Assembly: GCA_965203905.1 (NCBI GenBank)
Contig: CBDBDQ010000005.1
Span: 2,208,001-2,272,000 of the forward strand
Source: Spirochaetia bacterium
GTDB lineage: Bacteria; Spirochaetota; Spirochaetia; SZUA-6; Bin103
Reading direction: 5' to 3'
DNA: 64,000 nt
Part shown: in pieces, positions 1-64,000 of the stretch
Position numbering within the stretch: the stretch's first letter is position 1
Layout: each line of letters starts with the position of its first letter
Program-made: the position numbers and the translations under genes
The notes under the pieces: generated by a model
The model's database searches: none
What the model saw: only the letters and a program-made list of their open reading frames with translations
What the model was told of the DNA's origin: nothing

Positions 1-1
1 C

Positions 2-1789
2 CGTGCCTCCTGCCCCGCCGCGGCCACGCCGTGTGCCAGCGAAGCCGAGCTGCTGGCCACCCTGAACCGCCGCATCCGCGAGTTGGACCCCGACGTGGTG
101 ACCGGCTGGAACATCATCGACTTCGACGTGCCGGTGCTGATCCGCCGCGCGGAGGCTGCCGGGGTACCGCTGGAGTGGGGCCGCGCCCCCGGCGCGCTGC
201 GCCAGCGCGGCAGCGGCGGGCGCCGCTTCTCCGATTCCATCTTCATCCCGGGACGGGTGGTGCTGGACGGCATTCGCCTGTTGCGCGCGGTGTTCGTGCG
301 CCTGGAGCGCTACTCCCTGGAAGTCGCGGCCCAGGAGATTCTGGGCGAGGGCAAGACCCTGGGCGGCGGCGGAGCCGGCCACCCGGAGCGGATCATGCAC
401 GCGTTCTCCCACGACTCCGAGCGCTTCGTGGAGTACAACCTGACCGACGCCCGCCTGGTGCTCGACATCCTGGAGAAGCTGGAGCTGGTGCCCTTTACCG
501 TGGAGCGCAGCAACCTCACCGGGATGCCGCCCGACCGCGTGGGCTCCTCGATCGCGGCGTTCGACTTTCTCTATCTGTCGCGCCTGCGCCCGCGGGGCGT
601 GGTGGCGCCGACGGTGGGCGCGGAACTGGACGAGGCCGCCGCCCGGTCCCCCATGCAGGGCGGCCACGTGCTGCAGTCGCGTCCCGGCCTGCACGACAAC
701 GTGCTGCTGTTCGACTTCAAGAGCCTCTATCCGAGCATCATCCGCACCTTCCAGATCGATCCGCTCGGCCTGATCCGGGAGGGTACGGCCGCCGGAGACG
801 ATGCCGGCGACGCCATCGAGGCACCCAACGGGGCGCGCTTCCGGCGCCAACGCGCCATTCTCGGCACGCTGCTGGACGACTTGTTCGCCAGCCGCGAGCA
901 GGCCAGGCAGGCCGGCAACGCGGTGGCCAGCCAGGCCATCAAGATCCTGATGAACTCCTTCTACGGCGTCATGGGGACCTCCGCCTGCCGCTTCTTCGAT
1001 CCGCGGCTGGCGAACGCCATCACCAGCTTCGGCAAGCACTTCCTGCTGTGGGCCAAGGCCTGGATCGAGGAGCGCGGATTGCAGGTGCTGTACGGCGACA
1101 CCGACAGCCTGTTCGTCGCCGGGGCCGAGGCCCCGGACGGACCGCGGCTGGCGGCGGAGCTGAACGCGGAGCTGGCCGCCTACGTCGCCGCCACCTGGCG
1201 CCTGCCGAGCTACCTGGAGATGGAGTTCGAGACCCTGTTCGAGCGCCTGTTCCTGCCTGTGGTGCGCGGCGGCGGGCGCGGCGCGACCAAGCGCTACGTC
1301 GGGCTGGCGCAGGGGGAGCTGCACTTCACCGGCATGGAGGTGGTGCGGCGCGACTGGACCGCGCTGGCCCACGAGGTGCAGCGCGAGCTGTACCGGCGGC
1401 TGTTCGCCGGCGAACCGGTGGAAGCCTACCTGCGAGAGGTGATCGGCGAGGTGAGCGCGGGCCGCCGCGACGCCCATCTCGTGTACCACAAGACCTTGCG
1501 CAAGGACGCGCGCGAGTACCGGGCGCTGCCGCCCCACGTGGTCGCGGCCCGCAAACGCGACGCGGCAAGCCCTGCCGACGGGGAGCCCGCGACCTCCGCG
1601 CAACGGGACGTGATCGACTACGTGATCACCGTGGAGGGACCGGAACCGGCCGCCGGCCGCACCCAGCCCTTCGACTACGAGCACTACATCGAACGCCAGA
1701 TCCGCCCCGTCGCGGAACCGGTGCTCGCCGCCTTGAGCCGAGACTTCGGCGAGGTGCGCCGCAACGAACGCCAGCTCGAGCTGTTCTGA
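2..1789 (+). CDS. polB: DNA polymerase II (family B), 5'-partial at window edge
   Basis: The frame is open from base 2. It has family-B motifs DFKSLYPS, KILMNSFYG and YGDTDS, exonuclease-domain motifs GWNIIDFD and YNLTD, and a C-terminal clamp-binding motif QLELF. Confidence 0.95.
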   Translation, partial: RASCPAAATPCASEAELLATLNRRIRELDPDVVTGWNIIDFDVPVLIRRAEAAGVPLEWGRAPGALRQRGSGGRRFSDSIFIPGRVVLDGIRLLRAVFVRLERYSLEVAAQEILGEGKTLGGGGAGHPERIMHAFSHDSERFVEYNLTDARLVLDILEKLELVPFTVERSNLTGMPPDRVGSSIAAFDFLYLSRLRPRGVVAPTVGAELDEAAARSPMQGGHVLQSRPGLHDNVLLFDFKSLYPSIIRTFQIDPLGLIREGTAAGDDAGDAIEAPNGARFRRQRAILGTLLDDLFASREQARQAGNAVASQAIKILMNSFYGVMGTSACRFFDPRLANAITSFGKHFLLWAKAWIEERGLQVLYGDTDSLFVAGAEAPDGPRLAAELNAELAAYVAATWRLPSYLEMEFETLFERLFLPVVRGGGRGATKRYVGLAQGELHFTGMEVVRRDWTALAHEVQRELYRRLFAGEPVEAYLREVIGEVSAGRRDAHLVYHKTLRKDAREYRALPPHVVAARKRDAASPADGEPATSAQRDVIDYVITVEGPEPAAGRTQPFDYEHYIERQIRPVAEPVLAALSRDFGEVRRNERQLELF

Positions 1790-1809
1790 CGACCTCCGAG
1801 TGGTGGCCG

Positions 1810-2214
1810 TCAATCATCGGCAAACGGTTTGATCACCTGCAGACCGTCGTAGTCCTGCTCGGCGCTCAGGTCTTCAGAATAGACGGCGTCGCAGCCGCAG
1901 GTGCGCGCAGCCGCCAGAACGGCGCTGTCCCAGTAGGAAAGGCGGAACCGCTCCCGGATGGCGAAGGCCGTACGCAACACCCCCAGCGTGATTGCCTGCA
2001 CGCGAAAGCGCTGCAGCGCCTCGATGAAGCTGGTCGCTTCGTGGTGTGACAGCGCGCCGGGGCGCGACTCGCGGGTCGCCTGTACGTAGAACTCCTGCAG
2101 AACCTGCACCGACAATGCGAGATCCCTCGCCGCCAGAAGGTCCAGCGCCACGCGCCGCTTCCCTGCGTCCTCGTGAGCCGTCGCTTCTGGGACGACTTCG
2201 AGAGCCTGCTCCCC
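1810..2214 (-). pseudogene. PIN-domain (VapC-like) toxin, 5'-truncated
   Basis: Motifs QVLQEFY, LSYWDSAVLAAA and YSEDL are present. The frame extends upstream as ..EDAGKRRVALDLL and then meets tandem TGA stops without the N-terminal DTN catalytic strand. No antitoxin gene is visible. Confidence 0.8.
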
Positions 2215-2314
2215 TCATCACCCCCTCAAGCCACCGACCAACTCCACGCGGAGGCCGCCTGACCGCTACCACACTACGCGAATGCACCCTGGGATAGCTG
2301 GGATAGGATGTCGC

Positions 2315-2344
2315 TTGCGTATGGCCAACGGATGGGTGTAGGTT
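2315..2344 (+). promoter_or_regulatory. sigma70-like promoter for NYN leader (TTGCGT-N18-TAGGTT)
   Basis: -35 at 2315-2320 and -10 at 2339-2344, giving a predicted start near 2351. A CTGGGATAG x2 tandem lies just upstream at 2289-2306. Confidence 0.5.
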
Positions 2345-2350
2345 AAGGTC

Positions 2351-2414
2351 AATTACCCGCCGGCAGCATGCTGTCGGCTCAAGGGCTGCTCCCCGGAGCG
2401 GCCCTTGCTTTTTT
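2351..2414 (+). ncRNA. putative structured leader / small RNA upstream of NYN gene
   Basis: Hairpin GCCGGCAG-catg-CTGTCGGC (2359-2378), then the terminator hairpin 2380-2407 and T6. RNA status is inferred. Confidence 0.5.
2380..2414 (+). terminator. intrinsic terminator located 12 nt upstream of the NYN ATG
   Basis: 12-bp stem CAAGGGCTGCTC-cccg-GAGCGGCCCTTG (one G-U pair) followed by CTTTTTT. Confidence 0.75.
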
Positions 2415-2426
2415 CCGGGGGCGGAA

Positions 2427-3200
2427 ATGAGAACCAGGGTCTATGTCGACGGGTTCAACCTGTACTACGGAGCGCTGAAGGGAACGCCCTTCAGGTGGCT
2501 CGATCCGGTCCGGTTGACCTCCCTCCTCCTGCCCCGTGAGTGCGTTGTCGACCGGCTTCGGTACTTTACCGCGCGGGTCTCTGGCAAGGTGGACCCCCGG
2601 GCGCCCGCGCGCCAGCGCATCTACATGAAGGCGCTCGCGACATTGCCCGAAGTCGAGATCCACTACGGCCGTTTCCTCGCCAAGACGGCCTGGCGTCCGC
2701 TCGCCAACCTGCCGGTGGCGGGCAGGCGGATTGACACGCCTGAGGCCGTCACGCTGCCGGAGGGCAACCATCGCGTGGTCGGCGAACGCCCCCGGACCCT
2801 TCCGGTCGGCGCCTATCCGGACCGACGTCGGCGCTGCGAAGCCGTCCCGCGCGCAGCCCGCATTCCGGTTCCCGACGCCCTGATCGCTGAGTTCCATACG
2901 ATGGAGGAGAAGGGTTCGGACGTGAATCTCGCCGCCCATCTGCTGAACGATGCCTGGAAGAATCTCTTCGAGGCGGCAGTGGTGATCTCGAACGACACGG
3001 ACCTGGTGGTGCCGATCCGCATGGTCACCGCAGAACGCAACCGTCCGGTCTTCGTCGTGTGTCCGGGTCGGTGGCAGATGGCGCCTCAGTTGCGGAGTGC
3101 GGCAAGCCATGTCCGGCATATCCACCGCGCGGCATTGAGGGCGGCGCAGTTCCCGAACACCTTGCCGGGCACCGGGATCTCGAAACCGGACGGTTGGTGA
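2427..3200 (+). CDS. NYN domain (LabA/DUF88, PIN-fold) putative RNase
   Basis: VYVDGFNLYYG, RYFTA, EEKGSDVNLA and ISNDTDL; all the acidic PIN/NYN residues are present. There is a long insert between YGRF and EEKGSD. Confidence 0.92.
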   Translation: MRTRVYVDGFNLYYGALKGTPFRWLDPVRLTSLLLPRECVVDRLRYFTARVSGKVDPRAPARQRIYMKALATLPEVEIHYGRFLAKTAWRPLANLPVAGRRIDTPEAVTLPEGNHRVVGERPRTLPVGAYPDRRRRCEAVPRAARIPVPDALIAEFHTMEEKGSDVNLAAHLLNDAWKNLFEAAVVISNDTDLVVPIRMVTAERNRPVFVVCPGRWQMAPQLRSAASHVRHIHRAALRAAQFPNTLPGTGISKPDGW

Positions 3201-3270
3201 CTGGCTTATTTCATGCGATTGCGTGGGCGTCCTGAAGTGAATTGGCGGAGGTTGCGGGCAGGGTAAGGAC

Positions 3271-3726
3271 ATGGCCGAAGGCATCCATTGGAAGTCCATA
3301 TCACGTTTCGAGTCGCATGACTTCGTTGCCAAGTGGTTTCACAAGGCACATGGGAGAAACGCGAGTGCGTCAAAGGTCGCGCAGATAAACGCCTGCTTCG
3401 CCCACGTGCGGGAGTCCTTCCGGAACGCAGAACGCTCGGAAATGAGCGTCAGACCGTTGCTCCTCTACTATGGGGTGCTGTCCTGCTGCCGCGGCGTAAT
3501 TCTGGCGAACAACCCAGACAAGAAGGAGGAGTCGCTCAAACCGCGGCACGGGCTCGAAGCGGTCGACTGGCAAAGCACGCTCAGCGGCGGGATCAAAAGC
3601 GTTCTGGAACTGGAGATCCGGGCAACCGACGGGACGTTCAGGGAACTGGTGGATGTCTGCTGGCACCTGAAGGCTGCGCGCAGTCCGCCTCCGCGGGCAT
3701 GTATGGCCGCCAGGGTCTCGCCCTGA
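3271..3726 (+). pseudogene. YaaC-like protein, C-terminally truncated
   Basis: PLLLYYG and ..HGL motifs are typical of the YaaC family. The ORF is only 151 aa and degenerates after ..VDVCWHLK. Confidence 0.6.
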
Positions 3727-3744
3727 AGTCGGCGTACACAGTCT

Positions 3745-3810
3745 CCCTGTGCCACAGGGTATGTGGCTTTCGGACTTGATGCAACGCGAAAGCTCTCCTG
3801 ACCAGGAGAG
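3745..3810. terminator. pair of hairpins between convergent genes
   Basis: CCCTGT-gcc-ACAGGG (3745-3759) and CTCTCCT-gacc-AGGAGAG (3793-3810); no U-tract. Confidence 0.3.
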
Positions 3811-3831
3811 GGGCGGTGTCAGGTCAGCGCG

Positions 3832-4827
3832 TCACCGTTGCTGCAGGGCGACGGTGCGCTGGCTGCGGGCGGCCTCCTGCGCGGCCTCCATCACCCGCAA
3901 CGTGAGGACGGCGTCACGGGCGTCGAGCAGGGGAGTGGCGCCGTCCAGGAGGCAGTCGTGGAAGTGCTCGAGCGCCGGGGTGAACGCGCGCACGCCGTTG
4001 TGCAGTTCGACGCGCGCGGTGGCGGCGGGCGTGGTGAGGGTGTAGGCGCTCTCCTCGTAGGGGTGGGTCGGCTGCTCGATGAGCAGCGAGCCGCCGCTGC
4101 CGATGAGCTGCGCTCCCGGAGAGGTCAGGCCGTCGAAGCCGCCGTACAGGGTCGCCACCACGCCGCCGGGGAACGTCAGCAGCAGCCCCAGGTGGCGGTC
4201 CACGCCATGTTCGGGATCGAGGTGCCAGGTGGCGCTGACGTGAGTCGGCTCGCTGCCGGCCGCCCAGCGCGCCACGGTGATCAGGTAGCAGCCCACGTCC
4301 ATCAGCACGCCGCCGGCCAGCTCCGGTTGCCAGCGGATGTTGTCGCCGCGTGGAAGGTTGGAGCTCATGCGCATGTGCACGTGGCGCAGGTCGCCGATCG
4401 CCCCGCCGTCCAGCAGGCCGCGCAGGCGCCGGGTCTGGGGGTGGTAGCGGAACACCATCGCTTCCCACAGCAGCACGCCGTGGTCGCGGGCGGCGTCCAC
4501 CATGCGCTGCGCCGCCGCCGCGGTGGTGGCCAGCGGCTTCTCGCAGAAGACGTGCTTGCCGCACTCAGCCGCGCGCAGCGCCCACTCCTCGTGCATGGTG
4601 TTGGGCAGCGGCAGGTACACGGCGTCCACCAGGTCGCTGGCGAGCAGGGCGCCGTAGCTGTCGAACACCTCGGGGATGCCGAGGTCGCCGGCAAACGCCG
4701 CGGTACGGCCGGCGTCGCGCCCGGCCACCGCCACGAGCTCGCCGCGCCGGGTGGCGCGCAACGCCGGGATGAACACGTAGCGCCCGATCTGGGCGGTGCT
4801 GACAATGCCCCATCGAATCCTGGTCAT
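3832..4827 (-). CDS. Gfo/Idh/MocA family oxidoreductase
   Basis: IRWGIVSTAQIG, HVFCEKPLA and GGVLMDVGCY; AGGAG upstream of the ATG at 4827. Confidence 0.92.
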   Translation of the reverse strand: MTRIRWGIVSTAQIGRYVFIPALRATRRGELVAVAGRDAGRTAAFAGDLGIPEVFDSYGALLASDLVDAVYLPLPNTMHEEWALRAAECGKHVFCEKPLATTAAAAQRMVDAARDHGVLLWEAMVFRYHPQTRRLRGLLDGGAIGDLRHVHMRMSSNLPRGDNIRWQPELAGGVLMDVGCYLITVARWAAGSEPTHVSATWHLDPEHGVDRHLGLLLTFPGGVVATLYGGFDGLTSPGAQLIGSGGSLLIEQPTHPYEESAYTLTTPAATARVELHNGVRAFTPALEHFHDCLLDGATPLLDARDAVLTLRVMEAAQEAARSQRTVALQQR

Positions 4828-4886
4828 GATGTCGGTTCCACTCCTCGTGCTGGCCACGCGTCTCGCGCTACAATAATCCCCACGCC

Positions 4887-5705
4887 ATGAGAATCGTACG
4901 CTACGCCAAGGGTGAGACGGTCGGCTACGGCTGTCAACGTGAGGATGGAACCATCGTCGCCATCAACGGCGACCCGCTTGCCGGCATGCCCGGAGGCACG
5001 CCCTACTCGGTGACGCGCCGGGTGATCAGTGACGCGCAGGTGCTGGCCCCGGTGGTGCCGGGCAGCGTGCTGTGCATCGGCCTCAACTACCGCCGCCACG
5101 CCGCCGAGTCCGGGGTGGCGGTGCCCGACCACCCGGTGCTGTTCATGAAGATGCCGTCGTCGGTGCAGCGCCCGGGCGGCCCCATCGTGCTGCCGCGCTC
5201 CCTGCGCAGCGACGAGGTGGACTACGAGTGCGAGCTGGCGGTGGTGATCGGACGTCGCTGCCGCAACGTTTCCCGCGAGCAGGCCCTCGACTACGTGCTC
5301 GGCTACACCTGCGGCAACGACGTCAGCGCCCGCGACTGGCAGATGCAGTGGGGCGGCGGGCAATGGTGCCGCGGCAAGACCTTCGACACCTTCTGCCCGC
5401 TGGGACCGGCGCTGGTGACCGCGGACGAGATCCCCGACCCCAACGCCCTGCGCATCAAGACCGTGGTCAACGGCGAGACCCTGCAGGACTGGAGCACCAA
5501 CGACATGATCTTCGACGTGCCCGAGCTGATCGCCTTCCTCAGCGGCAGCAGCACCCTGGAGCCGGGCACCGTGATCATGACCGGCACGCCGCACGGGGTG
5601 GGCGCCGCGCGCACGCCGCCGCGCTTCCTGCAGCCGGGCGACACGGTCACGGTGGAGATCGAGAAGATCGGCGCCCTCACCAACCCGGTGGTAGCGGAGG
5701 AGTGA
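4887..5705 (+). CDS. fumarylacetoacetate hydrolase family protein
   Basis: CIGLNY, DYECEL, NDVSARDWQ, GKTFDTFCPLGP and TGTPHGVG. Confidence 0.95.
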   Translation: MRIVRYAKGETVGYGCQREDGTIVAINGDPLAGMPGGTPYSVTRRVISDAQVLAPVVPGSVLCIGLNYRRHAAESGVAVPDHPVLFMKMPSSVQRPGGPIVLPRSLRSDEVDYECELAVVIGRRCRNVSREQALDYVLGYTCGNDVSARDWQMQWGGGQWCRGKTFDTFCPLGPALVTADEIPDPNALRIKTVVNGETLQDWSTNDMIFDVPELIAFLSGSSTLEPGTVIMTGTPHGVGAARTPPRFLQPGDTVTVEIEKIGALTNPVVAEE

Positions 5706-6622
5706 GCCAGATCCGCTACTCGACGATCGCGAAGTCGGGGCCGACGAACCCGCGCAACGATACCGCGAGCGTGGTCGAGCTGAACAACGGCGAGCTGCTG
5801 GTGCTGTGGCACAAGTACGAGGCGACGGCGGACGCGGGACACGACCTCATCTACTTCTTGCGAGCGGTTTCGAGCGCCTCATGAAGCCTGCTGCCGGATC
5901 CACGGCAAGACCTCCGCCGACCAGGGGCTGACCTGGGGTGGCGAGCGCATGATCGTCGACATCGCGCCGGGCGACCTGAACGTCCAGGCGCCGGCGCTCG
6001 CGCGACTGCCCACGGGCGAGTTGCTCATGATCTGCCTGCGCGCCCACTCGGAGAGCAGCACGACCATGTGCGCGTACCTGTCGGAGGATGAAGGGCGCAC
6101 CTTCACGCCGATCGGCACCGTGTGGGAGCGCTCGCCGGGCCAGTGGCTGCAGGGTGGCGCGGTCGCCATCGTCGTGCTCTCGTGCGGCCGGCTGCTGGTG
6201 CCCTGCCACGGCGGCACGGGCGGCCAGTTCAGCCAGCACAACGGCGGCTGGTGCTGGCTCAGCGAGGACCACGGCAGGAGCTGGGTGCGCTCGCGGGGCA
6301 CCGTGGACCTGCCGCTGCGCGGCGCCATGGAGCCGTCCCTGGCGGAGGTCGCCAGCGGCCGGATCTTCATGTCGCTCCGAACCCAGTTGGGGGCGGTGTT
6401 CCTGGCGAGCTCCGAGGACGGCGGCGACACCTGGTCCCTGCCGCAACGACCGGCCTGAAGGCCGCCGAGTCGGGCACCAGCGACGGCAACGCGGTGGTGA
6501 CCTACCTGCAGGTCGAGGACCGGGACTGGAAACGCTTCATCAGAACCGGCATCGATCTCCAGGCCGCCATCGTTCCGGTGTCGAGGATTCTGCAGGCCGG
6601 GTCGGCCCCGGCCGAAGCCTGA
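5702..6622 (+). pseudogene. sialidase/BNR-repeat glycosidase, disrupted
   Basis: The GTG start overlaps the upstream stop. Asp-boxes SADQGLTW, SEDEGRTF, SEDHGRSW and SEDGGDTW are present. It is split over three frames by a roughly 37-nt insert at 5849-5885 and a frameshift near 6445, with an apparent internal deletion before the C-terminus. Confidence 0.8.
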
Positions 6623-6649
6623 GAGGAGAAACGGAGTTCGCGAGCCCCC

Positions 6650-7606
6650 TCAAGGAGCGCGGCCGGCCGCTGCTTCGAGCAGCCGCACCAGGGCCGGCTT
6701 GCGGCGCCGGCGAGCGTAATCGAGCGCGGTCTCGCCGCCGGGCTGGGTGGGGCTCCGGCGGGTGCGCAAGGTGGCGTCGGGGCGGTAGCCGAGGATCAGC
6801 CTGACCCAGGCCACGGTGCCCGCGACCACCGCCTCGTGCAGCGCCGTCTTGCCGGTGCTGTCCTGCCTGCTCGGATCGGCGCCGTGGTCCAGCAGCAGCC
6901 GCGCCATCTCCGGGTAGCGGTTGGCGATGGCGCGGTGCCGCGCGGTCCCGCCGAGGTGCCCCGCCGGACAGTCGGGGGAGGCGCCGCGTTCCAGCAGCAG
7001 CGCGGCCGCGGCCAGGGCGTTGCCCTCCACGGCGTCGGCCAGGGGTGGGTGGCCGTGCCGGTTCACGGCCGCGAGGTCCGCACCCCGCGCCAGCAGCAGG
7101 CGCAGCGCATCCGGCTGGTTGCCGCGCGCGGCGGCGTGCAACGGGGTGGCGCCGCGCCGGTCGCGTTCGCCCACCGCGGAGGCGCGCGCATCGAGCATGC
7201 GCCGGAGTTGTTCCAGCGCACCCAGTCCCGCAGCGTCCACCGCGCGCATGCGGCAGCCGCGGCGCACCAGCAGCTCCGCGATCGCCAGCGCCCCCGCCGC
7301 CGGCGCCGCGTCCAGCAGCGTGGAGCCGCCGTGATTCACCTGCAGCGGGTCGGCGCCGAGCTCCAGCAGCAGTGCCACGATCGCGGGGCGCCGCGCCGCG
7401 ATCGCCTCCCGGATCGGCGTGCCGCCGTGCGCGTTGCGGGCATCGACCAGGGCGGGATGTCGCGCCAGCAGCGCCGCTACCTGCCCCGGCGTGCCGCGGC
7501 GTACGGCCTGCAGGAGCTGGCCGCGGGCCTCGCGCCGGCTCACCCGGGCAGGCGGGTCATTGGGAGATGTGTGGGCATCCGATGCCGTAACCGGGGAGCG
7601 TGCCAC
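6650..7606 (-). CDS. ankyrin repeat protein
   Basis: Repeated G.TPLH.AA / G.TALH.AV / LL..GAD units. The start is uncertain. Confidence 0.9.
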   Translation of the reverse strand: MARSPVTASDAHTSPNDPPARVSRREARGQLLQAVRRGTPGQVAALLARHPALVDARNAHGGTPIREAIAARRPAIVALLLELGADPLQVNHGGSTLLDAAPAAGALAIAELLVRRGCRMRAVDAAGLGALEQLRRMLDARASAVGERDRRGATPLHAAARGNQPDALRLLLARGADLAAVNRHGHPPLADAVEGNALAAAALLLERGASPDCPAGHLGGTARHRAIANRYPEMARLLLDHGADPSRQDSTGKTALHEAVVAGTVAWVRLILGYRPDATLRTRRSPTQPGGETALDYARRRRKPALVRLLEAAAGRAP

Positions 7607-7610
7607 CGGT

Positions 7611-9008
7611 TCAGGTGTTGAACATCTCCTCCACGCGGGAGATCGACTCGGTCTTGGCCACCATGGTGAGCTTGTCGCCGTCGTGCAGGACGAAGTCGCC
7701 CCGTGGCACCACGTGGGAACCGTTGCGCGTCACCGCCACCACCAGCGAGTTGTCCGGCATCCTGATGTCGCGCAGCTCGCGCCCGACGAAGCCGCGGGAG
7801 CCGTCCAGCGTCGACTCGATCACCTCGGCCATGCCGCCGAAGATGCTGTGCACGCTCTTCACGCGGCCGCGGCGGATGAACTTGAGGATGCTGTTCACCA
7901 CGCTGTACTTGGGACTGATGATGACGTCGGCGCCGAGGCGCGAGGCCACCGTGAGGTAGTTGAACTTGTTGACCAGGGCGATCGAGCGCTTGATGCCCAG
8001 GGTCTTGGCATAGATCGCCACCAGGATATTGAGCTCCGGGTTGTTGGTGGTGGTGATGATCAGGTCGTACCCGGCCAGCGCCTCCTCCTCGAAGAACCCC
8101 TCCTCGGAGACGTCGCTGTTGATCACCACCGCATCGGGAAACTGCTCGGCCAGCCGTTTGCAGTTCTCGTAGTCGCTGTCCACGATCTTGAGCTTCTTGT
8201 GGTCGCGCCGCAGGTAGTCGAGCAGGCGGTGCGCGCGCCGCCCGTTGGGCTTCTCCACCAGCGCTTCGGCAACGAAGCTCCCGACCCGGCCGCCGCCCAC
8301 CAGCAGCACGCTCCTGATGGTCACCCGCGGCCGTCCAGCGATCACGAACACCTCGTCCAGCGTGTTCTCGGCGGCTATCAGGTATAGCTCGTCGCCGGTC
8401 TCCACGCGCGCGTCCCCGCGCGGCACGAAGAACTCCTCGCCGCGCGAGATCCCCGCCACCATGAACTCGGTGTCCAGCGCCTGCTTGATGGCGGCGATGC
8501 TCTGGCGTGCGAACAGGGTGCGGTCGTCCACCAGGAAGTTGCGCATCTGCAGGTCGGTGTTCTCGAAGGTCATGACGTCGCTGGTGGCGCCCTGCTCCAC
8601 CGACTTGATGATGGCCCGCGCCGCCTCGATCTCGGGATTGACGAAGTAGTCCACCTCCAGGAAGGAGTGCTCCGGCAGGTGGGAGTTGGCGTACTCCGGG
8701 TTGCGCACCCGCGCGATCTTGCACGGCACCCCGAACTCGCTCGCCACCAGGCCGCAGGAGACGATGTTGAGCTCGTCGCTGTCGGTGACGCTGATGAAGA
8801 AGTCGGCGCCGTCGATGCCCGCCTCGCGCAGCGCCGGCAGGCGGTTGCCGGAGTCGTTGATCACCATGCAGTCGAGGTGGTTCACGGCGTACTTGGCCGT
8901 CTCCGGATCACGCTCGATGAGGACCACGTCCTTGTTGTCGGCCACCAGGTGGCGGGCCACCTGGAAGCCGGTGGTGCCGGCGCCGGCGATGACTACCTTC
9001 TCAGCCAT
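7611..9008 (-). CDS. trkA: Trk system potassium uptake protein TrkA
   Basis: Two RCK_N domains (IAGAGTTG, VGGGRVG) with RCK_C domains, KIARVRN, 465 aa. Confidence 0.93.
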   Translation of the reverse strand: MAEKVVIAGAGTTGFQVARHLVADNKDVVLIERDPETAKYAVNHLDCMVINDSGNRLPALREAGIDGADFFISVTDSDELNIVSCGLVASEFGVPCKIARVRNPEYANSHLPEHSFLEVDYFVNPEIEAARAIIKSVEQGATSDVMTFENTDLQMRNFLVDDRTLFARQSIAAIKQALDTEFMVAGISRGEEFFVPRGDARVETGDELYLIAAENTLDEVFVIAGRPRVTIRSVLLVGGGRVGSFVAEALVEKPNGRRAHRLLDYLRRDHKKLKIVDSDYENCKRLAEQFPDAVVINSDVSEEGFFEEEALAGYDLIITTTNNPELNILVAIYAKTLGIKRSIALVNKFNYLTVASRLGADVIISPKYSVVNSILKFIRRGRVKSVHSIFGGMAEVIESTLDGSRGFVGRELRDIRMPDNSLVVAVTRNGSHVVPRGDFVLHDGDKLTMVAKTESISRVEEMFNT

Positions 9009-9094
9009 CGGCGTTCAATATGGACGCTGCGCAGGATGCTGGCAACTCACCCGCCACTGGCATTTTTCACCGCTCCGTGATGGAATCGGCAGCC

Positions 9095-10462
9095 ATGAAG
9101 ATCACGTTCATCGGGGCCGGCTCCACCGTCTTCGTGAAGAACATCATCGGCGACTGCATGCTGGCCGAGCCGCTGCGCGACGCCACGGTCGCGCTGTACG
9201 ACATCGATGCCCGGCGGCTGCAGGAGTCGAAGGCGATGCTGGACACGCTGAACGGCAATATCAACGCAGCGCGCGCCACCATCGAGACCTATTTGGGTAC
9301 GGAGGCGCGTCAGGAAGCACTGCGTGGGGCCGACTTCGTGGTCAACGCAATCCAGGTGGGCGGCTACGAGCCGAGCACGGTGATCGACTTCGAGGTGCCC
9401 AAGAAGTACGGGCTGCGCCAGACCATCGCCGATACCCTGGGCATCGGCGGCATCTTCCGCGCCTTGCGCACCATTCCGGTGATGCTCGACTTCGCCCGCG
9501 ACATGGAGGAGGTGGCCCCGGACGCCTGGCTGCTGAACTACACCAACCCGATGGCGATGGTGATGGGCGCGGTGCTGCACGCGACCGGGGTGCGTGCGGT
9601 GGGGCTGTGCCACTCGGTGCAGGCGTGCGTGCCGAAGCTGCTGGGAAGGCTGGGCATGGAGCACGATCCGGCCGCCACCAAGTGGCAGATCGCCGGCATC
9701 AATCACCAGGCGTGGCTGCTGGAGCTGAAGGCGGCCGGCGCCGACCTGTACCCGGAGGTGAAGCGGCGTGCCGCCGAGATGAACTGCGCGGCGCGGGACG
9801 GCCAGGACAAGCACGACGACATGATCCGCTTCGAAATGATGCGCCACTTCGGCTACTACGTCACCGAGTCATCGGAGCACAGCGCCGAGTATTTCCCCTA
9901 CTGGATCAAGAGCACCCACCCGGAGCTGATCGCCGAGTTCAACATCCCGCTCGACGAGTACATCCGCCGCTGCATCCGGCAGCTCGAGCGCTGGCGCACG
10001 CAGAGCGCCACCATGGTCGGCAACCCCGACCTGAGCCACCAGCGCTCGGTGGAGTACGGCTCGCGCATCATGGAGGCGATCGTCACCGACCGCCCCTACC
10101 GCATCCACGGCAACATCCTCAACGACGGCTTCATCGGCAACCTGCCGGCGGGGACGTGCGTGGAGGTGCCGTCGCTGGTGGACCGCAACGGGGTGCAGGG
10201 CTGTGTGGTGGGCGACCTGCCGGAGCCGTGCGCGGCGCTCAACCGCACCAACGTCAACGTGCAGCTGCTCACCGTGGAGGCGGCGCTGGAACGGCGCCGC
10301 GACCGCATCTACCAGGCGGCCATGCTCGATCCGCACACCGCCAGCGAGCTGTCGCTGGACCAGATCGTGAGCCTGTGCGATGAGCTGATCGAAGCGCACG
10401 GCGATCTGCTGCCGGCCTACCGCAGCGATCCGCTGCCGGCCTACCGCAGCAACGGTGCGTAA
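9095..10462 (+). CDS. melA: alpha-galactosidase, GH4
   Basis: KITFIGAGS, QTIADTLGIGG, LNYTNPM, GLCHS, AGINHQ and TESSEH. Confidence 0.93.
   Translation: MKITFIGAGSTVFVKNIIGDCMLAEPLRDATVALYDIDARRLQESKAMLDTLNGNINAARATIETYLGTEARQEALRGADFVVNAIQVGGYEPSTVIDFEVPKKYGLRQTIADTLGIGGIFRALRTIPVMLDFARDMEEVAPDAWLLNYTNPMAMVMGAVLHATGVRAVGLCHSVQACVPKLLGRLGMEHDPAATKWQIAGINHQAWLLELKAAGADLYPEVKRRAAEMNCAARDGQDKHDDMIRFEMMRHFGYYVTESSEHSAEYFPYWIKSTHPELIAEFNIPLDEYIRRCIRQLERWRTQSATMVGNPDLSHQRSVEYGSRIMEAIVTDRPYRIHGNILNDGFIGNLPAGTCVEVPSLVDRNGVQGCVVGDLPEPCAALNRTNVNVQLLTVEAALERRRDRIYQAAMLDPHTASELSLDQIVSLCDELIEAHGDLLPAYRSDPLPAYRSNGA
10401..10450 (+). repeat. 24-bp tandem duplication at the melA 3' end
   Basis: GCGATCTGCTGCCGGCCTACCGCA / GCGATCCGCTGCCGGCCTACCGCA, encoding DLLPAYRS-DPLPAYRS. 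Confidence 0.85.
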
Positions 10463-10494
10463 CCGGCGGCGGGCCTTGCCGGTGGGGCGCTGAC

Positions 10495-12000
10495 ATGGGC
10501 GGGTTGCTGCTCGGCTACGACCTGGGCAGTTCGGCGATCAAGGCGGCGCTGGTCGACGCGGAGAGCGGGCGCCAGGTGGCGGCCGCCACCTCGCCGGACA
10601 CCGAGCTGGAGATCGCAGCGCCGCGGCCGGGATGGGCGGAGCAGGATCCCGAGGTGTGGTGGCAGCACCTGGTGGCGGCGACGGCGCAGCTCGGGGACGC
10701 GTTGCGCGGCAGCGGCAGGACGCTGGCCGACGTCGACGCACTGGGCATCGCCTACCAGATGCACGGCCTGGTGCTTACCGACGCCGCCGGCGCGGTGCTG
10801 CGCCCGGCGATCATCTGGTGCGACAGCCGCGCCGTGGAGATCGGCGACCGCGCGTGCGCAGCACTTGGTCCCGAGGAGACCCTGCGCCGGCTGCTCAACT
10901 CGCCGGGCAACTTCACCGCTTCCAAGATGCGCTGGGTGATCGAGAACGAGCCGCGGGTCGCGGAATCGGCGGCGCACTTCCTGCTGCCCGGCGACTACAT
11001 CGCCTGGCGCCTGACCGGCGAGTGGGCCACCACCCCCTCCGGCCTGTCGGAGGGCATCCTGTGGGACTTCTCGCGCTCGGCGCAGGCCGACTTTCTGCTC
11101 GACCACTACGGCATCGACGCGGCGCTGCTGCCGCGGTCGGTGCCAACGTTCTCGGCACAGGGCGCGCTGACCGCGTCGGCCGCGGCCGAGCTAGGCCTGG
11201 CGGCCGGTACGCCGCTCACCTATCGTGGCGGCGATCAGCCCAACAATGCACTCTCGCTCGGCGTCCTCGAACCGGGCACCGTGGCCGCCACCGCCGGCAC
11301 CTCCGGCGTGGTGTACGGCGTGGCCGACCGCGCCGACTACGACCCCGCCTCGCGCGTCAACACCTTCGTCCACGTCAACCACCGGGAGGGGCACGCGCGC
11401 TACGGGGTGCTGCTGTGCCTGAACGGCTGCGGCATCCTCAACAGCTGGCTGCGCCGTGCCTGCGCCGGGGGCCGCGACTATCCGGCGATGAACACCGCCG
11501 CCGCCGAGGTTCCGGTGGGCGCGGACGGGGTGGTGGTGCTGCCGTTCGGCAACGGCGCCGAGCGCATGCTGGGCAACCGTGACCCCGGGGCGTCGGTACA
11601 TGGGCTGCGCTTCACCAGCCACGACCAGCGCCACCTGCTGCGCGCCGGCCAGGAGGGCGTGGCCTTCAGCCTCGCTTACGGCCTGGAGGTGATGCGCGAG
11701 GTGGGAGTGGACGCCGCCACGGTGCGCGCCGGCGCAGCGAACCTGTTTCTCAGCCCGCTGTTCCGCGAAGCGTTCGCCACCACCACCGGCGCCGTCGTCC
11801 AGTTGTACGACACCGACGGCGCCCAGGGCGCGGCGCGCGGCGCCGCCATCGGCGCCGGCATCCACGACTACGACTCCGCGTTCAGCAGCCTCGCCGTCGC
11901 CCGCACCGTGGCGCCGAGCACGGCACTGACATCCGCCTACGCGGACGCCTACGAGCGCTGGCGGACTCGCCTCGACACCGCCCTGGGTGGCGTTCCTTGA
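10495..12000 (+). CDS. FGGY carbohydrate kinase (xylulokinase-like)
   Basis: LLGYDLGSS, YQMHG, IIWCDSR, GDQPNN and GTSG. Confidence 0.9.
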   Translation: MGGLLLGYDLGSSAIKAALVDAESGRQVAAATSPDTELEIAAPRPGWAEQDPEVWWQHLVAATAQLGDALRGSGRTLADVDALGIAYQMHGLVLTDAAGAVLRPAIIWCDSRAVEIGDRACAALGPEETLRRLLNSPGNFTASKMRWVIENEPRVAESAAHFLLPGDYIAWRLTGEWATTPSGLSEGILWDFSRSAQADFLLDHYGIDAALLPRSVPTFSAQGALTASAAAELGLAAGTPLTYRGGDQPNNALSLGVLEPGTVAATAGTSGVVYGVADRADYDPASRVNTFVHVNHREGHARYGVLLCLNGCGILNSWLRRACAGGRDYPAMNTAAAEVPVGADGVVVLPFGNGAERMLGNRDPGASVHGLRFTSHDQRHLLRAGQEGVAFSLAYGLEVMREVGVDAATVRAGAANLFLSPLFREAFATTTGAVVQLYDTDGAQGAARGAAIGAGIHDYDSAFSSLAVARTVAPSTALTSAYADAYERWRTRLDTALGGVP

Positions 12001-12020
12001 CCCTCAGACGTACATGAAGT

Positions 12021-12221
12021 ATGCGAAAGGTAAGGGATGCCATCCGGATGGTGGAGCGGGACGGCTGGTACCAAGTAAGAACACGCGGTAGCCATCTGCA
12101 ATACCATCACGCGGAGAAACCGGGTACCGTGACCATTTCCGGTAAACCCGGAGATGATGTGTCGCCAGCGATGTGGCTCAGTATACTGCGGCAAGCGGGA
12201 CTCAGGGAGAGCGGAGAATGA
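12021..12221 (+). CDS. hicA: HicA toxin
   Basis: 66 aa with DGW...RGSH.QY.H..KPG.VT and SILRQAGL; ATGA overlap with hicB. Confidence 0.9.
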   Translation: MRKVRDAIRMVERDGWYQVRTRGSHLQYHHAEKPGTVTISGKPGDDVSPAMWLSILRQAGLRESGE

Positions 12222-12538
12222 AGCTGAAGTATGCCGTGGTGTATGAACAGACTCCGAACAACTACGGTGCCTATGTCCCCGATCTGCCCGGCTGCATCAG
12301 CACCGGTGCCAGCCGGCGTGAGATTCAGGACAACATCCGCGAGGCTATCGAATTTCACATTGAGGGGTTGCTGGAGAGTGGCGACTCGGTACCGAATCCT
12401 CGGATGTCGATTGGGGACGCCATGACATTCCACAGCGAGGTGCTGAGCGAACAGGGCGGCTCCGCTCCGCAACTGGAGACCACGGTAGCGATGGTTGAGA
12501 TTGAGGTAACGCCGTCACGGGCAGCCGGAGTACGTTGA
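12218..12538 (+). CDS. hicB: HicB antitoxin
   Basis: YAVVYEQ..NYGAYVPDLPGC.STG and IREAIEFHIEGL. Confidence 0.9.
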   Translation: MKLKYAVVYEQTPNNYGAYVPDLPGCISTGASRREIQDNIREAIEFHIEGLLESGDSVPNPRMSIGDAMTFHSEVLSEQGGSAPQLETTVAMVEIEVTPSRAAGVR

Positions 12539-12566
12539 CTCCCTCGCTGGCACAAGTTCGACGCCA

Positions 12567-13286
12567 GTGATCGCTACCTACATCAATGCCTCCGCCGTGA
12601 TCGTCGGCGCGCTGATCGGCCTGTTGCTGCGCCGCGCCATCAGCGACCGGTTTCGTGACGTGGTGACCAGTGGCATCGGGGTGATCACCCTGGTGCTCGG
12701 CTTTCGCCTCGGCTTCGAGTCGCAGCAGATCGTCTACCTGGCCCTGTCGGTGGCGATCGGCGGCCTGCTCGGCGAGTGGTGGAAGATCGAGCAGGGCGTC
12801 ACCGGGCTCGGAGCCGCGCTGCACCGGCTGCTGTGGCGCCGCGAGACGGGCGCGCGGTCCGCGGCGGACGGCCGGCGCGGGTTCGCGGTCGCCTTCCTGA
12901 ACGCCTCGGTGCTGTTCTGCGTGGGCGCGATGACGCTGGTGGGCTCGTTCCGCGCCGGCGTCGACGGTGACTACGAGTTGCTGCTGACCAAGTCCGTGCT
13001 CGACGGTTTCATGGCGGTGCTGCTGACCGCGGCAATGGGTATCGGCGTCGCCTTCGCCAGCCTGGTGATCCTGGTCTACCAGGGCGGCTTGACGCTGCTC
13101 AGCCGCGTGCTGCAGCCGCTGGTCTCCGCCGCGCTGATGGCGGAGCTGAGCGCCGTGGGCGGCGTGCTCATCGTCATGATCGGGATCAACCTGCTCGGGC
13201 TGCGCCAGCTCAAGACCGCCAACTTCCTGCCTGCGTTCCCCGTCATGGTGGCCCTCATGGCCCTGGGCCCCCTTGGATTTCTGTAA
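12567..13286 (+). CDS. DUF554 family membrane protein
   Basis: Hydrophobic, with LFCVGAMT, LLTKSVLDG, YQG and ANFLP. Confidence 0.9.
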   Translation: MIATYINASAVIVGALIGLLLRRAISDRFRDVVTSGIGVITLVLGFRLGFESQQIVYLALSVAIGGLLGEWWKIEQGVTGLGAALHRLLWRRETGARSAADGRRGFAVAFLNASVLFCVGAMTLVGSFRAGVDGDYELLLTKSVLDGFMAVLLTAAMGIGVAFASLVILVYQGGLTLLSRVLQPLVSAALMAELSAVGGVLIVMIGINLLGLRQLKTANFLPAFPVMVALMALGPLGFL

Positions 13287-13295
13287 CCGTCGCGG

Positions 13296-14333
13296 TCAGC
13301 CGGCTACGTCGATTACCACCTTGAGGGCCTGGCGCTCTCCCTTGGCCAGGGCAGTCATCATCGCCGGCACCTCGTCCAGGGTGCAGCGGCCCTCGATGAA
13401 GCCGGACAGCTCGCGTTGCAGGCCGCCCAGCATAGCCACCGCGTCGCCGAAGGCGCGCCGGTCGAAGCCGTAGGTCCCGACCAGGGTCCATTCGTAGCTG
13501 ATCATGTCCTGCACTGACAGCGGCACCTCCTTGGCGAGGTTGCCGATCATCAGCACGGTGCCGCCCTCCGCCACCATGCCCACGGCGCTGACGAAGGATG
13601 CGCGGCTACCCACGGCGTCGACCACCACATCGGGCGGCTCGCCGAGTGCCGCGGTTACCGCCGCGCTGGTATCTTCTGCCGCGGCGTCGGCCGCGATCGG
13701 AACCGCCGTCGCCCCCAACCCGGCAGCGCGCTCCGCCTTGGCGGCGATGGTGTCCAGCGAAGCGATCCGCTGCGCGCCGCGGGCGCGCGCCACCAGCACG
13801 CCCGCCATGCCGATGGTGCCGGCGCCGAGAATTGCCACCCGGCGCGGCGTCACGTTGCGCGCCTCCAGCCGGTGCCAGCCGTGCAGCACCACGCCCAGCG
13901 GTTCCGCCAGCAGGCCGATCTCGCTCGGCACGCCGTCGGCCAGCGGGATCAGGTTGGCCGTGGGGACCGCGACGTACTCCGCCATCGCCCCGCGCTTGCC
14001 CAGGTTCACCCCTATGAGCTGCTTGTTGAGGAACGACGGATCGCCCTCCTCAGGGCTCGGCGCGTGCTCCGCGATGATGTTGTAGAGCGCCACCCGCGTG
14101 CCCACGGGCGGGGCGTCGGCGCCGGGACCGAGCTCTGCGACGGTGCCGCTTACCTCATGGCCCATCACCATGCCGGGGGCGCGGCGGCCGCTCTCCCCGG
14201 TGAAACCGTGCACGTCACTGCCGCAGATGCCCACCGTATCCACCCGCAGCAACGCTTCTCCGCCGGCCGGCTCCGGCGTCGGCAGGTCGACCACCTCCAT
14301 GTCCCACGGCCCGTTGTAGACAACAGCTTTCAT
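13296..14333 (-). CDS. Zn-dependent alcohol dehydrogenase (MDR family)
   Basis: MKAVVY, GICGSD, GHE and ILGAGTIG; it lacks the structural-Zn Cys cluster. Confidence 0.9.
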   Translation of the reverse strand: MKAVVYNGPWDMEVVDLPTPEPAGGEALLRVDTVGICGSDVHGFTGESGRRAPGMVMGHEVSGTVAELGPGADAPPVGTRVALYNIIAEHAPSPEEGDPSFLNKQLIGVNLGKRGAMAEYVAVPTANLIPLADGVPSEIGLLAEPLGVVLHGWHRLEARNVTPRRVAILGAGTIGMAGVLVARARGAQRIASLDTIAAKAERAAGLGATAVPIAADAAAEDTSAAVTAALGEPPDVVVDAVGSRASFVSAVGMVAEGGTVLMIGNLAKEVPLSVQDMISYEWTLVGTYGFDRRAFGDAVAMLGGLQRELSGFIEGRCTLDEVPAMMTALAKGERQALKVVIDVAG

Positions 14334-14561
14334 CGGGGCCGAGCATAGCACGGGAGCGGTGGACTGATACGCGCGTTCCATAGGCGCATGGTCCTGCGAG
14401 CCTACTACCGCTTCCGCTCTGGTCGAACCTGACGCTGTCCCGGTGCACAGCCTGCCCCTTGCGGTCCCGGCAAAGCCTCGTATCATAAGCAGGGTGAGGA
14501 CCACTCCCAGCGAGTTCGCATCGGCGGACATCCGTTACGAACGGGGCAACCGGGACTTGCT

Positions 14562-15607
14562 ACGACACTTCTCAGCAGTTTCAGCGCTGTTCGCTACAAG
14601 GGCATAGACGGCCTGCCATTGCCCCGTCTCTCTCAGGCCAATCTCATCACTGGGGTCAATGGCGTGGGCAAGACGGCGTTGATCGAAGCTATCTGGCTGT
14701 TCATGGGGCGATACAACCCTTCCCTCTTGTGGAACGCTAACGTCCAACGCGCACGCAACCCGGTACGCAACCCAGTCGACAGGCTTTCTGGCCCGGTGCT
14801 GGAGCTCTTCGGAACGGAAAGCGGGCTGGACCATAGCGTACGCTGGACGTTCGAGCGCGTGTCGGAGTTCGTACAGCCGCTGACGGTGGGTGAAGACGCC
14901 GACCGGATAATGCAGCTTCCCGTTGTCGGCCGCATCGACACTTTCTTGGACGGCGCCCTCGCAAAGGGTAGCATTGGCGGTATGCAGCCGACGCCTGGGG
15001 GCGTGGTAATGCACGAGAATCCGTTGCCGAACGGTGCTCGACCGAACTGTGTCATCGAGGGTACGCGGTATCAACTTGAAACGCCCGGTGAATTCCTGCG
15101 GCGCTACTCCGATCTGGTCAGAGAGAAGCGCAAGCAAGAGCTCAAGGATGCGATGAGCATGATTCTTCCGGCGGTGCGTGATTTCGAGATTCTGACCGAT
15201 GAGAAGGGCGATTCGTACCTTTCAGGAGTAACGGCAGACGGAAAGCAGCTGCCGCTCCATGATCTCGGCGGAGGAGTTGTCAGACTCTGCCAGCTGCTAC
15301 TGAGCTGCTTTGCATCTCGTGGGGGTATCCTGCTTGCGGATGAGATGGAAAACGGCATGCACCACTCAGCGCTCCCAGAAGTGTGGAATCGCGCCCGTCA
15401 GTGGATGCGAGAGTGGAGCGTCCAGCTCGTGGCGACGACTCACAGCGCGGAATGGATCGAAGCCGCGACCAATGCGTTTGAGGACGCTCCCGATGATCTG
15501 TCCGTGCATAGATTGTTTACCAACCGTGAAACGCACAACGTAGAGGCGGTTACTTTACCGGCGATACGCTTGAGGGAGCGCGCGATCTCAACCTGGAGAT
15601 CCGGTAG
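14562..15607 (+). pseudogene. AAA_15/AAA_21-type ABC ATPase, frameshifted
   Basis: RYKGI, Walker A GVNGVGKT, DLGGG, LADEMENGMH and TTHS. One T is missing at 15554-15556; restoring it gives ..VTFTGDTLEGARDLNLEIR* ending at 15607. There is no in-frame ATG (ACG at 14562). Confidence 0.8.
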
Positions 15608-16253
15608 TGCGGAAGATTCGCAAGCAACGGCTATTGTTGGTTGAGGGCAGGGATGAGGTAAATCTGTTTTGTGCGATGATCCGTGACTGTTTTGACGACG
15701 ATCCCGGCATACAAGTGATCGACGCAGGATGGAAGGACAAGTTCAGCCGAAACCTGAGAGCCATTAAGGCAGCAGCGACGGCGGGACCCGCCCTGCAGTC
15801 GATTGGCGTCGTCCGTGATGCTGACGACGACGCTAGCGCCGCCTTCGACAGCGTGTGCGATGGCATCCGGAGCGCGAACTATGAACCGCCAGCGAACCAT
15901 ATGGTGAGTTTTCCAACGCCCTGCCAGCGATTGGTGTGTTCATCGTACCGGACGGCACCAGTACGGGCGCCGTCGAGACCCTCTGTCGCCGGTCGCGTCA
16001 GGGGAATGTCACGGCAGTATGCGTTGACGACTATCTCAAGTGTCTGGAAGAGAGTCACGCTACGAGTTCAAAGAACACCGACAAGAGCTTTGCTCATGCT
16101 TATCTCGCCGCCATGGAGGATCCTATGGCGCGGGTAGGCGAAGGCGCTTTGCAGGGTGTATGGAATTTCACATCTTCGGCGTTCACACCGCTCGCGGGTT
16201 TTCTCCACCAGCTCGCCCTGCGTGCGGGCGGAATACCTCAAGCTCCGTCATAA
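15607..16253 (+). pseudogene. DUF3226-like TOPRIM-fold protein, frameshifted
   Basis: LLVEGRDE and VRDADD. An AT duplication at 15899-15902 shifts the frame, which continues GEFSNALPAIGVFIVPDG..GAVETLC..DKSFAHAYLA. Confidence 0.75.
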
Positions 16254-16449
16254 CGACGCGCCGCTGGCGGACGCGGGCGGTCGCCTGTGTCACTGCGGCG
16301 TTGGAGCGTTCAAGTGCCTCCAAGTGCGTTGACGCCGCATCATCGCGTAGGGACCGTCGCAAACGCACCGGTGGGAACGTACGAAATGTGTGTTGGCTCG
16401 CCCGCTTGGCGCGAGTGCCCCGACAGCGTAGCCTTGGCGGCGGGAAACC

Positions 16450-17361
16450 ATGCCCGAATTGCCATCGGTAACCGTATACGTTGAGCATCTGCGCCGCCGC
16501 ACCGTGGGCCGCACGTTGCAGCGCGTGCGCATCGCGAGTCCCTTCGTGCTGCGTTCCCACGATCCACCGATCAAAGCCGCGGACGGCAAGCAGGTACACG
16601 CCGTCGACCGTCTCGGCAAGCGCATCGTGTTCACGCTGAGCGACGAGCTGTTCCTGGTGCTGCACCTGATGATCGCCGGCCGCCTGCGCTGGCACGACGG
16701 GAGCGCGGCCGCCAAGATTCCGCGCAAGGTGGGGCTGGCCGGCTTCCAGTTCGACACCGGCACCCTGATCCTTACCGAGGCGGGCAGCAAGCGGCGTGCT
16801 TCGCTGCACCTGGTGGCGGGTGCCGCGGCGCTGGCCGAGCACGACCGCGGCGGGCTGGAGATCCAGGACGCCGACGCCGTTGCATTCCGAGAAGCGCTGC
16901 TGCGGGAGAACCACACCCTGAAGCGCGCGCTGGCCGATCCGCGCCTGTTCTCCGGCGTGGGCAACGCCTTCTCCGACGAGATCCTGCACCGCGCCGGGCT
17001 GTCCCCCCTGCAGCTCACCCAGCGCATGACAGAACCGCAGATTGACAAGCTGCGCCACGCCTGCGTTGACGTCCTCGGCGAGTGGGTGGAACTCCTGCGC
17101 GCCGAGAGCGGGGAGGCTTTTCCGAAGAAGGTGACCGCATTCCACCCGCGGATGGCGGTGCACGGCAAGTACGGGCAACCCTGTCCGGTGTGCGCCACGC
17201 CCGTGCAGCGCATCGTCTACGCCAACAACGAGAGCAACTACTGCCCGCGCTGCCAGACCGGCGGCAAGCTGCTCGCCGACCGCTCCCTCTCCCGGCTGCT
17301 CAAATCCGACTGGCCGCGCAGCGTCGAGGAACTGGAAGAACTCCGTAGACCCCGCCCCTGA
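16450..17361 (+). CDS. Fpg/Nei family DNA glycosylase
   Basis: N-terminal MPELP, RLGK, HLMIAG, H2TH SGVGNAFSDEIL, and zinc finger CPVC..CPRCQ. Confidence 0.93.
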   Translation: MPELPSVTVYVEHLRRRTVGRTLQRVRIASPFVLRSHDPPIKAADGKQVHAVDRLGKRIVFTLSDELFLVLHLMIAGRLRWHDGSAAAKIPRKVGLAGFQFDTGTLILTEAGSKRRASLHLVAGAAALAEHDRGGLEIQDADAVAFREALLRENHTLKRALADPRLFSGVGNAFSDEILHRAGLSPLQLTQRMTEPQIDKLRHACVDVLGEWVELLRAESGEAFPKKVTAFHPRMAVHGKYGQPCPVCATPVQRIVYANNESNYCPRCQTGGKLLADRSLSRLLKSDWPRSVEELEELRRPRP

Positions 17362-17378
17362 GGGAGGAGGCGCCCTGC

Positions 17379-17837
17379 TCAACCAAAGAGCCGTCGCAAC
17401 CAGTCTCCAAGCTGGACCGCAGCGGGCGCCCCGGCATTCAGGTCCCTGGCCCCGATTGCGGACCCCATCTTCCGTGGCTCCTCTCGTGTGGCCAACCACG
17501 AATGAACCTTGGCGCGAAGTGTCTTTCCTGTGGCGAACTTGCGGTCAGCAACCGGTATCCCGTCGATATAGGTCTCGGATCGTGGCCACACCGGATCGTT
17601 GGTCGGAATCATGCCCGCGATGAACTCCTCCAGTTCGCCGGACGATACGTTGTTGGGCATCAACCAGATCCCGATTCGGGGCCTGTTGTCGATGATGGTC
17701 CCGGATGGGACAGTTGTCTTGCCGACGCCGTTCTTTCCGGCGAGCAGAGTCACGCGTCCGAGATGAGGGATTTTCAGTTGGTCAATCCCTCGGAATCCAT
17801 CGATGGTCAAGTTCGGAAGGTGAAGGGGGTCAGGCAT
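17379..17837 (-). pseudogene. in-frame deletion fusion: ATPase N-terminus + DUF3226 C-terminus
   Basis: The first ~43 aa (LTIDGFRGI..LLAGKNGVGKTTV, Walker A) join directly to RIGIWLMPNN..GELEEFI..KAKV-like RAKVHSWLA. Confidence 0.8.
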
Positions 17838-17914
17838 ACTACACCGTCGGCCGAGAGGGTCGCTGCTGAAGGTCTATTGTAGCACCTGCACGGCTGACGT
17901 GTCGCAAGCTACGG

Positions 17915-18847
17915 TTAGCGCGGTGAGCGCCGCGACGTGATGGCGTTCAGCACGGCCTTCGACACGGTGCAGACCATCGTGTAGGCGGGGTCGAACATGT
18001 TGCCGAGCTGGTAGCCGACGGCCTGGCCGAGGACGATGTGGGCCAGGTGGCGGTCGAGGCCGTAGTCCTCCACCAGCCAGCGCAGCATCTCCGTGGTGGC
18101 GTGCTGCACGCACTGGTCGAGGGGACGGGCGTTGCCCAGGGTGGCGATGAACTGGGGCGCTTGCGCCCGTGGCCAGCCGATGGAGCGGCCCTTGTGCAAC
18201 TCGACGCGGAACACCACGTCGGCGGAGATCTCGATGCCGGTGCCGACGATCTCGCCGTCGCCCTGGACCGCGTGCACGTCGCCGAGGGCGAACAGGGCGC
18301 CCGGCTCGAACACTGGGAACAGGGCGGTGACCCCGGCGCGGAAGCCGTTCCAGTCCATGTTGCCGCCGTGGCGCTCGGAGGTGGCGGTGGAGATCGCCTG
18401 GTGCCGCGCCGGCGCGACGCCGAAGCAGCCGATCATCGGCGCCAGCGGCAGGCGCCAGTGCTCCAGGCCGGGCAGGTCCAGGGGCGAGGCGACGCCGGCA
18501 GCGACGTCCACCGCCCATTCGATGCGTTCCGGCAGGTCGCCGGGCAGGGTGGGGTGGCCGGGGTCGAGCACGTTGGACGCCACCCAGGACTTGGTGTAGC
18601 CGCGGTCGCGGTTGGGGCGGATCAACTCCAGGTGCACCGCCAGCGTGTCTCCCGGCTCGGCACCGGCCACTCGGAACGGACCGGTCTGTGGGTTGCCGGA
18701 CGGGGTCACGGCGTGCCCGTCGGCATCGCAGCCGCCGGCATCGACGGTGGTGGTGGCCACCCGGTCGCCGGGTTCGATGGTAAGCACCGGATCATGCGGA
18801 CCGAGGGTGGTGTGATAGTGGGTGGGAAAGAACTGATGATCGGCCAA
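17915..18847 (-). CDS. acetamidase/formamidase family protein
   Basis: NPQTGP..V.GAEPGD.L, HGGNMD and GDVHAVQGDGE; TTG start with AGGAG. Confidence 0.92.
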   Translation of the reverse strand: MADHQFFPTHYHTTLGPHDPVLTIEPGDRVATTTVDAGGCDADGHAVTPSGNPQTGPFRVAGAEPGDTLAVHLELIRPNRDRGYTKSWVASNVLDPGHPTLPGDLPERIEWAVDVAAGVASPLDLPGLEHWRLPLAPMIGCFGVAPARHQAISTATSERHGGNMDWNGFRAGVTALFPVFEPGALFALGDVHAVQGDGEIVGTGIEISADVVFRVELHKGRSIGWPRAQAPQFIATLGNARPLDQCVQHATTEMLRWLVEDYGLDRHLAHIVLGQAVGYQLGNMFDPAYTMVCTVSKAVLNAITSRRSPR

Positions 18848-19111
18848 CGGCGGACTCCTGCAGTTGCGCGAACGGGGTTGCCCGCGCGGATTGACCACAG
18901 GATACCCTCACGCGGCGCGCTTGGCAGGTACCATTGACAGGCAGCGGGGACCCCGATGTCGACACCGGCGCGCTGGGTGGAGGACCACCTGCTCGGGGCT
19001 GGAACTCGCCGCAGCCGTGGAGCGGGAGTTGCGCGGGCGCGGCATGTACGACCTAACGGTGCGCCGCTCCAGCCCTACGGGCGGCCACCGCTACGCGGGT
19101 TGCCTGATCGG

Positions 19112-20119
19112 CTACCCGGCCGGTGGTTCGTGGACCAGTGCTGCGCGGGTAATCGGATGCTCGCCGAGCACCGGCACGGTCGCCTTTGCTTGCACCCCTC
19201 CGACCAACTCCAGAGAGTCGCCGAATTCGCATGACCTGATGCGCCGCTCGATCAGGTTGACGAACGTGGGGTTCAACTCAACTCCGACCCATTTTCTCCC
19301 CAGATCCTCAGCCGCCAGCAACGTTGTTCCGGAACCGGCATACGGATCCAGCACCACGTCATGCGGACGGCTGGTGATAGCGACGCATCGCCGTGCCAGC
19401 GTCATCGGCATCATCGCGGGATGATCATCCATGGTGCCGTCGCGCCGTAGCGGCTCCGTCGGAATGTCCCAGACCGTCCTCAGGCGGCGCCCCTTGGGTC
19501 CACGTACCACGTCGATGTCATAGTAGTAGTCCTGACTCTTTGACAGGAGGAATATGGTCTCGTGGGCTTTCGTCGGGCGATCGCGAACCGATTCCGGATG
19601 GGCATTCGGCTTGTGCCAGATGACCTCCGAGCGTAGCCACCAGCCCCGGTCCTGTAGGGCGAAGGCGAGCCGCCAGGGGATTCCGATCAGATCCTTGGGT
19701 TTGAGACCTTCCGGCGTCACTGGGCGCACCGTCATGGCGCGCGCCCGATTCTTGCGGTCCGGGGCGCGATATCGGCGGTTTCCCGACGTATAGGCGTCAC
19801 CCACGTTCAGCCACACCGTGCCATCGTCCGTGAGAACGCGGCGGAGCTTGTCGAACGTCTCCACGATGCTTGCCAGGTAGTCACTCAGGGGATCGTCCCG
19901 ACCGATCTGCCGATCGACCTCGTAGTTTCGGAGTGACCAGTATGGCGGCGAGGTCACCACTGTCTGAACGCTGCGCTCGGGAAGCAGGTCCATGGCATCA
20001 TTCGCGCATCCACACAGCAGCACCGACCGCTCCAGGCTGATATTCGCGGCTGGACCCTTCGTATCGAGCCGAATATAGTAAGGTTGTAACGACTCGCCCA
20101 CGGGAATTCGTTCACTCAT
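19112..20119 (-). CDS. site-specific DNA methyltransferase (N4-C/N6-A, beta class), orphan
   Basis: Motif IV TSPPY precedes motif I DPYAGSGTT, with IWHKPN and HPAMMP. The ~40-aa C-terminal tail looks like read-through. Confidence 0.92.
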   Translation of the reverse strand: MSERIPVGESLQPYYIRLDTKGPAANISLERSVLLCGCANDAMDLLPERSVQTVVTSPPYWSLRNYEVDRQIGRDDPLSDYLASIVETFDKLRRVLTDDGTVWLNVGDAYTSGNRRYRAPDRKNRARAMTVRPVTPEGLKPKDLIGIPWRLAFALQDRGWWLRSEVIWHKPNAHPESVRDRPTKAHETIFLLSKSQDYYYDIDVVRGPKGRRLRTVWDIPTEPLRRDGTMDDHPAMMPMTLARRCVAITSRPHDVVLDPYAGSGTTLLAAEDLGRKWVGVELNPTFVNLIERRIRSCEFGDSLELVGGVQAKATVPVLGEHPITRAALVHEPPAG

Positions 20120-20185
20120 CTTAACGCATCAGCAGTTCTTGGTGCGGGCTGCTTCAGAGACGCGGTAGAACCAGCACCCATGGGT

Positions 20186-20215
20186 TCAGCAGGAGCACGT
20201 TCTTGTTGGCCTGCA
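20186..20215. repeat. 30-bp direct repeat, copy 1
   Basis: TCAGCAGGAGCACGTTCTTGTTGGCCTGCA; 29/30 identical to 21603-21632. Confidence 0.9.
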
Positions 20216-20524
20216 GGTTGGTACGCCGGCTGCCTTATCGTTGGATTCACGTGACGTGACGCCCGGCTACTGGCTCACCTCATGGGTTTAAGGTGACGCG
20301 GCCGGGCAGTGACAGGTCGCCGGAGACAACGTCGTGCACTCCGGTGACGCACCCCAACGGGGCCTCAGCCTGTCGTTGATCTGCAGCTCCGCCGTCACGG
20401 CGTCGAACGACACGTTCTCGGTCTCGCTGACCGGGATCAGTGAGAGGCAGCGGTTGCGTCGGCACAGAGCGCGCCCGTCAGGTCCCAGGCTTGGCGTCAG
20501 CGTCCGGCCGAAAGGTTGCAAGCC

Positions 20525-21328
20525 TTACCCGTTATCCATGTGTTCCGACACGATCGTCCAGAAGGAGCCTCGGAGCTGATGTCTGGCTTCCTGATTGTCG
20601 CGAAGAGAACTCCCCAGGGCTTGCTCGCCGGTATGGATCAGTTCCGAGTCGATCAGAGACGGAATCCGGGGACGACCCTCAAGTAAAGTTCGAATTTCGT
20701 CTGAGTTCGCACTCTCGAGCCACTGTGCGGCGAATGTCTTTCCCACATCGGACAAGTCAGCATCGCCACCAATCTGTGGATATGGAGCTTGCGGGGTTGT
20801 GAAATACGCGCAAATATCCTCTCGATTCAAAACCACTACGTCGTCGGATTCGTATACCAGCTCTGGAGACTGGTTGCGTGATCCCGGCACTGGAGAAACT
20901 CCAATAAGGGTCACCCGCACTCCTTGATCCTGAGCCTCTTTAACCCCTTCGCGCAAGTCCTCATCGCCTGCTAGCAGGAAGGCTTCAGCTATCGCCCGAT
21001 CACGGGCAAGCGTCATGAGGTCCCGATAGATTAATGCATCTACTCCTTTCTGTTGTCCACGCGCATTGATCCGACCCAAGCGAAGCTTCACGTTGGGTAG
21101 ACAAGCAATGGCCTGTTGGCTCACGGTTCTGAGACCGAATCGCGCGCCGTCGTACCAGTAGGTGCGGAGAAATCTGAGCCCACATCGTTCTCGCAGTACA
21201 TTCGTCAGCATCACATTCAGATCTCGTTCGTTCACCTCGAATCGACGACGGGATGCCGTTCCGCAGCAGAGCTTTCCGCCTTCCGCGTACAAGTAGCCAG
21301 CATCCAAGAACAGCGCGAACTGGTCCAT
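20525..21328 (-). CDS. NYN domain (LabA/DUF88, PIN-fold) putative RNase with C-terminal extension
   Basis: FLDAGYL, RTYWYD, QQKGVD and LAGDEDL; ATG at 21328 with GGAGGT at 21333-21338. Confidence 0.92.
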   Translation of the reverse strand: MDQFALFLDAGYLYAEGGKLCCGTASRRRFEVNERDLNVMLTNVLRERCGLRFLRTYWYDGARFGLRTVSQQAIACLPNVKLRLGRINARGQQKGVDALIYRDLMTLARDRAIAEAFLLAGDEDLREGVKEAQDQGVRVTLIGVSPVPGSRNQSPELVYESDDVVVLNREDICAYFTTPQAPYPQIGGDADLSDVGKTFAAQWLESANSDEIRTLLEGRPRIPSLIDSELIHTGEQALGSSLRDNQEARHQLRGSFWTIVSEHMDNG

Positions 21329-21338
21329 CAAGACCTCC

Positions 21339-21363
21339 AAAAAAAGGGCCTCCGAAGAGGCCC
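21339..21363 (-). terminator. intrinsic terminator abutting the NYN RBS
   Basis: The minus strand reads GGGCCTC-TTCG-GAGGCCC-TTTTTTT (cUUCGg tetraloop), immediately followed by GGAGGT. Confidence 0.85.
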
Positions 21364-21416
21364 CGGCTCCCCATCGAGGAGCTATCAAAACAAAGATGAT
21401 CGCCACAATGGCGATC
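21339..21416 (-). ncRNA. putative three-hairpin leader / small RNA upstream of the second NYN gene
   Basis: GATCGCCA-ttg-TGGCGATC (21398-21416), a U-rich linker, GCTCCTC-gat-GGGGAGC (21366-21382), then the terminator. RNA status is inferred. Confidence 0.55.
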
Positions 21417-21421
21417 GATAG

Positions 21422-21450
21422 AATGTACCGTGGTGGCTACCGAGCGTCAA
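21422..21450 (-). promoter_or_regulatory. sigma70 promoter TTGACG-N17-TACATT
   Basis: -35 at 21450-21445 and -10 at 21427-21422. The predicted start near 21416 is the first base of hairpin 1. Confidence 0.75.
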
Positions 21451-21602
21451 CCCTCGCGGATCGGTAGATCGTCGGTCGGATGGCATGTTCCTGCAGCACT
21501 CTTCGGGTAGCCGGAGAGGCTGCCTAGCGGAGGCCGGTAGAAGCCGGATGTCCGCTTCCGGCTGGCGTAAATTGACCAGTAGGTTGGCACCGCCGGGCTC
21601 GG

Positions 21603-21632
21603 TCAGCAGGAGCACGTTCTCGTTGGCCTGCA
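21603..21632. repeat. 30-bp direct repeat, copy 2
   Basis: TCAGCAGGAGCACGTTCTCGTTGGCCTGCA. Confidence 0.9.
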
Positions 21633-21733
21633 CGTCGTCCGACGAGGAGAGCGGCGCGATCTGCCACGAACAGCGAGCCGGAGCATGACCGTTTCCGCGC
21701 GCTGCTCGGGCTGATACGGTGGCCGCACTGCCG

Positions 21734-23584
21734 ATGGGTGCGAATGCCGACTCCGAGCCGCGTCCTTCCGGGGCTGCCCGTCGATACAGCCTGCTGCGCG
21801 GCCTCGGGGTCGTCGCGGGAGACGCCCCGGTTGCGGCTGCGGTTCGCGCCGTGGCGGCGCTGGCGGCCGGAGCCGCCACCGGTCCCCTCCTGGTCCTGGC
21901 GACCGAACGCTTCATTGCAGCCGCCCTCGACGTCGCCGGCGGGGAGTTGCCGTTCGCCGCCATCGCCGCGCCGGTGGTTATGCTCCTGGCGCTGTTCGCG
22001 GTCGAGGTGCTGCAGACCGCGGTGCGCAGCCTGACCGACGCACGCATCGAGATGGGACTGCGCGGCGGTTTCCGCACCGATCTGACCGCGAAGCGGGCGC
22101 GGCTGGAGTATCGCCACCTCGAGAGCCCCGAGACGGCCGACCTGCTGCGCCGCGTCGCGACGGGACCGCAGATGGAGTCGCAGCCGGCGCCCGAGCGGGG
22201 ACCGGTCAAGCAGGCGTTCGACGACGTGATCGGACTGGCGGCCGTCGCCGTGCGGGTGATCGGCATCGCCGTGGTGCTGGCGCGGCTGAGCTGGTGGATC
22301 GTTCCCGTGGTGCTGGTGGTCACGGTGCCGTTCGTGCTGCTCGGCATCAGGGGCGGGCGGCGGGCGTACGAGCTGGAGCGCCGCGTGGCACGCCGGCGGC
22401 GCCGCGCCGAGTACCTCTCGGGCGAGGTGCTGCAGGGTCGAGATTCCGCTGCCGAGCGGGCGCTGTTCGGCTACTCCGACTATGTGCAGAGCCGGTGGCG
22501 CAGCGTCTTCGAAGGGGTGGTGCGGCTGGAGATGCTCTGGAATGCGCGCATCTGGGTGCGCTTCAAGAGTGCCGGCGGGGTGGCGATCGCCGGCATCATC
22601 ATTGCCATGCTGGCGTTCCTGAGGCCGCTCCAGACCGGGGCCATCGACGTTGCCTTCTACGTCGCCGCGGTCATGGCGCTGCTGCAGGCTGAGCGCGTGG
22701 TGGCGCAGGAGCTGGTCCAGATCACCTCCCGCCTCGCTCAGCACCGGGAGTTCTTCCGCGACCTGACCACCTTTTCCGAGCTGGCCGAGACCCGGCGCGC
22801 GCTCACCAGGCGCCCGCCGGAAGGCGGCTTCAGGTCCATCGAGTTCGTCGGGGTGAGCTTCGCCTACCCCGGCACGGACGCTCCGGTCTTGAAGGAGGTG
22901 AGCTTCGTGCTGGAGGCGGGACGCCACTATGCCCTGGTGGGCGCCAACGGAGCCGGCAAGTCCACCATCACCAAGCTGATGCTGGGATTGTACCCGCCCA
23001 CCGGCGGTGAGATCCTGATCGACGGCAGACCAATTGCCGAGTGGCCGCAGGATGCGCTCAACGGCCTGTTCGGCGTGGTGTTCCAGGACTTCGCCCGCTA
23101 CTCCCTGACGCTGCGCGACAACGTCTTCCTGCGCGCTCGGGGCCGCGACGACGCCGCCCTGGTCGCGGCAGCCCTGGAACAGGCGGGCCTCGGGGAACTG
23201 GTCGGCGGGCTGCCCGGCGGCGCCGATACGCCGCTCGGGAAAGTGCTGGCCGGCGGGGTGGACATCTCCGGCGGGCAGTGGCAGCGGCTGGCCCTGGCCC
23301 GCTCGCTGGCTGACGCGGCGCCGGTACGCATCCTCGACGAGCCCACCGCGGCGCTCGATCCGCTGGCCGAGAGCGAGTTGTACCACTCCTACGCGCGGGC
23401 GGCGGCGGGGCTCACGACGCTGTTCATCAGCCATCGTCTGGGCTCGACCAAGATCGCCGACCGCATCCTGGTGGTGGACGGCGGCGTGATCGGCGAGTCC
23501 GGCACCCACGACGAGTTGATGCGGCGGCAAGGCCGTTACGCGCAGATGTTCGCCGCACAGAGGCAGTGGTATGAAGCCGGCTGA
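21734..23584 (+). CDS. ABC exporter half-transporter (TMD+NBD)
   Basis: TM region, GANGAGKS, ISGGQ, ILDEP and SHR. The start is uncertain (21719 or 21734). Confidence 0.9.
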   Translation: MGANADSEPRPSGAARRYSLLRGLGVVAGDAPVAAAVRAVAALAAGAATGPLLVLATERFIAAALDVAGGELPFAAIAAPVVMLLALFAVEVLQTAVRSLTDARIEMGLRGGFRTDLTAKRARLEYRHLESPETADLLRRVATGPQMESQPAPERGPVKQAFDDVIGLAAVAVRVIGIAVVLARLSWWIVPVVLVVTVPFVLLGIRGGRRAYELERRVARRRRRAEYLSGEVLQGRDSAAERALFGYSDYVQSRWRSVFEGVVRLEMLWNARIWVRFKSAGGVAIAGIIIAMLAFLRPLQTGAIDVAFYVAAVMALLQAERVVAQELVQITSRLAQHREFFRDLTTFSELAETRRALTRRPPEGGFRSIEFVGVSFAYPGTDAPVLKEVSFVLEAGRHYALVGANGAGKSTITKLMLGLYPPTGGEILIDGRPIAEWPQDALNGLFGVVFQDFARYSLTLRDNVFLRARGRDDAALVAAALEQAGLGELVGGLPGGADTPLGKVLAGGVDISGGQWQRLALARSLADAAPVRILDEPTAALDPLAESELYHSYARAAAGLTTLFISHRLGSTKIADRILVVDGGVIGESGTHDELMRRQGRYAQMFAAQRQWYEAG

Positions 23585-25346
23585 CCGACCCTCCTACCTG
23601 CGCGTCCTCGGCACGGTGATCGGCCTGCTGAGCCGGCGCGCGCCGCTGCCGCTCATTGCGCAAGCAGCCGTCGGGCTGGTGCTCATGGGCGCCAATGTGC
23701 TGGTGTTCTTCCTGCTGGAGCGGCTGATGTCGCAGGTAGCGGGCAGCGGGCCGCCGGAGGATCTGGTTGGGCCCATTCTCGTGGTGGGTGCAGTGATCGT
23801 AGTGCGAGAATTGCTGGAGGTGGTGGCCGATCCGCTGGCCGTCTACCTCGGCGGCAAGGGCTCCAGCGCCCTGACCGCGGCGTTGAACGAGAAGGCGGCG
23901 CGACTGGAGGTCGTCGAATTCGAGACCCTCGCCGCCCACGAGCGCCTGGAGCTGGCCAAGCGGGGCGTGGACGCCGCCGTTTCGATGCTGCTGGCCTTCC
24001 TGTTCCCCGTGTTCCAGCTCACCTTCTTCGTGATGGCGGCCGGCTATCTCTTTTCTCTCTCGCCGCTGCTGGCGCTGGTCATTCCGCTGATGTTCGCACC
24101 CCGCATCGCCAGTTACCTGATCCACGGCAGCCGCCACTACCGGCTCGAACGGAAGACGGTCCCGCTGCTGCGCGAGTTTCAGTACCTGGAGCGCTGCCTG
24201 GTGGACCGCGAGTACTTCAAGGAAACCAGGATCCTCGGCGCCGGAGCTTATCTCCTCAAGCGCTATCGCGCCGCCATCGGCCGCTTCAGCGCGGCACGGT
24301 GGCGCGAGGATGTGCGTCTGGGCGCCATCGACCTGGGGTTGAACGTGCTCGTGCTGATCGGCTACGGCGGATCGTTCCTCCTGGCGGCGCTGCTGCTGGC
24401 GGGCGGCAGCATCACCGTCGGCGGGTTCGCGGTGGTGATCTACGCGGTGAGCCGACTGATGCGGATGACGCAAGCGGTGATGGGCATGCTCGGCAGCTCC
24501 TACCGCGCCAGCGCCACGGCGTCCCACCTGCTGGAGTTCCTGCGTCTCGACGAGGGCCGACCACCGGGTGATCGCACTGTCGCCGCAGCGGCGGGGAACC
24601 TGACCGTACGCGGGGTCGCCTTCACGTACCCCGGGAGCGAACGGGATGCCGTGAGCGGGATGAATCTCGAGGTCGGCCGGGGGACGACGCTGGCCCTGGT
24701 GGGGGCCAACGGCGCCGGCAAGACCACCCTCGCCAAGCTGCTGCTGGGGCTGTACGTCCCGACTTCCGGACGGGTGACAAGGGGCGGCGTCGATACCCGA
24801 AAGACGTCCAGGACCGCGATACGGGCCGCCACCTCGGCAGTGTTCCAGAATTATCAGCGCTACCAGATGAGCCTGCGCGACAACGTCATCCTGGCGGATA
24901 CGCCGGCAGCGGGAAACGGGTCGCGGCTGCTGAAGGCGCTGCGTGAAGGTGGCGTACCGGAGGAGCTGTGGCACCGCTCGGAGGGGCTGGACGTGATGCT
25001 GTCGCGCGAGTTCGGCACCCGTGACCTCTCCCTCGGGCAGTGGCAGCGGCTGGCCATCGCGCGCGGACTGTTCCGCGAGCATGACACGATCCTGCTGGAC
25101 GAACCGACGGCGTCGATCGACCCGCTGGAGGAGCAGGCGGTGTACGAGCGGTTCCTGAAGATCGCGGCCGGGCGCACCGCGATCATCGTCACCCACCGCC
25201 TCGCCTCGGCGCGGCTGGCCGACCGCATCCTGGTGCTGGACGGCGGCCGCATCGTCGAAGACGGCACCCACGAGCAGCTGCTGGCCCGCCGCGGCCTGTA
25301 CCACCGCATGTTTACCGCCCAGGCCGCCTGGTATGAGCGAAGCTGA
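23571..25346 (+). CDS. ABC exporter half-transporter (TMD+NBD)
   Basis: GANGAGKT, LSLGQ, LLDEP and THR; overlaps the partner gene. Confidence 0.9.
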   Translation: MKPADRPSYLRVLGTVIGLLSRRAPLPLIAQAAVGLVLMGANVLVFFLLERLMSQVAGSGPPEDLVGPILVVGAVIVVRELLEVVADPLAVYLGGKGSSALTAALNEKAARLEVVEFETLAAHERLELAKRGVDAAVSMLLAFLFPVFQLTFFVMAAGYLFSLSPLLALVIPLMFAPRIASYLIHGSRHYRLERKTVPLLREFQYLERCLVDREYFKETRILGAGAYLLKRYRAAIGRFSAARWREDVRLGAIDLGLNVLVLIGYGGSFLLAALLLAGGSITVGGFAVVIYAVSRLMRMTQAVMGMLGSSYRASATASHLLEFLRLDEGRPPGDRTVAAAAGNLTVRGVAFTYPGSERDAVSGMNLEVGRGTTLALVGANGAGKTTLAKLLLGLYVPTSGRVTRGGVDTRKTSRTAIRAATSAVFQNYQRYQMSLRDNVILADTPAAGNGSRLLKALREGGVPEELWHRSEGLDVMLSREFGTRDLSLGQWQRLAIARGLFREHDTILLDEPTASIDPLEEQAVYERFLKIAAGRTAIIVTHRLASARLADRILVLDGGRIVEDGTHEQLLARRGLYHRMFTAQAAWYERS

Positions 25347-25371
25347 CGGGCGCGTCGTCTCGGACCGCAGC

Positions 25372-26142
25372 CTACCGGCGACGCAGGTAGCGTTGGGTAA
25401 AGTACCGGTCCGGGATCTCGCCAGAGAAGGACAGCTCTTCGAATACGATCTCCGATACGTGGCCGGTCTGATGGTTGAGCATCCGCACCCGGGACGGGAA
25501 GGCATAGCCGTCGGCCTCGTGCTCTTCCTGCACGATCAGTTCCTTCAACAGATCGCCGGCCAGGTCGTAGAACACGACCCTTTCCCGCGCGAAGTTGTCC
25601 TTGCGAATGAAGTGCTCCTCGCGGGAGTAGCCGAACGTGCGCTGCAACTCCGGGGTGCGACCGCGTACGTCCACCACGAAGTGGGTGTCGTCATCCGTAG
25701 GGAGCAGGGCGCGCACGTACTCGGTTTCGTCGCGGCTCACCAGATCGCGAAACGTGAAGTCGCTGCCGAGGAAATAACCGCCGCCGGAGGAACCGAGGTC
25801 GACCCGCTTGATGCGGTCCATCGCGGGCAGGTACATCCACATGCTGTCCTCGCCCTGTTCCGTGTTGGAATGGACCAGCAGCGCCGTGTCGCGCACGTTG
25901 GGCGGGAAGGTGAACACGAACAGCCGGTCCTGCCGCTCCGCGTCGCGCTGTTTCTGGTAGGAGTCGGCGCGGATCACCCGCTGGTCGCCGCTCGGCGAGG
26001 TGATGGTCAGGGTGATGGAGGCCGAAATATTGTCGGGCGCGCCGCGCGCATCGGCGCGGGCCGCGATCTCGGCCGCGTCCTGGGCCGCTACCGGGGATGC
26101 CGCTGCCAGTCCGGCGACCAGTGCGAGGGCAATGAAGAGCAT
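25372..26142 (-). CDS. outer-membrane lipoprotein-sorting (LolA-like) protein
   Basis: Signal peptide, F..PPNVRDTALL, WMYLPA..RIKR, FLGSDFT..DL, and C-terminal IPD..FT..YL. Confidence 0.85.
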   Translation of the reverse strand: MLFIALALVAGLAAASPVAAQDAAEIAARADARGAPDNISASITLTITSPSGDQRVIRADSYQKQRDAERQDRLFVFTFPPNVRDTALLVHSNTEQGEDSMWMYLPAMDRIKRVDLGSSGGGYFLGSDFTFRDLVSRDETEYVRALLPTDDDTHFVVDVRGRTPELQRTFGYSREEHFIRKDNFARERVVFYDLAGDLLKELIVQEEHEADGYAFPSRVRMLNHQTGHVSEIVFEELSFSGEIPDRYFTQRYLRRR

Positions 26143-26191
26143 GCAGGTATCAGTTTAGCCGTGTTTCCACAGGTTTCAACCGCTGGAATGC

Positions 26192-26220
26192 TTGCAACCT
26201 CACGGGTGGAGTGTTACCGT
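26192..26220 (+). promoter_or_regulatory. sigma70-like promoter TTGCAA-N17-TACCGT with TG extension
   Basis: Lies upstream of the GGGAGG RBS and the ATG at 26264. Confidence 0.45.
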
Positions 26221-26263
26221 GGACTTGAACGTGGACATGACGTCCGCGTTGGGAGGGATACTC

Positions 26264-26851
26264 ATGAAGATCGTTTCGCATATGGCAATTGTGACGGCCG
26301 TGTTGCTGACGGCGCTGCTGGTTGGCTGCGCAGATGGTCCGGGCAAGGCCCCCGACGAGGAAAAGCCGGCGGAGGAAAAGCCGCCGGAGGAAATGCCGGA
26401 GACACCCGCACCACCCCCGACGCAGGTGTTCAGTGGCACTTTCGTAGCCACCCCGGACAATCCCTTAATTCCCTTGACCGGGACGATTACCGCTAACATC
26501 ACCGGCATCAATCAAGCTGGCGAAGACCTGACTGACCCCGAATTAGCCGCAGTGATCGCGGGACTTGGCGGTGCTGAGCAGACTTTCACTTACGTGGCTT
26601 CGATTACTATGGAGGGGACTACGATCACGCTGACCGGCGGGCTGATCGATGCACTGATTGCACCCGGAGCGAGCGTTACGGCAAGCAGGTCAGAGCCGGC
26701 GACGGACCCGACGACAGCCTTGTTCGGAACGTGGATGGTCACAATGCCGCCGGATCCTGAAACGATGGTAACCACCACGTTGACGCTCGTTACTACGGCT
26801 CCGGATAGCTTCACACTGACGGTAGCCCACGCGCTGCCGGCATCCAGTTAG
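26264..26851 (+). CDS. hypothetical lipoprotein
   Basis: Lipobox LLVGC, an E/K/P-rich linker, a Thr-rich beta-type body, and lower-GC codon usage. Confidence 0.8.
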   Translation: MKIVSHMAIVTAVLLTALLVGCADGPGKAPDEEKPAEEKPPEEMPETPAPPPTQVFSGTFVATPDNPLIPLTGTITANITGINQAGEDLTDPELAAVIAGLGGAEQTFTYVASITMEGTTITLTGGLIDALIAPGASVTASRSEPATDPTTALFGTWMVTMPPDPETMVTTTLTLVTTAPDSFTLTVAHALPASS

Positions 26852-26888
26852 CCGGGTAGCGCGGGGCCGACCCCCACGGCGGGCGGCG

Positions 26889-28394
26889 TCAGAAGTGCAG
26901 CGTGGTCCGCAGGAACACGTTGTCCTTGGCGTCGTCGCGCCGGAGCAGGTCCGTGTCGCCACTGTCGGAGTCGCCTGCCAGCCACCATAGGTTGGCGCCG
27001 GCGGCTACCGACAGCGTGTCGCTCACGGCATAGCTGATCCGCGGGGCGAAGTGGAACGCCTCCTCCGTGATGCCCCAGACGCCGAGCGCTCCGACGCCGA
27101 GGCGCTCGCGCAGCAGGGTCGTGTGCAGCCTGCCGACCAGGTACCAGGAGTGCGGCCGGTGCTGCAGCAGGTACTGGTCGGCCAGCGTACCCACGTACGC
27201 TTCGAGAAAGGGGCTGTAGTCCGATCTCCATGCTGCCTGGTCGTGCAGCACCTGCCGGTGGTAGACGCCCGCCAGCATGGTGAACGACTGCGAGCCGATG
27301 GCGAACGCGTGGTCCGCCTGCAGCACCGACACCAGTTCGGGATTCTTGGTGTCGATGCGGGAGCCGGACAGGTTCTCCGCGGCGAACTTGAACCCGGCAT
27401 CGGCGGACACCACCCAGCCGTCCAGGGCGAGGCTGGCGCCTACCCCGAGGTTATGCGCGCGCCGGTAGGCCGGCGTCACGGTGCCCGTGATGTCGTACCG
27501 CGTGCCGTCTGCGGAGCGCCGCTCCCTCAGCCCACTCAAGTCGAAGTCCAGCAGTTGGTCGCGGAAGTATGAGTAGCTGACCTGCAGGTCGGCCACGAAG
27601 GTGGAGTACGAGAGCGCCGCGTGCACCGAGTGCGCCCACTCCGAGAACGGCGTCACCGGGGGATTGAGGAACCGGGCATCCACGGCGAACGTATCGCCGA
27701 GGATGTTGAACCGGGTATCGATTGCCAGTTCTTCGATCGCCACCAGGTCGGGCGCCAGGAACGGCACGTACACCAGCTCCAGGCTCAGGTAATCGCTCGG
27801 GTATGCGCTGGCGTGCAGCACCGGATCGGCCCGCGCGCCGCCCAGCACGTCGTCCAGGGCCAGCAGGTCGGTATTGCTGTGGTTGACCACGTCGAGCGGA
27901 CTCAGCAGGTCCGCCTTGCCCCAGCGTACGAACTTCTTGCCGATGTCGAGGTCGAAGGGGCCGAGCCGCAGCGCCACATACGCCTGCCGGACGAGGTTGT
28001 CGAGATCGGTCAGCGTGGCCCCGGCGGGCACCGACTCGAGTCCGTGCACGCCATACTGGGCAAACCCCATCAGTTCCACGAACGCCGCCAGATCTCCGCT
28101 GTCGCTGGAGGCGTCGAGTTGCGCCACGGCGGTGAGCCGCAGCCGCTCGTTGGTGTAGAACTGCTCCGGCGCCACCAGCCCGTAGTGGTCGAGCTGTACG
28201 AAGCCGGTAACGTCGAGGTCGAAGCCATCGGCTGCGGCGCTGCTCAGCACTGCCATTGCCCACGCCGTCGCCGCGGTAAGCCGCCGCCAGTGGTACACGC
28301 CCAACCTACCGACAGCGCAGGGCGCGCCGGGTGATCCGCAAGCCAACATGTCAGGAGTACGCAACCTTCCTTCCGGCGAGGTGCCATCCGGCAA
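26889..28394 (-). CDS. putative outer-membrane beta-barrel protein (DUF1302-like)
   Basis: VRQAYV..DIGKKFVRWG..D..SPLDVVN, and C-terminal aromatic ..RTTLHF. The true start is probably near 28300. Confidence 0.65.
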   Translation of the reverse strand: MPDGTSPEGRLRTPDMLACGSPGAPCAVGRLGVYHWRRLTAATAWAMAVLSSAAADGFDLDVTGFVQLDHYGLVAPEQFYTNERLRLTAVAQLDASSDSGDLAAFVELMGFAQYGVHGLESVPAGATLTDLDNLVRQAYVALRLGPFDLDIGKKFVRWGKADLLSPLDVVNHSNTDLLALDDVLGGARADPVLHASAYPSDYLSLELVYVPFLAPDLVAIEELAIDTRFNILGDTFAVDARFLNPPVTPFSEWAHSVHAALSYSTFVADLQVSYSYFRDQLLDFDLSGLRERRSADGTRYDITGTVTPAYRRAHNLGVGASLALDGWVVSADAGFKFAAENLSGSRIDTKNPELVSVLQADHAFAIGSQSFTMLAGVYHRQVLHDQAAWRSDYSPFLEAYVGTLADQYLLQHRPHSWYLVGRLHTTLLRERLGVGALGVWGITEEAFHFAPRISYAVSDTLSVAAGANLWWLAGDSDSGDTDLLRRDDAKDNVFLRTTLHF

Positions 28395-30621
28395 TCAGCA
28401 GACTCAGCACCAGGGCGCCGAGGATGGCCGCGGCGATCATTATACCGAAGTGCACCGCGCCGGAGAACGAGGACACCGCCAGCGACAGGAACGCCACCAC
28501 GGAGGTGAGGAAGCTCATGAACATCGGCACCCCGCAGCCGCGCACGATGGCGGAAGCCTGCCCGACTCTGGAATTCTCCTTAACACGGCGCGACCGCACG
28601 CCCGCTGTCACGACCACGTGGCGCAGCGCGTTGAGGGTGTGGATCGTATAGTCCACGGCGAGTCCCAGGGTGATGGCGAGGGCGATCACGGTGTAGTCGT
28701 CGATGCGTACGCCGAATGCGGGTGCCAGACCCGCGACGGCAACCAGCACCGCACCCGCCGGCACCAGGCTGAGCAAGGCCATGCGCAGGTCGCGGAACAC
28801 CGCCAGCACGGTGGCGAAGATCAGCACGGCGCTGCCGGCGAGGGCGCTCAGCCAGTTGCGGCGCAGGCGTTCGCCGTGGGCCAGCAGCTCCCGCGCCGGT
28901 CCGGTGAGTGTGACTTGCCAGGCCCCCGGCAACTGTGCGCGGATGCCTTGCACGGCGTGTTGCAGCGCACCGAGGGTGGCGAAGTCGCGGTAGCGCAGAA
29001 TGCCGTGCAGCCGCACCGCTGACAGCCGGTGGTCAATCAGCGCCTCGTAGTCGGCGGGGCTGGCCGAGGCGCTGTAGAACAGCAGGTACTGCGCGATCAC
29101 GCGCGCGAACCGCTCGGGATCGTCGGCCGCGGGCAGCTCCTGCAGGCCCACCTCTCCGGTGTCGAAGTAGCGGTGGATGCGCTGCACCACGGACAACAGC
29201 GAGCGCTGATGACCCACCGCGGGGAGCTCGCCCAGCAGCCGATGGACGGTGCCGAGGTGCGCCAAAGCCGCCGGCTGCAGGAAGGCATCCTGGGTGCCGG
29301 CGTCGATCTCGAGCCCGAACGGCACCGTCCCCGCGAACTCCCGGTTGAAGATCCGCTCCGCCTGCACGATCGTCGATGCGGCGGGAAGCTGGTGCAACGG
29401 GTAGGGCTCCGGCAGCAGCCGGCCGAGCTGCGGCAGCGCCGCTGCGACCGGCAGCAGGAGCAGCACGGTGGCCACCACGCGGTGGCGGCCGAGCAGCAAC
29501 AGGGTCGCGACCAGCAGGCGGTGGATGCGGCGCGCGACCGCGCCCGCGCCGGTGCCCCGGCGGGCGCCGCGGACGCGTCCGGCGAGCGGCATCCACCACA
29601 GCGCCAGCACCAGCGCGGCCAGCGCCCCGACGCTGACCGTGACCGCCACGAACCGGTGCACGGTGCTCCCCAGGCCGCCCAGGGCCAGGAACCCGATCAC
29701 CGTGGTGGCGGCGGTCAACGCCAGCGGCAGGTACAGGTAGGCGCGGGCGGCGCGTGCCGAGCCGTCGCCGCGCCACCCGAGGTGGTAACCCATGTGAATC
29801 GCGTAGTCGCTGAACAGCCCGCCGGCGAACACCGGCGCCAGGATCAACAGCGGGGTGCGCACGCCGGCCAGCAGCACGAACAGGGCGCTGCCGGCGGCGG
29901 CGGCGCTCACCGTGGCGGCCAGGGCCACCAGCACGCCGCGCGCGCCGCCGAAGGTGAGCAGCAGAATCGCCGCCGTGGCGAGGCCCACAATCGGCAACAG
30001 CGCGCGCAGGTCGCGCACCATCAGGCGCCCGGTCAGCTCCAGGATGGGGCGCACCCCGGTAAAGTGCAGGGTCACGCCGTACTGTTCCGCCAGGGTCCGC
30101 TGCAGCCGTTCCAGGCGCTGCACCATCACCGCCGGCGCAAGTCTCGACCCCAGCTCCAGGTAGAACGCGGCGGTGCGGAAGTCGGCGCTCCAGTACGGAT
30201 GGATCTCCGGGAACCGGTCGTAGGATTGGCGCAGCTTCGCGGCGACTCCGGCATCGTACGATTCCAGCAGCGCCGCCGGTACGAACGGGCGCACCACGAT
30301 GTCGAACTCGGAGGCGTGCACCACGGTGGCGCGCAACGGGGAGGAATAGCCGCGCAGCCCCTCCATGGCGCGGAAGAAGGCGTCCACCTCGGCGACGATG
30401 GGCAGGTTGTCCTGATCCAGGCCGTCACCGGGACGGGCGCCGAACTGCACGGCGACGGCGACCACGTTGTCCGCCTGGGACGGCAGCGAGGTCAGATCGG
30501 CCGGTGTGCCGCCGGGTCCGGTGGCGGCGGCGGGGCGCCACAGCGTCGCCAGCAGCACCAGCGCGGCGGCGACCATGGGGACCGCCGCCAGCAGCGTGCG
30601 GCGTCCCGCAAGCAGCCTCAC
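28351..30621 (-). CDS. MMPL/RND family transporter
   Basis: Two repeats with FSDYAIH and LAVDYTIH, and TTVIGF / TSVVAF. Confidence 0.85.
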   Translation of the reverse strand: MRLLAGRRTLLAAVPMVAAALVLLATLWRPAAATGPGGTPADLTSLPSQADNVVAVAVQFGARPGDGLDQDNLPIVAEVDAFFRAMEGLRGYSSPLRATVVHASEFDIVVRPFVPAALLESYDAGVAAKLRQSYDRFPEIHPYWSADFRTAAFYLELGSRLAPAVMVQRLERLQRTLAEQYGVTLHFTGVRPILELTGRLMVRDLRALLPIVGLATAAILLLTFGGARGVLVALAATVSAAAAGSALFVLLAGVRTPLLILAPVFAGGLFSDYAIHMGYHLGWRGDGSARAARAYLYLPLALTAATTVIGFLALGGLGSTVHRFVAVTVSVGALAALVLALWWMPLAGRVRGARRGTGAGAVARRIHRLLVATLLLLGRHRVVATVLLLLPVAAALPQLGRLLPEPYPLHQLPAASTIVQAERIFNREFAGTVPFGLEIDAGTQDAFLQPAALAHLGTVHRLLGELPAVGHQRSLLSVVQRIHRYFDTGEVGLQELPAADDPERFARVIAQYLLFYSASASPADYEALIDHRLSAVRLHGILRYRDFATLGALQHAVQGIRAQLPGAWQVTLTGPARELLAHGERLRRNWLSALAGSAVLIFATVLAVFRDLRMALLSLVPAGAVLVAVAGLAPAFGVRIDDYTVIALAITLGLAVDYTIHTLNALRHVVVTAGVRSRRVKENSRVGQASAIVRGCGVPMFMSFLTSVVAFLSLAVSSFSGAVHFGIMIAAAILGALVLSLLIAGWHLAGRKVAYS

Positions 30622-30672
30622 CTCGTCCCGACCGCGGCTACCGGCGAACGGCGATGGCGCGCCTTCGGCTGT

Positions 30673-31515
30673 TCAGGCCGGCCAGAGCTGGGCGCCGCCG
30701 TCGACCCGGAGCACCTGCCCGGAGATGTAGGAGGAGCCGCCGGTGACCAGGAACTCCACGGTGCGCGCGACCTCGATCGGCCAGCCGTACCGGGTCAGGG
30801 TGCCGTCCTCCACCCGGCGCGAGTCGTCCGGCACGCGGCTGGCCAGGAACCGCGGGGTGACGATCTCGCCCGGTGCGATGGCGTTCACGTGCACGTTGTG
30901 GGGACGGAGTTGGGCCGCCAGGCAGCGCGTGTACTCGTGCACCGCCGCCTTGGCCATGCCGTAGATCACCTCCCCCGGATGTCCATGCAGGCCGGAGATG
31001 CTGCCGATGTTCACGATCCACCCCTGGTTGCGGCGCACCATCTCCGGGGCCACCTCGCGGCACGGCAGCAGGCAGGTCATCACGTTGCGGTCGAGCACGG
31101 TACGGATGTCGGCCAGCGCTACCCCGATGGCGTCGTTCGCCGCCGGCTTGCCGGCATTGGCACCCATGGTGCCCTGGGAGCCGATGTCACCGCCGGCATT
31201 GTTGACCAGGATGTCGATCTGCCCGAAACGGGCGCGAATCTGCCGGCACAGCTCTTTGACCGTAGGCTCGTCGGTCAAGTCTCCGTGGACCGCGAACACC
31301 TCGCCGGGGACGCCCTCCGCCATCTCCGCGGCGACCGCCTGCAGCGAGTCGGCCTCGCCGAAGGCGCGGGTCGATGTGGGAGTGGTGCCGTGGATCGCCA
31401 CCCGCGCGCCCTGGCTCGCCAGGTGGCCGGCCACGACCCGTCCGATGCCACGGGATGAGCCGGTTACCCAGGCAACCCTGCCGTCCAGCCGGCCGGCGCT
31501 TTCCCGGTCACTCAT
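30673..31515 (-). CDS. SDR family oxidoreductase
   Basis: TGSSRGIG, NNAG, YGMAK and VDGG. Confidence 0.93.
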   Translation of the reverse strand: MSDRESAGRLDGRVAWVTGSSRGIGRVVAGHLASQGARVAIHGTTPTSTRAFGEADSLQAVAAEMAEGVPGEVFAVHGDLTDEPTVKELCRQIRARFGQIDILVNNAGGDIGSQGTMGANAGKPAANDAIGVALADIRTVLDRNVMTCLLPCREVAPEMVRRNQGWIVNIGSISGLHGHPGEVIYGMAKAAVHEYTRCLAAQLRPHNVHVNAIAPGEIVTPRFLASRVPDDSRRVEDGTLTRYGWPIEVARTVEFLVTGGSSYISGQVLRVDGGAQLWPA

Positions 31516-31585
31516 CGTCCGTTCTCTTCTGATTGCCAAGCATGCGCGAACCTTAAAGCTGCCCCGGACCGCGTGTCTATCGCTC

Positions 31586-32248
31586 TTACCGCACCCAGGT
31601 GATCAGAGGCAGCAGGCGGCCCGCCAGCCGCATCAGGTGCGAGAACACCGGGACACCGAGAAAGCTGATCACTATCAGACCGAGCAGCGCGTAGGAACCG
31701 AAGCGGGCGTTGTAGTAGCGGTAGCGCTGCGCGACGCCGGCCGGCAGCAGGTGGGGCAGGATGTAGTGCCCGTCGAGCGGCCCCAGCGGGATCAGGTTGA
31801 ACAACATCAGCAGCAGGTTGACCTGCACCAGCAGGACGAAGAAGGTGACCACGCCGGGGACGAAGAACAGGTCCGCACCGGCGGCGCGCAGCAGCAGGAA
31901 GAAGTTCCAGGTAACCGTGGCGAGCAGCAGGTTGCCGGCGGGCCCGGCGGCAGCGACCCAGAGGTCGGCGCGCGGCGAACGGAACCGGCGCGGATCGGTC
32001 GGCACCGGCTTGGCGTAGCCGAACCCCACCAGCACCACCATGGCGAGCCCCATCGGGTCGATGTGACGGATCGGATTGAGGGTCAGCCGGCCGGCAAGCT
32101 GCGCGGTAGGGTCGCCGCTGAGCTTGGCCACCAAGGCATGCCCGTACTCGTGCACCGAAAGCGAGACCACGAGCGCCGCCACCAGCAGCACGAACAACAG
32201 CACCTCGCCGCGGAACAGAAGCTGGATCACCGCCGCAATGATCGCCAT
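31586..32248 (-). CDS. site-2 protease (M50) family protein
   Basis: HEYGH, GRLTLNP, AAAGP and FNLIPLGPLDG. Confidence 0.92.
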   Translation of the reverse strand: MAIIAAVIQLLFRGEVLLFVLLVAALVVSLSVHEYGHALVAKLSGDPTAQLAGRLTLNPIRHIDPMGLAMVVLVGFGYAKPVPTDPRRFRSPRADLWVAAAGPAGNLLLATVTWNFFLLLRAAGADLFFVPGVVTFFVLLVQVNLLLMLFNLIPLGPLDGHYILPHLLPAGVAQRYRYYNARFGSYALLGLIVISFLGVPVFSHLMRLAGRLLPLITWVR

Positions 32249-32355
32249 GGCAAAGAGGCGAGGCAAATCCCGCAACGAGGCGAGGCGTCCGGGGCGTCCG
32301 GCGTGCGGCGTCAGTTGCCACCGGTGTCGGTTCCCGCTGTAACGACGGAACAACC

Positions 32356-32618
32356 ATGCGTCTTTCGATCAGCCCGCGAAACCACGAGCACATCAACCGC
32401 AAGATTTCGTCCGGATGGTATGGTTCTGCCGATGACGTGCTGCACGCGGCCCTTGCTCTGCTGGACGAACGCGAAGCAGCGCTGGACCACGAGTTGCATG
32501 CCCGCAGTTTGGTCCCGCTCATCGCAGCCTCGTCGTACCCGGAACCCGATACGTCATCATCTATCGGCCCGCCATGGTGTGGAAATCCTTCACGTGCGCC
32601 ATACGCGCCATTTGACTG
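32356..32618 (+). pseudogene. collapsed parDE toxin-antitoxin remnant
   Basis: The ParD-like N-terminus (ISSGWYGSADDVLHAALALLDERE) runs to ~32497. A ParE-like C-terminus follows in other frames (CPQFGPAHRSLVVPGTRYVIIYRP / HGVEILHVRH). Confidence 0.75.
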
Positions 32619-32821
32619 GATGCCGGGCGTATGCAACGATGGCTTCAGGTGAGAACGGATGCGCATGATGCGAGACGGCGATAGCCATTTCGGCCACCGT
32701 TTGAAGATAGCGCAACCAGTCTGCCCCCCCGGGCTTTCAAACCGAGAACAACTAACCGCTCCGGCTGATCTCCTCGCGCACCCAGGCGCGCTCGCGCAGC
32801 GGCGCGGCACCTGTTCCGGCT

Positions 32822-32855
32822 CGGCGTATCGCCGCGCCAGCGTGGCGATACGCCG
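32822..32855. repeat. perfect 12-bp inverted repeat
   Basis: CGGCGTATCGCC-N10-GGCGATACGCCG. Confidence 0.7.
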
Positions 32856-33218
32856 TCCCGGATCCCCGCCCGCTACTCACCCAGCCCGTTGCCGGCCACT
32901 CACACTCGCGGTTTCGCGACCACCGCCCCGCGCGGGGGTGCGACGCAGGTCCCGACGTCCACCGAGCGGTCGGTGTCTGCATTGTGGCGCCCACTCCCGA
33001 GACAGGCAGCTTCCGTCAGGCATCTGGCCGAGAAACGGAGGTGCGAAATGATTCTCAAAGAACCGCACGGGCGCGCGGCGGGAACCCGATGAGTCACGCG
33101 CCGTGCGCCCTGAGAAATCTGACTCTGTCTGGACGCCCGCGTTGCGGGCGAGAGAGCAGCCAGGAAGCGGCAATTCGCATCGCAATTCTCTCAAACAATG
33201 CCACCAAGGAGCTTACGT

Positions 33219-35003
33219 ATGAAACTTGTACCAATCCCAAGGACCTTCGCGGTCGCGCTGGTCCTGATCCTGAGCGCAACCGGGCTCTGGGCGAGCCCGG
33301 CCGGCGAAGAGGAGCCGGCAGCCGCCATGGAGAAGGAGATGGTGATGGACCCGTCCACCGGCGAGATGGTGACGGCACCACGGTATGGCGGGACATTGAC
33401 CTTCGCCCAGACAGGGCCATCGGCGAGTGCTGACATCGTGGTCCCAGGCGGATGGGCAGAAGCCCTGGTCGACCCTGTCCTCGAGAAGCTCAGTATCGCA
33501 GACTGGGCAACTCCCAGGGACGAATTCGACTTCGTGTTTCTGTTCCCACCAGACCACACGAACGGGGCGCTGGCGGAAAGCTGGTCGCAGCCTGACCCAC
33601 TGACGTATGTCGTCAACGTCCGACAGGGCGTTCGGTGGCACCACAAGGCGCCCATGAACGGGCGCGCGTTCACGGCCCAGGACGTCGAGTACAATTATCA
33701 CCGTCTGTTGGGACTCGGCAGCGGATTCAGCGAGCGAACGGCTACGCCCTGGGAGCTGCTCGCAAGCGCAAACATCGAATCGGTAACGGCAACCGATGAA
33801 TCCACGGTAGTTGTCAAGCTGGAACGACCAACCCTCACTAGTTTGGCGGCTATCTTGAACAGTTTCAGCGGCTGGATGTATCCCCCGGAGGTTATCAGGG
33901 AACACGGCGATGCTGACGATTGGGAGAATCTGGTCGGAACCGGACCTTACCTGCTGACTGACGTCGTCGAAAGCAGCTCTGTCACCTGGGACAGGAATCC
34001 TGACTACTGGGGCACCGACGAAAAATACCCGCAGAACCGATTGCCTTATATCGACCAGTTAAGGGTTCTGATCATGACGGAACCGGCAACACGGTTGGCG
34101 GGACTGCGCACGGGTCGGCTGGATTACCTGGGTCGGGCAGGCGCAGCTCAGTTGAGGACGGTAGAACAGATAGAGGGCCTCCAACGGACCAATCCCGAAC
34201 TGGTGATATGGCCCTATATCGGACGGTCTGACAATGGTGTCGGCATGAACATCCAAGTGGAGCCGTTCGACGACATCCGCGTGCGCAAGGCGATGCAGAT
34301 GGCCATCAACCTCGACGAGATCAACAGTGCCTACTATAAGGGGTTTGCCGATATCATACCTCAGGGACAGCTAAGCCGGACCATTTCGCAGGCGGTCACC
34401 CAGTTTGAAGATTGGCCCGAACAGGTCAAGGAAGCCTTTGCGTACGACCCGGACGGCGCAAAGGCGCTTCTGGCAGAGGCGGGGTATGCTGATGGCTTTG
34501 AGACGTCGATGGTGCATCTCGAGCGCTATGATGTGAACTATATACAATTGCTCGCTTCCTACTGGAAAGAGATTGGTGTCGAGGTGGAGATCGATGTCCA
34601 GTCGCCCGCTTCTCACGCCGCCAAAAGAGCTGCGCGAGAGTTTGTCATGACCAATGCGGAAGCGGCTGGAAAAGCGTTTGTACTCTCGGGGTTTACGACT
34701 CGCTATGGAAGCGGGGTTGGACACAACTCTTCTAATGTTGAAGATCCGTGGTATGACGCCAAGATCAAGGAGGCCTCAGAGGCTTCCACCATGGCGGAAC
34801 TCAACAGCTTGGTTAAAGAGCTTGATCAGTATGCGATAGAGCAGTTCTGGACGATATTCGGTCCCGTGGCCCCGCAGTTTATGGCAGTTCAGCCGTGGGT
34901 CATAGGTTTCAACGGCGAGCCGAGCTTGGGAGACGGTCGATATAACAGCATCTTTGCGCGCCTCTGGATTGACCAGGATCTGAAACGAGAAATGGGTTTC
35001 TAG
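33219..35003 (+). CDS. peptide/nickel-type ABC substrate-binding protein (family 5)
   Basis: AAGGAG RBS, signal peptide, YGGTL, LAESW, GTGPY and VRKAMQMAIN. Confidence 0.92.
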   Translation: MKLVPIPRTFAVALVLILSATGLWASPAGEEEPAAAMEKEMVMDPSTGEMVTAPRYGGTLTFAQTGPSASADIVVPGGWAEALVDPVLEKLSIADWATPRDEFDFVFLFPPDHTNGALAESWSQPDPLTYVVNVRQGVRWHHKAPMNGRAFTAQDVEYNYHRLLGLGSGFSERTATPWELLASANIESVTATDESTVVVKLERPTLTSLAAILNSFSGWMYPPEVIREHGDADDWENLVGTGPYLLTDVVESSSVTWDRNPDYWGTDEKYPQNRLPYIDQLRVLIMTEPATRLAGLRTGRLDYLGRAGAAQLRTVEQIEGLQRTNPELVIWPYIGRSDNGVGMNIQVEPFDDIRVRKAMQMAINLDEINSAYYKGFADIIPQGQLSRTISQAVTQFEDWPEQVKEAFAYDPDGAKALLAEAGYADGFETSMVHLERYDVNYIQLLASYWKEIGVEVEIDVQSPASHAAKRAAREFVMTNAEAAGKAFVLSGFTTRYGSGVGHNSSNVEDPWYDAKIKEASEASTMAELNSLVKELDQYAIEQFWTIFGPVAPQFMAVQPWVIGFNGEPSLGDGRYNSIFARLWIDQDLKREMGF

Positions 35004-35034
35004 GGGGTACCCCCCTACCGAGCTCAGTCAAGTT

Positions 35035-35077
35035 GAGCCGGGAGGTGCGGTTCGCTTGCGAGCGCATTTCCCGGCTC
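35035..35077 (+). terminator. intercistronic stem-loop after SBP gene
   Basis: GAGCCGGGAGGTGCG...CGCATTTCCCGGCTC; it may stabilise or attenuate the SBP mRNA. Confidence 0.55.
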
Positions 35078-35103
35078 CCTTACTTATTGCACAAGGTGTC
35101 TGC

Positions 35104-36066
35104 GTGAGAGCCTATATCATAAGGCGGTTGTTGCTGATTTTGCCTACGCTGTTCATCTTGAGCATTCTCGTTTTTCTCTCGGTCCGTTTCATCCCGGGCG
35201 ACGTCATCGACGCACTGCAAGCGAGGGTCGGAAACACAGTGGCCGGTGGGTCTGTCGACCGAGCAGCACTTGAGCGCCAACTGGGACTGGACGTGCCCGT
35301 CTACGTGCAGTATGGACGCTGGTTGAGGGGCATTCTCCTGCACGGCAGCCTTGGCGAATCACTGATGGGCCGCGGGGAGGTGCAGGAGCACATCATAAGA
35401 AGACTACCGGTAACCATCGAGCTTGGCCTTCTGGCTATCACAATCGGCATGGTGATCGCCCTGCCGGTTGGTATCTACTCGGCGATTCGCCAGGATACCG
35501 CCGCCGACTTCCTGGGACGATCTTGCGCCATCATCGGGCTGGCCATGCCGAACTTCTGGCTGGGCATCATGGTCATGATCTACCCGGCCGTCTGGTGGAG
35601 GTGGGCGCCACCGCTGGAGTTGGTTCCTTTCGCAAGAAACCCGTTGGGGAATCTGGCGGTATTCATCATTCCCAGCCTGATCCTGGGAACGGCCACGGCG
35701 GCGGCCACCATGCGGATGACGCGCACCACGATGCTGGAGGTGCTCCGGCAGGACTATATCCGCACCGCCTGGTCCAAGGGACTGAAGGAGCGGGTCGTGG
35801 TGATCCGGCACGCCGTCAAGAATGCTCTTATCCCGGTGGTGACCCTGATCGGCCTGCAGTTGCCGATTCTGGTGGGGGGCGCCGTGATCATGGAGAACAT
35901 CTTCAACCTGCCGGGGCTCGGTCGTCTCATGCTGATCGCCCTCGAGGAGAGGGATTACCCGATGGTCTCCGGCATCAACCTGTTCTTCGCCACCGGGGTG
36001 GTGGTGATCAATCTGTTCGTCGACCTGGTCTACGCCGTCCTGGACCCCAGGGTCAGCTATGACTGA
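35104..36066 (+). CDS. ABC permease (DppB/OppB-like)
   Basis: YIIRRLL, PGD, QDYIRTAWSKG, HAVKNA and LDPR. Confidence 0.93.
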   Translation: MRAYIIRRLLLILPTLFILSILVFLSVRFIPGDVIDALQARVGNTVAGGSVDRAALERQLGLDVPVYVQYGRWLRGILLHGSLGESLMGRGEVQEHIIRRLPVTIELGLLAITIGMVIALPVGIYSAIRQDTAADFLGRSCAIIGLAMPNFWLGIMVMIYPAVWWRWAPPLELVPFARNPLGNLAVFIIPSLILGTATAAATMRMTRTTMLEVLRQDYIRTAWSKGLKERVVVIRHAVKNALIPVVTLIGLQLPILVGGAVIMENIFNLPGLGRLMLIALEERDYPMVSGINLFFATGVVVINLFVDLVYAVLDPRVSYD

Positions 36067-36960
36067 GCCAAAGAGACCTGTCGGGCTGGCCGATTTCCTT
36101 GTCAGGCTGCTCAAGGAGAAGCCAATGAGCATTATCGCCGGGGTCGTCATCCTGCTGTTGCTCCTGGTAGCGATCTTGGCCGACGTGCTGGCGCCTTACC
36201 CGCATGATGAAGTCAACATCGTCGATCGGATGCAGGCCCCGTCCAACCGGTACTTGTTGGGGACCGACCAACTGGGGCGCGACCTGCTGAGCCGCCTTCT
36301 TTTGGCGCCCGGATTTCGCTGACCGTCGGTCTGGCGGCGACCACCGTCAACGTCGTGGTGGCGGTGCTGATCGGCGGCATCTCGGGGTTCTTCGGCGGTC
36401 GACTCGACCTGGCGATGCAGCGCTTCGTCGACGCCTGGATGGCGTTCCCGGGGCTGCTGCTGTTGCTCACCATCATGTCGCTGGTGGGGCGGGGGCTGCC
36501 GCAGATCATCGTGGTGCTGGGGGTGACGGGCGGCATCGGCGGTTCGCGAGTGGTCCGAGGCGCGGTGATCGGGGTCAAGGAGAATGCCTACTTTCAGGCG
36601 GCCGAGGCGATCGGCGGCACCCGGTGGAGAACCCTCATCCATCACGTCCTGCCCAACATCGCCGCTCCGGTGATCGTCATTTTCACGATCAACGTCGGGG
36701 GCGTGATCATCAGCGAGGCTGCGCTGAGCTTTCTGGGGTTCGGACTGCCGATCTCGGTGCCGAGCTGGGGCGGGATGCTGAGCCGGGAAGGGCGCGAGTT
36801 CATGGAGGTGGCGCCGCGGCTGGCGCTGTGGCCGGGGCTGTGCCTGACCGTTGTCGTGTACTGCCTGAACATGTTCGGCGACGCGGTGCGGGACCTGCTC
36901 GACCCGCGGCTGCGCGGCGGTGGCGGCCGTCTCGGCGCCGATCGCGGTGCGTCCGCGTAG
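36059..36960 (+). pseudogene. ABC permease (DppC/OppC-like), single frameshift
   Basis: LGTDQLGRD is followed by a T4 run at 36300-36303. Adding one T gives RLLFGARISL and joins the 36355-36960 ORF. It could be a sequencing indel. Confidence 0.85.
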
Positions 36961-36986
36961 AAGAGCTCAGCTTGATCGTGGTGTGA

Positions 36987-37016
36987 TTGCATGCATGTGC
37001 ATGCATGTCGTAATGT
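36987..37016 (+). promoter_or_regulatory. vapBC promoter with tandem operators
   Basis: TTGCAT-N18-TAATGT, with TGCATGCATG x2 (36988-37007). The ATG is 7 nt after the -10, suggesting a leaderless mRNA. Confidence 0.65.
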
Positions 37017-37023
37017 AGTTTGC

Positions 37024-37260
37024 ATGCGTACCACCATCGAACTACCGGACGACCTTCGCCAGCGAGTCGTGTCGGAGGCAGCCGCGCGTAATCTCAGAGG
37101 CTACTCACCGATCATCGTGGACGCGTTGCGCGCCTACTTCGACGGCCGAGCGGATGATCGGCACAACGTGGTAGCCCGCGTTCGCGGCTCACTCGGTGCG
37201 CAAGCGGCACAGGTGGAACACCGCCGCCTGGCCGAGGTAAGGGCCAACTGGCGCACATGA
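37024..37260 (+). CDS. VapB-type antitoxin (RHH-like)
   Basis: MRTTIELPDDL N-terminus; ATGA overlap with the PIN gene. Confidence 0.8.
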   Translation: MRTTIELPDDLRQRVVSEAAARNLRGYSPIIVDALRAYFDGRADDRHNVVARVRGSLGAQAAQVEHRRLAEVRANWRT

Positions 37261-37631
37261 TCGTCCTCGATACCAGCGTAATCATCGATCTGTTCATCGA
37301 CGGCGACGCTGCTGATGCAACCGATGCGATTGTCAAACGCGGCGAAGGTGCGTTGTCCGCCATCACGGTGTTCGAACTGCTCTCCGGCGTGCACGACCCC
37401 GCCCATCTGCGTGAACGGCGCGAGCTGATCGACACCTGCCGCGTGCTGGAGGTGTCCCGTGAGGTCTCGTTCCGTGCGGCGGAGCTCTATACCGACCTGC
37501 GTGATGCCGGGCAACTGATTCCAAACGAGGATCTGCTGATCGCCGCCACGGCACTCGTGCGCCGGTGTGCGCTCCACACCCTCAATCGCAGGCACTATCA
37601 GAGAATCTCATCACTACGGCTCCATGAATGA
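37257..37631 (+). CDS. vapC: VapC PIN-domain toxin
   Basis: LDTSVIID, TVFEL, DLLIAATA and TLNRRHY. Confidence 0.92.
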   Translation: MIVLDTSVIIDLFIDGDAADATDAIVKRGEGALSAITVFELLSGVHDPAHLRERRELIDTCRVLEVSREVSFRAAELYTDLRDAGQLIPNEDLLIAATALVRRCALHTLNRRHYQRISSLRLHE

Positions 37632-37787
37632 AGCAAGCGTGTTCGCATCCCACCGGTTGGTTGACCGGGGCAGGATGCACCGCTGAGGTACCCGGTTGTT
37701 GGGCCTGAAGAGCGCTGAAGGGAGATCTGAAGGAGAGCGCCGCTTGGGGTTGAGCAATACCGGGGCGGCGTGCCACGGTCATGCGCC

Positions 37788-38705
37788 ATGAAGGCACGAA
37801 CCATCGAGTACCAGCCGGGTGGCGGCGTGCGCCTGGTGGAAGTGGCGGTAGCCGATCCCGGACCGGGGGAGGTCCAGGTGCGCGCCGCCGCCTGCGGCAT
37901 CTGCGCGTGGGACCTGTTCACCTACCGCCACGGCAGCGACGCCCCCAGCGCGGCGCCGCCAGGCCATGAAGGCGTGGGCCGGGTGCTCAAGGTGGGAGCC
38001 GGCGTCAGCGGTCTGGCGGAAGGCGACGCGGTGGTGGCGCGGGGCTTCGCCACCGTGCACAACGTCCCCGCCGAGCGCGCGCTCCCCATCCCGGACACCG
38101 ACATTCCGCTACAGCGCTGGATCGTCGAGCCGGTGAGCTGCGTGGTCACGGGCCTCGACCACACCCGTGCCCGGGCCGGCGACCGGGTGGCGGTGATCGG
38201 CTGCGGATTCATGGGACTGATGCTGCTGCAAGGGCTGGTGCGCTCCTGCGTCAGCCACCTGGCGGCCATCGACGTGAACCGTGACCGGCTGGCCATGGCG
38301 TGCGGCTTTGGCGTCGACGCCGCCTACCATCCCGACGACACGGCGCTGCGCGAGGAGCAGCCGTTCGACTGCGTGGTCGATGCGTCGGGAGCGCAGGCGG
38401 GCCTCGATCTGGCCACGGCTCTGCTGGCCCGCGGAGGCGTGCTCAACCTGTTCGGCTGGAACCACGGGCGCCCCACGTTCGCCGGCGACCGCTGGCACCT
38501 GGGCGGCTTCACGGTGGTCAACTCCGCCCCCGGCTCCAGGCTCCGCGACACCTTCCCCCCGGCCATCCGCCTTCTCGCGAAGCGGATCATCGACCTGGAG
38601 CCGCTCATCACCCACACCGTCCCGCTCGACGGCTATCCCGACCTGCTGGCCCAGGTGGCTGCCGGCGACCCCGGCTACATCAAGGGTGTCGTCACCCTCG
38701 ACTGA
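37788..38705 (+). CDS. Zn-binding dehydrogenase (MDR family)
   Basis: CGICAWD, GHEG, EPVSC and IGCGFMG. Confidence 0.9.
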   Translation: MKARTIEYQPGGGVRLVEVAVADPGPGEVQVRAAACGICAWDLFTYRHGSDAPSAAPPGHEGVGRVLKVGAGVSGLAEGDAVVARGFATVHNVPAERALPIPDTDIPLQRWIVEPVSCVVTGLDHTRARAGDRVAVIGCGFMGLMLLQGLVRSCVSHLAAIDVNRDRLAMACGFGVDAAYHPDDTALREEQPFDCVVDASGAQAGLDLATALLARGGVLNLFGWNHGRPTFAGDRWHLGGFTVVNSAPGSRLRDTFPPAIRLLAKRIIDLEPLITHTVPLDGYPDLLAQVAAGDPGYIKGVVTLD

Positions 38706-38706
38706 G

Positions 38707-39456
38707 ATGGAACGGGTTCTCGTTACCGGGCTGAGCGGTCTCATCGGCGGTCTGCTGCGGCCCGCCCTCGCCGCCCGCTACCGGCTGCGCGCGCTGAACC
38801 GGTCGCCGGTGCCCGGCGTGGAGACCGTGCAGGCCGACATCAACGACGGTGCGGCCATCGCGCCGGCGTTCGCCGATGTCGCGGTCGTAGTGCATCTGGC
38901 CGCGGCGCTGGGCGCCGACGTGAAACAGCTCCTTACCACCAACGTCAACGGCACCTACCAGGTGTTCGAGGCAGCCCGCGCCGCCGGCGTGCGGCGCGTC
39001 GTCTACGCCAGCTCCGGCGCCACGGTGGGCGGCTATGAGGCGGACGAGCCGTTTCGCGCCATGGTGGAGGGGCGCTGGGGGGACGTTCCCGAGCCGCCGC
39101 CGGTGGTGACCCACGCCGACCCGGTGCGGCCCAGCGGCGTCTACGGCGTCACCAAGGTGTTCGGGGAGGCGCTGGCGCGCCATTATGCCGACGCCTACGG
39201 CATCTCCATGCTGTGCCTGCGCATCGGTGCCGTACTTCCGGCCGACCGGCCGCAGGACTCGCGCCACGCCGCCGTGTTCCTGAGCCAGCGCGATGCGGTG
39301 CAGGCTATCGTACGCTGCCTCGAGGCACCTCCCGAGGTGCGCTTCGCCGTGATGTTCGCCGTCTCCGACAACCGCGGTCGTTACCGCGACGTGGAGTACA
39401 CCCGGCGCACCATCGGCTTCGAGCCGCAGGACGCCAGCCCCGACTCGGCGCCGTAA
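38707..39456 (+). CDS. NAD-dependent epimerase/dehydratase family (uronate dehydrogenase-like)
   Basis: VTGLSGLIG, HLAA, YASS, YGVTK and LRIG. Confidence 0.88.
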   Translation: MERVLVTGLSGLIGGLLRPALAARYRLRALNRSPVPGVETVQADINDGAAIAPAFADVAVVVHLAAALGADVKQLLTTNVNGTYQVFEAARAAGVRRVVYASSGATVGGYEADEPFRAMVEGRWGDVPEPPPVVTHADPVRPSGVYGVTKVFGEALARHYADAYGISMLCLRIGAVLPADRPQDSRHAAVFLSQRDAVQAIVRCLEAPPEVRFAVMFAVSDNRGRYRDVEYTRRTIGFEPQDASPDSAP

Positions 39457-39529
39457 CCGTTGCGCAGGTGCCGAGCAAGGAAGACCTGCGGGAGGCCGCC
39501 GGTGTCATCGCCGATCGGGATCGGCTTCA

Positions 39530-41713
39530 TCAGGCCCCCGATTCGGTGGCTGTGCGCGCGCCGATGAGGTATCGATAGAGCCTGAGTGTGAGCTGTTCTT
39601 CCTGTTGCTCCAGCCGGCGGCGCGCACCCGGCGTCAACAGCATCGTGCGGCACGGTTCGTCGGCGATCACCGAGGCCGCCTTCTCGTGCAGCGCCCCCGG
39701 CGGCCAGATCGCATCGCCGGGAGCATACTGGTTCAGGCGCGCTTCCGCGGCATCGTAGCCGGAAGCCCGGCCCGTAACCAGCAGTTGCAGACCGTCGGGC
39801 GGCGCTCCTGGTCCTTTGAGGGCGGCACCGGCGGCGTACTGGCGCGGACTCGTCCACGACTGCAGTTTCTCCATCAGGCTTTCGAATTCGATCTGTCGCT
39901 CCAGGTAGCGTTCGAGGTCGCCGGCGGCGTACTCCAGCAGGGCGGCGCGGCGCTCGTCCGCCTGGTCCGCGTTCGCCTTCCACGCCGCGAGCAGGATCTC
40001 CTCGCTGCGTTCGAGGGCCCGGTCCACGTTCGGCTCCAGCAGCAGATCGTCGTACGCGGAGGGAGCCAGGTTGTGCTGCAGCCCGGTCCGCAGTTCGCCG
40101 GACGCCGCGCTCAGCACCACGCGCACTCCGGCCGCGCCCGCCGTCTGCAGGAACCGGCACAGCACGTTCACCGCCGAGAAGTCGAAGCCGGACACGGCGG
40201 CGAAGTCCAGCAGCAGGCAGTCGGGCCGCGACTCGCCCCGCAACTCCTGCCGCAGGTGCTCGGCCAGCGGGCAGACGCTGCCGAAGAACAGGTACCCGCG
40301 CAGCCGGTAGCCGTGCACCCGCTCCCCATTCTCCAGCAGGATGGCGCGGTCGGGCACCGGTCGGGCCTTGTTGCTGTGCCGCTCACGCGCGGTGAAGCGC
40401 GCCTCGACCGGGTCCACGCGGCCAAGCCGCACGGCGAAGAACACCAGGGTCGCGAGCATCCCGGCGCCCACGCCCTCCAGCAGTCCCAACCAGGTGATGG
40501 TCACGAAGATCAACACGATGATGCCGTACTCCGACCAGGGGAGCCGCCGGCGGCTCTTGACCAGCCCCTCGTCCAGCATGCCGAGTCCGGCAAAGACCAG
40601 CATTCCCCCTACCAGGGACGCCGGGACCAGCTCCAGCATGCCGTCGCCCAGGAACAGCGCGCCGCCGATCACCAGGGCGGCGACCACCCCGGTAAGGCGC
40701 GTGTCGGCTCCGAACAGCTTGCTGCGCAGAGACGCCGGCACCACGATGGTAGCCACCGTACCGCCGCCGACGCCGGCAAGCATGCTGGCGACACCGGTCA
40801 CCCGGAACTCCCGATCCCAGTCCAGCTCCTGATTCGCGGCCAGCTCCAGGCCGGCTACGTTCAGAACGACGCAGATGAAGGCGACCAGAATCAACGTGAT
40901 CATGTGGGGGCCCTGCCCGGCCAGTGCCCGCCACGCGACGTGCACCAGGTCGGCGGGCAAGAGCGCCGGCCACAGGCCGCCGTCGGCGGTGCTGCTGAGC
41001 AGCAGGCCCGCCGCCCGTGCGGCTTCGCCCGAAATGCCGAGCAGGGAGAGTGCGAGGTGGTAGGCGCCGACGGCGAGCGCGACGCTCAGCGGCAGGATCA
41101 GGGGGTGGCGCCAGCGCTTCATCGCCAGGTACAGGGCGATCCCGAATCCCGCGCCGGGGCTCCACTTCCACAGCATCGAGGGCTCCACCAGCGCGGGAAG
41201 CGCGCGCCAGTCCGGGTCCGCCCCCATCAGCGACAGGGCCGCCAGGCACACGGCGCCGCCGATTCCGGCCACGAACCCGCCGGCCACCGGGTAGGGGATG
41301 AAGCGCACCACGTTGGCGCGCCGGAAGCGTCCGATCAGCAGACAGCACACGCCCGTGGCCACGGCGCTCAGCATCAGCGCCACCACCGTGGTGACGAACA
41401 GCGGGTGGCCCTCCGCGTCCATCGAGAAGCCGATGGTGGCCATCACGATCACCAGCGCCGGCGACAGTCCCGCGATCGCGCCCCGGTAGCCGCCCCCGAG
41501 GGCGACTACCAGGCACGCCGCGAAGTTGCCGAACAGCACCAGCCCCACGCCCTGGGAGGAGTAGGAGGCCAGCGGCCCCGAGAAGATGAAGCTGCCGAAG
41601 GCGACCTGAGCGACGAGCAGTCCGAGCCCCGAAGTGAAGCCGGCCGCCAGCGCCGGGACGGCCTTCCCCGAACGCAGGTCGGCGTGCAGCCCGGACGCAA
41701 ACTCTCGGAGCAC
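39530..41713 (-). CDS. SulP family anion transporter with STAS and degenerate cNMP-binding domains
   Basis: RFIPYPVAGGF, many TM segments, GYLFFGS, LLDF..VSGFDFSA, and a C-terminal cNMP-like region. Confidence 0.88.
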   Translation of the reverse strand: MLREFASGLHADLRSGKAVPALAAGFTSGLGLLVAQVAFGSFIFSGPLASYSSQGVGLVLFGNFAACLVVALGGGYRGAIAGLSPALVIVMATIGFSMDAEGHPLFVTTVVALMLSAVATGVCCLLIGRFRRANVVRFIPYPVAGGFVAGIGGAVCLAALSLMGADPDWRALPALVEPSMLWKWSPGAGFGIALYLAMKRWRHPLILPLSVALAVGAYHLALSLLGISGEAARAAGLLLSSTADGGLWPALLPADLVHVAWRALAGQGPHMITLILVAFICVVLNVAGLELAANQELDWDREFRVTGVASMLAGVGGGTVATIVVPASLRSKLFGADTRLTGVVAALVIGGALFLGDGMLELVPASLVGGMLVFAGLGMLDEGLVKSRRRLPWSEYGIIVLIFVTITWLGLLEGVGAGMLATLVFFAVRLGRVDPVEARFTARERHSNKARPVPDRAILLENGERVHGYRLRGYLFFGSVCPLAEHLRQELRGESRPDCLLLDFAAVSGFDFSAVNVLCRFLQTAGAAGVRVVLSAASGELRTGLQHNLAPSAYDDLLLEPNVDRALERSEEILLAAWKANADQADERRAALLEYAAGDLERYLERQIEFESLMEKLQSWTSPRQYAAGAALKGPGAPPDGLQLLVTGRASGYDAAEARLNQYAPGDAIWPPGALHEKAASVIADEPCRTMLLTPGARRRLEQQEEQLTLRLYRYLIGARTATESGA

Positions 41714-41745
41714 CGGTGTCTCCTGGCGGTCGCGGCGCGCCGCGC

Positions 41746-42618
41746 CTACCCGGGGTCGCTGCCGGTCACTTCGCGCACCAGGCGGGTGAGGTAGCCGTGG
41801 GAGTCGTGCACGTAGCGCGGCAGGTTTTCAGGATCCTCGACCTCGAGCTCGACCGCCAGCGGACCGTCGTAGTCGAGCCGGTGCAACTCCTCCAGGTAGC
41901 CGCGCAGCTCCACCTCGCCCGTGCCCAGGGGCACCGAGACGGGGCCGCGGTGGTCCTTGACGTGCAGGTTCCAGATGCTGGCGCCGAAGTCGCGCACGAA
42001 CGCGCGCCAGTCGACCTCCGAGCGGTAGAAGTGGCCGGTGTCGATGGTGATTCCCACCTTGGGATGGTCGATCTCGCTGAAGATGCGGTCGTAGTCGGCG
42101 CGGGTCGAGAAGTTGGAGCCGTGGTGCGGCTCCAGCGCCAGCCGGATCGGCATCTCTTCCACCAGCGGCAACAGCCGCTTGATGCCGGCAATGGATGCGT
42201 CCAGTCCCACCGACCGCGTCCGCTGCGCCCGCGCCGAGGCACCCGGGGCGGCGCGCAGGGCGGCCGCCTGGGCCGGGGACATGCCGCCGCTCATCACCAC
42301 CAGCGGGCAGTCGAGCCCGGCCGCCAGCTCGAACAGGGTGGCCATCTGCTCCGCCGCCGCCTCCGCCGCGCCGACGGACTCGGCGGGGAAAGCTGGCGCG
42401 TAGACCTCCGTGCAGCGCTCCAGGCCGACTGCCTGCGCCGCCGCCTTGATCCGGGCCGCGTCCAGCCAGCGCGCCTCGCCCAGCGCCCGCTGCGCCACCG
42501 AGGCGGCGCCCCAGGCGCGAAAGCCCGCCGGCGGCGCGTAGCGGAAACAGGCCGCGGTCTCGTCGCCGTCGATGCCGCGCGTCGCACAGGTGGTGCAGGA
42601 CAGGATGAAGCGGCTCAC
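41746..42618 (-). CDS. sugar phosphate isomerase/epimerase (AP endonuclease 2 TIM barrel)
   Basis: LEPH, DTGH, HVKD and VELE; the GTG start overlaps the upstream TGA. Confidence 0.88.
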
Positions 42619-43754
42619 AGGTCGATCCAGCGCCGTTCGGCGGCCGCCTGCAGCACCGCGTCGCACACCACCTGGGTGGCCTGCGCGTCGGCGAAGTCGG
42701 GGCAGGTCTTCTCCCCCGTGGCGAGCCCGCCCAGGAAGTCGGCCAGCGTATTGATGAAGGTGTGCTCGTAGCCGATCACGCACCCCGGCACCCACCAGTG
42801 CTCCATGTAGGGATGGTCCGAATCCCACACCTGGATGGTGCGCCAGCCGCGCAGGTGGCCCTCGTCGGCGTGGGTGAAGTAGCCCAGCTCGTGGGCGTTC
42901 TCCAGGTTGAACGCCAGCGATCCCTGCTCGCCGTTGATCTCGAAGTAGTTCTCGTTCTTGCGCCCGCGCGCGTAGCGGGTGGACTCGAAGGTGGCCATGG
43001 CGCCGTCCGCGAAGCGCGCCAGGAAGGCACACGCGTCGTCGATCTCAACCGGCTTGCGGGTGCCCGGCTCGTCCTGCAGCTCGCGCTCCTTGACGAAGGT
43101 CTCGGTAGTGGCGGCGACGCTGGCGATCGGCCCCGTCAGCCACATCGCGGTGTCGATGGAGTGGGCCAGCAGGTCGCCGGTCACGCCGCTGCCGGACACG
43201 CTCTTGTCCAGCCGCCACAAGGTGTTGCCGCCCTGCGGCACGTCCGCGCTGATGGTCCAGTCCTGCAGGTAGCGCGCGCGGTAGTGGAACACGCGCCCGA
43301 TGCGCCCCTCGTCCACGATCTGCTTGGCCAGGGCGATGGCCGGCACCCGGCGGTAGTTGAACCACACCATGTTCGGCTTGCCGGTGGCGGCCACGGCGTC
43401 GACCAGCTGGGCACCCTGCGCGGCATCCATCGCCAGCGGCTTCTCGCAGGCGATCATCTTGCCCGCGGCCGCGGCGGCCTGTCCCATCTCCAGGTGCACG
43501 TTGTTGGGGGCGCATATGTCGACCAGGTCGATGTCGGGGCGCTCCACCACCCGGCGCCAGTCGGTGTCGGTCTCCTGCCAGCCCCAGTTGGCGGCGAACG
43601 CGTCGAGCTGGTCGCGCTGGCGGGCGCTGGCCACCTTCATCACCGGCTCGTACTCCAGGTCGAAGAAGTTGCCCACCTTGCGGTAGGCGTTGGAGTGGGC
43701 GCGGCCCATGAAGCCGTAGCCGATGATGGCGACGTTCAGATTCTGCTTGGCCAT
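42615..43754 (-). CDS. Gfo/Idh/MocA family oxidoreductase
   Basis: [26 protein letters not shown] and GDLLAHSID. Confidence 0.93.
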
Positions 43755-43764
43755 GGTTCCTCCT

Positions 43765-44685
43765 CTACAGCGAGCGCGCCAGGTCGCGCAGGAACGGCAC
43801 CGCTACCTTGGCGCCCTCGGGCCCGGCGGGGTTGAAGCAGAAGTCGACGCACCACCACTCCATCGCCTCGAGTTCCGATCCCAGCGCCTCCAGGGTGGCC
43901 GGGAAGTCGACGTAGCCCTTGCCGAACTCGATGTGGGTGCTGGTGTCGTCGTCGTGCAGCTCGCCGTCGCTGTCGATCAGGTGCAGGTGTCCCATGCGCT
44001 CGCGGATCAGCGCCGCGTACTCGGCGGTGCCGCCGGGCAGTATCTCGGGCGAACCAGTGTGGCGTCCGCCGGCCACCGCTCCCATGTAGGCGTGGCTGGT
44101 ATCGAACAGCAGGCGGAAGTTGGGGTGGTCCACCGCTTCGTGCAGGCGCACCACCTCGCTCGGCTTGTTGAGCCAGAAGCCGGGCTCGAACTCCCACATC
44201 AGGGTCACCCCATGGTCGGCCGCGGCCGCCGCCAGCGCCTGCAGGCAGCTCACGGCGTTGGCAAAGCGCGCCTCGTAGGTGGCCGTGTCCAGTGGTTCCG
44301 GCGGGCTTGCCGTATCCATGCGCAGAGCGCCGATGCCGGCGTTGCTGCAGAACCGCAGGTAGGGGCGCAGGGTGGCGACGAACTGTTGCGGGCTCACCAG
44401 CGCCGGCGGCGCGGCCTTCAGGTCGGGCAGGTGGCCGTTCACGGCGTAGCCGGAAACGCCCAGGCCCTTGTCGCTCAGATGCGCCATCAGCTCGCGGCAC
44501 CTGGCCGCGGTGTCGTACTGGTCGGGATGGGGGTGGGGCGGGACGGCGTTGATCTCCACGCCGTCGTAGCCGTGCGCGGCGGTGAAGTCGACGAAGCGTT
44601 CCCAGGACCAGGGGTCGGACTCGAACGGGCCGAAGGAGAAGGCCCAGCTCCCCAACGAGATCTTGGGGGATCTGTTCAGTGGCAT
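43765..44685 (-). CDS. sugar phosphate isomerase/epimerase (TIM barrel)
   Basis: YDGVE, WEFEPGF, FDTSH and HLIDSDG. Confidence 0.88.
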
Positions 44686-44782
44686 GGCCCGATTGTGCCG
44701 TGAGACGGCGGCCCTGAGCAACGCCGGCCGGCGCCGGGGGCACGTTGACAGGCGCGCAGCGCTCCGGCCACGTTGCCGCATC

Positions 44783-45928
44783 ATGCGGCCGCAGCCGAAG
44801 CGCTTGCTGGAAGAGACCTGGGACGACGGGCTGCGCTACACCGAGGAGAGGGGTGAGCCGAAGCTCTCGTTTCCACGGCGCCGTTGCGCACTGTGGAGCG
44901 CGGAGCACGGCGCACCGGTGAGCAGGCTGGGGCTGGTGACGCTGGAGCTGCGCTTCGGGGCGACGGCCCTGCCGGTGGAAGGCTACGAAGGGGTCAGTAC
45001 TCCGCCTGAGCATCGCCGGCGCGGATACATGGCGCGCCTGCTGCGCCGTTCGTTGGCCAGCGCGCGGCGGCGTGTCAGCGTCGTCTGCCTGTTCGGCATC
45101 GACGACCTCTATCCCCGGTACGGCTTCGTGACCTGCGTGGCCGACTCCGAGCTACGGGTCTACCTCGACAGCGCGTGCCGTCTCGGTGGCGCCGGCATTG
45201 ACGCCGTCCGCGTCGGCGGCTGCGCCGATCTTCCGGCCATGCGCGCGCTCTACAACCGGGTCCACGCCACTCGCCCGTGGACCGTCGCGCGCGGCCCGAA
45301 CTGGGATCGCGTGCCGCAGGCGGGCGAGTGGCAGCCTGGCTCGGAAACTCACCTGATGGAACGCGACGGCATACTGCAGGGATACGTGGTGCTGCGATCG
45401 CACCTGTTCGGTTGGCGTTCGCGGCGCTTCGAACTGCGTGAAATCGTGGCCCGCGACACCGCCATCGCCGCCAATCTCCTCGCCTACGCCCTGCACCGTG
45501 CCCGCCAGCTCAACTACGACCGGATAGCGGTTCACGAGCCGCCCGACTCGGCGGTGGCACGGGTAGCGCGCAGCGTCGGGTGCGAGCAGGTGAGCCGGTA
45601 TTGCGCCGCTGGCGGCGGCATGGGCAAGATCGTCGACCGGGAACGGTTCGTGGACGCCATCGCGGCGGAGCTGGCACGCCGGGCGCACGCGGCGGGAGTC
45701 GCCGAATCGGTGGCTGCACCGGCCCTGGCGGCGCTGCGTGACGGGACCCTGGTGCCGGACGACGGCGATCTGCTGCGGCTGGCGGTGGGCTACCAGCGCC
45801 TCGACGAGGTCGCGGTCGAGCGTCAGGGCGGCGCCGACCCGGAGCGGGCGGTGGCCGCGGCCTGGTTTCCCGGCGGCGGCGGTGCCGTGCTGCCGGTGCC
45901 GTTCGCCCACCACCTGGACCACTATTGA
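44783..45928 (+). CDS. GNAT N-acetyltransferase (Eis-like)
   Basis: GVSTPPEHRRRGYM and LYPRYGF; tandem GNAT size. Confidence 0.82.
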   Translation: MRPQPKRLLEETWDDGLRYTEERGEPKLSFPRRRCALWSAEHGAPVSRLGLVTLELRFGATALPVEGYEGVSTPPEHRRRGYMARLLRRSLASARRRVSVVCLFGIDDLYPRYGFVTCVADSELRVYLDSACRLGGAGIDAVRVGGCADLPAMRALYNRVHATRPWTVARGPNWDRVPQAGEWQPGSETHLMERDGILQGYVVLRSHLFGWRSRRFELREIVARDTAIAANLLAYALHRARQLNYDRIAVHEPPDSAVARVARSVGCEQVSRYCAAGGGMGKIVDRERFVDAIAAELARRAHAAGVAESVAAPALAALRDGTLVPDDGDLLRLAVGYQRLDEVAVERQGGADPERAVAAAWFPGGGGAVLPVPFAHHLDHY

Positions 45929-45950
45929 TGCCCGTGCCGCCACCCGCCGC

Positions 45951-46865
45951 ATGATCGGCAGCATATTCTGGGGAGTCGCCCTGGCGGTCGTCGTGGGCAC
46001 CGTCATGGGGCTGATGGGCGCGGGCGGCTCCATCCTCACGGTACCGATCCTGGTCTACGTGGTGGGCGTCGACGCGGTCACCGCCACCGCCTACTCACTG
46101 TTCGTGGTCGGGGTCACCAGCGTGGTCGGCGCCGCCAGCTACTGGCGGCGCGGGTCGGTGCACGTGCGCGCCGCGGTGGCCTTCTCCATTCCCTCGCTGC
46201 TGGTGGTGTTCGCGACCCGGCTCTGGCTGGTGCCGGCCATTCCGCGGCAGCTCGGCACGGTGGCCGGGATCGAGGTGAGCAAGGACCTGTTCATCCTGGT
46301 GCTGTTCGCCCTGATCATGGGCCTGAGCGCGCTGTCGATGATCGTGCGGCCGCGCTACGCCGTGCACGTGATCGGCGCCGGCGCCGGCGGCAGCGACGGC
46401 GCCGCACCTGAAGCGCCGCGGCCACCCGGCGCGGGTCCGGTTGCGGCGCCACGTGGCGCAGGACGCCCCGCCTCGGCGCAACCTCCGGTCAAGGTGAGCG
46501 TACCGCTGATAGCGCTGGAAGGGGCGGTCATCGGCGTACTCACCGGCGTGGTGGGCGCCGGCGGCGGCTTTGCAATCGTGCCGGCGCTGGCGGTGTTCGC
46601 ACGCTTGCCGATGCGCGTGGCGGTGGGCACCTCGCTGACCATCATCGCCGCCAAGTCGCTGTTCGGCTTCTTGGGCGACGTCGCCGTGGAGAGCAGCTTC
46701 GACTGGGGGCTGCTGCTGGCCTTCACCGCCCTGGCGGTGGCCGGAATCCTGCTCGGCAGCCGGCTGGGCCGCCTGGTGCCGGGAGCCAGGCTGCGGCCCG
46801 CGTTCGGCTGGTTCGTGCTGCTGGCCGCGGCAGGCATCCTGGTGCGCGAGCTGGTGCTGTCATAG
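45951..46865 (+). CDS. sulfite exporter TauE/SafE family
   Basis: GLMGAGGSILTVP, GVVGAGGGF and AVGTSL. Confidence 0.92.
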   Translation: MIGSIFWGVALAVVVGTVMGLMGAGGSILTVPILVYVVGVDAVTATAYSLFVVGVTSVVGAASYWRRGSVHVRAAVAFSIPSLLVVFATRLWLVPAIPRQLGTVAGIEVSKDLFILVLFALIMGLSALSMIVRPRYAVHVIGAGAGGSDGAAPEAPRPPGAGPVAAPRGAGRPASAQPPVKVSVPLIALEGAVIGVLTGVVGAGGGFAIVPALAVFARLPMRVAVGTSLTIIAAKSLFGFLGDVAVESSFDWGLLLAFTALAVAGILLGSRLGRLVPGARLRPAFGWFVLLAAAGILVRELVLS

Positions 46866-46905
46866 GTGCGGGCCGTGCCGGCACCGCCGCAGTATAGTGG
46901 CGCCC

Positions 46906-47970
46906 ATGGACACCATCATCAAGTCGGAAACGGAGCTGCAGCGCCTGGTCGCGGAGGTGGCGGCGGCCGTCGGCACGGACGCGGCCGACGCCGAGACCCT
47001 GGCGAACCACCTGGTGGGAGCCGAACTGTGCGGCGTGCAGACCCACGGCATCTTTCACGTTCCCCATTACCTGGAGGAGATCTCCAGTCACGAGCTGCTG
47101 CCCGCGGCCAGGCCGCACGTGGTGCAGAGCGGCGCGGCCAAGGTACTGGTATCGGGCGAGCTCGGGTTCGGCCAGGTCGCGGCCGAGTACCTGGTCCGCG
47201 CCACCATTCCCCTGGCCCGTGAGGCGGGGGTGGCGGTGGGTGCGCTGGTGCGCTGCAACCACATCGGGCGCCTCGGCCACTACGCCGAGCTGGCCGCGGC
47301 CGAGGGGCTGATATCTCTCATCTGCGCCGGCGGGTTCGCGGTGACCGGAGCGCGTGCCGCACCCTTCGGCGGGCGCCAGCGCCTGCTCGACACCAACCCG
47401 TTCTGCATGGGCTTCCCGGCGCGCGGCGAAGCGCCGGTCGTGGTTGATTTCGCCACCACCGCCCTGTCGGGGGTGAAGGTCGCCAATGCCCTGCAGCGCG
47501 GCGAGCAGTTGCCCGCCTACAGCATCGTCGATCGTGCGGGACAACACACCACCGATCCGGAAGACTTCGCCGCCGGCGGGGCGTACCTGCCGTTCGGCGG
47601 CGCCGGCGGCGGCCACAAGGGCTACGCCATCATGCTGGCGGTGGAAATGCTCGGGCGGCTGTTCAGCGGCGCCGATGCGCACGCGGTGGCCGGCGAAGGG
47701 GTGCCGCTGATGCGCCACCAGGGCGTGACCATGCTGTTGCTGCGCGGCGACCTGTTCCAGCCCCTGCAACGGTTGCTGGAGGGCAACGACGCGCTCCTGG
47801 AGACCCTCCGTACCAGTGAGCCGGCGGCCGGCTCCGAGGAGGTGCTGTACCCCGGGCTGGCGGAGATGCGCACCCGCGCGCAACGCCGCCGCGACGGCAT
47901 ACCGCTGGCCGTGGACATCTGGCAGCGGTTCGCCGCCGCTGCCGCACAGGTGGGGGTCGACTGCGGCTGA
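46906..47970 (+). CDS. Ldh_2 family oxidoreductase (malate/L-lactate/sulfolactate dehydrogenase-like)
   Basis: THG, HIGRLGHY, TNP, DFAT and GHKGY. Confidence 0.9.
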   Translation: MDTIIKSETELQRLVAEVAAAVGTDAADAETLANHLVGAELCGVQTHGIFHVPHYLEEISSHELLPAARPHVVQSGAAKVLVSGELGFGQVAAEYLVRATIPLAREAGVAVGALVRCNHIGRLGHYAELAAAEGLISLICAGGFAVTGARAAPFGGRQRLLDTNPFCMGFPARGEAPVVVDFATTALSGVKVANALQRGEQLPAYSIVDRAGQHTTDPEDFAAGGAYLPFGGAGGGHKGYAIMLAVEMLGRLFSGADAHAVAGEGVPLMRHQGVTMLLLRGDLFQPLQRLLEGNDALLETLRTSEPAAGSEEVLYPGLAEMRTRAQRRRDGIPLAVDIWQRFAAAAAQVGVDCG

Positions 47971-47986
47971 CTTGGGCGCGGGCGGG

Positions 47987-49021
47987 CTACTCCACCGCCT
48001 TGAGGCTGAGCTCCTTGGCGAAGTGGCAGGCGGAGAAGTGGCCCGGTTCCACTTCCTGCCATTCCGGCTCGACGGTCTTGCACTCGTCCTTGGCGTAGAC
48101 GCAACGCGGATGGAAGTAGCAGCCGGAGGGCGGGTTGGCGGGGTTGGCCACCTCGCCGGGGAGGATGATGCGGTCCATCTTGGTCTCCGGATCGGGCTGC
48201 GGCACCGCCGACAGCAGCGCCTCGGTGTAGGGGTGCTTGGGGTTGCCGAACAACTGCTCGGTGGAGGCCAGCTCCACCATCTTGCCGACGTACATCACGC
48301 CGACGCGGTCGGAGATGTGCTCGATGACGCTCAGGTCGTGGGCGATGAACAGGTAGGTGAGGTTGAACTCCGCCTGCAGATCCTGCAGCAGGTTCAGAAT
48401 CTGCGCCTGGATCGACACGTCGAGCGCCGACACCGCCTCGTCGCAGACGATGAACTCCGGCCGCGGCGCCAGGGCGCGGGCGATGCCGATGCGTTGGCGC
48501 TGGCCCCCGCTGAAAGCGTGCGGATAGCGCTTGAGGTGCTTGACCTCGAGTCCCACCACCCGCATCAGCTCCTTGACCCGGTCCTCCAGCTCCTGCCCCT
48601 TGGCGAGGCTGTTGGACACCAGCGGCTCGGCCACGATGTCGAGCACCGTCATGCGCGGGTCCAGCGAGGAGTAGGGATCCTGGAAGATCATCTGCATGTG
48701 GCGGCGGATCGCGCGCAGCCGCTTCTTGTCGAGCTGGGTGATGTCGAGCCGCTCGTCGGAGGCGCTGAACTGGAAGTTGACGCTGCCGTCGGTGGGCTCG
48801 ATGGCGCGCAGGATGCAGCGGCCCAGCGTGGTCTTGCCGCAGCCCGACTCGCCCACCAGGCCCAGGGTCTCGCCCTCGTTGATGTAGAGGTTGATGCGGT
48901 CGACGGCCTTGACGTGGCCGGTGACCCGGCGCAGAAAGCCCTTCTCGATGGGGAAGTACTTGCGTAGTTGATCTACTTCCAGCAGCCGGCGGCTGCCGTT
49001 GCCGTTGTTGGCGTCACTCAT
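47987..49021 (-). CDS. peptide ABC ATP-binding protein (OppF/DppF)
   Basis: [20 protein letters not shown] and GCYFHPRC. Confidence 0.95.
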
Positions 49022-50067
49022 GCTCTCGCTCCTGCCAGTTGTGCCGTAGCCGCTTCCGCGTCCGGCTCACGCTCTTCGCTGTGGAGGTAACAGCGTACCC
49101 GGTGATCCGCTCCGTATTCCACCAGCGCCGGAATGTCGTCGTTGCACTTGCCGTCCATGGCATCCGGACAGCGACTGAAGAACCCGCACTCGCGCGGCGG
49201 ATCCAGCGGGATGGGGACGGTGCCCTGAATCGCGTCCAGCCGCTTTTTCGCCTCCTTGCCCATGCGCGGGATCGACTTCAGCAGCAGGCGGGTGTAGGGG
49301 TGCAGCGGATTGCGGAAGATCTCCCTGGTCTCGGCGTGCTCGACGACGCGCCCCAGGTACATTACCGCCACCTCGTCGGCGATTTCGGCGATCACGCCCA
49401 GGTCGTGGGTGATGTAGAGGATCGCCATGCCGAACTGCTCCTGGAGGTGCGCCATGAGGTCCAGGATCTGCGCCTGCACCGTGACGTCCAGGGCGGTGGT
49501 GGGCTCATCGGCGATCAGCAGCGCGGGGTTGCAGGAAAGCGCCATGGCGATCATGGCGCGCTGGCGCAGGCCGCCGGAGAGCTGGTGCGGATACTCGTCG
49601 ATGCGCTGGCTGGGGTTGGGGATTCCGACCCGGTCCAGCATGTCGACGGCCAGCTCGTGGGCCTCGCTCTTGTTGTCGGTCTTGTGCAGCAGGATCGCCT
49701 CTTCGATCTGGTTGCCGATGGTGTGAACCGGCGACAGGCTGGTCATCGGCTCCTGGAAGATCATCGAGATCTCCTTGCCGCGGATCGAGCGCACCGACTG
49801 GCCGAACGGGTCGAGCTCGGTGAGATCGACCGCCTCGTGGCCTTCGCGGTTGAGCGTGATCGAACCCGACTTGATCTCGCCGGGTGGCGGCACGATGCGC
49901 AGAATCGACTGCGCCGTCACGCTCTTGCCGCAGCCGCTCTCGCCGATGATGCCGAGGGTCTTCTTCGGTGCCACCGAGAAGCTCACGCCATCGACCGCCT
50001 TGAGGGTACCCTCTTCGAGCTTGAAGTAGGTGCGCAGGTCCTTGACTTCGAGAACAGGAGTCTCCAC
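49018..50067 (-). CDS. peptide ABC ATP-binding protein (OppD/DppD)
   Basis: [16 protein letters not shown] and DEPTTALD. Confidence 0.95.
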
Positions 50068-50290
50068 AGCAGTTTCCTTCTCAGGCAGATTGCCCTGACC
50101 GCAAGCCGCAGCGGCAGCAGCCTAGCAAGCCGGCCAATTGTAATGGACCGCCCGGAGAAGTCAACCCGCCGCCGCCAATCGTCGCGATCGTCGTGCACTG
50201 GACAGAGTGCCGGCCGCGGGATAGGATCGGAACTCACTCTGCCCGCTGTGGGCAAGCTCACGAACAGCGTATCAAGGAGGATTGACTGAC

Positions 50291-52282
50291 GTGACGAAAT
50301 ATCTGCATTTGCCGGTAGTGCTGGCACTGCTGGTGGCGGCTACCACCGCCTGGGGTGCCGGCGAAGGCGAGACCGGCGCGGCCGCTACGACCGAGCAGTC
50401 GGCCATGGCCGACATGGAGCTGATGCCCGACCCCACGGGGCGGCAGAAGTACGCGGTGCCGAAGACCTTTACCGAGTCGCCGTTGCTCGCCGCGCGCGTG
50501 GCAGCGGGCGAGTTGCCGCCGCTCGAGGAGCGCATTCCGCCCGAGCCGTTCGTGGTCGGCCCCGGGGTGTTGAACTCCGAGCCGTGGCTGGACTGGGAAG
50601 TGGGCCAGCACGGCGGCACCATCCGCGTACCGAACCTGAACAACAGCGGCGTGCACGAGATCTACCTGGCACTCGGCATGTCGATCCTGCGCGCTCCCGA
50701 TCAGAGCACCAAGGATCCGCTGCCGGCGATCGTCAGCGAGTACGACATCAGCGAAGACTACCGGAAGTTCTGCTTCACCATTCGCGAGGGGTTGCGCTGG
50801 TCTGACGGCCACCTGGTGACCACCGAAGACGTACGCATGACCTTCGAGCTTTACGCCGACGAGCGCATCTACCCGACCTTCTACTTCCGCGCCGCCGCTC
50901 CCGACGGCACGCCGCCGGTGGTCACCATCATCGACGACCTGTCGTTCTGCGTGGAGTTCAACCAGCCGTACGGCTTCTTCCTGGCGAACCTGTCGTCGTG
51001 GATCCCCGACTACACGCTGCTGTTCCGGCCGGCGCACTTCATCAAGCAGTTCCACGCCGACTACACCCCGATGGAGGAGATCCAGCCGATCCTGGACGAG
51101 CTGGAGCTGGAGACCTGGGAGCAGCTCGTGCAGCAGAAGGACATGCCGCACTGGGAGCTGCACCGCGCGCACGGGCTGGACGTGCCGTCGCTGGCCCCCT
51201 GGGTCGGCATCGAGGCCACCAGCACCGGCTACAAGCTGGAGCGCAACCCCTACTACTGGAAGGTCGACGTGGCCGGCAACCAGCTCCCCTACGTGGACTA
51301 CATCGTCGCCGAGAACTCCGCCGACCTGGAGGCGATCAAGCTGAACACCGCCGCCGGCGAGTACGACGTGGTGACCAGCTACGCCCAGCTCAAGGAGCTG
51401 CCGATCTACCTGGAGAACGCCGACAAGGGCATCGCCACGGTGCTGCACGGCTCGATCAACAATCCGCCGGTGCTGTTCCTCAACCAGGACTTCGAGTACG
51501 ACAAGCCGGACTCCGTATGGCAGGTGCTGGTGAACGACAACCGCTTCGGCAAGGCGCTGGCGCTGGCCGTCGACAAGGACGACGTCAACGAGAACGTCTA
51601 CTTCGGCCAGTACAAGCTGGACACCATCACCGACCGCGAGTACGACCCCGCACAGGCCAACGAGCTGCTCGACGCGGTCGGCATGGACCAGCGCGACGCG
51701 GACGGCTTCCGCCTGGGCACCGACGGCAACCCGTTCACCCTCGACATCATCACCGCCAATATCTCCCCTGACTTCCTGCTGGTGGGCGAATTGATGAAGG
51801 GGTACTTCGAAGAGGTGGGCGTGCGCACCGCGTTCACCGTGCTGGGTAGAGAGATCTGGAGTCAGCGCCAAGCCAACAACGAGCACATGACCACCATCCT
51901 CTGGGCCGACCGTCCGATCTGGGCACCAGGCATCTCCGAGGACTTCGGGCCCTACGCCAAGGGTCGCTGGGCGCGTCAGTCCTACCTCTACTACAACACC
52001 GGCGGGGAGACCGGCCGCAAGCCGCCTCCGTACATGGAGGAGTACTTCGAGCTGGTGGAGGCGTGGAAGGTGTACCCACCGCAGTCGCCGCAGGGCGAGG
52101 CGGCGTTCGCCGATCTGATGGACTGGTTCAGTCGCAACTATACCGCCATCTGGCCCACCGGCAGCATGACGGTACCCACGGTGTACAACGCCGACCTGGG
52201 CAACGTGATCAAGGAGGGCTACCCGTTCGACCGGGCGCTGGACTACGGCATGGAGCAACTTTTCTACCGCACGTTGAATTAG
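50291..52282 (+). CDS. ABC substrate-binding protein (family 5, oligosaccharide-binding-like)
   Basis: AGGAGG at 50275-50280, signal peptide, GELPPLEERIP and ERNPYYWKVD..GNQLPY. Confidence 0.92.
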   Translation: MTKYLHLPVVLALLVAATTAWGAGEGETGAAATTEQSAMADMELMPDPTGRQKYAVPKTFTESPLLAARVAAGELPPLEERIPPEPFVVGPGVLNSEPWLDWEVGQHGGTIRVPNLNNSGVHEIYLALGMSILRAPDQSTKDPLPAIVSEYDISEDYRKFCFTIREGLRWSDGHLVTTEDVRMTFELYADERIYPTFYFRAAAPDGTPPVVTIIDDLSFCVEFNQPYGFFLANLSSWIPDYTLLFRPAHFIKQFHADYTPMEEIQPILDELELETWEQLVQQKDMPHWELHRAHGLDVPSLAPWVGIEATSTGYKLERNPYYWKVDVAGNQLPYVDYIVAENSADLEAIKLNTAAGEYDVVTSYAQLKELPIYLENADKGIATVLHGSINNPPVLFLNQDFEYDKPDSVWQVLVNDNRFGKALALAVDKDDVNENVYFGQYKLDTITDREYDPAQANELLDAVGMDQRDADGFRLGTDGNPFTLDIITANISPDFLLVGELMKGYFEEVGVRTAFTVLGREIWSQRQANNEHMTTILWADRPIWAPGISEDFGPYAKGRWARQSYLYYNTGGETGRKPPPYMEEYFELVEAWKVYPPQSPQGEAAFADLMDWFSRNYTAIWPTGSMTVPTVYNADLGNVIKEGYPFDRALDYGMEQLFYRTLN

Positions 52283-52317
52283 GCCGTTCGCCTCCCCTGA
52301 CGGTACCGACACGAACC

Positions 52318-52346
52318 AATGGGCGGGGAGTCTTTCCCCGCCCGTT
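52318..52346 (+). terminator. intercistronic hairpin after SBP gene
   Basis: AATGGGCGGGGAG-tct-TTCCCCGCCCGTT. Confidence 0.55.
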
Positions 52347-52363
52347 CCTCTGAGTGACCGCGC

Positions 52364-53362
52364 GTGCTCGCCTTCATCCGTCAACGTTGCTTCATCGCCA
52401 TCCCGTTGCTGGCGATGATCTCTATCGTCTCTTTCGGCGTGATCCTGCTGCCCCCGGGCAGCTACGTGGAGACTTATCTCCAACGTCTGGAGGAACAGGG
52501 CTTCCTGCGCGACGAAAGCGTTGTCGAACAGCTCTACCGGCAGTACGGGCTGGACCGCGGCCCCGTGGAGCAGTATGCGCTCTGGATGCGCAACTTCCTG
52601 TTGAAGGGGGAAATGGGGCGCTCCTTCACCTACGAGATGCCGGTTACGGATATCATTCTGGAGCGCCTGCCGCTGTCGCTCGCCTTCACCTTCGCGGCGT
52701 TCGCGGTGACCTGGATCATCGCCGTTCCGATCGGCATCTACTCCGCGGTGCGGCAGTACTCGCTCACCGACTACCTGGCGACCACCGTGAGCTTCATCGG
52801 CCTGGCGGTGCCCAATTTCCTGTTGGCGCTGGGGCTGGCTTACCTGGTATTCGTGTACTCCGGGCATGCCATCACCAGCCTGTACTCGCTGGAGTTCCGC
52901 AACGCCCCGTGGTCTCTGGCCAAGGTGGCCGACGTAGCCAAGAACGCCTGGCTGGGGGTGGTGGTGATCGCGGTGGGCGGCACCGCTCCCCTGGTGCGGA
53001 TCCTGCGCGGCACCCTGCTCGACGAGTTGAAGAAACTGTACGTCACCACGGCGCGCGCCAAGGGACTGCGCGAGACCCGCGTCATCTTCAAGTACCCGGT
53101 GCGCATCGCCTTCAACCCGCTGATCAGCACCATCGGCTGGACCTTGCCCGCCCTGGTCAGCGGCGAGGTGATCGTGTCGCGGGTGCTGGGGCTGGAGACG
53201 CTGGGACCGGTGCTGCTGGAAGGGGCGCTGTCGGAGGACATGTACCTGGTGGGCAGCATCGTGATGATCCTGAGCGCGCTGGTCATTATTGGCACCCTGG
53301 TGTCCGACATTCTGCTGGCGGTGATCGATCCCCGCATCCGCTTCGGACGGGGCGCCGGATAG
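52364..53362 (+). CDS. ABC permease (DppB-like)
   Basis: LPPGSY, YVTTARAKG and DPRIR. Confidence 0.93.
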   Translation: MLAFIRQRCFIAIPLLAMISIVSFGVILLPPGSYVETYLQRLEEQGFLRDESVVEQLYRQYGLDRGPVEQYALWMRNFLLKGEMGRSFTYEMPVTDIILERLPLSLAFTFAAFAVTWIIAVPIGIYSAVRQYSLTDYLATTVSFIGLAVPNFLLALGLAYLVFVYSGHAITSLYSLEFRNAPWSLAKVADVAKNAWLGVVVIAVGGTAPLVRILRGTLLDELKKLYVTTARAKGLRETRVIFKYPVRIAFNPLISTIGWTLPALVSGEVIVSRVLGLETLGPVLLEGALSEDMYLVGSIVMILSALVIIGTLVSDILLAVIDPRIRFGRGAG

Positions 53363-53381
53363 TGGCTCGACCAGCGACAGC

Positions 53382-54554
53382 GTGACTCGGACCCGCCCGC
53401 CGGCGGCGGAGCCGGCCGCAACCTCACCCGCGGCGACGGCCGTCAGCGAGGTGACCGGGGCCGAGGAGCGCGCCTTCGTCGCCTCGCAGGCGCAACTGGT
53501 GTGGCGCAGGTTCCGGCGCCACAAGCTGGCGTTGATGGCGATCGTGGTGCTCGGCGCGCTCTACTTCGCGTCGATATTCGCCGAGTTCGTCACCCCCTAT
53601 CCGGCGCTGCATCGTTTCAAGGAGTACGGCGAAGCACCGCCGACCCGTATCCATTTCGTCAGCCCCACCCGCGGCCTGAGCCGGCCGTTCGTGTTCGCCA
53701 CGGCGCGCGAACTGGACAAGGCCACCTTCAAGTACCAGTACATTCCCCAGCGCGACCAGGAGCACGTGATTCGCTTCTTCGTGCGGGCCGAGGAGCCGTT
53801 CCACCTGCTCGGATTCATCTCCTGGCAGGTCAAGCTGTTCGGGGTCGAGGACCCGTCGGTGCCGCTGTTCCTGTTTGGCTCCGACCGGCTCGGGCGCGAC
53901 GTGTTCTCGCGCATTTTCTACGCCGGACGCATCTCGCTGTTCATCGGCTTCGGCGGGGTGTTTGTCGCGTTCGTCCTCGGGGTGATCCTGGGCGGCATCT
54001 CGGGCTATTACGGAGGCGTCGCGGACGAGGTGATCCAGCGCCTCATCGAGATGCTGCTGAGCATTCCAACCATCCCGCTGTGGATCGCGCTGTCGGCCGC
54101 CCTGCCCCACGACTGGGGCATCCTCAAGATCTACTTCGCCATCACGCTGATCCTGGCGCTGCAGAGCTGGACCGGCCTCGCGCGGGTGGTGCGCGGCAAG
54201 CTGATCAGCCTGCGCGAGGAGGACTTCGTGATGGCGGCCCAGGTTGCGGCCGCCAAGAACGGCGCCATCATCAGGCGCCACCTGATTCCCGGATTCACCA
54301 GCTACCTGATCACCCATCTCACCCTGGCAATCCCCGGCATGATCATCGGCGAGACCGCGCTCAGCTTCCTCGGGCTGGGCATCCGCCCGCCGGCGGTGAG
54401 CTGGGGCACGCTGCTGCAGGACGCGCAGTCGATCTCGGCGCTCGGCCTGACGCCGTGGCTGATGATCCCCGGCGCATTCGTGCTGCTGGCGGTGCTGATG
54501 TTCAACTTCATCGGCGACGGCCTCCGCGACGCCGCCGACCCCTACGCCACCTGA
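53382..54554 (+). CDS. ABC permease (DppC-like)
   Basis: WRRFRRHK, GSDRLGRD and GDGLRDAADP. Confidence 0.93.
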   Translation: MTRTRPPAAEPAATSPAATAVSEVTGAEERAFVASQAQLVWRRFRRHKLALMAIVVLGALYFASIFAEFVTPYPALHRFKEYGEAPPTRIHFVSPTRGLSRPFVFATARELDKATFKYQYIPQRDQEHVIRFFVRAEEPFHLLGFISWQVKLFGVEDPSVPLFLFGSDRLGRDVFSRIFYAGRISLFIGFGGVFVAFVLGVILGGISGYYGGVADEVIQRLIEMLLSIPTIPLWIALSAALPHDWGILKIYFAITLILALQSWTGLARVVRGKLISLREEDFVMAAQVAAAKNGAIIRRHLIPGFTSYLITHLTLAIPGMIIGETALSFLGLGIRPPAVSWGTLLQDAQSISALGLTPWLMIPGAFVLLAVLMFNFIGDGLRDAADPYAT

Positions 54555-54581
54555 TCGCCGCCACCGGGACGCGGCCGCCGG

Positions 54582-55457
54582 TCAGGCCAGGCGCGCGTCC
54601 GGTACCCGGGTCTGAGGCAGCGGCTCCGCGGCACCGGAGTAGTCCGGGAGCAGCGGCTCCACCAGCGCCCACTGCGCATCGCTCCAGCTCTCCGGCCTGG
54701 TTGCCGCCGAGTCCCAGGGGGCGGCGCCAGTCTGATTCCGGGCGTAGGCGGCCTGCATGCCCGCCGGCAGCAAGTCGTACGTCGGGCAGAACCACAGCAC
54801 GATCACGGTTCGCCGCTGCCGCGAACGGTTCGGGTGGGCCGAGTGCAGCAGGCGCGAATCGCCGATCACCAGGTCGCCCGCCAGCACCGGCACGTCCGCC
54901 TCGTCGGGATCGGGCGCCAGCGCGGGATGTCCCGGCTGCGCCTCGGCTCGTTGCAGCACCTCCCGGTCGCGCGGGGGCAGCGCGTGCAGCCGGTGGCGCC
55001 GGCGGTGCGATCCCGGGATCACCCGCAGGCAGCCGTTGGCGCGGTTGGTGTCGACCAGGTAGTACATCAGGAAGAACTGGTGCGGCACGTCGGTATAGCT
55101 GATCGGCTGGTCCCAGAAAATGCCGTCCTGGTGCCAGTACAGGGCGGGGCCGGTCTCGGGCCACTTGCTGATGCAGAAGCCGGTGTAGTACCGGGGCCGC
55201 GGGTAGCCCAGCGCCGCCAGCGCGTCCAGGCCGGCCGGCAGGCCGATGAGCGGCGCCAGCTCGGGGAGCTTCCAGAGCTCGACGCTGGTGTGCTGGATCC
55301 GCTCCCCAGGGTCGGTTCCGGCTTCCGCCGCCTCCATCACCCGGTCGGCAACCTGCCGCGCCTCGGCGATCAGTGCAGCCGGTGCCACGCCCGGGATGCG
55401 GCAGAAGCCGTCCGCGATCAACTGCCGGCGATACTCGCGCGCTGCGCCCGTGGTCAT
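54582..55457 (-). CDS. phytanoyl-CoA dioxygenase (PhyH) family Fe(II)/2OG enzyme
   Basis: WHQD, NGCLRVIPGSH and LLHSA..N...RR. Confidence 0.92.
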   Translation of the reverse strand: MTTGAAREYRRQLIADGFCRIPGVAPAALIAEARQVADRVMEAAEAGTDPGERIQHTSVELWKLPELAPLIGLPAGLDALAALGYPRPRYYTGFCISKWPETGPALYWHQDGIFWDQPISYTDVPHQFFLMYYLVDTNRANGCLRVIPGSHRRRHRLHALPPRDREVLQRAEAQPGHPALAPDPDEADVPVLAGDLVIGDSRLLHSAHPNRSRQRRTVIVLWFCPTYDLLPAGMQAAYARNQTGAAPWDSAATRPESWSDAQWALVEPLLPDYSGAAEPLPQTRVPDARLA

Positions 55458-56488
55458 GGCTGGACAATCGCCAGCTCGGTCAGGCACACGCGCCGTCCCT
55501 GCTGCACGCTGCGCACCGCGGCGTAGGTCATGGCCATGGTCTTGAGGTTGTCGCGGCTGCTGCACTCCGGCTCACGTCCGCTCTCGAGGGCGCCCAGGAA
55601 CTCTTCCAGGGCCGCTACCTTCGGGACCTCGGGAGCCGCGGGCGGACATGCGAGCTGGGTACGCTGCGGGCGCGGCGTGCGGTGCTCGTGGGTCAGGAAC
55701 ACGCGCTCATCCTCCCAGGTGACGCTCCCGCGCGGGCCCTCGATGCGCCAGTTGCCCGACCAGGACGTGCGGGCGCCGTTGCTGCAACCCATGGCGCGAT
55801 GGACCGCCATCAGCCCGCCGGGGAACTCGAACACCGCGACGTGACTGGCGTCGCCCGCGTGCCAACCCCACGCCGGGTTCCAGGAGATCACCCGCACCGC
55901 CTCGGGCTCGGCGCCCAGCACGTAGCGCATGGTGTCGAAGTGATGGCAGCCCATGTCCAGCAGGAACATGTGCGGCTGGGTCACGTAGTGGCTGCCCGGC
56001 GTGTCGGCCCAGGGTGCGAAGAGGGAAATGTCGAGCTGCCCCGGCTCGCCGATGACGCCGTCGGCCAGCATGCGGCGCGTCAGCCGCGGCTGGGGTGCGA
56101 ACCGCTGCTGCTGGGTGATCATGTGGATGCATCCGGCACGCTCCGCCGCCGCCGCCATCTCGGCCGCCGCGCGGTAGCTGTCGCTCATCGGCTTTTCCCC
56201 CAGTACCGGGAGGCCGGCCATGAAGCTGGTCAGAGCGACACGCCGGTGCGACTCGGGGGAGGTCACATCCAGCACGAAATCGGGAGCCGTCGCGTCGATG
56301 GCCTGCTCCAGCGAAGCGTGGACCGTGGCGGCCGGGATCTCCCATTCCGCGGCCGCGCGCCGCCGCGACTGTTCGCTGCGGCCCACGTAGGCGACGATCT
56401 CCAGCGCGGGATGCCGGCGGCAGATCCCGGCCCAGATCTCGCCGTGGCCGCCCAGCCCCACCAGCACGCCTCTCCGTTGCGCCGTCAA
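55454..56488 (-). CDS. Gfo/Idh/MocA family oxidoreductase
   Basis: VGLGGHG, EKPM and DMGCHHFD. Confidence 0.9.
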   Translation of the reverse strand: MTAQRRGVLVGLGGHGEIWAGICRRHPALEIVAYVGRSEQSRRRAAAEWEIPAATVHASLEQAIDATAPDFVLDVTSPESHRRVALTSFMAGLPVLGEKPMSDSYRAAAEMAAAAERAGCIHMITQQQRFAPQPRLTRRMLADGVIGEPGQLDISLFAPWADTPGSHYVTQPHMFLLDMGCHHFDTMRYVLGAEPEAVRVISWNPAWGWHAGDASHVAVFEFPGGLMAVHRAMGCSNGARTSWSGNWRIEGPRGSVTWEDERVFLTHEHRTPRPQRTQLACPPAAPEVPKVAALEEFLGALESGREPECSSRDNLKTMAMTYAAVRSVQQGRRVCLTELAIVQP

Positions 56489-56498
56489 TGCAGCACCC

Positions 56499-58106
56499 CT
56501 ACTCGCGGTAGAAACGCTCCAGGTCGCGCTGGATCCGTTCCCAGTCGGCGACCCCGGTGCGTTCGGAAAACCTGCCGTAGTCCTCGATCAGCCGGTCCCG
56601 AAGCTGGGGGTGTGCCGCCGCCACGTCGTGCAGCTCCACGCGATCGGCCTCCAGGTCGTACAGCTCCCACGGACCCGTGCGGCGCCCCCTTCCCACCGGG
56701 CCGGCGGTGAACCCCCTCGGTGCGCTGTAATAGGAGACCAGCTTCCACCTGCCGTGGCGCACGGCGCGGTTGCCCTCGTGCTCCAGGAACAGGGTCTCCG
56801 GGTTTTCCCGTTCGACACCCTTCATGTTGGGCACCAGCGAGCGGCTGTCGGTGGACAGGACGGGGTAGCCGCGCGCGTGCGACGGGTAGCGCGCGCCGGC
56901 CAGGTCGAGCACGGTAGCCATGATGTCCTTGACGTGGGCGTAGTAGCCGCGCTCGATACGGCCCTCCCGTATCAGCTTCGGGTAGTGGACGATGAACGGC
57001 GTGGCCGAGCCGCCCTCGTGCAGCCAGTGCTTGAACAGGCGGAACGGCGTGTTGGAGGCGTTGGCCCACGGCAGGAAGCAGGCCGTGTCGGATTCGCGGG
57101 GTCCGGCGGGCACGTCCGGCACCGGATCGTGGGATTCGGCACAGGCGCCGTTGTCGGACAGGAACATGATGACGGTGTTGTCCGGATCGCGCCGCTCGCG
57201 GATGGTGGCCAACAGCGCGCCGATGCCCTGGTCGACGCGGTCGATCATCGCAGCGTACACCGCCATCCGCAGGTCCCACTCCTCCTCGCTGAAGGTCCGG
57301 CCCTGCAGGTCGGGCCAACGGCCGATCTGCTCCCACGGCGGGCACTCGGGGTCCCGCGGCGACAGCTCCAGGTCCTGCGGAAACAGCCCCATCTCCTTCT
57401 GGCGCCGCAGGCGCCGCTCGCGGATCACGTCCCAGCCCACCTGGTACGAACCCCGGTACCTGGCGATGTCGGCGGGCCAGGCGTGCAGCGGCCAGTGCGG
57501 TGCGGTGTAGGCCAGGTACAGGAAGTAGGGACGCTCGGGGTCGGCCTCGGCCACGAACTCGGCGGCGTGGCGGGAGAAGTAGTCGGTGGTGTAGTAGTCC
57601 CCGGGCAACTCGGTTACCGGGGTCTCGCCGTCCAGGAGCTGCGCCATGGGCTCGGGCGCCCAGTAGTTGCAGGCGCCGCTGAGGATTCCGTAATAACGGT
57701 CGAAGCCACGGTCGGTGGGCCAGTTGGGGCGAAACGAGCCGACGTGCCACTTCCCGGACATGAAGGTCTGGTAGCCGTCGGCCTTGAGCGCCTCGGCCAG
57801 CGTGACGGTGTTGTTGCTCAGGTAGCCCTGGTAGGCGCCGCGGGCGATTGCGCGGTTGAAGTCGAGGTTGCGGTGGCCCTGGGAGGTCATGTGGCCGATG
57901 CCGGCACGGTGCGGATAGAGCCCGGTCAGCAGCGCCGCCCGGGTCGGGCAGCAGCGGGCGCAGTTGTAGAACTGGGTGTAGCGGATGCCCGCGGCCGCCA
58001 GGGAGTCGAGGTGCGGAGTGTCGATCTCGCCGCCGTAGCAGCCCAGGTCGGAATAGCCCATGTCATCCACCAGGATGACGATCACGTCGGGTCTGGAATC
58101 ACTCAT
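56499..58106 (-). CDS. arylsulfatase (Cys-type S1)
   Basis: ILVDDMGYSD, CCPTRAALLTG (CxPxR), GKWH, SDNG and ELYDL. Confidence 0.95.
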   Translation of the reverse strand: MSDSRPDVIVILVDDMGYSDLGCYGGEIDTPHLDSLAAAGIRYTQFYNCARCCPTRAALLTGLYPHRAGIGHMTSQGHRNLDFNRAIARGAYQGYLSNNTVTLAEALKADGYQTFMSGKWHVGSFRPNWPTDRGFDRYYGILSGACNYWAPEPMAQLLDGETPVTELPGDYYTTDYFSRHAAEFVAEADPERPYFLYLAYTAPHWPLHAWPADIARYRGSYQVGWDVIRERRLRRQKEMGLFPQDLELSPRDPECPPWEQIGRWPDLQGRTFSEEEWDLRMAVYAAMIDRVDQGIGALLATIRERRDPDNTVIMFLSDNGACAESHDPVPDVPAGPRESDTACFLPWANASNTPFRLFKHWLHEGGSATPFIVHYPKLIREGRIERGYYAHVKDIMATVLDLAGARYPSHARGYPVLSTDSRSLVPNMKGVERENPETLFLEHEGNRAVRHGRWKLVSYYSAPRGFTAGPVGRGRRTGPWELYDLEADRVELHDVAAAHPQLRDRLIEDYGRFSERTGVADWERIQRDLERFYRE

Positions 58107-58251
58107 ACGGAGCCTGTGAGCGTGGCAGCGTACACCGATTGCCGGCAGCCGTGCAGCCACCGGAGCCCGCCCCGCCCCCGCCCGCCGCCGCCACGCTACC
58201 GCCGGCGGGAAGTAGCCGCGGCGCGGCGGGCGCAGTATGATGGGCGGATAG

Positions 58252-58653
58252 ATGCTGCTGGTCCTGGTATCCTTCATTGCGTTCATCGCCCTGTTCGTGC
58301 TCGGCCTGCGCTGGGGCGTGGTGATCATCGGCAAGGTCCTGGGGCGCGTGGTGTACGACCGCCACCGCAACGCCGAGTACATCATCAACACCGGCCAGGT
58401 GCCGGACCAGTGGACCGAGCCCTACTTCAAGAAGATCGACGAGGTGCGCAAGCTGAAGCAGGTCGACGAGACCGAGCGCGAGCGCAAGATCTCGGTCCTG
58501 GAGCGCCGCGCCAAGCGCAACTCGATCAAGCGGATCGACGACCTGTTGCGTTATTTTTCGCGGGCGCCGGTATTTGCCGACGACCATTCGCGCCGGGTGC
58601 TGATGGAGCAGTTGGAATCGGCCAAGGCACAGTGGCTCAAGTACGTGCAGTAG
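58252..58653 (+). CDS. hypothetical membrane-anchored protein
   Basis: N-terminal TM helix, charged helical remainder, and host-like codon usage. Confidence 0.75.
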   Translation: MLLVLVSFIAFIALFVLGLRWGVVIIGKVLGRVVYDRHRNAEYIINTGQVPDQWTEPYFKKIDEVRKLKQVDETERERKISVLERRAKRNSIKRIDDLLRYFSRAPVFADDHSRRVLMEQLESAKAQWLKYVQ

Positions 58654-58733
58654 GCAGCGCACTACCGGGCGCAGCGCCCGTCATCTGACGAATAATTCGC
58701 CGCGCGACCGATGCGGGCGGTACATTGCGGGCG

Positions 58734-59450
58734 ATGGCGATCGTGCAGCTCACCGACGTGACCAAGGACTACCCGCTCGGCAACGTCACGGTGCGGGCGG
58801 TGCGCGGCGTCTCGTTGTCGATCGAACGCGGCGGGTTCATCTCCATCGCCGGGCCGTCCGGTTCCGGCAAGACCACGATCCTCAACCTGATCGGCTGTAT
58901 CGACACGCCGACCGCCGGCACGGTGACGGTCAACGGCCAGGCCACCGTCGACCTCAAGGACCGCGCTCTGACCAACCTGCGTCATGCCCACATCGGCTTC
59001 ATCTTCCAGTCGTTCAACCTGGTGCCGGTGCTCAACGTCTACGAGAACGTCGAGTTCCCGCTGCTGCTGGGCAAGACCGACCTGGACAAGGGCGAAAAGC
59101 GGCGCCGCGTGGAGGAACTGGTAGAGCAGGTCGGGCTGTCCGAGCAGATCGGCCAACGCCCCAACGAGCTGTCCGGCGGCCAGCGGCAGCGCGTGGCCAT
59201 CGCCCGCGCCCTGGTGACCCACCCGGCCATCGTGCTGGCCGACGAGCCCACCGCCAACCTCGACTCCAAGACCGGTGAGCAGATCATCGAGCTGATGAAG
59301 CGGATCAACTCGGAACGGGACTCCACCTTCATCTTCTCCACCCACGACCCGGACATCGTCGCCATCGCCGACCACGTGGTCCACCTGCACGACGGGCTGG
59401 TCGCGTCCGAGCAGCGCCGCGCTTCACAGCCGGCTGTCCCCGACGGCTAG
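58734..59450 (+). CDS. ABC ATP-binding protein (LolD/MacB-like)
   Basis: GPSGSGKT, LSGGQRQR and ADEPTANLD. Confidence 0.93.
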   Translation: MAIVQLTDVTKDYPLGNVTVRAVRGVSLSIERGGFISIAGPSGSGKTTILNLIGCIDTPTAGTVTVNGQATVDLKDRALTNLRHAHIGFIFQSFNLVPVLNVYENVEFPLLLGKTDLDKGEKRRRVEELVEQVGLSEQIGQRPNELSGGQRQRVAIARALVTHPAIVLADEPTANLDSKTGEQIIELMKRINSERDSTFIFSTHDPDIVAIADHVVHLHDGLVASEQRRASQPAVPDG

Positions 59451-59459
59451 GTTTCCCCG

Positions 59460-60983
59460 GTGCCGGTCATCCTGCGTATCGCGCTGCGCAACCTGCGTGA
59501 GCATCGCGCCAAGACCCTGATCATCGGCATCATCATCGCGGTCGGGATCGCGGTGCTGGTGGCCGGCAACTCGCTGGCCGAGACCGCCACCCGCGGCTTG
59601 CGCCGCTCCTTCATCGACAACTACACCGGCCACGTGATGATCCGCGGGCAGACCGCCCAGGATCTTTCCCTGTTCGGGTTCGGTGCCGGGTCCGGCAATG
59701 AAGAGATCCCGCGCATCGGCAGTTACCCGGAGGTGTTCGCCCACGTGAGCGCGCTGCCGGAGGTCGCCGCCGTGAGTCCGCAGCTCACCACCTTCGCCAT
59801 TGCCCACGCCGACGAGGAGCAGAACGAGGAGTTCTTCCTCACGCTGTTCGGGGTCGACGCCGCCAGCTACGGCGCGATGTTCCCCGACAGCGCCGCGATC
59901 GTCGCCGGCCGGCCGCTGGCGCCGGGGCAAGCGGGAATCATGTTGTCGGCCAGCCAGGCAGAAGAGATGGAGGAGCAGCTCGGGGTCGAGTTGCAGCCGG
60001 GCGATCCGCTGTTGCTCACCGCCATCGGCGGCAGCGGACTGCGCATCCGGGAGCTGACCATCAGCGCCATCTTCCGCTTCCAGCAGGAGATGCAGGGGCT
60101 CAATCAGGTCGCGATCGTGGACGCCCAGTCGCTGCGCGCGCTGGCCGGGCTGGTGGTCAGCACCGGCCAGATCGAGCTGTCCGCGCAGGAGACCGAGATC
60201 CTGGATGCCGGCGACCTGGAGGCGCTGTTCGCGGACGGCGAGGAGATGGTGGTGGAGACTCAAGGCGCGGTGGACAGTGCGGCGGCCGGCGCAACGACCG
60301 CGGCTCCCGCGGCGGTGCTCAGCGAAGAGCGCGTGCTGGCGGTCCTCGGCGACCGCGAACGTGCGCCGCCGGTGGTGGACGCCGGCGCCTGGCACTTCCT
60401 GCTGCTCAAGCTGGCGCCGGGGGCGGGTTCGGAGCAGGCCCGGACGCAACGGCTGATCGACGGGCTGAACGGCTATTTCGAAGCCCGCGACATCGCCGCG
60501 CAGGCGGTGGACTGGCGCGCCGCGGCCGGCTGGTTCAGCCGCCTGGCGACGGTGATGCAGATGGTCTTCAATGGCACCGTGGTGGTGATCGCCGCGGTCG
60601 CGGTGATCATCATCATGAACACGCTGGTGATCTCCGTGATCGAACGCACCTCCGAGATTGGCACCATGCGCGCCCTCGGCGCCCACAAGCGGTTCGTGCG
60701 GCGCATGTTCGTGGTCGAGACGCTGAGCATCTCCTGGCTGTTCGGGATTGCCGGCATCGTGCTGGGAGCGGCGCTCGTGGCGATCCTGGGGTGGACCGGC
60801 ATCCGCGCCGGCAGCGAATTTCTGAAGATCCTGTTCGGCGGCGAGGTGCTGGAGCCGGCGCTGTCGCCGTTCTCGGTGGTGCTCTCGCTGGTGATCATGA
60901 CGGCGATCGGCCTGCTGGCCAGCATCTACCCGGTGATGGTGGCGCTGCGCGTGCAGCCGGTGCGCGCGATGCAGCCGGAGTAG
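59460..60983 (+). CDS. FtsX-like ABC permease
   Basis: IALRNL and ERTSEIGTMRALG. Confidence 0.9.
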   Translation: MPVILRIALRNLREHRAKTLIIGIIIAVGIAVLVAGNSLAETATRGLRRSFIDNYTGHVMIRGQTAQDLSLFGFGAGSGNEEIPRIGSYPEVFAHVSALPEVAAVSPQLTTFAIAHADEEQNEEFFLTLFGVDAASYGAMFPDSAAIVAGRPLAPGQAGIMLSASQAEEMEEQLGVELQPGDPLLLTAIGGSGLRIRELTISAIFRFQQEMQGLNQVAIVDAQSLRALAGLVVSTGQIELSAQETEILDAGDLEALFADGEEMVVETQGAVDSAAAGATTAAPAAVLSEERVLAVLGDRERAPPVVDAGAWHFLLLKLAPGAGSEQARTQRLIDGLNGYFEARDIAAQAVDWRAAAGWFSRLATVMQMVFNGTVVVIAAVAVIIIMNTLVISVIERTSEIGTMRALGAHKRFVRRMFVVETLSISWLFGIAGIVLGAALVAILGWTGIRAGSEFLKILFGGEVLEPALSPFSVVLSLVIMTAIGLLASIYPVMVALRVQPVRAMQPE

Positions 60984-60995
60984 GGGAACGGCATC

Positions 60996-62300
60996 GTGAC
61001 CGTGCTGCGCATCGCCGCGCGCAACCTGAACCGGCAGAAGAAACGCAGCTTCCTGCTCGCCGGCGCCATCGCCCTCGGGGTGCTGGTGATCACCCTGGTG
61101 AACGGCTTCGCCGGCGGTTTCGTGGCCAACATCCGCGGCAACATATCGCACCTGTTCGCCGGCCACCTGTTCATTCAGGGTTACGAGAAGAGCGCCAGCG
61201 GCCGGCTGGTGGAGCTGGTGCGCGACGACCGCGCGTTGCAGCGCATCCTCGCCGCGGCCGAGCTGCCGGCGCTGTCGGTCACCCGCCGTTCCGAGCTGGA
61301 CGCGGCGCTGATCTTCGCCGGGGAGAGCGTGCGCCAGCAGGTGGTGGGGGTGGACTGGGAGGCGGCCGAATTCCTGCGCCGGCGGCTGGTGCTGCGCGCC
61401 GGCTCGGTGGAGCAGTTGCTGGCCCACCGCAACGCGGTGGTGCTCAACGAAAACGTGGCGGCGCAACTGGACGTGGCGGTGGGCGACACCCTGCTGGTGC
61501 AGTCACAGACCGCCACCGGACAGCAGAACGTGGGCGAGTTCCTGCTGGCGGCCACGACGGTCGATGCCGGCGTATTCAGCGGCATTTCCGCCTACGCGCA
61601 CCGCTCCTACATCAACGAGCTGCTCGACATCGCCCCGGACGCCTACCTGACGCTGGGCATTCTGCTGGACGACATGGATGCGATCGACGCCGAGGCGGAG
61701 CGCCTGTACGCAGCGCTGGCGGCGGAGCTGGACCTGGTGCCGCGCTTCTCCGGCCAGGAAGGGTACCGTGAGGTGCGCCGGGAGCTGCTGCAGGCGGAGT
61801 GGCAGGGCACCCGCTACCAGTTCTCCACCATCAACGACTTCGTCACCGGCATCGAAGACGTGGCGCGGACGGTGGTGATCACCGGCCTGGTGGTGGCGCT
61901 GATCCTGTTCCTTATCGTCGCCGTGGGCATCACCAACACCTTCCGCATGGTGGCCTACGAACGCACCCGCGAGATCGGCACCATGCGCGCGCTCGGTCTG
62001 CAGCGCGGCCAGACGCGGCGCCTGTTCCTGCTGGAGGCGGTGCTGCTGGCGCTGGTCGCCGCCGTGGCGGGACTGGCCCTGGCAGCGGTCGGCCGCACCA
62101 TCCTGCAGTCGATCGATTGGGGTCACGACTCGCTTTTCTTCATCTTCCTGGACGACGGCCACCTGTCGTTCCCGGTCGACCCGGTGTTCCTGGCCGGCTA
62201 CTTGGCGGCGGTGGTCGCCGTCACCCTGATCGCCGCCCTGTTCCCCGCCAACCGCGCCGCGCGCCAGGACCCGGCCAGCGCCCTGCGCAGCACCGCCTAG
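60996..62300 (+). CDS. FtsX-like ABC permease
   Basis: IAARNL, ERTREIGTMRALG and DPASALR. Confidence 0.9.
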   Translation: MTVLRIAARNLNRQKKRSFLLAGAIALGVLVITLVNGFAGGFVANIRGNISHLFAGHLFIQGYEKSASGRLVELVRDDRALQRILAAAELPALSVTRRSELDAALIFAGESVRQQVVGVDWEAAEFLRRRLVLRAGSVEQLLAHRNAVVLNENVAAQLDVAVGDTLLVQSQTATGQQNVGEFLLAATTVDAGVFSGISAYAHRSYINELLDIAPDAYLTLGILLDDMDAIDAEAERLYAALAAELDLVPRFSGQEGYREVRRELLQAEWQGTRYQFSTINDFVTGIEDVARTVVITGLVVALILFLIVAVGITNTFRMVAYERTREIGTMRALGLQRGQTRRLFLLEAVLLALVAAVAGLALAAVGRTILQSIDWGHDSLFFIFLDDGHLSFPVDPVFLAGYLAAVVAVTLIAALFPANRAARQDPASALRSTA

Positions 62301-62459
62301 CGAACCTCGGATTGCGCTCCGCGACGGGGGTAGTGCTGGCCGCTCATGGTTGCCGCCCGGTACATTGGCGGAGGCCGGGATTCACCTGACGTGGCCGGCC
62401 CGGGTCCGCGGCGGCCACGCACCTGCGTCGCTGCCAGCCCACGTCCGAGGAGGATATTC

Positions 62460-63245
62460 ATGTTCCTGTCGGCACGGCACCTGAAAAGCATCCGTCCCCT
62501 GCCCGCGCTGGTGGCCGCACTGCTGCTGCTGGTGCCGGTGTTGGGGTCCGCGGCGGACGAGACCGATTACCTGGCGATACTGCGCGCCATCGATCGCTCG
62601 CGCAGCTTCGACACGACCGACTTCTCCGCGGTCTTCACGGTGGTGTCGGAGAAGCCGGACGAGGAAAACAGCGTGTTCAAGGCGCAGATGTTTCGCCGCG
62701 ACGCCGAGGACAAGTTCGTGATGGTGTTCCTGGAGCCGGACGTGCAGCGCGGCCAGGGCTATCTGCAGGTGGACGACAACCTGTGGTTCTACGATCCCGA
62801 CAGCCGCAAGTTCTCGCACTCGTCGATGCGCGAGAGCCTGCAGGATTCCGAGGCCAACAACAGCGACCTCAACGAGTCCTCCCTGGCGGACGACTACACC
62901 GTGGAGACGGCCTCCGAGGGGAGCCTCGGGCGCTACGACGTGTACATCCTGGAGCTGAGCGCCCGTCACGACGAGGTCGCCTTCCCGCAACTCAAGCTGT
63001 GGGTGCGGCGCGACAACGACCTGGTGCTCAAGGCCCAGAACTTCAGCCTGTCGGGGCGGCTGATGCGCAGCGACTACTTCCCCAAGTACGTGCGCGTGGA
63101 GGATCGCCTGCTGCCGTCGCAGATGCTGTTCGTGGATGAGCTGAAGGAGGGCGAGCGCACCCAGGTGACGATGGCCAACACCTCCCTGGCGCGGGTCCCG
63201 GACTCGGTGTTCAGCAAGAGCTACCTGGAACGGGTCAACCGTTGA
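62460..63245 (+). CDS. outer-membrane lipoprotein-sorting (LolA-like) protein
   Basis: GAGGAGG RBS, signal peptide, GQGYL..DDNLWFYDP and VPDSVFSKSYLE. Confidence 0.88.
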   Translation: MFLSARHLKSIRPLPALVAALLLLVPVLGSAADETDYLAILRAIDRSRSFDTTDFSAVFTVVSEKPDEENSVFKAQMFRRDAEDKFVMVFLEPDVQRGQGYLQVDDNLWFYDPDSRKFSHSSMRESLQDSEANNSDLNESSLADDYTVETASEGSLGRYDVYILELSARHDEVAFPQLKLWVRRDNDLVLKAQNFSLSGRLMRSDYFPKYVRVEDRLLPSQMLFVDELKEGERTQVTMANTSLARVPDSVFSKSYLERVNR

Positions 63246-64000
63246 CGCGGTGCTGCCGCCGCCTGGCGGCAACGGTGCTGGTGCTGGTCGCGGCGGCCGC
63301 GTGGGCGCAGAGTGGCACGGACGGCGCCGCCGCCCAGGGTGAGGGCGAGGATCTCGATGCCCTGTTCGATGCCGAGATGATCGAGGACGAGTCGGTCAAC
63401 GGCGACGGCGAAGCCGCGGCGTCCGGTGCCGGAAGCGGCGACCTGGATGCGCTGTTCGACGCCGAGGTGGTGGAGAACGCCGTAACCGCCAGTGACGCGG
63501 GTGCGGGCCGGGCGCCCGAGGAAGCGTTGCTGACGCGTGCCGGCGTCGACTGGGGCGGTTCGTTCCGCTACGCGCCGGAGGTCGAGCTCGGCTTTGCCGA
63601 TTACGACGCGCTGGCGGCGGCACTGCGCGGCGAGGGAGCGGCCGAGCGCACGCTGCGCCACGACCTGGGCGCGGAGTTGTACTTCGACGCGCGCCCGAGC
63701 AGCGACTTCCGCGCCTTCGGCAAGGCCAGGGTGGACTACAGGTTGCCCGCGACCGGCGCTGGCGGCGAGTTCACGTTCACCCTATTCGAGTTGTTCGCCG
63801 ACTTCCACTGGGACGACCGGGTGTTCTTCCGCGCCGGCAAGCAGCGCGCCGACTGGGGTGTGGGCCGGTTCTTCAGTCCCGCCGACCTGATGAGCCTGGT
63901 GACCATCGATCCGCTGGATCCGGAGGCGCAGCGCGAGGGTCCGGTAGCGCTGAAGGTGCATGCCCCGCTCGGGGTGCACAACGCCTACCTGTACGTCGTC
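63242..64000 (+). CDS. secreted / outer-membrane protein, 3'-partial (absent from the ORF track)
   Basis: The TTG start overlaps the upstream stop. It has a signal peptide ..AAAAWAQ, then LYFDARP, LFELFADF and RAGKQ..WGVG.FFSPAD, and is open to the window end. Confidence 0.8.
   Translation, partial: MTRCCRRLAATVLVLVAAAAWAQSGTDGAAAQGEGEDLDALFDAEMIEDESVNGDGEAAASGAGSGDLDALFDAEVVENAVTASDAGAGRAPEEALLTRAGVDWGGSFRYAPEVELGFADYDALAAALRGEGAAERTLRHDLGAELYFDARPSSDFRAFGKARVDYRLPATGAGGEFTFTLFELFADFHWDDRVFFRAGKQRADWGVGRFFSPADLMSLVTIDPLDPEAQREGPVALKVHAPLGVHNAYLYVV

Follow-up and report, generated by a model that had tools for sequence, protein, structure and literature searches.

The gene NYN1, which lies near the start of the 64,000-nucleotide window analysed here, is preceded by a short structured RNA that belongs to a widely conserved family, uncatalogued until now and without a match in Rfam 15. 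That this NYN1-linked RNA family is real appears almost certain, and its members probably act as dedicated partners of the nuclease, working as separate RNAs. We lean, with modest confidence, towards a two-part RNA/ribonuclease module in which NYN1 and its 63-nt RNA work as a toxin-antitoxin or abortive-infection system of type III-like design, the toxin being PIN-like; for the more specific role of the RNA as an antitoxin, we consider the case evenly balanced. The features of the NYN1 locus are as follows.

1810-2214, minus strand: PIN fragment, the divergent upstream neighbour of NYN1
2315..2344, plus strand: promoter-like site of the NYN1 RNA (TTGCGT, 18 nt, TAGGTT), read by eye
2353..2415, plus strand: class A NYN-associated RNA motif, with a short 5' tail, hairpin 1, terminator hairpin and T6
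2359-2378, plus strand: hairpin 1 of the motif, loop GCGUGC
2380-2407, plus strand: terminator hairpin of the motif, from the terminator scan, followed by T6
2409-2414, plus strand: T6 run, ending 12 nt before the ATG
2427..3200, plus strand: NYN1, 257 aa, NYN-fold protein of the PADLOC HEC-09 family

The Pfam search of NYN1, with E-values up to 0.1, yielded only the NYN domain (Pfam ID PF01936; 25.6 bits, cut-off 24.2) and no ToxN, CptN or TenpN family match, and the PADLOC HEC-09 profile (PDLC04163) matches with 134.1 bits (E 1.2e-39). The predicted structure (mean pLDDT 88.2) has its best PDB match in 2qip (E 3.8e-6), and the MARF1 NYN domains 5yaa and 6fdl match with E-values of 5e-4 to 8e-4, the model placing NYN1 in the NYN/PIN-like nuclease fold. 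The initial annotation described the acidic PIN residues as kept, which is borne out for NYN1 by a comparison of 71 sequences, with D8, E161 and D165 being invariant and D190 and D192 present in at least 90%.

The NYN1-type RNA is a covarying two-hairpin motif with two related classes, whose helices are modelled with nested pairing only. In the class A alignment A3 (39 sequences), 97.4% of the cells are paired, and 15 of the 20 pairs show compensatory change, a level reached by none of 500 shuffles (slid controls, 31-51%). The class B alignment (36 sequences) is 93.5% paired, with compensatory change in 16 of 19 pairs and again 0/500 shuffles as high. A conserved, covarying structure upstream of NYN1 homologues, which had been proposed as a check, is thus present. 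Variation in the stems is confined to covarying changes and the loops do not vary, leaving no variable guide-like segment. Covariance models R1 and R2, built in this analysis for the NYN1-type motif, score the window motif at 83.7 and 28.1 bits, respectively. Several hundred further relatives were found beyond those analysed. The Rfam 15 search gave no match at the gathering threshold across the whole window and, at 14 loci whose leaders are of class B, array or NYN2 type, returned RNAI and a tRNA only. An identity with the BjrC68 sRNA, the highest-scoring match below threshold, was rejected (19.1 bits, threshold 39), the likeness being that of two generic hairpins. Since R1 and R2 find the RNA with high specificity, the family can be annotated now.

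The promoter-like site in the window is weak when judged against the E. coli consensus and was missed by the promoter scan, so that the sigma70-like promoter claimed for both NYN genes of the window is backed for NYN2 (9/12 matches) and far less so for NYN1. Homologues carry strong promoters at the position matching the NYN1 site, with a -10 hexamer ending 12-14 nt ahead of alignment column 7, and this placement predicts a transcript start at about 2351-2353 in the window. A promoter match of at least 9/12 is found in 28 of 75 motifs versus 0.8% of random positions. At least five T residues follow within 9 nt past the stem in 54 of the 75 motifs, the U-run being poor in the other 21, and the distance from stem end to start codon has a median of 18 nt.

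The motif is strictly linked to the gene. A match of at least 37 bits adjoins it in 79 of 80 genome loci from many phyla, and the sole exception, locus L043, is truncated at the end of its contig. Of 59 loci on viral contigs, 35 show a match of at least 40 bits and 11 are without a match to either model; a mycobacterial plasmid (L219) also gave no match with R1 or R2. In the own genome together with 150 relatives, 12 matches score at least 49 bits, and each of them precedes a NYN gene or its remnant; three matches of 33-39 bits in relatives (L191, L192 and L193) are not followed by a NYN gene. No conserved protein neighbour was found among the 80 loci, where the largest neighbour cluster covers six, in agreement with the initial annotation that NYN1 has no adjacent protein antitoxin. 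Plotted on the protein tree, the RNA class changes 6 times versus a shuffled mean of 33.3, and the tree of the NYN1 family shows co-inheritance of RNA and protein, not co-evolution. Relatives occur in 193 plasmid records, many of 3.5-5.7 kb, and the module is also found on prophages. Three of the four small plasmids examined carry a divergent helix-turn-helix gene.

These varied contexts, including plasmids and prophages, are what would be expected if the motif acted as DNA, for instance as a site of recombination or as a REP-like repeat belonging to a mobile cassette. We give this reading next to no credence. At one base pair of class A, 29 of 39 sequences have G-U, so the structure fits an RNA of that strand and not DNA; the motif has a fixed promoter at its 5' end and a U-run at its 3' end; and in the own genome, the three matches of at least 49 bits all lie beside NYN genes or their remnants.

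The RNA is not always a leader. The motif precedes the gene in sense orientation in 76 of the 80 genome loci, and elsewhere it lies after the gene, convergent and with its own promoter, on a Mycobacterium prophage (L223, a sequence that recurs in L249, L251 and L252) and in a Terriglobales MAG (L101). Divergent RNAs with their own promoter are found at three loci (L058, L095 and L248), and orphan extra copies at four (L055, L092, L099 and L040), the orphan copy of L092 showing a compensatory change relative to the neighbouring copy. These non-leader arrangements are few, representing about five independent lineages among about 150 loci.

The caveat in the initial annotation that ToxI-type tandem repeats are absent holds for the window, where, as in the 80 genome loci, only a single unit is present among the results listed. 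Relatives do have arrays: hairpin 1 is repeated in 3.5 copies in L214 and 4.8 copies in L224, followed by the terminator and then the gene, and such a hairpin 1 array is found on 17 small mobilizable enterobacterial plasmids. The last array unit together with the terminator scores 47.9 bits with R1, L236 has two complete motifs in tandem, and no array was found in L217. The arrays followed by a terminator on enterobacterial plasmids remove the caveat for the NYN1-type RNA.

The orientation data bear on the possibility that the RNA is purely a cis leader, an attenuator or autoregulatory target that limits the nuclease mRNA and has no role as a free RNA. Hairpins in ribonuclease mRNAs, as in the rne, rnc and pnp leaders and the Regnase-1 stem-loop, are known for autoregulation in cis only, whereas the NYN1-type RNA also occurs as a separate gene and in arrays. 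The 76 sense loci of 80, with a median of 18 nt separating terminator and start codon, are in line with a cis leader, but copies that are convergent, divergent or orphan and have promoters of their own have no means of reaching the NYN transcript in cis, attenuation does not require hairpin 1 arrays, and the presence of near-consensus promoters ahead of a gene under attenuation points to a need for the RNA as such. A purely cis function is therefore unlikely, although the predominance of sense leaders indicates that a cis role may coexist with one in trans. The separate-gene copies and the arrays fit the type III-like reading better than pure leader autoregulation.

Small RNAs beside toxin genes often act as antisense RNAs, and a type I-like pairing with the NYN mRNA could be imagined here too. 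We consider it highly improbable, because for five trans-encoded RNAs the duplex energy at the gene start region is no better than with shuffled targets (z -1.7 to +1.6, no excess complementarity) and the overlap of the convergent copies is limited to the terminator.

A sensor embedded in a terminator is reportedly the design of the HMP-PP riboswitch, and a short hairpin beside a terminator, in which loop and junction bases do not vary, would agree with a small riboswitch of this kind. The same orientation, orphan and array evidence counts against it, and the gene under control is this nuclease in every case, with no metabolic gene seen in that place, making a riboswitch a very remote prospect.

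In the mechanism that we favour, the promoter would fire at the first base of the motif and most transcripts would stop at the GC stem and U-run, giving a short RNA of about 60-65 nt, while a minority would read through and allow the nuclease to be made. Readthrough would have to supply the nuclease mRNA, since a second promoter would not fit into the 18 nt that separate the stem from the start codon. The free RNA would then act on the NYN protein, which it most probably binds and thereby neutralises. Termination, an excess of RNA, binding, inhibition and toxicity are the steps of the NYN1 module that we infer.

The type III systems ToxIN, CptIN and TenpIN, as presented by Blower et al. 2012 (PMC3401426), share with the NYN1 module the succession of promoter, RNA, terminator and endoribonuclease-type gene, the lack of a protein antitoxin, the plasmid and prophage location and a link to defence. 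The tandem repeats described there have a counterpart in the 3.5-4.8 units of some NYN1-type members on enterobacterial plasmids. The differences are that the toxin candidate NYN1 has a NYN (PIN-like) fold outside ToxN, CptN and TenpN, that most NYN1-type RNAs are one unit of plain hairpins in the nested-helix models and no pseudoknot array, and that the RNA gene is sometimes convergent or divergent. The AbiF/RCd22 system, in the account of Saunier et al. (PMC12373285; bioRxiv 10.1101/2025.04.15.648962), likewise has a structured RNA upstream of a toxic RNA-targeting protein, but that protein has an Abi_2, Cas13-related fold, and both protein and RNA are unrelated to those of NYN1. The Rfam abiF family stayed below threshold at the window and at the 14 loci.

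HEC-09, whose profile NYN1 matches, is a candidate defence gene of PADLOC (Payne et al., bioRxiv 10.1101/2024.01.29.577857); the candidate consists of one gene and has a MARF1-like NYN fold. The NYN1 copy in the window lies outside any Hma system. The main text of that study reports no protection by HEC-09 against the tested phages and notes toxicity for HEC-03 and HEC-04 only, the clones having had the native promoter region. The words "non-coding", "ncRNA", "terminator" and "leader" are absent from this main text, so an RNA partner appears to be undescribed there, and our literature search at the abstract level found no link between a NYN gene and an RNA partner. The type III-like reading put forward in the initial annotation is partly supported: the conserved covarying RNA, its existence as a separate gene and the arrays speak for it, and the absence of defence by HEC-09 against the phages tried, together with the small number of relatives (four) that share the NYN2 leader design described below, keeps the support partial.

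The RNA could instead be a positive partner of the nuclease, serving as a structural subunit, as an activator or as a factor that sets its specificity. In the most novel version it would be an obligatory RNA subunit of a new kind of small RNA-protein nuclease, whose NYN enzyme would be licensed or directed by the conserved hairpin, with the arrays supplying several subunits. The linkage, co-inheritance and separate-gene evidence applies to a positive partner equally, and the main text on HEC-09 (bioRxiv 10.1101/2024.01.29.577857) reports no toxicity. We nevertheless judge it rather improbable: the RNA has covarying stems and fixed loops with no guide-like variable segment, the layout of repeats, terminator and nuclease is the one described for RNA antitoxins (PMC3401426), and the NYN ORF is often decayed where the RNA still scores high, only 4 of 12 such ORFs being intact in the relatives. 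Were it true, improbable as it is, a phylum-spanning mobile RNP nuclease would have been overlooked, its RNA never annotated.

If the RNA neutralises the nuclease, the NYN1 module would be a further RNA-antitoxin family, with a toxin of the PIN-like NYN fold. It would be spread across Acidobacteriota, Proteobacteria, Nitrospirota, Nitrospinota, Gemmatimonadota, Chloroflexota, Verrucomicrobiota, Bacteroidota, Spirochaetota and Actinomycetota, as well as small plasmids of E. coli, Klebsiella and Salmonella. HEC-09 would gain its missing second component, which suggests testing the protein apart from the RNA, and, given the natural 4.6-kb plasmids of E. coli, routine methods would suffice to test the idea.

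The window contains a second NYN gene, NYN2, in a stretch with a GC content of 0.54-0.57 versus about 0.68 around it.

20525..21328 (ATG at 21328), minus strand: NYN2, 267 aa, Pfam NYN 34.5 bits (cut-off 24.2)
21339..21416, minus strand: NYN2 leader, three hairpins and T7
21364-21345, minus strand: NYN2 terminator hairpin, then T7 (21345-21339), 10 nt before the ATG
21382-21366, minus strand: NYN2 hairpin 2
21416-21398, minus strand: NYN2 hairpin 1, with a T-rich run after the stem
21422..21450, minus strand: promoter-like site of NYN2 (TTGACG, 17 nt, TACATT; 9/12 matches)
21719-23584, plus strand: ABC transporter, the divergent upstream neighbour of NYN2

NYN2 has no match to the HEC-09 profile and a weak 11.3-bit match to the PADLOC NYN model. 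Its leader belongs to neither class A nor class B, R1 and R2 giving no match to it in the own-genome search with E-values up to 1. The leader design recurs in four relatives only (L102-L105), of which L102 has the same three hairpins and L103 the same architecture with other stems. It is missing from a metagenome clade of about 40% identity, and no NYN2 relatives were found in 400 other genomes of the phylum at E-values up to 1e-20. Four relatives are too few for statistics and leave the case weak; that NYN2 follows the same logic as NYN1 with an unrelated RNA is conceivable but somewhat doubtful.

The layout that the two genes were said to share is confirmed, with hairpins, a GC stem plus T-run and divergent upstream neighbours at both. 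The terminator scan recovered the stems with T6 and T7 runs ending 12 nt (NYN1) and 10 nt (NYN2) before the ATG, and folding supports the description of the leaders as hairpin-rich, both being more stable than their shuffles (z -3.06 for NYN1 and -3.95 for NYN2; 0/200 shuffles as good). Because both upstream neighbours are divergent, the hairpins cannot be terminators of preceding genes, and this explanation was ruled out. The ORFs at 31..2049 and 21524..23530 were discarded as spurious frames.

Among the hairpin plus T-run sites listed for positions 1..40000 of the window, the three longest stems (12, 8 and 8 pairs) are the two NYN terminators and 21416-21398 in the NYN2 leader. The 8-Mb genome has 292 such sites, 3 of them directly ahead of NYN genes, and, as judged by eye, the succession of promoter, hairpin, terminator and ORF is present at six of its seven NYN genes.

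Each of the two NYN genes of the window, NYN1 and NYN2, has its own hairpin-rich leader. The features of the two loci are listed below.

NYN1 and NYN2 loci in the window
1810-2214, - strand: upstream neighbour of NYN1, a divergent PIN-domain fragment (codon-position GC and Pfam)
2315-2344, + strand: NYN1 promoter-like site TTGCGT-18-TAGGTT (read by eye; weak, absent from the scan output)
2380-2407, + strand: NYN1 leader, 12-pair stem followed by T6 (pattern scan)
2427..3200, + strand: NYN1 open reading frame (Pfam NYN, 25.6 bits; cut-off 24.2)
21719-23584, + strand: upstream neighbour of NYN2, a divergent ABC transporter gene (codon-position GC and Pfam)
21422-21450, - strand: NYN2 promoter-like site TTGACG-17-TACATT (pattern scan)
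21416-21398, - strand: NYN2 leader, further hairpin (pattern scan)
21364-21345, - strand: NYN2 leader, 8-pair stem followed by T7 (pattern scan)
21328..20525, - strand: NYN2 open reading frame (Pfam NYN, 34.5 bits; cut-off 24.2)

The T-run ends 12 nt before the ATG of NYN1 and 10 nt before that of NYN2, and both leaders fold more stably than their shuffled versions (z of -3.06 and -3.95, respectively). The pattern scan and the fold z-scores confirm the layout of hairpins, GC stem, T-run, and closely following start codon described in the initial annotation; the sigma70-like promoter proposed there for both genes holds for NYN2 and is weak for NYN1. Because the true upstream neighbours are divergent, the hairpins belong to the NYN genes' own 5' regions.

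Scanning one genome per species yielded 520 NYN1 relatives, the best 80 of which were kept. The 125 nt upstream of each of these 80 share a recurrent architecture, two hairpins with a T-run, that falls into two classes. Class A, including the window motif, consists of a short ACCC tail, an 8-bp hairpin with an invariant GCGUGC loop, and a terminator hairpin; class B, including a paralogue in the window's genome, has a C-rich tail, a 9-bp hairpin mostly capped by UUCG, a conserved GC linker, and a terminator hairpin. In the class A alignment (39 sequences), 97.4% of the cells are paired and 15 of 20 pairs show compensatory change, with slid controls at 31 to 51%; the class B alignment (36 sequences) gives 93.5%, 16 of 19, and 39 to 52%, and 0 of 500 shuffles was as high in either class. 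The covarying hairpins plus terminator sought upstream of NYN1 homologues are therefore present, and these alignments identify the leader of NYN1 as a conserved RNA. In class A, 29 of the 39 sequences have G-U at one of the pairs, as expected for RNA of this strand but not for DNA. The window motif scores 83.7 bits with covariance model R1 and 28.1 bits with R2, and since both models score it, the two classes are related. Rfam 15 at threshold gives nothing on the window and, on 14 related loci, only RNAI and a tRNA; the best sub-threshold match, BjrC68, was rejected, as the likeness is merely generic.

The RNA is closely linked to the nuclease gene. An R1 or R2 match of at least 37 bits adjoins the NYN gene in 79 of the 80 loci, the remaining one (L043) being cut by a contig end. 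Searches of the window's genome and of 150 relatives gave 12 matches at or above 49 bits, each of them in front of an NYN gene or what remains of one; 4 of these genes are intact and the rest are frameshifted, truncated, or deleted, including the one behind the third class B copy of the window's genome (L186, G000:C5:2943486-2943545, 49.6 bits), a frameshifted remnant. Three weaker matches in the relatives' genomes (33-39 bits) have no NYN gene downstream, and whatever scores below about 32 bits is an ordinary terminator. No protein neighbour of the NYN1 homologues is conserved, the largest neighbour cluster covering 6 of 80 loci. On the protein tree, the RNA class changes 6 times versus a shuffled mean of 33.3, which shows long co-inheritance, not co-evolution. 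In three relatives (L196, L200, and L202 in genomes G004, G008, and G007), a class A motif or half-motif and the first NYN codons are fused to a phenylalanyl-tRNA synthetase alpha-like gene, a junction that looks like one inherited NYN gene deletion.

Of 75 motifs examined, 28 have within 50 nt a promoter that matches at 9 or more of 12 positions, a level reached by 0.8% of random positions. A fixed distance separates the -10 hexamer from the motif, so transcription is expected from the first bases of the motif. Directly after the stem, 54 of the 75 have five or more T within 9 nt, and the stem end lies a median of 18 nt from the start codon. This leaves no space for a second promoter, which implies from the gene layout that the NYN protein in the leader arrangement must be made by read-through.

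The RNA is also found outside the leader position. The L223 locus, a Mycobacterium prophage, has a class B motif (59.6 bits) with its own promoter on the opposite strand, directly past the NYN stop; the sequence of this motif recurs in three viral contigs, and the convergent layout is also that of a Terriglobales MAG (L101, 63.8 bits). Two Alphaproteobacteria MAGs (L058 and L095) and a viral contig (L248) carry a divergent RNA gene with its own promoter, and four loci hold orphan extra copies with promoter and terminator and no NYN gene following, one of which differs from the neighbouring copy by a compensatory change. A purely cis-acting attenuator is hard to reconcile with these convergent, divergent, and orphan copies under their own promoters, although a cis role may exist alongside a trans role. 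Antisense pairing with the NYN start region is unsupported, the trans-encoded RNAs showing no complementarity to it above expectation.

The initial annotation had noted that the tandem repeats typical of ToxI are absent. The window copy indeed has none, but the caveat is lifted by arrays on 17 small mobilizable plasmids of enterobacteria. The 4.6-kb E. coli plasmid L214 carries 3.5 tandem copies of the unit of tail and hairpin 1 at a period of 33 nt, and a strong terminator and the NYN gene come after them; another plasmid has 4.8 copies. The last array unit plus terminator scores 47.9 bits with R1, and the L214 protein groups in the tree with class A relatives carrying a near-identical hairpin. 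A viral contig (L236) has two complete motifs in tandem. The plasmid arrays have the layout of repeat array, terminator, and nuclease gene by which ToxI-type antitoxins are defined (PMC3401426).

The data are best accounted for by a two-part module: the small RNA would be made in excess, owing to a strong promoter and a leaky terminator, and would probably act on the nuclease as a separate RNA. Its most likely role, at about even odds, is that of an antitoxin, by analogy with type III systems and with AbiF and its RCd22 RNA (PMC12373285); that the RNA is instead a positive cofactor of the nuclease appears improbable. The conserved RNA, the separate RNA genes, and the arrays speak for the type III-like reading put forward initially. 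In the strict sense, the nuclease differs from the type III toxin families and the window copy is without repeats, and we therefore file the module as type III-like and not as a type III member.

NYN1 matches the PADLOC HEC-09 profile with 134.1 bits. HEC-09 is described as an NYN candidate that consists of one gene and was found within Hma defence systems; it gave no protection against the phages tried, and the main text of that paper nowhere mentions a non-coding RNA (bioRxiv 10.1101/2024.01.29.577857). The predicted NYN1 structure (mean pLDDT 88.2) resembles LabA-like 2qip and MARF1 NYN domains. D8, E161, and D165 are invariant across the relatives, and D190 and D192 are nearly so. Relatives are found in 193 records of plasmids, many of them with only 3.5-5.7 kb, in 2 of phages, and in 59 viral contigs. 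A helix-turn-helix gene is divergent from the NYN gene on three of four small plasmids examined (L215, Serratia; L216, E. coli; L217, Klebsiella) and in the Mycobacterium prophage, and the NYN gene of a Thiothrix plasmid (L222) is followed directly by a convergent gene for an RNA chaperone of the ProQ/FinO family (1298-1813).

For NYN2, the leader design recurs in four relatives. All three hairpins are shared with the closest relative (L102, 79% identity), the architecture with differing stems is kept in L103 (48%), and two hairpins with a T-run precede the genes of L104 and L105. These are too few for statistics, and many relatives at about 40% identity are without the design and have a co-directional gene upstream instead; a search of 400 other genomes of the phylum at E up to 1e-20 added none. 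The relatives at about 40% identity, from metagenome contigs (L106-L181), carry an N-terminal extension, and their co-directional gene ends about 45 nt upstream; a protein, not an RNA, may be their partner. A tRNA gene (1125-1195) about 300 nt upstream of the L103 gene may be the site at which an island integrated. The NYN2 leader is matched by neither R1 nor R2 in searches of its own genome, where two paralogues have analogous leaders that cannot be aligned with it. By eye, six of the seven NYN genes of this genome show the order promoter, hairpins, T-run, start, the exception being the gene of the LabA plus OST-HTH type. Our whole-genome scan finds 292 hairpin and T-run sites in 8 Mb, 3 of them directly preceding NYN genes.

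Around NYN1, the probable remnant of a toxin gene at 1810-2214 (-) is a VapC-like PIN frame that has no start codon or first part of the domain and no VapB-like frame upstream. A YaaC-like protein of 151 aa (3271-3726, +), 70 nt past NYN1, covers no more than positions 1-128 of the 307-position profile and is not conserved beside NYN1 homologues (neighbours of 80 loci compared). A family B DNA polymerase gene (2-1789, +) is truncated by the window start. An N6/N4 DNA methyltransferase gene (19112-20119, -) lies on the same strand as NYN2, 400 nt after it; GC is lower over 19200-21400 (0.54-0.62 versus about 0.68), and this stretch with the methyltransferase and NYN2 may be an acquired island.
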